Positions 1-39,459 of a DNA stretch of 39,459 nt are shown here, in pieces. The DNA lies in contig JBLWGC010000172.1 in assembly GCA_048772705.1 (NCBI GenBank), forward strand, positions 1-39,459, read 5' to 3'. Origin of the DNA: Leidyana gryllorum EB-2025a (lineage: Eukaryota; Protista; Apicomplexa). The notes below the pieces were generated by a model. That model had not been told where the DNA came from, made no database searches, and saw nothing but the letters and a program-made list of their open reading frames with translations. Position numbers and translations under genes: made by a program. Every line of letters starts with the position of its first letter. The stretch's first letter is position 1.

Positions 1-54
1 CTCAGCTGCAGCTTTGGACGAGAGATAGAGCGTCGGGCCAACCGACAAGCAACG

Positions 55-126
55 GGGCCGTTCTGGGAATCGAACCCAGGACTTCTTCCACCCGTAGGAA
101 GAATCATACCACTGGACCAAACAGCC
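55..126 (-). pseudogene. tRNA-Pro(CGG), degenerate
   Basis: GGCTGTTTGGTCCAGTGG...CTTCC-TACGGGT-GGAAG; U33 replaced by A. Confidence 0.8.
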
Positions 127-214
127 GCCTGAGGTCGTGCAACGCGGTGAGCACAGTCGCGAGAGTGGTCATACGATGTTGAGAATCAACAAAATGCGAC
201 GGGGTCTGCACAAA

Positions 215-287
215 GGGCGACTAGCTCAAATGGTAGAGCGCTCGCTTAGCATGCGAGAGGTACTGGGATCGATGCCCAGGTCGTCCA
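215..287 (+). tRNA. tRNA-Ala(AGC); further copies 7862-7934(-), 20041-20113(-), 21394-21466(+), 25947-26019(+), 39262-39334(-)
   Basis: GGGCGAC...CTCGC-TT AGC AT-GCGAG...GTCGTCC-A; G3:U70 pair. Confidence 0.95.
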
Positions 288-568
288 AGCTTCGTAGTCT
301 GCAAGTGCCGCTTTTTTACTACAGAGTTGAAAGCTTTCAAGTGTGCCCTTTACCCTTGGCTAGACTCGGGCACCGCAGTATGTGTGAAGGTTGCCTCAGA
401 GCCCGGATTTCCGAGTTTGCATTTTACAATCACACACTCTGCCGACTAAGATACCAGAGTCAGTTACAATTTTTCAAAGGTCAGTAGAGAGACGCGTGTT
501 GCATGTGTCCAGTTGAGGGAGCGCTAGCCCGGATGGCTCTACCAACTCTTTTTTGGGAAGGACTGATC

Positions 569-640
569 GGTTACTTGGTGTAGTGGTTAGCACTGGAGAC
601 TCTAAATCTCCCGACCTAGGTTCGATTCCCGGAGCAACCT
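569..640 (+). tRNA. tRNA-Gln body with CTA (amber) anticodon; probably impaired; mirror at 38909-38980(-)
   Basis: GGAGA-CT CTA AA-TCTCC, anticodon 602-604; A5:C68 and one T-stem A:C mismatch. Confidence 0.8.
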
Positions 641-703
641 CAAAACTAGTCCTCACTTTTTCGTGAAACCTCGCCACTTCTCTTGGTCTGCGGGACCTTC
701 GCC

Positions 704-776
704 GCAGCCATGATCTGGTGGTCACCACGTTTGCTTAACACGCAGAAGGTCCCGAGTTCGATCCTCGGTGGCTGTA
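704..776 (+). pseudogene. tRNA-Val(AAC), degenerate D arm
   Basis: Val body GCAGCCA...TGGCTGT-A with loop TT AAC AC. Confidence 0.75.
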
Positions 777-1364
777 GCTCGCAACTTTCAGCGACAACCA
801 AATGAGACAATCTTAAGGGGAATCAACTGTGCTCTGAAACCAAGCATCGAATCCGGGTATTCCGCGTGACAGGCGGAAATACTGACCAGACTTTTGGGGT
901 TGAAGTCCGGTGCGTTGACGAGCGTCCGAGATGAAATAGTTCCTTCTCGAGACTTCACCGACACAAAACATGCCATGTGGCGAGCCAAGAACACGGCGGC
1001 AAGATGGCCGGGTGGTCTGAAGCGCTGTGTTCAGGCCGTAGTTCTAAATCGCGTGGGCTCTAATCTCACGCTTGTCATGCATACTATGTCAAAAACCACG
1101 GAATGCTATGACGTCTGCACAGCGGGCGACTAGCTCAACGCTGGATTGTGCATCTGTGGTCTAGTGGTAGAATGTCTCGTTGCCACCGAGACAACCCAGG
1201 TTCGATTCCCGACAGACGCAGGAGGCACGCCTCAAACCGCCGTGGCAAATTAACAGAAACGCTAACAACCTGGGTCGGCACGAGGCCGGGGCATTCTGAC
1301 ACTTGATGTAACAACCCCCTGACATAGAATCGAATGTGAGTTACGCGGTGGCACGGCGGTGATC

Positions 1365-1438
1365 GCTCCCCTAGCTCAGCTGGTTAGAGCATCGGCCTTA
1401 TGTGCCGAAGGTCGAGGGTTCGATCCCCCCGGGGAGCA
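1365..1438 (+). tRNA. tRNA-Ile(TAT), intronless; better-paired copy at 17214-17287(-)
   Basis: GCTCCCC...TCGGC-CT TAT GT-GCCGA...GGGGAGC-A. Confidence 0.9.
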
Positions 1439-2053
1439 AATCCACCCAATGACAGCCGAACGCGACCGCCGAGTACTCCAGCATTTGACACCTATGAGTG
1501 CCCTAGCCGGGCAGGCCGACCAGGAGGCTGTTTGACCGTAAGGTATCATTCTCCCTCGCTTGGAAGAACGTTGCAAGTGGGTGTTGTAGCTCAGTCGGCA
1601 GAGTCCACCCCCTAACCACTCGGGCAAGTTGCCACCTCCAACTGGGCATCTTGCGCCCAGTGCCGTCACATACGGTTCAGCAAGCTCGACTCGGACGTCT
1701 CGCGCTGCCCGAACCTGCGGTCTCCCCTTGCGCTCTACCGACGGACTGGGGGCGGCAACGAAGCTCGGACTTAGTAACAAATTCCATTCGTATTGATCGT
1801 TGGGAATTTGGGCCTTCCTCGGGTACACGGCGAGTATCAGAGATGCACTCACTTGGTCACGCCCGGGCTCCAACCGCGGACTCAGAACTTATTAGGCTCA
1901 CGCTCTGGCCGCCTGAAATACGCGACCGCTTCAGCGTTGATGTGAACAGTCACTAGCCGAAGGGTGTTCAGCAAAGCCTTATGATTGGTACTGAACCGGC
2001 CACTACCAATTCGCACGGGATTCCCGATGGAAGGCGTAGCCCGTTCCACTCTC

Positions 2054-2135
2054 GAGAAGGTGGCCGAGCGATTAAGGCGGCGGCCTGCTAAGCCGTTGGG
2101 TTTCACCCGCGTGAGTTCGAATCTCACCCTTGTCG
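2054..2135 (+). tRNA. tRNA-Ser(GCT), acceptor-stem mismatch; degenerate copy 12129-12210
   Basis: GCGGC-CT GCT AA-GCCGT, long variable arm, G discriminator. Confidence 0.8.
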
Positions 2136-2316
2136 GTTGCATTTGAGAAAAAGCGCAACTGCTTCAAGGATTTAAGTGAGCTTTCTGTCCCACCCAAATC
2201 CAACGCCTACGCTGGGCGCTTTATACAGGAGCGACTTAAAATATTTCAGAGGTCAGTAGAGACCCGTGTTGCGTGTGTCCAGTTGAGGAACAGACTCTTC
2301 TGGGATGGGCTGAGCC

Positions 2317-2388
2317 GGTTGCGTCGTGTAGTGATTAGCACTGGAGACTCCGAATCTCCCGACCTGGGTTCGATTCGCGGCGCGACCT
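2317..2388 (+). pseudogene. tRNA-Gln body with CCG anticodon (mirror copy at 37161-37232 retains CTG)
   Basis: GGAGA-CT CCG AA-TCTCC; D- and T-arm substitutions. Confidence 0.75.
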
Positions 2389-2741
2389 TGGAACTGGTCC
2401 TCACTACTCCCTGAAACTTCGCCATGTCTTGGGCTGCGGGGACCATCCGTGCAGCAATGGTCTAGTGGTTACGACGTCTGCTTCGCACGCAGAAGTCCCG
2501 ATTTCGATCCTCGGTGGCTGTAGCTCGCAACTTTCAGCGAGAACCCGAAGCAGAGAATCTCAAGGGAAACCATCTGCGTTTCGAGACCGGGAATCGAACG
2601 CGGGTCTTCCGCGTGACAGGCGGAGACACTAAACACTATACTGACTCGGACGCTCCGAACACGCCGGCCTCCAATCCCAGAAGTCTTTCTATTTCGGCTC
2701 ACGGACAAAAAACGCGTGGAGCGACGAACCAACAAGACTGC

Positions 2742-2821
2742 GGCAAGATGGCCGAGTGGTCTAAGGCGCTGTGTTCAGGCCGCAGTCCGAAAGGGCGTGG
2801 GTTCGAATCCCACTCTTGTCA
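2742..2821 (+). tRNA. tRNA-Leu(CAG)
   Basis: GGCAAGA...CTGTG-TT CAG GC-CGCAG, long variable arm, TCTTGTC-A. Confidence 0.95.
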
Positions 2822-2891
2822 GCCGTTGTATTGTATTGGTAGGTAGTCCCCTCTCTTCACTGATAGACAGGTCGTTCGAGCTACATACGGC

Positions 2892-2962
2892 TGCACCTGC
2901 CGGGACTCGAACCCGGGTTACGACCTTGGAAGGGTCGCATCTTACCCTTAGACCACAAGTGC
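2892..2962 (-). tRNA. tRNA-Gly(TCC); copies 13184-13254(-), 36587-36657(+)
   Basis: GCACTTG...CGACC-CT TCC AA-GGTCG...CAGGTGC-A. Confidence 0.93.
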
Positions 2963-3112
2963 AATTGCGAAAGAGTTGCAGCACCCCGAGACACTCGGGC
3001 GATTTCTGCGCGCCACCGTCCGCCATACACCCAAAATTGTCCACCGACTTCAAACTCATTGGCATGTGGTCAGGGATGGATTTCCAACATCTTCAACCTT
3101 CAGGTCATCTTT

Positions 3113-3184
3113 AGGGCACGCGCGGAGTTGAACCACGGACTTGCTGATCTGCAGTCAGCTGCTCTACCACTGAGCTACGTACCC
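3113..3184 (-). tRNA. tRNA-Cys(GCA); mirror 36365-36436(+)
   Basis: GGGTACG...GCTGA-CT GCA GA-TCAGC...CGTGCCC-T. Confidence 0.9.
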
Positions 3185-3280
3185 ACAAAACACCCGTCAT
3201 ACTCGCTCAACTCGATTTTGTCTTCTCGTTTGAAGCAAAACGGCCGTTATTGTGCACGAGCTTGAACAACAACGAGTCAT

Positions 3281-3351
3281 GCATCTGTGGTCTAGTGGTA
3301 GAATGTCTCGTTGCCATCGAGACGACCCGGGTTCGATTCCCGGCAGATGCA
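3281..3351 (+). tRNA. tRNA-Gly(GCC); copies 10868-10938(-), 36198-36268(-), degenerate 1150-1220
   Basis: GCATCTG...TCTCG-TT GCC AT-CGAGA...CAGATGC-A. Confidence 0.95.
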
Positions 3352-3990
3352 GAAGACACATGATTGTTTTCCCACCATTCCAGGGATTCACGCTTGAGTT
3401 GGTGTTTGACCCCTCCAACCACATCGCACGACAACTGCTGGATTTGAACGCAACTTGTCCCATCGGGTGAACCGACGACCAAGAGGGCTGTGCTGGGAAT
3501 CGAACCAGGACTCCACCCTGAGGAGGGGTCATAGCACTAGACCAAACAGCCCATCGGTCGGTGGTGCAAATGGCTGGTACAGTCGAGAGACTGGTCATAA
3601 TATGTCAAGAACCACTAAATGCTATGGGGTCTGCACAGCGGAATGATACAGCACAGCCACGACCGATGGAGTTGATGCCCGTCACATAACACGACAACTG
3701 CTGGATTCGAACCAGCGCGGGCCAGGCCCAATAGACTTCTAGACTAACCCCTTAACCACTCGGGCAAGTTGCCACCTGTCGAATTCGACATGTCGCGGAA
3801 GTGACCAAATACCCCCATGTTCAGCCTGCCCTGCGGCATTGATAGATGTCTAAACTGACCTCTCGCGTGCAAAGTCACCGCTCTACCACTTGAGATTGCC
3901 GCCGACCCGCCAAACCTAGGTGAACTTCCAATCTGAGACCGACTCACAGTTCTCTGGCGAATCATTCGTCAGTGCAACTGTTGTGACTCG

Positions 3991-4063
3991 TCCACTGTAG
4001 TCTAAGTGGCTAGGATATGCGGCTCTCACCCGCACGATCCGGGTTCAAGTCCCGGCAGTGGAA
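3991..4063 (+). tRNA. tRNA-Glu(CTC); copies 6541-6613, 26352-26424, 27995-28067(-) and others
   Basis: TCCACTG...TGCGG-CT CTC AC-CCGCA...CAGTGGA-A. Confidence 0.95.
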
Positions 4064-4942
4064 CTCCAGCTGAGTGTGCTTGTAGGCAACAGTTCCATTC
4101 TTACTCCCAGGGAAATAGATGCACACCGCCCGCGGGGCTCGCCCCCTCAACTGCAAGATTAAGAGTCTTGCGCTCTACCGACTGATCTAGGGTGGCAGGA
4201 ATGCAAGGACACAAAACCCGATAGCCCGACATCTTAAGTGGCTTTGGTACCCACCAGCCTCACTGGAAGATTGTCCGGGTCGTCTAGTTGCTTACAACAG
4301 CAAGTTGTGGCCGTGCATACCCAGGCCCGAATCCTGGCTTGGATAGTATGTCCCCGAATGGGAGATGTGGGTGAAGTCTGTCCACACCCACCATCGGGCG
4401 TAGCTGCCCATGTCCTGTCTTGATCGCTACACACTCCCATTTGACGGCTCCGTTAGTCGGCGCTATGGCCTAATAGATATGGCATCGGTCTACGGAACCG
4501 GGGATTCTGGGTTCGAGTCCCAGTAGCGTCTGGGCGGATGGCCGGGTTGCAGCCTGTTGAGTCAACAACTCAGATCCTGCCCTTAGCTGTCCGGGATGGG
4601 TCGAGTGCCGTGTTGGGTCAACAACTATCAGACGGGCTGTTCTGGGAATCGAATCCAGGACTCCTTCCACCCTGAGGAGGGATCATAGCACTAGACCAAA
4701 CAGCCCATCGGTCGGTGGTGCAAATGGCTGGTACAGTGGGGAGACTGGTTATAATATGTCAAGAACCACTAAATGCTATGGGGTCTGCACAGCGGGCGAC
4801 TAGCTGGAATGATATAGCACTCGCTCAGCATGCGAGAGATACTGGGATGGATGCCCAGGTCGTCCAAACTTCTAACGGCTACACCTGCGGTATTTGAAAA
4901 CAGAGTCACGACCGAATGGAGTTGATGCCCGATCACATAACA

Positions 4943-5024
4943 CGACAACTGCTGGATTCGAACCAGCGCGGGCCAGACCCAGTAGATTTCAAGTCTACCC
5001 CCTTAACCACTCGGGGAAGTTGCC
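4943..5024 (-). tRNA. tRNA-Ser(TGA); mirror 24716-24797(+)
   Basis: GGCAACT...GTAGA-CT TGA AA-TCTAC, long variable arm. Confidence 0.88.
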
Positions 5025-5238
5025 AACTGTCGAATTCGACATGCCGCGAGGAGTGACCAAATACCCCTATGTTCAGCCTGTCCTGCGGCATTGATAGGTG
5101 TCTAAACTGACCTCTCGCGTGCAAAGTCACCGCTCTTCCACTTGAGATAGCCGCCCACCCGCCAAACCTAGGTGAACTTCCCACGATCGACTCACAGTTC
5201 CCTGGCGCCTCATTCGTCAGTGCAACTGTTGTGACTCG

Positions 5239-5311
5239 TCCACTGTAGTCTAAGTGGCTAGGATATGCGGCTTTCACCCGCACGATCCGGGTTCAAGTCC
5301 CGGCAGTGGAA
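5239..5311 (+). tRNA. tRNA-Glu(TTC); copies 15509-15581, 16002-16074, 24429-24501(-)
   Basis: Same body as Glu(CTC), loop CT TTC AC. Confidence 0.95.
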
Positions 5312-7487
5312 GTCATTAGAGTACTCGATCAAAGTGCTTTAATAGCTTGTGTCAATAGGAACTGATGGGTGACTCCCGGCTTGCATTGCCTTCTTAGCTT
5401 AGGGGCAGAACATTCGCTTAAGCGAAAGGTCGCCGGTTCGATTCCGGCAGAAGGCTTTGCTCACAAGCTTAAGCTTTTCGGGCTGGTCTCTCGGTCTCGA
5501 TAACGACCTGAGGGGGTTGCAAAATTCTCAGGCCTTTTCTGCCCCCATTCGTCAGTGCAACTTTGGTGACTTGTCCACTATAGTCTCGTTGGATAGTATA
5601 TGCGGCGCCAACCCGCACCATCCCGGTTCGAGTCTCGGCAGCGCAAATGCAGCTGGGTGTGCTTGTAGGCAACATACTGCATTCTTACTCCCCGGCCCAC
5701 TCGTCCGCACCGCCCACGGGACTTCACTTTGCGACTGCAAGATTAAGAGGCTCGCGCTCCACCGACTGAGCTAGGACGACAAGGAAACTCTAAACTAAGT
5801 TACACTCTATTTGCCTCAGGGTGGAGTCATGCAAGTCATTGGGCAGGTCGACCGGAGTCCTTAATATTTTCGCGCGTCACGCGGAAGACCTGGGTCGAGC
5901 TCGTTCCGCTTTAGACTTCTTTTGGTGCTCACTCAAAAGGTGCGGTTCGGGAGCAAACCTCGATGTCCAAGGGTCACACGACAGGCGTTCGCTCACTTGG
6001 TACAGCATCTGACTGCGGCGGGTGCGGCAGGTAGTCGACCGTTCCATTCCCCTCGCCCGACACTTGCCTCCTTATGCGAGAAGTGGGGTTCGAACCCACG
6101 CGGAATTAACCAGTGGATCTTAAGGCCACCCCCTTAACCTCTCGGGCATTCTCGAAATGGAGCGTCTAGACAAGTAGTCTGGGGTTTCTGCGGGTAGTCA
6201 GTGCCCTTTCAAGGCGCGAGAAAGATACTCACGACCATGTGAGTGGCGTCTGAGAAATAGCGCCTTACCCACTAGGGCATCTTGCCACATACTGGTAGGC
6301 GCAAGTCTGCATGGTGCGGGTCCCATTCTGCGCAACGGTACTCATTTCAGGACGGAATTAGCCATCACTTCGAGTTTACGGCTGTACGTAGCCAGTTGTA
6401 TCCCCCTTCCCATTCGGCTGTTTGGTCTAGTGGTATGATTCCACGGGTGGAAGAAGTCCTGGGTTCGATTCTCAGAACAGCCCCGTTGGTTCAGGTCAAG
6501 AGGGTACGGCTCTCGGCTAAAGCTGCAGCTAAGGGAGTTGTCCACTGTAGTCTAAGTGGCTAAGATATGCGGCTCTCACCCGCACGATCGGGGTTCAAGT
6601 CCCGGCAGTGGAAATCCAGCTGAGTGTGCTTGCAGGCAACAGTTCCATTCTTACTTCCAGGGATATAGATCCACACCGCCCGCGGGGCTCGAACCCGCGA
6701 CTGCAAGATTAAGAGTCTTGCGCTCTACCGACTGAGCTAGGGCGGCAGGAATGCAAGGACAAAAAACCCGATAGCCCGACATCTTAAGTGGCTTTGGTAC
6801 CCACCAGCCTCACTTGAAGATTGTCGGGTCGTCTAGGTGCTTACAACAGCAAGTTGTGGCCGTGCATACCCAGGCACGAATCCTGGCTTGGATAGTATGT
6901 CCACCGATGTCTCGAATGGGAGATGTAGGTGAAGTTGTCCAAACCCACCATCGGGCGTAGCTGCCCATGTCCTGTCTTGATCGCTACACACTTCCATTTG
7001 ACGGCTCCGCAAGTCGGCGCTATGGCCTAATGGATATGGCATCGGTCTACGGAACGGGGATTCTGGGTTCGAGTCCCAGTAGCGTCTGGGCGAATGGCCG
7101 GGTTGCAGCCTGTTGAGTCAACAACTCATATCCTGTCTTAGCTGTCCGGGATGGGTCGAGTGCCGTGTTGGGTCAACAACTATCAGACGGGCTGTTCTGG
7201 GAATCCAACCCAGGACTCCTTCCACCCTAAGGAAGGATCATACCACTAGACCAAACAGCCGCCTAGCCGGTGGTTCAACCCGCTGGGTACAGTCGAGAGA
7301 CTCGTGCACAGAGGGAGGCTATCCCAGATGATGAAACGGTGCTTAGTATATGAAAGGTTCTGGGATCGAGTCTCAGCCCATCCGAACTACATAGATGGAA
7401 CCCTCGCCGGAGTAGTCTAGTTGGCCTATCAACGCTGTCTGCCAAAACCATCAGGTTGAGTAGTACTTTGGCAATAACCACTCTACT

Positions 7488-7567
7488 TCCGGTGGGACGG
7501 AATCGAACCGCCGACTATCTCATGCCAGCACTACAGTCAGATGCTCTACCAACTGAGCTACCCCCGG
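7488..7567 (-). tRNA. tRNA-Tyr(GTA) with 7-nt intron; copies 19470-19549(-), 20779-20858(-), 22160-22239(+), 27205-27284(+)
   Basis: C1:G72 pair; TCTGA-CT GTA G[TGCTGGC]A-TCAGA consensus; 80 nt = 73 + 7. Confidence 0.88.
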
Positions 7568-7686
7568 CCGTCCAACTGCTCCGGGGTTCGAACGGCTCAA
7601 CCTCAGACCCTCAACAGTGGCGGGCTGCAAAATTCTTCGGTAGAAGATGAAGGATCTCCCTACTAACCTCTGAAAGATTGTCACTG

Positions 7687-7759
7687 GGTCTTGTAGCTCA
7701 GTCGGCAGAGCGTGTGGCTGTTAACCACAAAGTCGCAGGTTCGAAACCTGCCAGGACCG
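7687..7759 (+). tRNA. tRNA-Asn(GTT); intact copy 28183-28255
   Basis: GGTCTTG...TGTGG-CT GTT AA-CCACA...CAGGACC-G. Confidence 0.94.
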
Positions 7760-8195
7760 AGTTCTGCGGCACCGTACTCTCTAGACGGTACTTGTGCTCT
7801 TGGACCCTTCCAAGGTCGCAAATATGTATTTAAACACCGGCAGTTGCAGCCGTACGTACTTTGGACGACCTGGGCATCGATCCCAGTACCTCTCGCATGC
7901 TAAGCGAGCGCTCTACCATTTGAGCTAGTCGCCCATTGTGCAGACCCCATCGCATTTTTTTGTTCTCAACATCGTATGACCACTCTCTCGACTGTACCCA
8001 GCGGGTTGAACCACCGGCTAGGCGGCTGTTTAGTCTAGTGGTATGATCCTTCCTTAGGGTGGAAGGAGTCCTGGGTTCGATTCCCAGAACAGCTCGTCTG
8101 ATAGTTGTTGACGCAACACGGCACTCGACCCATCCGGGACAGCTAAGACAGGATCTGAGTTGTTGACTCAAAGGCTGCAACCCGGCCATTCGTCC

Positions 8196-8268
8196 AGACG
8201 CTACTGGGACTCGAACCCAGAATCCCCGGTTCCGTAGACCGATGCCATATCCATTAGGCCATAGCGCC
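8196..8268 (-). tRNA. tRNA-Arg(ACG); copies 4459-4531(+), ~7016-7087(+), 22677-22749(-)
   Basis: GGCGCTA...TCGGT-CT ACG GA-ACCGG...TAGCGTC-T. Confidence 0.9.
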
Positions 8269-8537
8269 ACTAGCGGAGCCGTCAAATGGGAGTGTGTAGC
8301 GATCAAGACAGGACATGGGCAGCTACGCCCGATGGTGGGTGTAAACAGACTTCGCCCACATTTCCCATTCGAGACATCGGGGACATACTATCCAAGCCAG
8401 GATTCGGGCCTGGGTATGCACGGTCACAACTTGTTGTTGTAAGCACCTAGACGACCCGGACAATCTTCAGGTGAGGCTGGTGGGTACCAAAGCCACTTAA
8501 GATGTCGGGCTATCGGGTTTTTTGTCCTTGCATTCCT

Positions 8538-8610
8538 GCCGCCCTAGCTCAGTCGGTAGAGCGCAAGACTCTTAATCTTGCAGTCGCGGGTTCGAGCCCC
8601 GCGGGCGGTG
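8538..8610 (+). tRNA. tRNA-Lys(CTT); copies 6674-6746(-), 22994-23066(+)
   Basis: GCCGCCC...CAAGA-CT CTT AA-TCTTG...GGGCGGT-G. Confidence 0.95.
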
Positions 8611-8961
8611 TGCATCTGTTTCCCTGGGAGTAAGAATGGAACTGTTGCCTACAAGCACACTCAGCTGGATTTCCATTGCCGGGACTTGAACCCGGATCGT
8701 GCGGGTGAGAGCCGCATACCCTGGCCACTTAGACTACAGTGGACGAGTCACAACAGTTGCACTGACGAATGAGGCGCCGGAGAACTGTGAGTCGGTCTCA
8801 GATTGGAAGTTCACCTGGGTTTGGCGGGTGGGCGGCTATCTCAAGTGGTAGAGCGGTGACTTGGCAGGCGAGAGGTCAGTTTAGACACCTATCAATGCCG
8901 CAGGACAGGCTGAACATGCAGGCATTTGGTCACTCCTCGCGGCATGTCGAATTCGACAGTT

Positions 8962-9043
8962 GGCAACTTGCCCGAATGGTTAAGGGGGTAGACTCGAAAT
9001 CTACTGGGCCTGGCCCGCGCTGGTTCAAATCCAGCAGTTGTCG
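8962..9043 (+). tRNA. tRNA-Ser(CGA)
   Basis: GTAGA-CT CGA AA-TCTAC. Confidence 0.88.
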
Positions 9044-9229
9044 TGTGATGTGATTGGAGGGGTCAGACACCAACTTACGCACGGATCGTTGGAATGGTGA
9101 AATGCTATCACTAGTTATTTACGCATCTGTGGTCTACGACCCGGGTTCGATTGCCGCCAGATGCAGAGCAGACAAGGTTGTTTAACCACTCTCTCGACTC
9201 TGCCTAGCGAGTTGCACAGCCATCCGTTT

Positions 9230-9301
9230 GGCTGTTTGGTCTAGTGGTATGATCCTTCCTTAGGGTGGAAGGAGTCCTGGGTTCGATTCCCAGAACAGCC
9301 C
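9230..9301 (+). tRNA. tRNA-Pro(AGG); intact copy 22504-22575 and many variants
   Basis: GGCTGTT...CTTCC-TT AGG GT-GGAAG...AACAGCC-C. Confidence 0.95.
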
Positions 9302-9442
9302 TCTTGGTCGTCGGTTGACCCGACGGGACGAGGTGCCCTCTGAGTCAACACAGCCACCTCGTTAGCCCACTTCGGTAGGGCAGTCAGCGCAACTAACCTC
9401 TCAAAAATCGCATTTCGGCTCCCTCTTCCATGTTGCAGACTA

Positions 9443-9514
9443 AGCAGTGTAGCTCAGTGGAAGAGTGTTGGGCTCATAACCCAAAGGTCCGTCGATCGAA
9501 ACGACGCACTGCTA
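9443..9514 (+). tRNA. Initiator tRNA-Met(CAT); intact copies 18935-19006(-), 27734-27805(+)
   Basis: A1:T72, three G:C pairs in the anticodon stem (TTGGG-CT CAT AA-CCCAA), T-loop ATCGAAA. Confidence 0.95.
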
Positions 9515-9714
9515 AGTGTGCGCAGAAGGGAACAGTTGTAAGCCTTCTGCCCGAATCGAACCGGCGACCTTTCGCTTACTAAGCGGATGCTCTGCCACAA
9601 GCTAAGAAGGCAATGTTAACGGAAGTTACTGAAGCACATTGTTCCACCGGTCCAATGACTTCCACTGCTCCGCCCAACGGCAAATAGGGTGTAACTAAGT
9701 CTAGAGCTTCGTTT

Positions 9715-9787
9715 GCCGCCCTAGCTCAGTCCGTAGAGCGCAAGACTGCTAATCTTGCAGTCGCGGGTTCGAGCCCCGCGGGCGGTG
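9715..9787 (+). pseudogene. tRNA-Lys body with GCT anticodon
   Basis: CAAGA-CT GCT AA-TCTTG; D-loop GG changed to CG. Confidence 0.75.
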
Positions 9788-10198
9788 CAAATCAATGTCT
9801 CTGGGAGTAAGAATGGAACCGTTGCCTACAACCAAACTCTGGTGGATTTCCACTGCCGGGACTTGAACCCGAATCGTCCTGGTGAAAGCCCCATATCCTA
9901 GCCACTTAGACTCCAGTGGACGAGTGGTTGAGTGGTTGAGTTGGGCTTCGGCCGAGAGCCGTACCGTCCTGGAAAACATGGTATGCCGGCGTGATCAAGT
10001 GAGTCGATCTCTGATACAGATTCGGACGTAGTAACCAATTCCATTTGTATTGATCGTGGAATCTTGGGCCTTCCTCGGGTACGGGGCGAGCTTCCTTGCC
10101 GCCCCAACTCCGTCGAGATCGGGCGGCGCGAGGAGTCCTAGTAAAGCTCGCTGAACCGTATGTGAAGCCACTGGCCGCAAAATGCTAAGTTCAACAGC

Positions 10199-10280
10199 GG
10201 CAACTTGCCCGAGTGGTTAAGGGGGTAGACTAGAAATCTACTGGGCCTGGCCCGCGCTGGTTCAAATCCAGCAGTTGTCG
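10199..10280 (+). tRNA. tRNA-Ser(AGA)
   Basis: GTAGA-CT AGA AA-TCTAC; fully paired stems. Confidence 0.94.
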
Positions 10281-10401
10281 TGTGCTGCGATCATCGTAGT
10301 AGGCGGCTGGGCTCAAAACACCAGCAATAAATGCTAGAGATTGCAGTGGCGACGCAGAGGCATCAAATAAGTGAATAGGTGCCATCTGTCGTCGCAGAAG
10401 T

Positions 10402-10475
10402 GGTCGCGTAGCTCAGTCGGTTAGAGCGTGAGCCTAATAAGCTCAAGGTCCCCGGTTCGAGCCCGGGCGTGACCA
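10402..10475 (+). tRNA. tRNA-Ile(AAT); variant copy 32444-32517(-)
   Basis: GGTCGCG...TGAGC-CT AAT AA-GCTCA...CGTGACC-A. Confidence 0.94.
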
Positions 10476-11528
10476 AGTCAGTGGATCTCTGATAAAGAGT
10501 CGGCCTGGACTCGAGCAAGCCCCAACATTCTGCGACCAATACGGAAGGAACTTGTTACCAGGTCCGCACTTCCCTGCCGCGCCAGCTCCGTCGGTAAAGC
10601 GCAAGACTTTCAATGGAGAGACCGCAGATTCGGGCAGCGCTACCAGTCCGAGTCAAGCTTGCTGAACCGTATGTGAAGCCACTGGCCGCTAAATGCCGAG
10701 TTCGACAGGTGGCAACTTGCCCGAGTGCTTAAGGGGGTAGAGTAGAAATATACTGGGCCTGGCCCACGCTGGTTCAAATCTAGCAGTTGTCGTGCGATGT
10801 GATCGGAGGGGTCAAACACCAACTTACATGAATTCCTGGAATGGTGGAAAAACAACCATGTGTCCTCTGCATCTGCCGGGAATCGAACCCGGGTCGTCTC
10901 GATGGCAACGAGACATTCTACCACTAGACCACAGATGCATAATCCAGCGTTGAGCTAGTCGCCCGCTGTCCAGACTTCATAGCATTCCGTGGTTTTTGAC
11001 TTAGTACGCATGACAAGCGTGAGATTAGAGCCCACGCGATTTAGAAGTGCGGCCTGAACACAGCGCTTCAGACCACCCGCCCATGCTGCCGGAGTGTTGT
11101 TGGCTCGCCGCTCGACGCGTTTGGTGTCCGTGGAATCTCAAAATGGAAGAACTTCTGGGGTTGCAGGCCGGCGTATCCAGAGCGTCCGAGATAGTATAGC
11201 GCTTAGTATTTCCGCTTATTACGCGGAAGACCAGGGTGGATTCCCGGTCTCGGAGCAGTTCCAGCCCCTCACAACTGCTGCAACTCAGATTTTGTCTCAG
11301 CTGGTCTGGACTTCATCCGGGATTATACGAGTGGGAGCCGCGTATGGTAGCCGACCTTGGAGAGACGTGGCATTCAGTCAACAACTATCAGACGGGCTCT
11401 TCTGGGAATCGAACACAGGCCTTCTTCCACCCGAAAGAAGAATCATACCACTAGACCAAACAGCCGCCTGTCGGTCGTGCAAACCGCTGAGGACACTTGA
11501 GATAGTGACACCAAATGTCACAACTCTC

Positions 11529-11601
11529 TGCCCCGGCCGTGGATCGAACACGGGACTTCCAGAGCTTCAGTCTGGCGCTCTCCCAACTGAGCTACCGAGG
11601 C
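11529..11601 (-). tRNA. tRNA-Phe(GAA), single recognised copy
   Basis: GCCTCGG...CCAGA-CT GAA GC-TCTGG...CCGGGGC-A. Confidence 0.9.
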
Positions 11602-11720
11602 GGTAGGTAGTCACGGAAGGCGATGAAAATAAGCACTTACCGCGGCCTAGCGGACAGCTGGAGTCCACTCTTCTCAGGTGGCGCCCCATACGAGTTAGCC
11701 GGCGCTTCCGATGCCGACCG

Positions 11721-11793
11721 TGGGAGTGGGGAGGATTGAACTCTCGACTTCAGGATTATGAGACCTAGGCGCTACCGACTGCGCTACACTCCC
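11721..11793 (-). tRNA. Elongator tRNA-Met(CAT), some mismatches; degenerate copy ~13872-13946
   Basis: GGGAGTG...loop CT CAT AA...CACTCCC-A, normal TTC T-loop. Confidence 0.75.
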
Positions 11794-12392
11794 TCGTGAA
11801 ACTTCTCTCGATGCATCTCCTCCTGTCAAAAGGGTGCAGGGGATGCTCCATCAACAACACACCCGCCCAGTTGGGCCGGCGCTTGACCGCGAACTTGGAA
11901 CTTATCAGGCTCACCCTTTAAGTGACCGAAAATAGGCAGAGTTGAGGTAAACACTCACTGGACCAACTAGCCGACTGATGTGCTCCGCAAAAGCACCACG
12001 ATTGGCCTTCCTCCACCCTCCCAAACAGTCATTCCAGAGCCAAATACTGACATTTAGAAGGGGCTATACCCACATCACTAACAGTTTGCACGGGGTTCCC
12101 GACGAAAGGTGTGATCAGTAACACTCTTGGCAAGGTGGCCGAGTGGTTAAGGCGGCGGCCAGCTAAGCCGTTGGGTGTCACCCGCGTGAGTTCGAAATTC
12201 ACCCTTCACGGTAGCATTCGCGAAGAGCGCAATTGCTTCAATGATTGAAGTGAGCATTCTGTCCGCCTCAAATCCAACGCTCTACCACCTAAAATATTTC
12301 CAGAGGTCAGTAGAGAGACCCGTGTTGCGTGTATCCAGTTGAGGAAGCGCTAGTCCGGATGATTCTACCGACTCTTTTGGGTGGGCTGAACC

Positions 12393-12464
12393 GGTTGCCT
12401 GGTGTAGTGGTTAGCACTGGGGACTCTGAATCTCCCGACCTGGGTTCGATTCCCGGCGCGACCT
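12393..12464 (+). tRNA. tRNA-Gln(CTG); copy 29781-29852
   Basis: GGTTGC...GGGGA-CT CTG AA-TCTCC...GCGACC-T. Confidence 0.85.
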
Positions 12465-12653
12465 TGGAACTGGTCCTCACTACTCCCTGAAACTTCGCCA
12501 CTTCTCTTGGGCTGCGGGGACCATTCATGCAGCCACGGTCTAGTGGTTACGACGTCTGCTTACCACGCAGAAGGTCCCGAGTTCGATCATCGGTGGCTGT
12601 AACACGCATCGTTCAGGTGAGCATCACGAAATCTAAAGCGGAAGACGATCTAT

Positions 12654-12725
12654 CTCCGAGACCGGGAATCGAACCCGGGTCTTCCGCGTGACAGGCGGAA
12701 ATACTAACCACTATACTATCTCGGA
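12654..12725 (-). tRNA. tRNA-Asp(GTC); intact copies 16517-16588(-), 30045-30116(-); variant 21048-21119(+)
   Basis: TCCGAGA...TCCGC-CT GTC AC-GCGGA...TCTCGGA-G. Confidence 0.95.
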
Positions 12726-13435
12726 CGCCCTGAACACGCCGGCCTCCAACCCCAGAAGTCCTGCTATTTTGGCTCAAGGACAAAAAAGCGTGGAGCGACG
12801 AGCCAACAACGGTGCGGCAAGATAGCCGAGTGGTCTAGGGCGCTGTGTTCAGGCCGCAGTTCGGAAGGCCGTGGGTTTGAATCCCACCCTAGTCAGCCGT
12901 TGCATCGACACTCGGCCAGCCGCTGGATGGTCGGTACCCAGGTCGTCAATCTCACCGGAACTCGAGTCTGGCACCTCGGAGCACCCGGATCTGCTTCCAC
13001 AGAGAGGAAACGCTTGGTTGGCGGCAATTCACCGAGCTGGCAACATGGGCGAGTGGTCTGAAGGCACTGTGTGCATGCCGCAGTCCGAAAAGGCGTTGGT
13101 TGGAATCCCGCGCTTGTCAAGTATTGTATTGGACTCAGTCCCCTCACTTGACTGATAGACAGGTCGTTCGACCTACATACTGCTGCACCTGCCGGGACTC
13201 TAACCCGGGTCACGACCTTGGAAGGGTCGCATCTTACCCTTAGACCACAAGTGCAATTGCGGAAGAGCTGCAGCAGCCAAAGAGACTCGAGCGGTTGAGC
13301 TGTCTGCAACCTACTCCAAAACGGACTTTTTGGGAGTTGAATCGAGCACTTCTCCGCGAAGGAACATCATACCACTAGCATTTCAACTCGACATGCGGGG
13401 CAGTGGCTCCTCATACGGCTAACAAGCTTGCCTCG

Positions 13436-13508
13436 CACCGCCCGCGGGGCTCGAACCCGCGACTGCAAGATTAAAAGTCTTGCGCTCTACCAACTGAGCT
13501 AGGGCGGC
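13436..13508 (-). tRNA. tRNA-Lys(TTT)
   Basis: Lys body, loop CT TTT AA. Confidence 0.92.
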
Positions 13509-13635
13509 AAGGAAGCTCTAAGCTTAGTTACACCCTATTTACCGTTGGGTGGAGCAGTGGAAGTCATTGAACCGGTGCAATGTGCTCCAGTAACTTCAGT
13601 CAATAGGGACTGATGCGTGATCTCCAGCTAACATT

Positions 13636-13707
13636 GCCTTCTTAGCTTAGGGGCAGAGCATTCGCTTAGTAAGCGAAAGGTCGCCGGTTCGATTCCGGCA
13701 GAAGGCT
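13636..13707 (+). tRNA. tRNA-Thr(AGT); intact copy 21753-21824(-), many variants
   Basis: GCCTTCT...TTCGC-TT AGT AA-GCGAA...AGAAGGC-T. Confidence 0.95.
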
Positions 13708-14571
13708 TTGATGCATCGATAGGCTTATAAGAAATGGCTGTCACCACGTACAAGATTGAACAGGGTCCTGTTCTGTATCTTCTCTCGCTACCATCGAGAT
13801 AACCCGTGTCCGATTCCCGACAGATGCAAAACGATAGCATGATGAGTTTGTCGGCGGTTCCGATTCCGACCCTGGGAATGGAGAGGACCGAACTCTCGAC
13901 TTCAGGATTATGAGACCTACGCGCCACCGACCGCGCTACACTTCCCCTCCGACTTTTTCCGAAGAATTACCCACAAGCATGCTGCCAGCCAGGTTGGGTC
14001 AAGATACAACAAACCGGGCTGTTCTGGGATTCGAGCCCAGGACTTCTTCCACCCGAAGGACGAATCATACCACTAGACCAAACAGCCGACAACCCACCAT
14101 CCCGGTACAGCCCCCAGTACTGTGGAATCAGTCGGCACAGCACGCGTTTCGGCTCCCTCTTTCATGTTGGACACTGAGCAGCGTGGCTCAGTTGGAGAGT
14201 GTTGGGCTCATGACAGGAATGTCCGTCGGTCGAAACGACGCACTGCTAAGCGTCAGCAGGAGGACACACTTATAGAAATGATACAGGCGTCTTTTTGATT
14301 GAAGAGCTCCCCGATCTGGCTATCAACCGCTACACGTTTGGCGTGCAAAGTCACCTCTCTACCACTTGAAATAGCCGCCAACCCGCCAAACCCAACTGAA
14401 CTTTCCCCGACTCGGTTCCTCAACAGTGGCACTTCGAGCTCTCAAGCTCAACACTGCGGCACAGATCGCGGGGTGGTCGGAGATGCCAAACTCGAATTTG
14501 GATCGAGTAAGTCTGCATGGCTCGGAATGTCAGCCACTCTTGTCGATTCCGCTGTAGAGCGAGACCACGAG

Positions 14572-14644
14572 AATGGTGGGCGGGACTCAAACCCACAACC
14601 TTTGCCTCCGGAGGGCAACACGCTATCCATTGCGCCACCACCGC
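14572..14644 (-). pseudogene. tRNA-Arg(CCG), degenerate
   Basis: TTGCC-CT CCG GA-GGCAA; Arg-type D loop AATGGATA; broken acceptor and T stems. Confidence 0.7.
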
Positions 14645-15168
14645 ACAATCCACAGCCTCACTGTCTGCGACCCCTGAGTCGGTGATATCGCCTGGCCCCG
14701 CTGGTTCGATTCAGCAGTTGTCAAGTGGACGTAGTAGGCGGACTTCGAAAGACTCCTTACCTTATTTGAGACACGGGTATCAACTCTGCTAGACCCTCGT
14801 CAGAGCCTAGCAAAGAGCTGTTCTGGGAATCGAACCCAGGACTCCTTCCACCCTAAGGAAGGATCATACCACTAGACCAAACAGCCGACTGGTCGGTGGT
14901 GCAAATTGCTGGTAGAGTCGGGACACTGGTCATAATATGTCAAGAACCACTAAATGCTATGGTGTCTGCAAAGCGGGCCACTAGCTCAAATGACATAGCA
15001 CTCGCTTAACATGCGAGAGATACTGGGATCGATGCCCAGGTCGTCCAAGCCTCTAACGGCTGCACCCGCGGTATATGAAAACAGAGTCACGACCGAAGGG
15101 AGTTGATGCCCGATCACATCGCACGACAACTGCTGGATTTGAACCAGCGCGGGCCCGGCCCAGTAGAG

Positions 15169-16155
15169 TTCGAGTCTACCCCCTTAACCACTCGGGCAAG
15201 TTGCCGCTGTCGAACTTGGCATTTTGCGGCCAGTGGCTTCACATACGGTTCAGCGAGCTTTACTAGGACTGCTCGCGCCGCCCGAACCCGCGGTTCTCCC
15301 TTCAAAAGTCTTGTGCTCTACGACGGAGTTGGGGCGGCAAGAAAGCTCGCCCCGTACCCGAGGAAGGCCCAAGATTCCACGATCAATACAAATGGAATTG
15401 GTTACTAAGTCCGAATCTGTATCAGAGATCCACTCACTTGATCACGCCGACATACCATGTTTTCCAAGACGGTACGGCTCTCGGCCGAAGCCTAAACTCG
15501 AGCACTTGTCCACTGTAGTCTAAGTGGCTAGGATATGCGGCTTTCACCCGCACGATCCGGGTTCAAGTCCCGGCAGTGGAAGTCATTAGAGTACTCGATC
15601 AAAGTGCTCTGATAACTTGCGTAAATAGGGACTGATGCGTGATTCCCGGCTTGCATTGCCTTCGAGTCTACCCCCTTAACCACTCGGGCAAGTTGCCGCT
15701 GTCGAACTTGGCATTTTGCGGCCAGTGGCTTCACATACGGTTCAGCGAGCTTTACTAGGACTGCTCGGGCCGCCCAAACCCGCGGATCTCCCTTCAAAAG
15801 TCTTGCGCTCTACTGACGGAGTTGGGGCGGCAAGGAAGCTCGCCCCGTACCCGAGGAAGGCCCAATATTCCACGATCAATACAAATGGAATTGGTTACTA
15901 AGTCCGAATCTGTATCAGAGATCCACTCACTTGATCACGCCAACATACCATGTTTTCCAAGACGGTACGGCTCTCGGCCGAAGCCCCAACTCAACCACTC
16001 GTCCACTGTAGTCTAAGTGGCTAGGATATGCGGCTTTCACCCGCACGATCCGGGTTCCGGTCCCGGCAGTGGAAGTCATTGAACTACTCTAGCAAAGTGC
16101 TCCACTAATCTCCGTCAATAGCGATTGTTTCGTCATCTCCGGCTTCCATTGCCTT
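15169..16155 (+). repeat. Tandem duplication, unit ~492 bp (partial Ser, fossil Lys, Glu-TTC)
   Basis: TTCGAGTCTACCCCCTTAACC starts at both 15169 and 15661. Confidence 0.9.
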
Positions 16156-16222
16156 CTTAGTTTAGGGGCAGAGCGTTCGCTTCGTAAGCGAGAAGTCGCC
16201 GGTTCGATTCCGGCTGAAGGCT
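16151..16222 (+). pseudogene. tRNA-Thr(CGT), several mismatches
   Basis: Thr body, loop TT CGT AA. Confidence 0.75.
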
Positions 16223-16682
16223 CGACTGGGTACCGGCAAGCTGCTCGCAAACTCCAATAATCGTAGCTCAGCCATCAGAGGTAAGTCTCTCAGCCACGAA
16301 GTCGCAGGTTTGGAACCTGCCAGTACCTGAGGCACCCACAGGGGGCTGTTTGGTCTAGTTATATGATTCTTTCTTCGGCTGGAAGAAGTCCTGGGTTCAA
16401 TGCCACGTTTCTCCAAGGTCGGCTACTATACGCGGCTCCCACTCGTACAATCCCGAATGAAGTCCAGACCAGCTGAGACAAAATCTGAGTTGCACCAGTT
16501 GTGAGGGCTGGAACTGCTCCGAGACCGGGAATCGAACCCGGGTCTTCCGCGTGACAGGCGGAAATACTAACCACTATACTATCTCGGACCTAGTAGAGAT
16601 GCCGGCCTCCAACCCCAGAACTCCTCGCATTTTGAGATTTCACGGACAGGAAACGGGTGGAACGGCGAGCCAAAAACACTCC

Positions 16683-16762
16683 GGCAAGATGGGCGAGTGG
16701 TCTAAGGCGCTGTGTTAAGGCCGCAGTCCGAAAGGGCGTGGGTTCGAATCCCACTCTTGTCA
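16683..16762 (+). tRNA. tRNA-Leu(AAG); copy 29323-29402(-)
   Basis: Leu body, loop TT AAG GC. Confidence 0.9.
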
Positions 16763-16820
16763 GCCGTTGTATGGGCGCTTGGTCACCCACTGGATGCAAT
16801 AGCTTCTCATCTGTGCGCCT

Positions 16821-16893
16821 GGGCGGCTAGCTCAGGTGGTAGAGCGCTCGCTTTGCATGCGAGAGGTACTGGGATCGATACCCAGGTCGTCCA
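16821..16893 (+). tRNA. tRNA-Ala(TGC); copy 30354-30426
   Basis: CTCGC-TT TGC AT-GCGAG. Confidence 0.92.
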
Positions 16894-16921
16894 AACTCAG
16901 TAGGGCGGCACCTGGCGGTAA

Positions 16922-16981
16922 TTAAGTACAGAGTTGCGACCTCTGACAGAAGTTAAGTACAGAGTTGCGACCTCTGACAGA
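16922..16981 (+). repeat. Short tandem duplication, period 31 bp
   Basis: TTAAGTACAGAGTTGCGACCTCTGACAGA at 16922 and 16953; single copy in the paralogous site near 30455. Confidence 0.9.
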
Positions 16982-17377
16982 GAGTCGGGTGCCGCAGTTC
17001 CTGGTACTGCCAGGCTTCGAAACTGCGACTTTGTGGTGAACAGCTACACGCTTTGCCGACTGAGCTACAAGACCCAGTTGCAATTTCTTTTAAGCGAGAA
17101 AAATCATACCTTCAGACCAAACAGCGTCCTGGTCGGCCTGCCCGGCTAGGGCACTGAAAGGTGTCAAATGCTGGAGTACTCGGCGGTCGCGTTCGGCTGT
17201 CATTGGATTGATTTGCTCCCCGAGGGGATCGAACCCTCGACCTTCGGCACATAAGGCCGATGCTCTAACCAGCTGAGCTAGGGGAGCTATCACCGCCGTT
17301 CCACCGCGTAACTCACATTCAATTCTATCTCAGGCAAGGGAAGCCGTTTGCACGCTGAAACGCAGAAGGGAAGTAAC

Positions 17378-17461
17378 GCACAGATGCCCGAGTGGTCTAA
17401 GGGGCCAGACTCAAGTTCTGGTAGGCGCAAGTCTGCATGGGTTCGAATCCCATTCTGTGCA
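17378..17461 (+). tRNA. tRNA-Leu(CAA), intronless
   Basis: GCACAGA...CCAGA-CT CAA GT-TCTGG, long variable arm, TCTGTGC-A. Confidence 0.94.
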
Positions 17462-18196
17462 ACGGCGATCATTACCAAAAATAGGCTGGAAAAGGCCACA
17501 GTAGATTCGAGTCTCCATCCGTATATCCGGTTGCATGCACCGAAGTATTCGGCTGTTGTTCTGGATCCTTCCTTGGGGTGGAAGGAGTCCTGGGTTCGAT
17601 TCCCAGAACAGCCCTCTTGGTCGTCGGTTGACCCGACGGGACAAGTTGCCCCCAGAACCAACACAGCATTTCATTAGCCCACTTCGGTAGGGCAGTCAGG
17701 GCAACTAACATCTGGAGAATTGCATTTCGGCTATTTCTTCCATGTTGCAGACTGAGCAGTGTAGCTCAGTGAAAAGTGTTGAGCTCATAATCCAAAGGTC
17801 CGTCGATCGAAACGACGCACTGTTAAGTGTGCGCAGAAGGGGAACCGTTATAGAATAGATTGCCTCGCGAGCAAAGCCTTCTGCCGGAAACGAACCGGCG
17901 ACCTTTCGCTTACTAAGCGAATGCTCTGCCCCTAAGCTAAGAAGGCAATGCAGGCCGAAGATCACGAATCAGTGACTATTGACGGGGATTACTGGAGCAC
18001 TTTGCTCCAGTAGCTTCCACTGCCGGGACTTGAACCCGGATCGTGCGGGTGAGAGCCGCATATCCTAACCACTTAGACTACAGTGGACAAGTGCCCGAGT
18101 TGAGGCTTTGGACGAGAGCTGTACCGTCTTGAGATGAGCGTCGTCGGATACGTGTGTCCAAAGACACACGCCCCTTTCACAGCCCGGAAGGTCCGT

Positions 18197-18269
18197 GCAG
18201 CCATGGTCTAGTGGTTACGACGTCTGCTTCACACGCAGAAGGTCCCGAGTTCGATCCTCGGTGGCTGTA
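18197..18269 (+). tRNA. tRNA-Val(CAC); copies 29916-29988(+), 29589-29661(-)
   Basis: GCAGCCA...TCTGC-TT CAC AC-GCAGA...TGGCTGT-A. Confidence 0.94.
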
Positions 18270-18627
18270 GCTCGCAACTTCCAGCGGCAACCAAAGGAGA
18301 CAATTTTGAGCCTAACCAACTGTGCTCCGAGACCGGGAATCGAACCCGAGTCTTCCGCATGACAGGCGGAAATACTAACCACCATACTATCTCGGACGCT
18401 CGTGAATACCCCGGCCCCCAACCCCGGAAGACCTTCCATTTTGAGATTCCAAGTACAGGAAACGCGTGGAAGGGCGAGCCAACAACATCCCGGAAAGGTG
18501 GCCTAGTGGTCTCAAACGCTGTGTTCAGGCCGCAGTCCGAAAGGGCGTGGGTTCGAATCCCACTCTTGTCAGCCGTTGTAGTCAGGACAACCTGCGACTG
18601 GATCCCAGCACTGCCCGCCGTGCACAT

Positions 18628-18906
18628 AACACCCGGCTAACTTTCGTCGATACAACTGACACATGATTCTCCAGCTAAGTTGCCTTCTTAGCTTAGGGGC
18701 AGAGCATTCGCTTAGTAAGCGGAAGATCTCCGGTTCGATTCCGGCAGAAGGCTTCGCTCACGACCCAACACCTGGCTAACTTTCGTCGATACAACTGACA
18801 CATGATTCTCCAGCTAAGTTGCCTTCTTAGCTTAGGGGCAGAGCATTCGCTTAGTAAGCGGAAGATCTCCGGTTCGATTCCGGCAGAAGGCTTCGCTCAC
18901 GACCCA
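18628..18906 (+). repeat. 139-bp tandem duplication, each unit with a variant tRNA-Thr(AGT) (18682-18753, 18821-18892)
   Basis: Near-identical units start at 18628 and 18767. Confidence 0.93.
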
Positions 18907-20347
18907 ATCAATTCTATAACCTCTTGCGCACACTTAGCAGTGCGTCGTTTCGATCGACGGACCTTTGGGTTATGAGCCCAACACTCTTCCACTGAGCTAC
19001 ACTGCTCAGTCTGCAACATGGAAGAGGGAGCCGAAATGCGATTCCTGAGATGTTAATTGCCTTGAGTGCCGAAGTGGGCTAACGAGGAGGCTGTGTTGGT
19101 TCTGAGAACTGCTCATCCCATCGGGTCAACCGACAACCAAGAGGGCTGTTCTGGGAATCGAACCCAGGACTCCTTCCACCCTAAGGAAAGATCATACCAC
19201 TAGACCAAACAGCCGGCTAGCCGGTGGTTCAACCCGCTGGGTACAGTCGAGAGACTCGTCTCACTATGTGAAGTATTACTCAATCCCATGAGGTGGGCAC
19301 AGAGGGAGGCTAGCCCAGATGATGAAACGGTGGCTTAGTATGCGAAAGGTTTTGGGATCGATTCCCAGCCCATCCAAGCTACATAGATGGAACCCTCGCC
19401 GGAGTAGTCTAGTTGGCCTATCAACGCTGCCATCAGGTTGAGTAGTAGTTTGCCGATCACCCCTCTACTTCCGGTGGGACGGAATCGGACTGCCGACTAT
19501 CTGATGCCAGCACTACAGTCAGATGCTCCACCAACTGAGCTACCCCCGGCCGTCCAACTGCTCCGGGGTTCGAAAGGCTCAACCTCAGACCCTCAACAGT
19601 GGCGCTCTCAAGCTCAGAAGTACGGCACGGATTTGGGGGTGGTCGAAGGTGCCAGACTCGAGTTCCGGTAAGATTGCACGACCTGCGGTGTACCGCCCCG
19701 AAGTACTCTCACGGCCCGCGGTGCTTACATTACAACCCATCTGATTGTAGTGGTGGCATCAGATATTCGACGGGTAAATGCCGTCCCACCGGGAGTTGAG
19801 GAGTGGACTTCTTACAACGTAATTCGTCTGAGGCTCCTGTTCCATTCCCTACTCCGGCCTTCAACCCTAAAAGTCTGTGGCTGTTAACCACAAACCCGCC
19901 GGTCCGAAACCTGCGAGGACCGGTTTTAGAGGCACCCTAGACACTGACTGCGCTGCTCTCCCTATGGCACTTGTGGTCTGCGACCCTTCAAAGATGTAAG
20001 GTTGGGTTTGGCTCCCGCCACGTACAGCCGTAGCGTACTTTGGACGACCTGGGCATCGATCCCAGTACCTCTCGCGTGCTAAGCGAGCGCTCTACCATTT
20101 GAGCTAGTCGCCCATTGAGCAAACCCCAGTACATCCAGTTCTTTTTTACATGGTATGACCAGTCTCTCCACTTTGCACAAACGAAGCCACGCAGGAAACG
20201 GCTGGAGGGACCCGAATCCTCATTCGCTTTAGGAGGGCAACGCGCTATGCATTGCGGCACAACCGCATTCGCAACCCATCCACCGAGCTGCCCGAAGCTG
20301 TCTCCTCTTACACCCAACTAGTATCGAGATGACCGAAGCTTGTCTAT

Positions 20348-20420
20348 GGTGCGGTGGCCTAATGGATAGGGCATCGGTCTACGGAACCGGGGATTCTGGG
20401 TTCGAGTCCCATTAGCGTCT
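20348..20420 (+). pseudogene. Chimeric tRNA-Arg(ACG)
   Basis: 5' acceptor strand GGTGCGG does not match 3' TAGCGTC; same 5' end and flank seen as a fragment at ~34130-34175(-). Confidence 0.7.
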
Positions 20421-21229
20421 GGACGAATGGCCGGGTTGCAGCCTGTTGAGTGCCGTGTTGCGTCAACAACTATCAGACAGGCTGTCCTGGGAATCGAACC
20501 CAGGACTCCTTCCACCCTAAGGAAGGATCATACCACTAGACCAAACAGCCGCCTAGCCGGTGGTTTAACCCGCTGGGTACAGTCGAGAGACTCGTCTCAC
20601 TATGTGAAGTATCACTCAATGCCATGAGGTAGGCACAGTGGGAGGCTAGCCCAGATGATGAAACGGTGGCTTAGTGTACGAAAGGTTCTGGGATTGATTC
20701 CCAGCCCATCCGGACTACATAGATGGAACCCTCGCCGGAGTAGTCTAGTTGGCCTATCAACGCTGTCTGCCAAAACCATCCGGTGGGACGGAACCGAACC
20801 GCCGACTATCTGATGCCAGCACTACAGTCAGATGCTCTACCAACTGAGCTTTCCCCGGCTGTCCAACTGCTCCGGGGTTCGAAAGGCTTAACCCCAGATC
20901 CTCGCCCTCTCGGACTGCAGTCTGAGCACAGCGTCTTGGGCAACTCGGCCATCTTGCCGGCATGTTGTTGGCTCGCCGCTCCACGCGTTTGCTTGACATC
21001 TCAAAATGGAAGGACTTTTGGGGTTGGAGGGCGGCGTGTTCAGAGCGTCCGAGATAGTATAGTGGTTAGTATTTCCGCCTGTCACTCGGAAGATCCGGGT
21101 TCGATTCCCGGTCTCGGAGCAGTTCCAGCCCCTCACAACTGCTGCAACTCAGATTTTGTCTCCGCTGGTCTGGACTTCATCCGGGATCATACGACCTTGG
21201 AGAGACGTGGCATTTAGTCAACAACTATT

Positions 21230-21965
21230 AGACGGGCTGTTCTGGGAGTCGAACACAGGCCTTCTTCCACCCGAAGGAAGAATCATACCACTAGACCAAC
21301 CAGCCGCCTGTCGGTCGTGAAACCCGCTGAACACAGTCGAGAGAGTGGTCATACGATGTTGAGAACAAAAAAATGCGATGGAGTCTGCACAATGGGCGAC
21401 TAGCTCAAATGGTAGAGCGCTCGCTTAGCATGCGAGAGGTACTGGGATCGATGCCCAGGTCGTCCAAACTTCGTAGTTTTCAACTGCCGGTATTTTTACG
21501 ACCTTGGAAGGGTCCAAGAGCACAAGTGCCGTCTAGAGAGTACGGTGCCGCAGAACCCGGTCCTGGTAGGTTTCGAACCTGCGACTTTGTGGTTAACAGC
21601 CACACGCTCTGCTGACTGAGCTACCAGACCCAGTGACATTCTTTCAGAGGTTAGCAGAGAGATCCTTCATCTTCCACCGAAGAATTTTGCAGCCCTCTCA
21701 GGTCGTTATCGAGACCTGAGAGACCAGCCAGAAAAGCTTGAGCTCGTGAGCAAGCCTTCTGCCGGAATCGAACCGGCGACCTTTCGCTTACTAAGCGAAT
21801 GCTCTGCCCCTAAGCTAAGAAGGCAATACAAGCCGAAGATCACGAATCAGTTACTATTGACGGGGATTACTGGAGCACTTTGCTCGAGTAACTTCCACTG
21901 CCGGGACTTGAACCCGGATCGTGCGGGTGAAAGCCGCATATCCTAGCCACTTAGACTACAGTGAA
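21230..21965. repeat. Pro-Ala-Asn-Thr-Glu module, inverted copy at ~34185-34925 (abutting IR1 right arm)
   Basis: Thr 21753-21824(-) vs ~34328-34399(+); mirrored ORFs 21746..21946 and 34206..34406. Confidence 0.88.
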
Positions 21966-22104
21966 CAAGCCCCCGAGCTCAGCCTTCGGCCTAGAGCTGT
22001 ACCGTGTTGGAAATCAGTGGTACCCAGCTCGTGCAATCTTACCGGAACTCGAGTCTGGCACCTTGGACCACCCCGAAATCCGTGCCGTACTTCTGAGCTT
22101 GAGA

Positions 22105-25100
22105 GCGCCACTGTTGAGGGTCTGAGGTTGAGCCTTCGAATCTCGCAGCAGTTGGACGACCCGGGGTAGCTCAGTTGGTAGAGCATCTGACTGTAGTGCT
22201 GGCATCAGATAGTCGGCGGTTCGATTCCGTCCCACCGGAAGTAGAGTGGTGATTGGCAAAGTACTACTCAACCTGATGATTTTGGCAGACAGCGTTGATA
22301 GGCCAACTAGACTACTCCAGCGAGGGTTCCATCTATCTAGTTTGGATGGGCTGAGAATCGATCCCACAACCTTTCGTGCACTGAGCACCGTTTCATCATC
22401 TGGGCTAGCCTCCCTCTGTGCCTACCTCGTGGCATTGAGTGATACTTCACATAGTGAGACGAGTCTCTCGACTGTAGCCAGCGGGTTGAACCACCGGCCA
22501 GGCGGCTGTTTGGTCTAGTGGTATGATCCTTCCTTAGGGTGGAAGGAGTCCTGGGTTCGATTCCCAGAACAGCCCGTCTGATAGTTGTTGACGCAACACG
22601 GCACTCGACCCATCCCGGACAGCTAAGACAGGATCTGAGTTGTTGACTCAACAGGCTGCAACCCGGCCATTCGTCCAGACGCTACTGGGACTCGAACCCA
22701 GAATCCCCGGTTCCGTAGACCGATGCCATATCCATTAGGCCATAGCGCCACTAGCGGAGCCGTCTAATGGGAGTGTGTAGCGATCAAGACAGGACATGGG
22801 CAGCTCCGATGCCCACATCTCCCATTCGAGACATCGGGGACATACTATCCAAGCCAGGATTCGGGCCTGGGTATGCACGGCCACAACTTGCTGTTGTAAG
22901 CACCTAGACGACCCGACAATCTTCAAGTGAGGCTGGTGGGTACCAAAGCCACTTAAGATGTCGGGCTATCGGGTTTTTTGTCCTTGCATTCCTGCCGCCC
23001 TAGCTCAGTCGGTAGAGCGCAAGACTCTTAATCTTGCAGTCGCGGGTTCGAGCCCCGCGGGCGGTGTGGATCTATATCCCCGGAAGTAAGAATGGAACTG
23101 TTGCCTGCAAGCACACTCAGCTGGATTTCCACTGCCGGGACTTGAACCCCGATCGTGCGGGTGAGAGCCGCATATCTTAGCCACTTAGACTACAGTGGAC
23201 AACTCCCTTAGCTGCAGCTTTAGCCGAGAGCCGTACCCTCTTGACCTGAACCAACGGGGCTGTTCTGAGAATCGAACCCAGGACTTCTTCCACCCGTGGA
23301 ATCATACCACTAGACCAAACAGCCGAATGGGAAGGGGGATACAACCGGCTACGTACAGCCGTAAACTCGAAGTGATGGCTAATTCCGTCCTGAAATGAGT
23401 ACCGTTGCGCAGAATGGGACCCGCACCATGCAGACTTGCGCCTACCAGTATGTGGCAAGATGCCCTAGTGGGTAAGGCGCTATTTCTCAGACGCCACTCA
23501 CATGGTCGTGAGTATCTTTCTCGCGCCTTGAAAGGGCACTGACTACCCGCAGAAACCCCAGACTACTTGTCTAGACGCTCCATTGCGAGAATGCCCGAGA
23601 GGTTAAGGGGGTGGCCTTAAGATCCACTGGTTAATTCCACGTGGGTTCGAACCCCACTTCTCGCATAAGGAGGCATGTGTCGGGGGAGGGGAATGGAACG
23701 GTCGACTACCTGCCGCACCCGCCGCAGTCAGATGCTGTACCAAGTGAGCGAACGCCTGTCGTGTGACCCTTGGACATCGAGGTTTGCTCCCGAACCGCAC
23801 CTTTTGAGTGAGCACCAAACGAAGTCTAAAGCGGAACGAGCTCGACCCAGGTCTTCCGCGTGACGCGCGAAAATATTAAGGACTCCGGTCGACCTGCCCA
23901 ATGACTTGCATGACTCCACCCTGAGGCAAATAGAGTGTAACTTAGTTTAGAGTTTCCTTGTCGTCCTAGCTCAGTCGGTGGAGCGCGAGCCTCTTAATCT
24001 TGCAGTCGCAGAGTGAAGTCCCGTGGGCGGTGCGGACGAGTGGGCCGGGGAGTAAGAATGCAGTATGTTGCCTACAAGCACACCCAGCTGCATTTGCGCT
24101 GCCGAGACTCGAACCGGGATGGTGCGGGTTGGCGCCGCATATACTATCCAACGAGACTATAGTGGACAAGTCACCAAAGTTGCACTGACGAATGGGGGCA
24201 GAAAAGGCCTGAGAATTTTGCAACCCCCTCAGGTCGTTATCGAGACCGAGAGACCAGCCCGAAAAGCTTAAGCTTGTGAGCAAAGCCTTCTGCCGGAATC
24301 GAACCGGCGACCTTTCCCTTAAGCGAATGTTCTGCCCCTAAGCTAAGAAGGCAATGCAAGCCGGGAGTCACCCATCAGTTCCTATTGACACAAGCTATTA
24401 AAGCACTTTGATCGAGTACTCTAATGACTTCCACTGCCGGGACTTGAACCCGGATCGTGCGGGTGAAAGCCGCATATCCTAGCCACTTAGACTACAGTGG
24501 ACGAGTCACAACAGTTGCACTGACGAATGAGGCGCCAGGGAACTGTGAGTCGATCGTGGGAAGTTCACCTAGGTTTGGCGGGTGGGCGGCTATCTCAAGT
24601 GGAAGAGCGGTGACTTTGCACGCGAGAGGTCAGTTTAGACACCTATCAATGCCGCAGGACAGGCTGAACATAGGGGTATTTGGTCACTCCTCGCGGCATG
24701 TCGAATTCGACAGTTGGCAACTTCCCCGAGTGGTTAAGGGGGTAGACTTGAAATCTACTGGGTCTGGCCCGCGCTGGTTCGAATCCAGCAGTTGTCGTGT
24801 TATGTGATCGGGCATCAACTCCATTCGGTCGTGACTCTGTTTTCAAATACCGCAGGTGTAGCCGTTAGAAGTTTGGACGACCTGGGCATCCATCCCAGTA
24901 TCTCTCGCATGCTGAGCGAGTGCTATATCATTCCAGCTAGTCGCCCGCTGTGCAGACCCCATAGCATTTAGTGGTTCTTGACATATTATAACCAGTCTCC
25001 CCACTGTACCAGCCATTTGCACCACCGACCGATGGGCTGTTTGGTCTAGTGCTATGATCCCTCCTCAGGGTGGAAGGAGTCCTGGTTCCATTCCCAGAAC
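22105..25100 (-). repeat. Right arm of inverted repeat IR2
   Basis: Reverse complement of ~4640-7620. Confidence 0.93.
23585..23665 (+). tRNA. tRNA-Leu(TAA), anticodon-stem mismatch; copies 6075-6155(-), 33460-33540(-)
   Basis: GCGAGAA...loop CT TAA GA...TTCTCGC-A, long variable arm. Confidence 0.78.
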
Positions 25101-25501
25101 AGCCCTCTTGGTCGTCGGTTGACCCGACGGGACAAGTTGCCCTCAGAACCAACACAGCCACCTCGTTAGCGCACTTGGGTAGGGCAGTCAGGACATACTA
25201 GCATCTCAAGAATCGCATTTCGGCTACCTCTTCCATGTTGCAGACTGAGCAATGTAGCTCAGTGGAAGAGTGTTGGGCTCATAGCCCAAAGGTCCGTCGA
25301 TCGAAGCGGCGCACTGCTAAGTGTGCGCAGAAGGGAACAGTTATCGAACCGGCGACCTTTCGCTGACTAAGCGGATGCTCTGCCACAAGCTGAGAAGGCA
25401 ATGTTAACGGAAGTTACTGAAGCACATTGTTCCACCGGTCCAATGACTTCCACTGCTCCGCCCAACGGCAAATAGGGTGTAACTAAGTCTAGAGCTTCGT
25501 T

Positions 25502-25573
25502 GCGCCCTAGCTCAGTCCGTAGAGCGCAAGACTGTTAATCTTGCAGTCGCGGGTTCGAGCCCCGCGGGCGGTG
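25502..25573 (+). pseudogene. tRNA-Lys body with GTT anticodon
   Basis: CAAGA-CT GTT AA-TCTTG; 1-nt acceptor deletion; same D-loop lesion as 9715 copy. Confidence 0.72.
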
Positions 25574-25786
25574 CAAATCAATGTCTCTGGGAGTTAGAAT
25601 GGAACCGTTGCCTACAACCACACTCAGCTGGATTTCCACTGCCGCAACTTGAACCCAGATCGTGCGGGTGAGAGCCGCTTATCCTGGCCATCAGACTACA
25701 GTGGGCGACTTCCCGAGTTGAGGCTTCGGATGAGAGCCGTACCATCTTGAGATCAGGTGGAGCGTCGGGTCAACCGACAACCAATA

Positions 25787-25858
25787 GGGCTGTTCTGGGA
25801 ATCGAACCCAGGACTTCTTCCACCCGAAGGAAGAATCATACCACTAGACCAAACAGCC
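25787..25858 (-). tRNA. tRNA-Pro(CGG)
   Basis: CTTCC-TT CGG GT-GGAAG, all stems paired. Confidence 0.94.
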
Positions 25859-28341
25859 GCCTGGTCGGTGGTGCAAACCGCTGAGTACAGTCGGGAGACT
25901 GGTCATAATATTTGAGAACCAACACATGCGATGGGGTCTGCGCAACGGGCGACTAGCTCAAATGGTAGAGCGCTCGCTTAGCATGCGAGAGGTACTGGGA
26001 TCGAGGCCCAGGTCGTCCAAAGTACGCTACGGCTGTACGTGGCGGGAGCCAAACCCAACCTTACATCTTTGAAGGGTCGCAGACCACAAGTGCCATTGGG
26101 AGAGCAGCCCAGTCAGTGTCTAGGGTGCCTCTAAAACCGGTCCTGACAGGTTTCGAACCGGCGGGTTTGTGGTTAAGAGCCACACGCTCTGCCGACCTAG
26201 CTACAAGACCCAGTGACAATGTTTCAGAGGTCAGTATAGAGACCCCCCGCTTCCTACCGCAGGACTCTGCAACCCCTTTGTTGTAGATTCACCAGACCAC
26301 GTCTTGTCAAGAGGGTACGGCTCTCGGCTAAAGCTGCAGCTGAGGGAGTTGTCCACTGTAGTCTAAGTGGCTAGGATATGCGGCTCTCACCCGCACGATC
26401 CGGGTTCAAGTCCCGGCAGTGGAAATCCAGCTGAGTGTGCTTGTAGGCAACGGTTCCATTCCTACTCCCAGAGACATTGATTTGCACCGCCCGCGGGGCT
26501 CGAACCCGCGACTGCAAGATAAGTCTTGTGCTCTACCGACTGAGCTAGGGCGGCAAGGAAGCTCTAAACTTAGTTACACCCTCTTTGCCGTTGGGTGGAG
26601 CAGTGGAAGGATTGACTGTGGAACAATGTGCTTCAGTAACTGCCGTCAATAGTGACTGATGCGTGATTACCAGCTGATATTGCCTTCTAAGCTTAGGGGC
26701 AGAGCATTCGCTTAGTAAGCGAAAGGTCGCCGGTTCGATTCCGGCAGAAGGCTTGACTGCATCGACTGGGCACCAGCTCCAATCATCGTAGCTCAGCCTC
26801 GTAGCTCAGCCAGCAGAGAGTAAGTCTCTTAGCCCCAAAGTCGCAGGTTTGGGACCTGCCAGTACCTGAGGCACCCACAGGGGGCCAGACCAGCTGAGAC
26901 AAAATCTGAGTTGCAGCAGTTGTGAGAGGCTCGAACTGCTCTGAGACCGGGAATCGAACCCGCGCCTTCCGAGTGACAGGCGGAAATACTAACCACTATA
27001 CTATCTCAAATGCTCTGAATACGCCGGCCTCCAACCCCAAAAGTTCTTCCATTATGAGATTCCAAGCACAGAAAACGCGTGGAGCGGCGAGCCAACAACA
27101 TCCCGGCAAGATGGCCGATTTGTCTAAGGGGCTGTGCTCAGACCGCAGTCCGACAAGGCGAGGATCTGGGGTTGAGCCTTTCGAACCCCGGAGCAGTTGC
27201 ACGGCCGGGGGTAGCTCAGTTGGTAGAGCTTCTGACTGTAGTGCTGGCATCAGATAGTCGGCGGTTCGATTCCGTCCCACCGGAAGTAGAGTGGTGATTG
27301 GCAAAGTACTAGACAGCGTTGATAGGCCAACCAGACTACTCTGGCGAGGGTTCCATCTATGTAGTTCGGATGCCCTGAGAATCGATCCCCGAACCTTTCG
27401 TATACCAAGCACCGTTTCATCATCTGGGCTAGCCTCCCTCTGTGCCTACCTCATGGCATTGAGTGATACTCCACATAGTGAGACGAGTCTCTCGACTGTA
27501 CCCGGCGGGTTGAACCACCGGCTAGGCGGCTGTTTGGTCTAGTGGTATGATCCTTCCTTAGGGTGGAAGGAGTCCTGGGTTCGATTCCCAGAACAGCCTT
27601 CTTGGTTGTCGGTTGACCCGATGGGATAAGCAGGTTTTAGAAGTAACACAGCCACCTCGTTACCACTTCGGCACTCAAGGCAATTAACATCTCAAAAATC
27701 GCATTTCGGCTCCCTCTTCCATGTTGCAGACTGAGCAGTGTAGCTCAGTGGAAGAGTGTTGGGCTCATAACCCAAAGGTCCGTCGATCGAAACGACGCAC
27801 TGCTAAGTGTGCGCAGGAGGGAAACAGTTATAGAATTGACTGGGTCGTGAGCAAAGCCTTCTGGCGGAATCGAGCCGGCGCTTACGAAGCGAACGCTCTG
27901 CCCCTAAGCTTAGAAGGCAATGTAAGTCGGAGATAACGAAGCGATGGCTACTGACGGAGATTAGTGGAGCACTTTGCTCGAGTAGTTCAATGACTTCCAC
28001 TGCCGGGACTTGAACCCGGATCGTGCGGGTGAGAGCCGCATATCCTAGCCACTTAGACTACAGTGGACAACTCCCTCAGCTGCAGCTTTACCCGAGAGCC
28101 GTACCCTCTTGACAAGACGTGGTTGCAATCCTGCGGTACAAAAAGGAGGATGTCTATACTAACCTGTGAACCATTGTAGCTGGGTCTTGTAGCTCAGTCG
28201 GCAGAGCGTGTGGCTGTTAACCACAAAGTCGCAGGTTCGAAACCTGCCAGGACCGGTTTCAGAGGCACACTAAACACTGACTGCGCTGCTCTCCCAATGG
28301 CACTTGTGGTCTGCGACTCTTCAAAGATGTAAGTTTGTTTG

Positions 28342-29155
28342 TGTTATTTGCCGTGCTCCCACTCTCCAGAACGATGGCTTGTCGTCCGAACCCTTCGTCC
28401 CGGGTATTCTGAAGGACATAGTTGGAAGAAATATTTCATGCATTGCGGACGAGCCGCACACGGAAAAGACAACACGAGGACTACCTGAGTCTTCCGGGGA
28501 AAAGACTTCTTGTATCCTGTTGTTGTAGAACTCTGACCGTCGCTCCTGTGTCCGTGTCCTCTCGCCGTCCGCTGCGACTCTACGCTGGCGTCGTCCAGCC
28601 TAAGGCTGTCCAACTGAGTAGTAGCTGTAGCCGTAGCGTCGAGCCAGAACCCAATACCAGCTAGAGTCCGGACCGTAGTCGGGTCGTCGAGGCGCACGTC
28701 CTGAGGGCGAGGTAGAGTACGCCGGGAGGTGACTGTAGAGGCCAAGGGTCGTAGTCGGGACGGTAGCGTGTGGTGGCGGGCGTGTGTGTAGGTCGTAGTA
28801 GGGCACGGGCGTGGTAGTGGTAGCAGGGATTCCGTAGGTGATAGGTCGTCCCCCTTTTCAGAGGTACTCCCTATATAAGTGCCAAATATGTAGGGAAGTA
28901 TCCAGATGGATGTTCATCCCACTGGCGGAATCACATAGAGTCAGAATCCGGAACCCGATAGTGAGGCACCCGATAGTTATGGGACACACTCATAGGTTGA
29001 ACGGGGACTCAGAGTCGAGCCTGCTGATCCACTCGCCCTACGACAGCACTACCACACTAAGCTTAGCTCTTCAGCTGATCAGTTCATGTTCTTGATCAGT
29101 TCATGTCGCTTGTGCTACCTTGAATCCGGTCGTACGCCCGACTGCGGATATAACA
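28342..29155. mobile_element. Solo LTR (814 bp) of an LTR retrotransposon
   Basis: TGTTAT...ATAACA termini; 5-bp TSD GTTTG at 28337-28341 and 29156-29160; empty-site paralogues at ~20006 and ~26050. Confidence 0.9.
28869..28914 (+). promoter_or_regulatory. 46-bp TATA-containing LTR motif, identical (inverted) at 31109-31154
   Basis: CCCTATATAAGTGCCAAATATGTAGGGAAGTATCCAGATGGATGTT; promoter role is inferred. Confidence 0.55.
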
Positions 29156-29189
29156 GTTTGGATCCTGCCACGTGCAGCCGTATGTACTT

Positions 29190-29262
29190 TGGACGACCTG
29201 GGTATCGATCCCAGTACCTCTCGCATGCGAAGCGAGCGCTCTACCATTTGAGCTAGCCGCCC
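29190..29262 (-). tRNA. tRNA-Ala(CGC)
   Basis: CTCGC-TT CGC AT-GCGAG. Confidence 0.93.
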
Positions 29263-30213
29263 AGAGGCACAACATGGAAGAGCTATTGCATTGAGTAGCT
29301 GACCGGATGACAATACAACGGTTGACAAGAGTGAGATTCGAACCCACGCCCTTTCGGACTGCGGCCTTAACACAGCGCCTTAGACCACTCGGCCATCTTG
29401 CCGGAGTGCTCTTGGCTCGCCGCTTTACACGTTTTCTGTTCGTGAGTCAAAATATAAAGACTGCTGGGATTGGAGGCTGGCGTGTATTTCCGCTTATCAC
29501 GCGGAAGACCAGGGTCGATTCCCGGTCTCGGAGCACACTTGGTTGCGCTTAGGATTGTTTCCTTTGGTTCTCGCTGAGAGTTGCGAGCTACAGCCACCGA
29601 GGATCAAACTCGGGAACTTCTGCGTGTGAAGCAGACGTCGTGACCACTAGACCATGACTGCACGGAGCTTGCGGACTGGGAAAAAAGGCGTGTGTCTCTG
29701 GAAACACGTAACCTGATGACCTACTTGAAGGAGCGCTAGTCCGATGGCTCTACCAACTCCTTTTTGGGAAGGACTGAATGGGTTGCGTGGTGTAGTGGTT
29801 AGAACTGGAGACTCTGAATCTCCCGACCTGGGTTCGATTCCCGGCGCGACCTCAAAACTAGTCCTCACTACTTCGTAAAACCTCGCCACTTCTCTTGGTC
29901 TGCGGGTCCTTCGCTGCAGCCATGGTCTAGTGGTAACGACGTCTGCTTCACACGCAGAAGGTCCCGAGTTCGATCCTCGGTGGCTGTAGCTCGCAACGTT
30001 CAGCGGGAACCAAAGGGGGAATCTTAAGCGAAATCAACTGTGTGCTCCGAGACCGGGAATCGAACCCGGGTCTTCCGCGTGACAGGCGGAAATACTAACC
30101 ACTATACTATCTCGGACGCTCGCAAACTACGCCGGCCTTCAGCCTCAGACGTCTTACCAGTTTCGAGATTCTACGGACGGAAAATGTGTAGAGCGGCGAG
30201 CCACAAACACTCC

Positions 30214-30293
30214 GGCAAGATGGCCGAGTGGTCTAAGGCGCTGTGTTGAGGCCGCAGTCCGAAAGGGCATGGGTTCGAATCCCACTCTTGTCA
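30214..30293 (+). tRNA. tRNA-Leu with GAG anticodon; second such copy at 36728-36807(-)
   Basis: CTGTG-TT GAG GC-CGCAG, anticodon 30248-30250. Confidence 0.85.
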
Positions 30294-31030
30294 GCCGTTG
30301 TATCGGCACTCGGTCAGTTTCTGGATGCAATAGGTCTTCCGTGTAGTGCGGATGGGCGGCTAGCTCAGATGGTAGAGCGCTCGCTTTGCATGCGAGAGGT
30401 ACTGGGATCGATACCCAGGTCGTCCAAACTCAGTAGGGCGGCACCTGCTGGTCGTTAAATACAGAGTTGCGAGCTCTAAGAGAGAGTCGGGTATCGCGGC
30501 TCCCGGTACTGCTGGGCTTCGAAACTCGGACTTTGTGGTGAACAGCTACACGCTTTGCCGACTGAGCTACAGGACCCATTTGCAATGTTTCAGAGGTCAG
30601 TTTGGAGACCCTCCGCTTTCTACCGCAGGATTCTGCAACCCCTTTGTTGTAGGTTCACCAGACCACGTCTTGTCAAGAGGATACGGCTCTCGCTAAAGCT
30701 GCAGCTGAGGAGGTTGTCCACTGTAGTGTGAGTGGCTAGGATATGCGGCTCCCACCCGTACGATCCGGGTTCAAGTCCCGGCTGTGGAAATGCAGCTGAG
30801 TGAGCTTGTAGGTAACAGTTCCATTTTTACTCCAACGGAGATAGATCCACACCGCCCGCGGGGCTCGAACCCGCGACTGCAAAATTAAGAGTCTTGCGCT
30901 CTACCGACTGAGCTAGGGCGGCAGGAAAGCAAGGACACAAAACCCGACAGCCTGACATTTGAAGTGGCTCCGCTCTCAGAGCTGGTACCCACAGGTCGTT
31001 CGCGTGACAGGCGGGACTACTCTTTGATAC

Positions 31031-31631
31031 TGTTGTAGTTCGTATTTGCCGATAATCAACTTCCTATCGGGTTGCCAAATTCGACTCGGTGAAATTTCCA
31101 ATCGAATTAACATCCATCTGGATACTTCCCTACATATTTGGCACTTATATAGGGGCATGTATAAGATGGTGAAAAGGCATTATTAACGAACGTAAAGCAA
31201 CTACTACTGAAGCGTAAAGGCTAATGCACCCTAGTGGTCTGAACTCTCTGTGACAGTGTAACTGTGCAGACACTCGCATGAATGATCAGAGTGTGGTATC
31301 GGGGAGAACTACCATGTGTGTCCGGCGCGAGGCTCCGCAAGAGTGCGAGCGACTGGCACATGGGTGGAGTGAGAGAGACACCAGAGTGAGAGACACACGC
31401 GAGCAAAGTTGGCTAAGTCAGATTTGGACTAGGCAAGAGGCGGCCTAAGATAACTTTTGCACTTGGTAGAACAAGTCGTAGTTCTTGTTTTGCGCCGTCG
31501 TGTGCGACATATTCGTGGTAGACTTGTCGGCAAAAATACTAACTGGGTTCTAAGTCTGACTTGTGGTCGAAAGTATGCAGAGATGAGAACTGGGCCTCGT
31601 TCCCCTCGAGTAGCGACTTGGGGTTACAACA
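31031..31631. mobile_element. Solo LTR (601 bp), different family from 28342-29155
   Basis: TGTTGTA...TACAACA termini; 5-bp TSD GATAC at 31026-31030 and 31632-31636; interrupts a fossil tRNA-Asp. Confidence 0.9.
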
Positions 31632-31854
31632 GATACCATGTCGGAGGCGCCTGACCCCCAACCTTAGAGCCCAGCCTATCCATTCTCTAGCTTCAAACAG
31701 ACAGGGAACAATTGAAGTGGCGGGACAGAAACCGAGCTGGTAAGATGGCTGAGGGGTCTAAGGCGCTGTATGCAAGTCGCACTCCGAGAGGACGTGGGTC
31801 CAAATCCCACTCTTTTCAGGTTGCGCCTCACACGGGAAAAAGAAAGGGTCTGAT

Positions 31855-31926
31855 TGAGCCCAGAGTGATTCGAAAACCCAACCTTCTGATCTGGAGTCAG
31901 ACGCGTTGCGCCATCGGCCCAAGACC
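31855..31926 (-). pseudogene. tRNA-Trp(CCA), degenerate 5' half
   Basis: TCTGA-CT CCA GA-TCAGA with T arm remnant. Confidence 0.7.
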
Positions 31927-31974
31927 ATCCCCGCTCCAGACTCATTACTTTGTGGTGAGCGATGGACGTGTCAG

Positions 31975-32045
31975 GCATCTGTGGTCTAGTGGTAGAATGT
32001 CTCGTTGCTATCGAGACGACCCGGGTTCGATTCCCGGCAGATGCA
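31975..32045 (+). tRNA. tRNA-Gly body with GCT anticodon
   Basis: Identical to Gly(GCC) 3281-3351 except C>T at 32009. Confidence 0.8.
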
Positions 32046-32779
32046 GAGGAGATAATCCATGGTTGGTTTTGCCACATTCCAGGGTTTCACGGGTCAGTTG
32101 GTGTCTGACCCTTCAATCACATCGCACGACAACTGCTGGATTTGAACCAGCGCGGGCCAGGCCCAGTAGATTTCTAGTCTACCCCCTTGAACACTCGGGC
32201 AAGTTGCCACCTGTCGAACTCGGCATTTAGCGGCCAGTGGCTTCACATACGGTTCAGCAAGCTTGACTCGGACTGCTGGCGCTGCCCGAACCCGCGGTCT
32301 CTCCATTGAAAGTTTTGCGCTCTACCGACAGAGCTGGCGCGGTAGGGAAGTGAGGACTTTATAACACGTACCTTTCGTATTGGTCGCAGAATGTTGAGGG
32401 TTGCTCGAGTGCAGGGCGACTCTTTATCGAAGATCCACTCACTTGGTCACGCCCGGGCTCGAACCGGGGACGTTGAGCTTATTAGGCTCACGCTCTAGCC
32501 GACCGAGCTACGCGACCACTTCTGCCACGAGAGATGGCACCGAGCCGGATGCTGGATTCCCCCACTCCTCGCCGCATGGCGAAATCGACAGTAGCCAACT
32601 TGCCCGAGTGGGGAAGGGGGGTAGACCGGAATTTATGCGTAAGTTGGTGTCTGACCCCTCCAATCATATCGCACGACAACTGCTGGATCTGCACCAGCGC
32701 GGCCCAGGCCCAGTTGAATTCTGTGGTGGAAATGATGCTATGCCCAGCATCAAACCCTCATATGGATCGAGACAGGGAG

Positions 32780-33870
32780 TGCCTTTTTAGCTTAGGGGCA
32801 GAGCATTCGCTTAGTAAGCGATGGGTCGCCGGTTCGATTTCGGCAGAAGGCTTTGCTCACAAGCTTAAGCTTTTCGGGCTGGTCTCTCGGTCTCGATGAC
32901 GACCTGAGGGGGTTGCAAAATTCTCAGGCCTTTTCTGCCCCCATTCGTCCGTGCAACTTTGGTGACGTGTCCACTATGGTCTCGGTGGCTAGTATATGCG
33001 GCGCCAACCCGCACCATCCCGGTTCGAGTCTCGGCAGCGCAAATGCAACTGGGTGTGCTTGTAGGCAACATACTGCATTCTTACTCCCCGGCCCACTCGT
33101 CCGCACCGCCCACGGGACTTCACTCTGCGACTGCAAGATTAAGAGGCTCGCGCTCCACCGACTGAGCTAGGACGACAAGGAAACTCGTTACACTCTATTT
33201 GCCTCAGGGTGGAGTCATGCAAGTCATTGGGCAGGTCGACCGGAGTCCTTAGTATTTTCGCGCGTCACGCGGAAGACCTGGGTTCGACTGCCGGTCTTAC
33301 AGCACAGCTCGTTCCGCTTTAGACTTCGTTTGGTGCTCACTCAAAAGGTGCGGTTCGGGAGCAAACCTCGATGTCCAAGGGTTACACGACAGGCGTTCGC
33401 TCACTTGGTACAGCATCTGACTGCGGCGGGTAGTCGACCGTTCCATTCCCCTCCCCTTATGCGAGAAGTGGGGTTCGAACCCACGCGGAATTAACCAGTG
33501 GATCTTAAGGCCACCCCCTTAACCTCTCGGGCATTCTCGCAATGCAGCGTCGAAAAAAGTAGTCTGGGGTTTCTGCGGGTAGCCAGTGCCCTTTCAAGGC
33601 GGGAGAAAGATACTCACGACCATGTGAGTGGGGTCTGAAAATAGCGCCTTACCCACTAGGGCATCTTGCCACATACTGGTAGGCGCAAGTCTGCATGGGT
33701 GCGGGCCCCATTCTGCGCAACGGTACTCATTTCAGGACGAATTAGCCATCACTTCGAGTTTACGGCTGTACGTAGCCGGTTGTATCCCCCTTCCCATTCG
33801 GCTGTTTGGTCTAGTGGTATGATTCTTCCTTTGGGTGGAGAATTCCTGGGTTCGATTCCCAGAACAGCCC
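32780..33870 (+). repeat. Third, more diverged direct copy of 5390-6480 module
   Basis: Near-identical translated text at 5457..5774 and 32853..33170; same degenerate Glu/Lys/Leu(TAA) order with indels. Confidence 0.88.
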
Positions 33871-34911
33871 TCTTGGTCGTCGGTTGACCCGACGGGACAA
33901 GTTGCCTTCAGAACCAATACAGCCACCTCGTTAGCCCACTTCGGTAGGGCAGTCTGCACCCTACTAAAAAAGGACTGTTCGGGAATCGAATTGAGCACTT
34001 CCTGCGAGTGGAGGAAAATTATATCACGAGCACTTCAACTCGACATGCGCAGCAGTGGCCCCCATACAGCTAGCAAGCTTGCCTCGGTCGAAACGGAACG
34101 TCTTCCGCGTGCGAGGCTATGATGCGGATGGCCATATCCATTAGGCCACCGCACCATAGACAAGCTTTGGTCATCTCGGGAGCTTGTCCACTGTAGTCTA
34201 AGTGGCTAGGATATGCCGCTTTCACCCGCACGATCCGGGTTCAAGTCCCGGCAGTGGAAGTTACTCGAGCAAAGTGCTCCAGTAATCCCCGTCAATAGTA
34301 ACTGATTCGTGATCTTCGGCTTGGATTGCCTTCTTAGCTTAGGGGCAGAGCATTCGATTAGTAAGCGAAAGGTCGCCGGTTCGATTCCGGCAGAAGGCTT
34401 GCTCACGAGCTCAAGCTTTTCTGGCTGGTCTCTCGAGTCTCGATAACGACCTGAGAGGGCTGCAAAATTCTTCGGTAGAAGATGAAGGATCTCTCTACTA
34501 ACCTCTGAAAGATTGTCAATGGGTCTGGTAGCTCAGTCGGCAGAGCGTGTGGCTGTTAACCACAAAGTCGCAGGCTCGAAACCTACCAGGACCGGTTCTG
34601 CGGCACCGTACTCTCTAGACGGCACTTGTGCTCTTGGACCCTTCCAAGGTCGTAAAAATACCGGCAGTTGAAAACTACGAAGTTTGGACGACCTGGGCAT
34701 CGATCCCAGTACCCTCGCATGCTAAGCGAGCGCTCTACCATTTGAGCTAGTCGCCCATTGTGCAGACCCCATCGCATTTTTTTGTTCTCAACATCGTATG
34801 ACCACTCTCTCGACTGTATTCAGCGGGTTTCACGACCGACAGGCGGCTAATTGGTCTAGTGGTATGATTCTTCCTTCGGGTGGAAGAAGGCCTGTATTCG
34901 ATTCCCAGAAG

Positions 34912-37900
34912 AGCCCGTCTGATAGTTGTTGACGCAACACGGCACTCGACCCATCCCGGACAGCTAAGACAGGATCTGAGTTGTTGACTCAACAGGCTGC
35001 AACCCGGCCATCCGCCCAGACGCTACTGGGACTCGAACCCAGAATCCCCGGTTCCGTAAACCGATGCCATATCTATTAGGCCATAGCGCCGACTAACGGA
35101 GCCGTCAAATGGGAGTGTGTAGCGATCAAGACAGGACATGGGCAGCTACGCCCGATGGTGGGTGTGGACAGACTTCACCCACATCTCCCATTCGGGGACA
35201 TACTATCCAAGCCAGGATTCGGGCCTGGGTATGCACGGCCACAACTTGCTGTTGTAAGCAACTAGACGACCCGGACAATCTTCCAGTGAGGCTGGTGGGT
35301 ACCAAAGCCACTTAAGATGTCGGGCTATCGGGTTTTGTGTCCTTGCATTCCTGCCGCCCTAGATCAGTCGGTAGAGCGCAAGACTCTTAATCTTGCAGTT
35401 GAGGGGGCGAGCCCCGCGGGCGGTGTCCATCTATTTCCCTGGGAGTAAGAATGGAACTGTTGCCTACAAGCACACTCAGCTGGAGTTCCACTGCCGGGAC
35501 TTGAACCCGGACCGTGCGGGTGAGAGCCGCATATCCTAGCCACTTAGACTACAGTGGACGAGTCACAACAGTTGCACTGACGAATGATTCGCCAGAGAAC
35601 TGTGAGTCGGTCTCAGATTGGAAGTTCACCTAGGTTTGGCGGGTCGGCGGCAATCTCAAGTGGTAGAGCGGTGACTTTGCACGCGAGAGGTCAGTTTAGA
35701 CATCTATCAATGCCGCAGGGCAGGCTGAACATGGGGGTATTTGGTCACTTCCGCGACATGTCGAATTCGACAGGTGGCAACTTGCCCGAGTGGTTAAGGG
35801 GTTAGTCTAGAAGTCTATTGGGCCTGGCCCGCGCTGGTTCGAATCCAGCAGTTGTCGTGTTATGTGACGGGCATCAACTCCATCGGTCGTGGCTGTGCTG
35901 TATCATTCCGCTGTGCAGACCCCATAGCATTTAGTGGTTCTTGACATATTATGACCAGTCTCTCGACTGTACCAGCCATTTGCACCACCGACCGATGGGC
36001 TGTTTGGTCTAGTGCTATGACCCCTCCTCAGGGTGGAGTCCTGGTTCGATTCCCAGCACAGCCCTCTTGGTCGTCGGTTCACCCGATGGGACAAGTTGCG
36101 TTCAAATCCAGCAGTTGTCGTGCGATGTGGTTGGAGGGGTCAAACACCAACTCAAGCGTGAATCCCTGGAATGGTGGGAAAACAATCATGTGTCTTCTGC
36201 ATCTGCCGGGAATCGAACCCGGGTCGTCTCGATGGCAACGAGACATTCTACCACTAGACCACAGATGCATGACTCGTTGTTGTTCAAGCTCGTGCACAAT
36301 AACGGCCGTTTTGCTTCAAACGAGAAGACAAAATCGAGTTGAGCGAGTATGACGGGTGTTTTGTGGGTACGTAGCTCAGTGGTAGAGCAGCTGACTGCAG
36401 ATCAGCAAGTCCGTGGTTCAACTCCGCGCGTGCCCTAAAGATGACCTGAAGGTTGAAGATGTTGGAAATCCATCCCTGACCACATGCCAATGAGTTTGAA
36501 GTCGGTGGACAATTTTGGGTGTATGGCGGACGGTGGCGCGCAGAAATCGCCCGAGTGTCTCGGGGTGCTGCAACTCTTTCGCAATTGCACTTGTGGTCTA
36601 AGGGTAAGATGCGACCCTTCCAAGGTCGTAACCCGGGTTCGAGTCCCGGCAGGTGCAGCCGTATGTAGCTCGAACGACCTGTCTATCAGTGAAGAGAGGG
36701 GACTACCTACCAATACAATACAACGGCTGACAAGAGTGGGATTCGAACCCACGCCCTTTCGGACTGCGGCCTCAACACAGCGCCTTAGACCACTCGGCCA
36801 TCTTGCCGCAGTCTTGTTGGTTCGTCGCTCCACGCGTTTTTTGTCCGTGAGCCGAAATAGAAAGACTTCTGGGATTGGAGGCCGGCGTGTTCGGAGCGTC
36901 CGAGTCAGTATAGTGTTTAGTGTCTCCGCCTGTCACGCGGAAGACCCGCGTTCGATTCCCGGTCTCGAAACGCAGATGGTTTCCCTTGAGATTCTCTGCT
37001 TCGGGTTCTCGCTGAAAGTTGCGAGCTACAGCCACCGAGGATCGAAATCGGGACTTCTGCGTGCGAAGCAGACGTCGTAACCACTAGACCATTGCTGCAC
37101 GGATGGTCCCCGCAGCCCAAGACATGGCGAAGTTTCAGGGAGTAGTGAGGACCAGTTCCAAGGTCGCGCCGCGAATCGAACCCAGGTCGGGAGATTCAGA
37201 GTCTCCAGTGCTAATCACTACACGACGCAACCGGCTCAGCCCATCCCAGAAGAGTCTGTTCCTCAACTGGACACACGCAACACGGGTCTCTACTGACCTC
37301 TGAAATATTTTAAGTCGCTCCTGTATAAAGCGCCCAGCGTAGGCGTTGGATTTGGGTGGGACAGAAAGCTCACTTAAATCCTTGAAGCAGTTGCGCTTTT
37401 TCTCAAATGCAACCCACAAGGGTGAGATTCGAACTCACGCGGGTGAAACCCAACGGCTTAGCAGGCCGCCGCCTTAATCGCTCGGCCACCTTCTCGAGAG
37501 TGGAACGGGCTACGCCTTCCATCGGGAATCCCGTGCGAATTGGTAGTGGCCGGTTCAGTACCAATCATAAGGCTTTGCTGAACACCCTTGGGCTAGTGAC
37601 TGTTCACATCAACGCTGAAGCGGTCGCGTATTTCAGGCGGCCAGAGCGTGAGCCTAATAAGTTCTGAGTCCGCGGTTGGAGCCCGGGCGTGACCAAGTGA
37701 GTGCATCTCTGATACTCGCGCTGTACCCGAGGAAGGCCCAAATTCCCAACGATCAATACGAATGGAATTTGTTACTAAGTCCGAGCTTCGTTGCCGCCCC
37801 CAGTCCGTCGGTAGAGCGCAAGGGGAGACCGCAGGTTCGGGCAGCGCGAGACGTCCGAGTCGAGCTTGCTGAACCGTATGTGACGGCACTGGGCGCAAGA

Positions 37901-39459
37901 TGCCCAGTTGGAGGTGGCAACTTGCCCGAGTGGTTAGGGGGTGGACTCTGCCGACTGAGCTACAACACCCACTTGCAACGTTCTTCCAAGCGAGGGAGAA
38001 TGATACCTTACGGTCAAACAGCCTCCTGGTCGGCCTGCCCGGCTAGGGCACTCATAGGTGTCAAATGCTGGAGTACTCGGCGGTCGCGTTCGGCTGTCAT
38101 TGGGTGGATTTGCTCCCCGGGGGGATCGAACCCTCGACCTTCGGCACATAAGGCCGATGCTCTAACCAGCTGAGCTAGGGGAGCGATCACCGCCGTGCCA
38201 CCGCGTAACTCACATTCGATTCTATGTCAGGGGGTTGTTACATCAAGTGTCAGAATGCCCCGGCCTCGTGCCGACCCAGGTTGTTAGCGTTTCTGTTAAT
38301 TTGCCACGGCGGTTTGAGGCGTGCCTCCTGCGTCTGTCGGGAATCGAACCTGGGTTGTCTCGGTGGCAACGAGACATTCTACCACTAGACCACAGATGCA
38401 CAATCCAGCGTTGAGCTAGTCGCCCGCTGTGCAGACGTCATAGCATTCCGTGGTTTTTGACATAGTATGCATGACAAGCGTGAGATTAGAGCCGACGCGA
38501 TTTAGAACTACGGCCTGAACACAGCGCTTCAGACCACCCGGCCATCTTGCCGCCGTGTTCTTGGCTCGCCACATGGCATGTTTTGTGTCCGTGAAGTCTC
38601 GAGAAGGAACTATTTCATCTCGGACGCTCGTCAACGCGCCGGACTTCAACCCCAAAAGTCTGGTCAGTATTTCCGCCTGTCACGCGGAATACCCGGATTC
38701 GATGCTTGGTTTCAGAGCACAGTTGATTCCCCTTAAGATTGTCTCATTTGGTTGTCGCTGAAAGTTGCGAGCTACAGCCACCGAGGATCGAACTCGGGAC
38801 CTTCTGCGTGTTAAGCAAACGTGGTGACCACCAGATCATGGCTGCGGCGAAGGTCCCGCAGACCAAGAGAAGTGGCGAGGTTTCACGAAAAAGTGAGGAC
38901 TAGTTTTGAGGTTGCTCCGGGAATCGAACCTAGGTCGGGAGATTTAGAGTCTCCAGTGCTAACCACTACACCAAGTAACCGATCAGTCCTTCCCAAAAAA
39001 GAGTTGGTAGAGCCATCCGGGCTAGCGCTCCCTCAACTGGACACATGCAACACGCGTCTCTCTACTGACCTTTGAAAAATTGTAACTGACTCTGGTATCT
39101 TAGTCGGCAGAGTGTGTGATTGTAAAATGCAAACTCGGAAATCCGGGCTCTGAGGCAACCTTCACACATACTGCGGTGCCCGAGTCTAGCCAAGGGTAAA
39201 GGGCACACTTGAAAGCTTTCAACTCTGTAGTAAAAAAGCGGCACTTGCAGACTACGAAGTTTGGACGACCTGGGCATCGATCCCAGTACCTCTCGCATGC
39301 TAAGCGAGCGCTCTACCATTTGAGCTAGTCGCCCTTTGTGCAGACCCCGTCGCATTTTGTTGATTCTCAACATCGTATGACCACTCTCGCGACTGTGCTC
39401 ACCGCGTTGCACTACCTCAGGCGGCTGTTTGGTCCAGTGGTATGATTCTTCCTACGGGT
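34912..39459 (-). repeat. Right arm of outer inverted repeat IR1; carries mirror copies of all tRNAs in 90-4637
   Basis: Reverse complement of 90-4637; cut by the window end. Confidence 0.97.

Follow-up and report, generated by a model that had tools for sequence, protein, structure and literature searches.

Mega-clusters of vertebrates, such as that on zebrafish chromosome 4, contain thousands of tRNA genes and pseudogenes in repeat-rich, heterochromatin-like DNA shaped by segmental duplication; the zebrafish genome is 1.4 Gb in size and has many dispersed tRNA genes beside the mega-cluster. The centromeric tDNA of S. pombe consists of a handful of genes that flank a defined centromere core and act as TFIIIC barriers. 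Ty3 of yeast and DGLT-A and TRE of Dictyostelium are tRNA-associated retrotransposons. In Arabidopsis, clustered tDNAs (Tyr-Tyr-Ser and Pro units) are epigenetically silenced and lie beside a dominant dispersed, expressed set (PMC7544208). In Entamoeba, arrays account for over 10% of a small genome and contain almost all tRNA genes; they are built from homogeneous head-to-tail units of 1–5 tRNAs with microsatellite-like intergenic repeats (PMC2652664; bioRxiv 10.64898/2026.07.06.736064).

The stretch of DNA analysed here (the window) is the complete contig C172 (39,459 bp) of the gregarine-like apicomplexan Leidyana gryllorum EB-2025a, in which 144 tRNA genes were identified using ARAGORN. Like Entamoeba, the organism is a protist parasite that seems to have almost all of its tRNA genes in arrays, and these occupy over 10% of its small genome. 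Within the arrays of both lie other Pol III/snRNA genes (here a U6 gene); in neither are canonical telomere repeats evident, and the arrays are tied to chromosome or contig ends. Unlike the arrays of Entamoeba, that of C172 has no unit: three two-copy tandems, random orientation, about 20 intermixed families and many pseudogenes were observed. One metagenomic relative (L035/L036), by contrast, resembles a 2.9-kb repeating unit. The locus shares with zebrafish chromosome 4 the occurrence of tRNA genes and pseudogenes in segmentally duplicated regions, but the genome is only 15.5 Mb and no dispersed tRNA set was found in a scan of contig C2 or among the listed matches to a B-box followed by T5. 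As in the tandemly amplified Arabidopsis clusters, gene copy number is far above need, so that it may be asked which of the copies are expressed; unlike in those clusters, CpG depletion is not seen (observed/expected 0.86–0.88). Large inverted repeats enclose tRNA genes as at S. pombe centromeres, but here hundreds of genes are present per contig, with no core, symmetry axis or B-box-specific constraint. On balance, the window is probably an assembled fragment of the nuclear tRNA complement, amplified in scrambled arrays, the huge copy number being neutral or selfish.

Composition of the array

The census covers 19 amino-acid families and initiator tRNA-Met, as the initial annotation had stated, with genuine initiator genes at three sites. 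Some of the copies counted are anticodon-mutated pseudogenes. Rfam RF00005 gave 144 matches at or above the gathering score, 99 of them with at least 50 bits. tRNA-His was not found among the 144 genes of the window and is present in other arrays of the assembly. The genes, eight weak Rfam-only extras and 91 relics form a scrambled two-strand array over the whole contig (1–39459); positions 7872–7930 lie inside a tRNA-Ala(AGC) gene. Recognizable tRNA sequence amounts to ∼43% of the window (tRNA-like genes 28.8%, the 91 relic fragments in the spacers 13.8%) and the remainder is repeated spacer without recognizable tRNA resemblance; the description of the window as almost wholly tRNA-derived was therefore overstated. 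No notable ORFs were found in the window, and GC content is even along it (0.54).

Spacers between genes have a median length of 140 bp, within the 40–150 bp first proposed, but their 10–90% range (59–394 bp) extends well beyond it. The 143 gene junctions comprise 39 divergent, 39 convergent and 65 tandem pairs, and the 78 strand switches are in line with chance for randomly oriented genes. Head-to-head and tail-to-tail pairs do occur, but they are not the rule. The original observation was largely right in that this is a real, dense tRNA array, with the details corrected as above.

A canonical initiator tRNA-Met gene (A1:U72, GGG/CCC anticodon stem, A54/A60) is located at 9443–9514 (+). Identical copies with the same features are found at 18935–19006 (−) and 27734–27805 (+), and a degenerate copy at 25248–25319. 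A tRNA-Gln body with one acceptor-stem mismatch and the amber-reading anticodon CTA (569–641, +) is mirrored at 38908–38980 (−). Shifted anticodons were also found in a Gly-GCC body carrying GCT, one edit from canonical (31975–32045, +), a Lys body with GCT (9715–9788), a Gln body with CCG (2317–2388) and Val bodies with CGC (2450–2524) and ACC (12528–12603). Identity to a recurrent canonical sequence was observed for only 25 of the 144 copies.

The tRNA genes of the arrays have no adjacent oligo-T terminator, unlike the U6 gene embedded in a neighbouring array, which ends in T6. A T4 run occurs within 40 nt downstream of 23 of the 144 window genes, compared with 16 of 144 in the upstream control. 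For 748 array tRNAs, T4 within 25 nt was found in 5–8%, and the first T4 run follows at a median distance of 319 nt (299 nt from random positions). Transcription would then pass beyond the gene, with 3′ ends generated by processing of the RNase Z type; just as well, the lack of terminators could reflect silence of the majority of copies.

Duplication of multi-gene blocks

The array was assembled from multi-gene blocks (0.3–4.8 kb) that were duplicated, inverted and deleted. In the outer inverted repeat, arm A (90–4579, +) has 15 mismatches in 4490 nt (99.67% identity) to the reverse complement of arm A′ (34970–39459, −), which ends at the contig end within a tRNA-Pro gene; the gapped alignment of arm A continues to 4872 at lower identity. 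In the inner repeat, arm B (4655–6902, +; gapped alignment 4634–7305) has 10 mismatches in 2248 nt (99.56% identity) to the reverse complement of arm B′ (22838–25085, −; gapped alignment 22459–25105). With 15 and 10 substitutions between them, the arms are separate copies. On the left A and B are directly adjacent, whereas B′ and A′ are separated by ∼9.6–9.8 kb (25106–34678) flanked by tRNA-Pro genes at 25034–25107 and 34845–34916. A three-way alignment places the A/B joint in a tRNA-Pro(AGG) gene (4633–4706, −): the left copy tracks A′ until the T-arm of the gene is reached, and B′ thereafter. The youngest event in the window was the copying of a 7-kb block in inverted orientation, with this internal joint within the tRNA-Pro gene. 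Such a joint is the product of template switching, or of homologous recombination, between tRNA genes at dispersed sites.

The nested inverted repeats of the initial annotation exist, but they are imperfect and their centres (19774.5 and 14870) are offset by the 9.8-kb insertion, leaving the window with no shared symmetry axis. Self-alignment gave 354 inverted and 333 direct HSPs (36 and 32, respectively, at lengths of at least 300 bp), and 85.8% of the window lies within repeats of at least 150 bp. Neither orientation prevails among the duplications: the locus is scrambled and not palindromic in any specific way. In age, the duplicates form a continuum, with identities from ∼80 to 99.7%. Only three tandems were found, each of two copies; the only sizeable local one is 493 bp × 2 (92% identity; 15169–16156, +), and another is 139 bp × 2 (99%; 18628–18907). 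The genes have no encoded CCA and the spacers were duplicated together with them, and the copying is therefore at the DNA level and not at the RNA level.

Each outer arm holds canonical Ala-AGC (215), Ile-TAT (1365) and Cys (3113) genes alongside dead Gln-CTA (569), Gln-CCG (2317) and Val-CGC (2450) copies and weak matches at 2579 and 4124 (37.6 bits for the degenerate gene at 4124–4196, −), which confirms that intact and dead copies were co-amplified within nested inverted repeats. As the units of duplication are multi-gene blocks, dead copies travel with live ones. The early decay of copies is neutral, as seen from young duplicates, the anticodon shifts and the 91 relics: in duplicates of at least 96% identity, tRNAs have diverged about as much as spacers (0.013/0.011, 0.010/0.021 and 0.033/0.028). 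Over longer times tRNA sequence was retained 2–4 times better than spacer (∼0.06 versus ∼0.25 in duplicates of 80–90% identity), which may partly reflect ascertainment or gene conversion instead of selection.

It is unlikely that the long-range structure is an assembly artefact, with real local tRNA clusters joined into the 39-kb order and palindrome by a wrong path through the repeat graph. The window is an entire small contig, its right arm meets the contig end inside a tRNA gene, and a sister contig, C199, begins at the same base, has 4,142 bp in common with it and then follows another path. However, the arms differ at 25 positions and are not a single sequence traversed twice. C199:1–4142 is a third copy of block A, with three differences from the left arm and 14 from the right, as fits three distinct copies; the differences between the contigs are biologically clean, one of them being an LTR element flanked by a target-site duplication, and a joint within a tRNA gene is expected of real recombination.

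A chromovirus in a sister copy

The LTR element of C199 (4143–9020) is a 4.9-kb Ty3/Gypsy chromovirus with identical 194-bp LTRs (TG..CA ends) and ORFs for gag and pol (PR-RT-RH-IN-chromodomain). Its 5-bp target-site duplication, CTCGC, corresponds to window 4138–4142 (+), and the window therefore carries the empty site; the degenerate tRNA-like gene at 4124–4196 is the one whose C199 counterpart carries the retrotransposon. The primer-binding site contains a 14-nt perfect complement of the 3′ end of the array initiator tRNA plus CCA. The element, primed by the array's own initiator tRNA, has inserted very recently into the sister copy of block A, and the primer match together with the identical LTRs gives a hint that array tRNA is expressed. 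In its family, its 5-bp duplication, its initiator-tRNA priming and its position in or near tRNA genes, it resembles tRNA-associated LTR elements. Unlike Ty3, DGLT-A and TRE, it lies inside a tRNA-like gene and not at a specific position upstream, and its chromodomain integrase suggests that chromatin, and not Pol III, directs integration. The empty/filled site pair, the primer-binding site match and the contrast between the T6 of U6 and the T-runs of the tRNA genes are new.

That the arrays are a chromosome-structure platform of dense B-boxes, the first role proposed in the initial annotation, seems improbable. The 295-kb contig C2 starts within an array adjoining a Gypsy element, and C43 and C123 likewise begin with arrays and have Gypsy copies further in. 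The element in the sister copy has an integrase of the chromodomain type, which prefers heterochromatin in other organisms. No telomere repeat (TTTAGGG × 3, TTAGGG × 4 or TTYAGG(G) × 3) was found anywhere in the assembly, which was counted in favour of such a platform, although telomeres may be unassembled or of another type. The arrays of Entamoeba provide a precedent (PMC2652664; bioRxiv 10.64898/2026.07.06.736064). However, assemblers break at repeats, and arrays at contig ends tell little about chromosome ends. The proposed role also lacks sequence support in the genes themselves: the divergence of variant copies from canonical is 3.9% in the T-loop and T-stem and 2.6–4.3% in acceptor stems, the A and B boxes decaying at the same pace as the acceptor stems.

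It is doubtful, too, that the arrays persist as a landing pad that keeps LTR-element insertions out of genes by absorbing them, the part played by tRNA genes for Ty3 in yeast and for TRE and DGLT-A in Dictyostelium. The site pair at 4138–4142 with its identical LTRs is one such insertion; 282 first-look candidates came from a pol search, with numerous hits on array contigs (C13, C27, C62, C72, C98 and C123), and a Gypsy pol ORF starts ∼540 bp past the final tRNA of the array on C2. Against this, no RT or integrase remnant was found in the window and only one element in 183 kb of other arrays, and the LTRs of the C199 element belong to a family of just ∼4–5 copies. As the only insertion mapped falls within a dead tRNA gene and not at a fixed upstream distance, targeting is putative. 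Insertion is observed; the suggested retrotransposon sink is an outcome of it and only putatively a function.

A source of sense/antisense tRNA small RNAs is very unlikely: Pol III running through absent terminators into neighbouring genes (first T4 at a median of 319 nt, beyond the median spacer of 140 bp), the convergent pairs (39 of 143 junctions) and the long inverted repeats could give double-stranded RNA, but a single adjacent same-family inverted pair in the window makes local hairpins rare, and the near-identical arms lie 16–30 kb from each other.

Scale of the arrays and their probable role in tRNA supply

Supply of tRNA from amplified arrays, the reading favoured here, was considered at the scale of the assembly, in which 11,591 first-look tRNA candidates were obtained. 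The B-box pattern GGTTCGANNCC matched 5,021 sites, compared with 115 for a control pattern, and 82 of the 5,021 are in the window. Extrapolation from the GGTTCGANNCC density of the window gives ∼2.4 Mb of array and ∼8,800 genes. The complement would be roughly 9,000–11,000 copies in ∼2.4 Mb, some 16% of the 15.5-Mb assembly, a count that haplotype or variant contigs such as C199 may inflate. Every sampled stretch (C174, C61, C5, the end of C217, C1 and C3) contains ∼40 tRNAs per 10 kb, and tRNA-His is present in them. An Asn half-gene has 144 exact copies in the assembly; of the 100 matches listed, each is either on a small contig or within the initial 40 kb of C43 or C123.

The check for dispersed tRNA genes consisted of the B-box pattern on one 295-kb contig and the B-box-plus-T5 pattern among the matches listed. 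The gene-bearing contig C2 (294,728 bp) has six B-box matches, all within 1443–4813 in its terminal 5-kb array, and the pattern search found no tRNA-type B-box in the other 289 kb; the reading that fits best is therefore that the arrays are the tRNA supply. T5 follows 121 of the 5,021 B-boxes. Among the matches listed, which reach C201 (the 1.6-Mb contig C230 lies outside them), all are on array contigs, and no terminator-bearing tRNA gene is on the large contigs C2, C33, C35, C104 or C159.

The arrays seem to hold all of the tRNA genes of the organism. The initial annotation had reasoned that tRNA supply is unlikely to be the sole reason for a locus that amplifies dead copies. This is unsupported: blocks of 0.3–4.8 kb carry dead copies with live ones, and the arrays come close to being the only place where tRNA genes are found, every family occurring in them and the B-boxes of C2 being terminal only. 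Selfish amplification, which it had suggested, and neutral amplification are compatible with the birth-and-death pattern. The arrays would be the cell's source of tRNA, of which only a minority of near-canonical copies would matter. Dead copies would be passengers of block duplication and not a sign of another function, and the huge copy number would be the product of a neutral or selfish recombination ratchet rather than an adaptation.

The tRNA arrays of the window and of the assembly

The window comprises contig C172 in full. Its transfer RNA genes were counted using ARAGORN, which returned 144 genes, and using the Rfam tRNA covariance model, which returned 144 matches at or above the gathering score of 29 bits; of these matches, 99 score at least 50 bits. 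Nineteen amino-acid families are represented, and His is absent from the window. Three identical initiator genes, at 9443, 18935 and 27734, carry the eukaryotic hallmarks A1:U72, a GGG/CCC anticodon stem and A54/A60. The initial annotation had counted 19 families plus the initiator, and this census is correct. The Rfam search of the window found the tRNA family and no other RNA family; no open reading frame longer than 198 residues was found in it, and its GC content (0.54) is flat along the contig. The internal B box of tRNA genes is present, with the T-arm word GGTTCGANNCC occurring at 82 sites in the window. As in tRNA genes of the eukaryotic type, CCA is not encoded: it is not among the 12 commonest three-nucleotide words downstream of the window genes (AGT, GTC, GTT and others), and none of these genes is followed by C at +1. 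No upstream or downstream motif common to the 112 non-redundant flanks was found. The tRNA-like genes take up 28.8% of its length, and when the spacers were searched by sensitive BLAST with the window's own tRNAs, 91 further relics (tRNA fragments) were recovered, amounting to 13.8%. Recognizable tRNA sequence thus makes up about 43% of the window, which had been described as almost wholly tRNA-derived.

The assembly comprises 15.5 Mb in 237 contigs, and the tRNA model gave 11 591 first-look candidates in it. The B-box word occurs 5021 times, against 115 occurrences of a control pattern. Extrapolation from the 82 window sites gives about 2.4 Mb of array with about 8800 genes, corresponding to about 16% of the genome. 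Every stretch sampled on contigs C174, C61, C5, C1 and C3 and at the end of C217 is array of the same kind, and His genes are present there. In contig C2 (295 kb) all B-box matches lie inside a terminal 5 kb array, which abuts a Gypsy pol gene. A 182 bp sequence past the last ARAGORN tRNA of this array was considered as a solo LTR and rejected, as it is ordinary array spacer following Arg-TCT genes. In the array-mapping search, the sole match to an exact Tyr half-gene pattern was the window's own copy.

HSP70 similarity gives weak support for a gregarine-like organism. When proteins of like length are compared, the HSP70 encoded on a 1.6 Mb contig is closest to those of Gregarina niphandrodes and Protomagalhaensia (77%), and 75–76% similar to those of Eimeria, Chromera and Vitrella. 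The HSP70 family, with 40 matches genome-wide, is expanded for a small genome, and paralogues form tandem clusters on contigs C230 (1577555–1594793), C104 (1252909–1268878) and C2 (201839–211179).

Layout and block duplication

The window genes are distributed between the strands at random (73 plus and 71 minus), with a median spacer of 140 bp. Tandem junctions number 65, against 39 divergent and 39 convergent, which does not agree with the head-to-head and tail-to-tail arrangement proposed initially. Duplications in the window are inverted as often as they are direct, and TRF found tandem repeats of 493, 139, 31 and 13 bp only, each in two copies. The array is scrambled and is not palindromic by design, contrary to the label that it had been given. 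The nested inverted repeats reported earlier do exist as two long pairs, although their arms are imperfect. The outer arms A and A′ (90–4579 and 34970–39459) differ at 15 of 4490 positions, and the inner arms B and B′ (4655–6902 and 22838–25085) at ten of 2248. These differences favour separate copies over a single sequence that the assembler walked twice. The remaining duplicates in the window are between about 80% and 97% identical. Among the 25 differences between 90–6902 and its inverted copies, ten (40%) are C↔G transversions, compared with 16% in older duplicates, and one site (1828–1829) is an adjacent CG/GC swap. This C↔G excess could be a polishing error or could reflect an odd mutation or repair process.

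In the assembled order, blocks A and B adjoin on the left and are separated by 9.8 kb on the right. In a three-way alignment the left copy tracks A′ until it reaches the T-arm of a tRNA-Pro gene (4633–4706) and then tracks B′, so that the joint of the youngest blocks lies inside a 72-nucleotide tRNA gene. A joint of this kind is what dispersed tRNA genes leave when they recombine homologously or serve in template switching. The duplicated units are multi-gene blocks that include the spacers. Block ends fall within 10 nucleotides of a tRNA edge in 41% of cases, compared with 15% expected; this excess was given no weight, since conserved tRNA edges are where alignments often end. Canonical genes (copies of a recurrent tRNA sequence) stand beside dead ones (degenerate or anticodon-shifted) in both arms, and the earlier observation that intact and dead copies are amplified together is confirmed.

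Two other routes of amplification were considered and ruled out. Copying through RNA would be expected to leave CCA or an A-tail, neither of which is found, and the spacers were duplicated together with the genes. An origin as a tRNA-derived SINE or as retro-copied pseudogenes is likewise rejected by the multi-gene nature of the blocks, which are not single units, and by the lack of CCA or an A-rich tail.

Terminators, decay and a chromovirus insertion

The array genes lack the oligo-T terminator of Pol III tRNA genes. In the window, T4 occurs within 40 nucleotides downstream of 23 of the 144 genes, and within the upstream control of 16. For 748 array tRNAs, T4 is found within 25 nucleotides downstream in 5–8%, and the median distance to the first T4 run (319 nucleotides) does not differ from that measured from random positions (299 nucleotides). 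Canonical copies are no better placed in this respect than other copies. Genome-wide, T5 follows 121 of the 5021 B boxes, mostly in one Gly-GCC module; among the matches listed, all T5-followed B boxes are on array contigs. A complete U6 snRNA gene (87 bits) lies inside the tRNA array of contig C61, on the minus strand at 12509–12612 (2509–2612 of the analysed stretch L021); it is preceded by an A/T-rich box and followed by a T6 terminator. Pol III genes of this organism can therefore carry normal terminators, and the U6 gene as an internal control for terminator absence is new.

Duplicates of at least 96% identity show about the same divergence in tRNAs as in spacers. In duplicates of 80–90% identity the tRNAs are conserved 2–4 times better than the spacers. 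Only 25 of the 144 window copies match a recurrent canonical sequence exactly, and 454 distinct sequences were counted among 678 tRNAs from other arrays. Several well folded copies have shifted anticodons: GCT is found on a Gly body and on a Lys body, CCG or CTA on Gln bodies, and CGC or ACC on Val bodies. The tRNA-Gln body with CTA, which would read amber, is present at 569–641 and 38908–38980 (51.9 bits, one acceptor-stem mismatch) and has probably begun to decay; the 694 tRNAs examined in other arrays include two further CTA tRNAs. Decay by methylation or by an RIP-like process was ruled out, as CpG observed/expected is 0.86–0.88, with no depletion. The differences between variant and canonical copies are spread about evenly along the molecule, and the A and B boxes have no special protection.

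A third copy of block A is present in the sister contig C199, whose first base coincides with that of the window; C199 shows three mismatches to window 1–4142 and 14 to the right arm. It then carries 4878 extra bases and rejoins the window at 4138. These extra bases make up a complete Ty3/Gypsy chromovirus with all the features of its class. Its 194 bp LTRs are identical to each other and have TG..CA ends, and its ORFs encode gag and a pol of the order protease, reverse transcriptase, RNase H, integrase and chromodomain (Pfam domains RVT_1, RT_RNaseH, Integrase_H2C2, rve, SH3_Tf2-1, Chromo, Retrotrans_gag and Ty3_capsid). The 5 bp target-site duplication, CTCGC, corresponds to window 4138–4142, and the window is the empty site. 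This empty/filled pair means that the arrays are still changing today. The primer-binding site is a perfect 14-nucleotide complement of the 3′ end of the array initiator tRNA plus CCA. As CCA is absent from the gene, the match hints indirectly that the cell makes and matures a tRNA with precisely the array-initiator sequence. C199 departs from the window at a second place, where it alone carries a 1.4 kb array block (C199 11677–13164, relative to window 6793–6803); it is 96% similar to window 30672–32350, and its breakpoint is in a spacer, beside the short repeated word TGGTACCCAC.

Related systems and candidate roles

Related mixed tRNA clusters were found in three metagenome contigs, with tRNAs that are 92–98% similar and spacers that are unrelated; T4 follows two of their 14 genes. 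Two metagenome contigs from a relative (L035, Ga0181472_103636, and L036, Ga0139313_103870) are circular permutations of one 2.9 kb unit with four tRNAs (Pro-like, Thr-CGT, Asn and Pro-AGG), which suggests a homogeneous tandem array of the Entamoeba style in that relative. Among known systems the tRNA arrays of Entamoeba come closest; there, too, nearly all tRNA genes lie in arrays, and these account for 10% or more of the genome (here about one-sixth by extrapolation, with C2 as a check). The Entamoeba arrays consist of a homogeneous tandem unit of 1–5 tRNAs with short tandem repeats in the spacers, whereas TRF shows no repeating unit here and order and strand are scrambled. Unlike the centromeric tDNA of Schizosaccharomyces pombe, with its small clusters, CENP-A core and symmetric inverted repeats, the window has no single axis of symmetry, and its inner arms are separated by 15 kb of array that is not palindromic. 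No description of such arrays in gregarines was found in the literature searched. Other apicomplexans have about 45–150 tRNA genes, and G. niphandrodes has 231 (table in PMC9250747).

The organism appears to have no tRNA genes outside the arrays, which must therefore be its tRNA supply. It had been argued that a locus amplifying dead copies is unlikely to serve this supply only. That argument finds no support here, as block duplication accounts for the dead copies with no need of a further function. Selfish or neutral amplification fits. Of the retrotransposon sink, insertion is established as a fact (in C199), and this does not extend to a function. A survey of the window together with 183 kb of further array turned up no element but the C199 chromovirus, whose LTR family is small. 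Related pol genes gave 282 first-look candidates in the assembly, many on array contigs. A source of sense and antisense tRNA small RNAs is a candidate role. A role in chromosome structure is conceivable, without support from the pattern of sequence constraint. Arrays begin three larger contigs (C2, C43 and C123), which may recall the location of Entamoeba arrays at chromosome ends, but a contig end is not a chromosome end. The even spread of differences along the tRNAs makes it less likely that the arrays are a platform kept solely for TFIIIC binding. Searches of the 15.5 Mb for the telomere repeats TTTAGGG ×3, TTAGGG ×4 and TTYAGG(G) ×3 gave no matches, which is not evidence of absence. In a composite reading, the arrays of this apicomplexan would be terminal or heterochromatic chromosome domains and a preferred landing ground of chromodomain retrotransposons, with terminator-less read-through sense and antisense tRNA RNAs feeding chromatin silencing; we regard it as quite unlikely.

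For genome projects, the locus illustrates why such assemblies break into about 200 small contigs. An apicomplexan of 15.5 Mb with about 9000 tRNA copies, which occupy about one-sixth of its assembly, represents extreme tRNA gene amplification. It provides a natural experiment in the recombination of tRNA genes, one crossover having been placed within a 72-nucleotide gene, in the tolerance of a cell for hundreds of anticodon-shifted tRNA genes, and in Pol III genes without oligo-T terminators beside a U6 gene with one.
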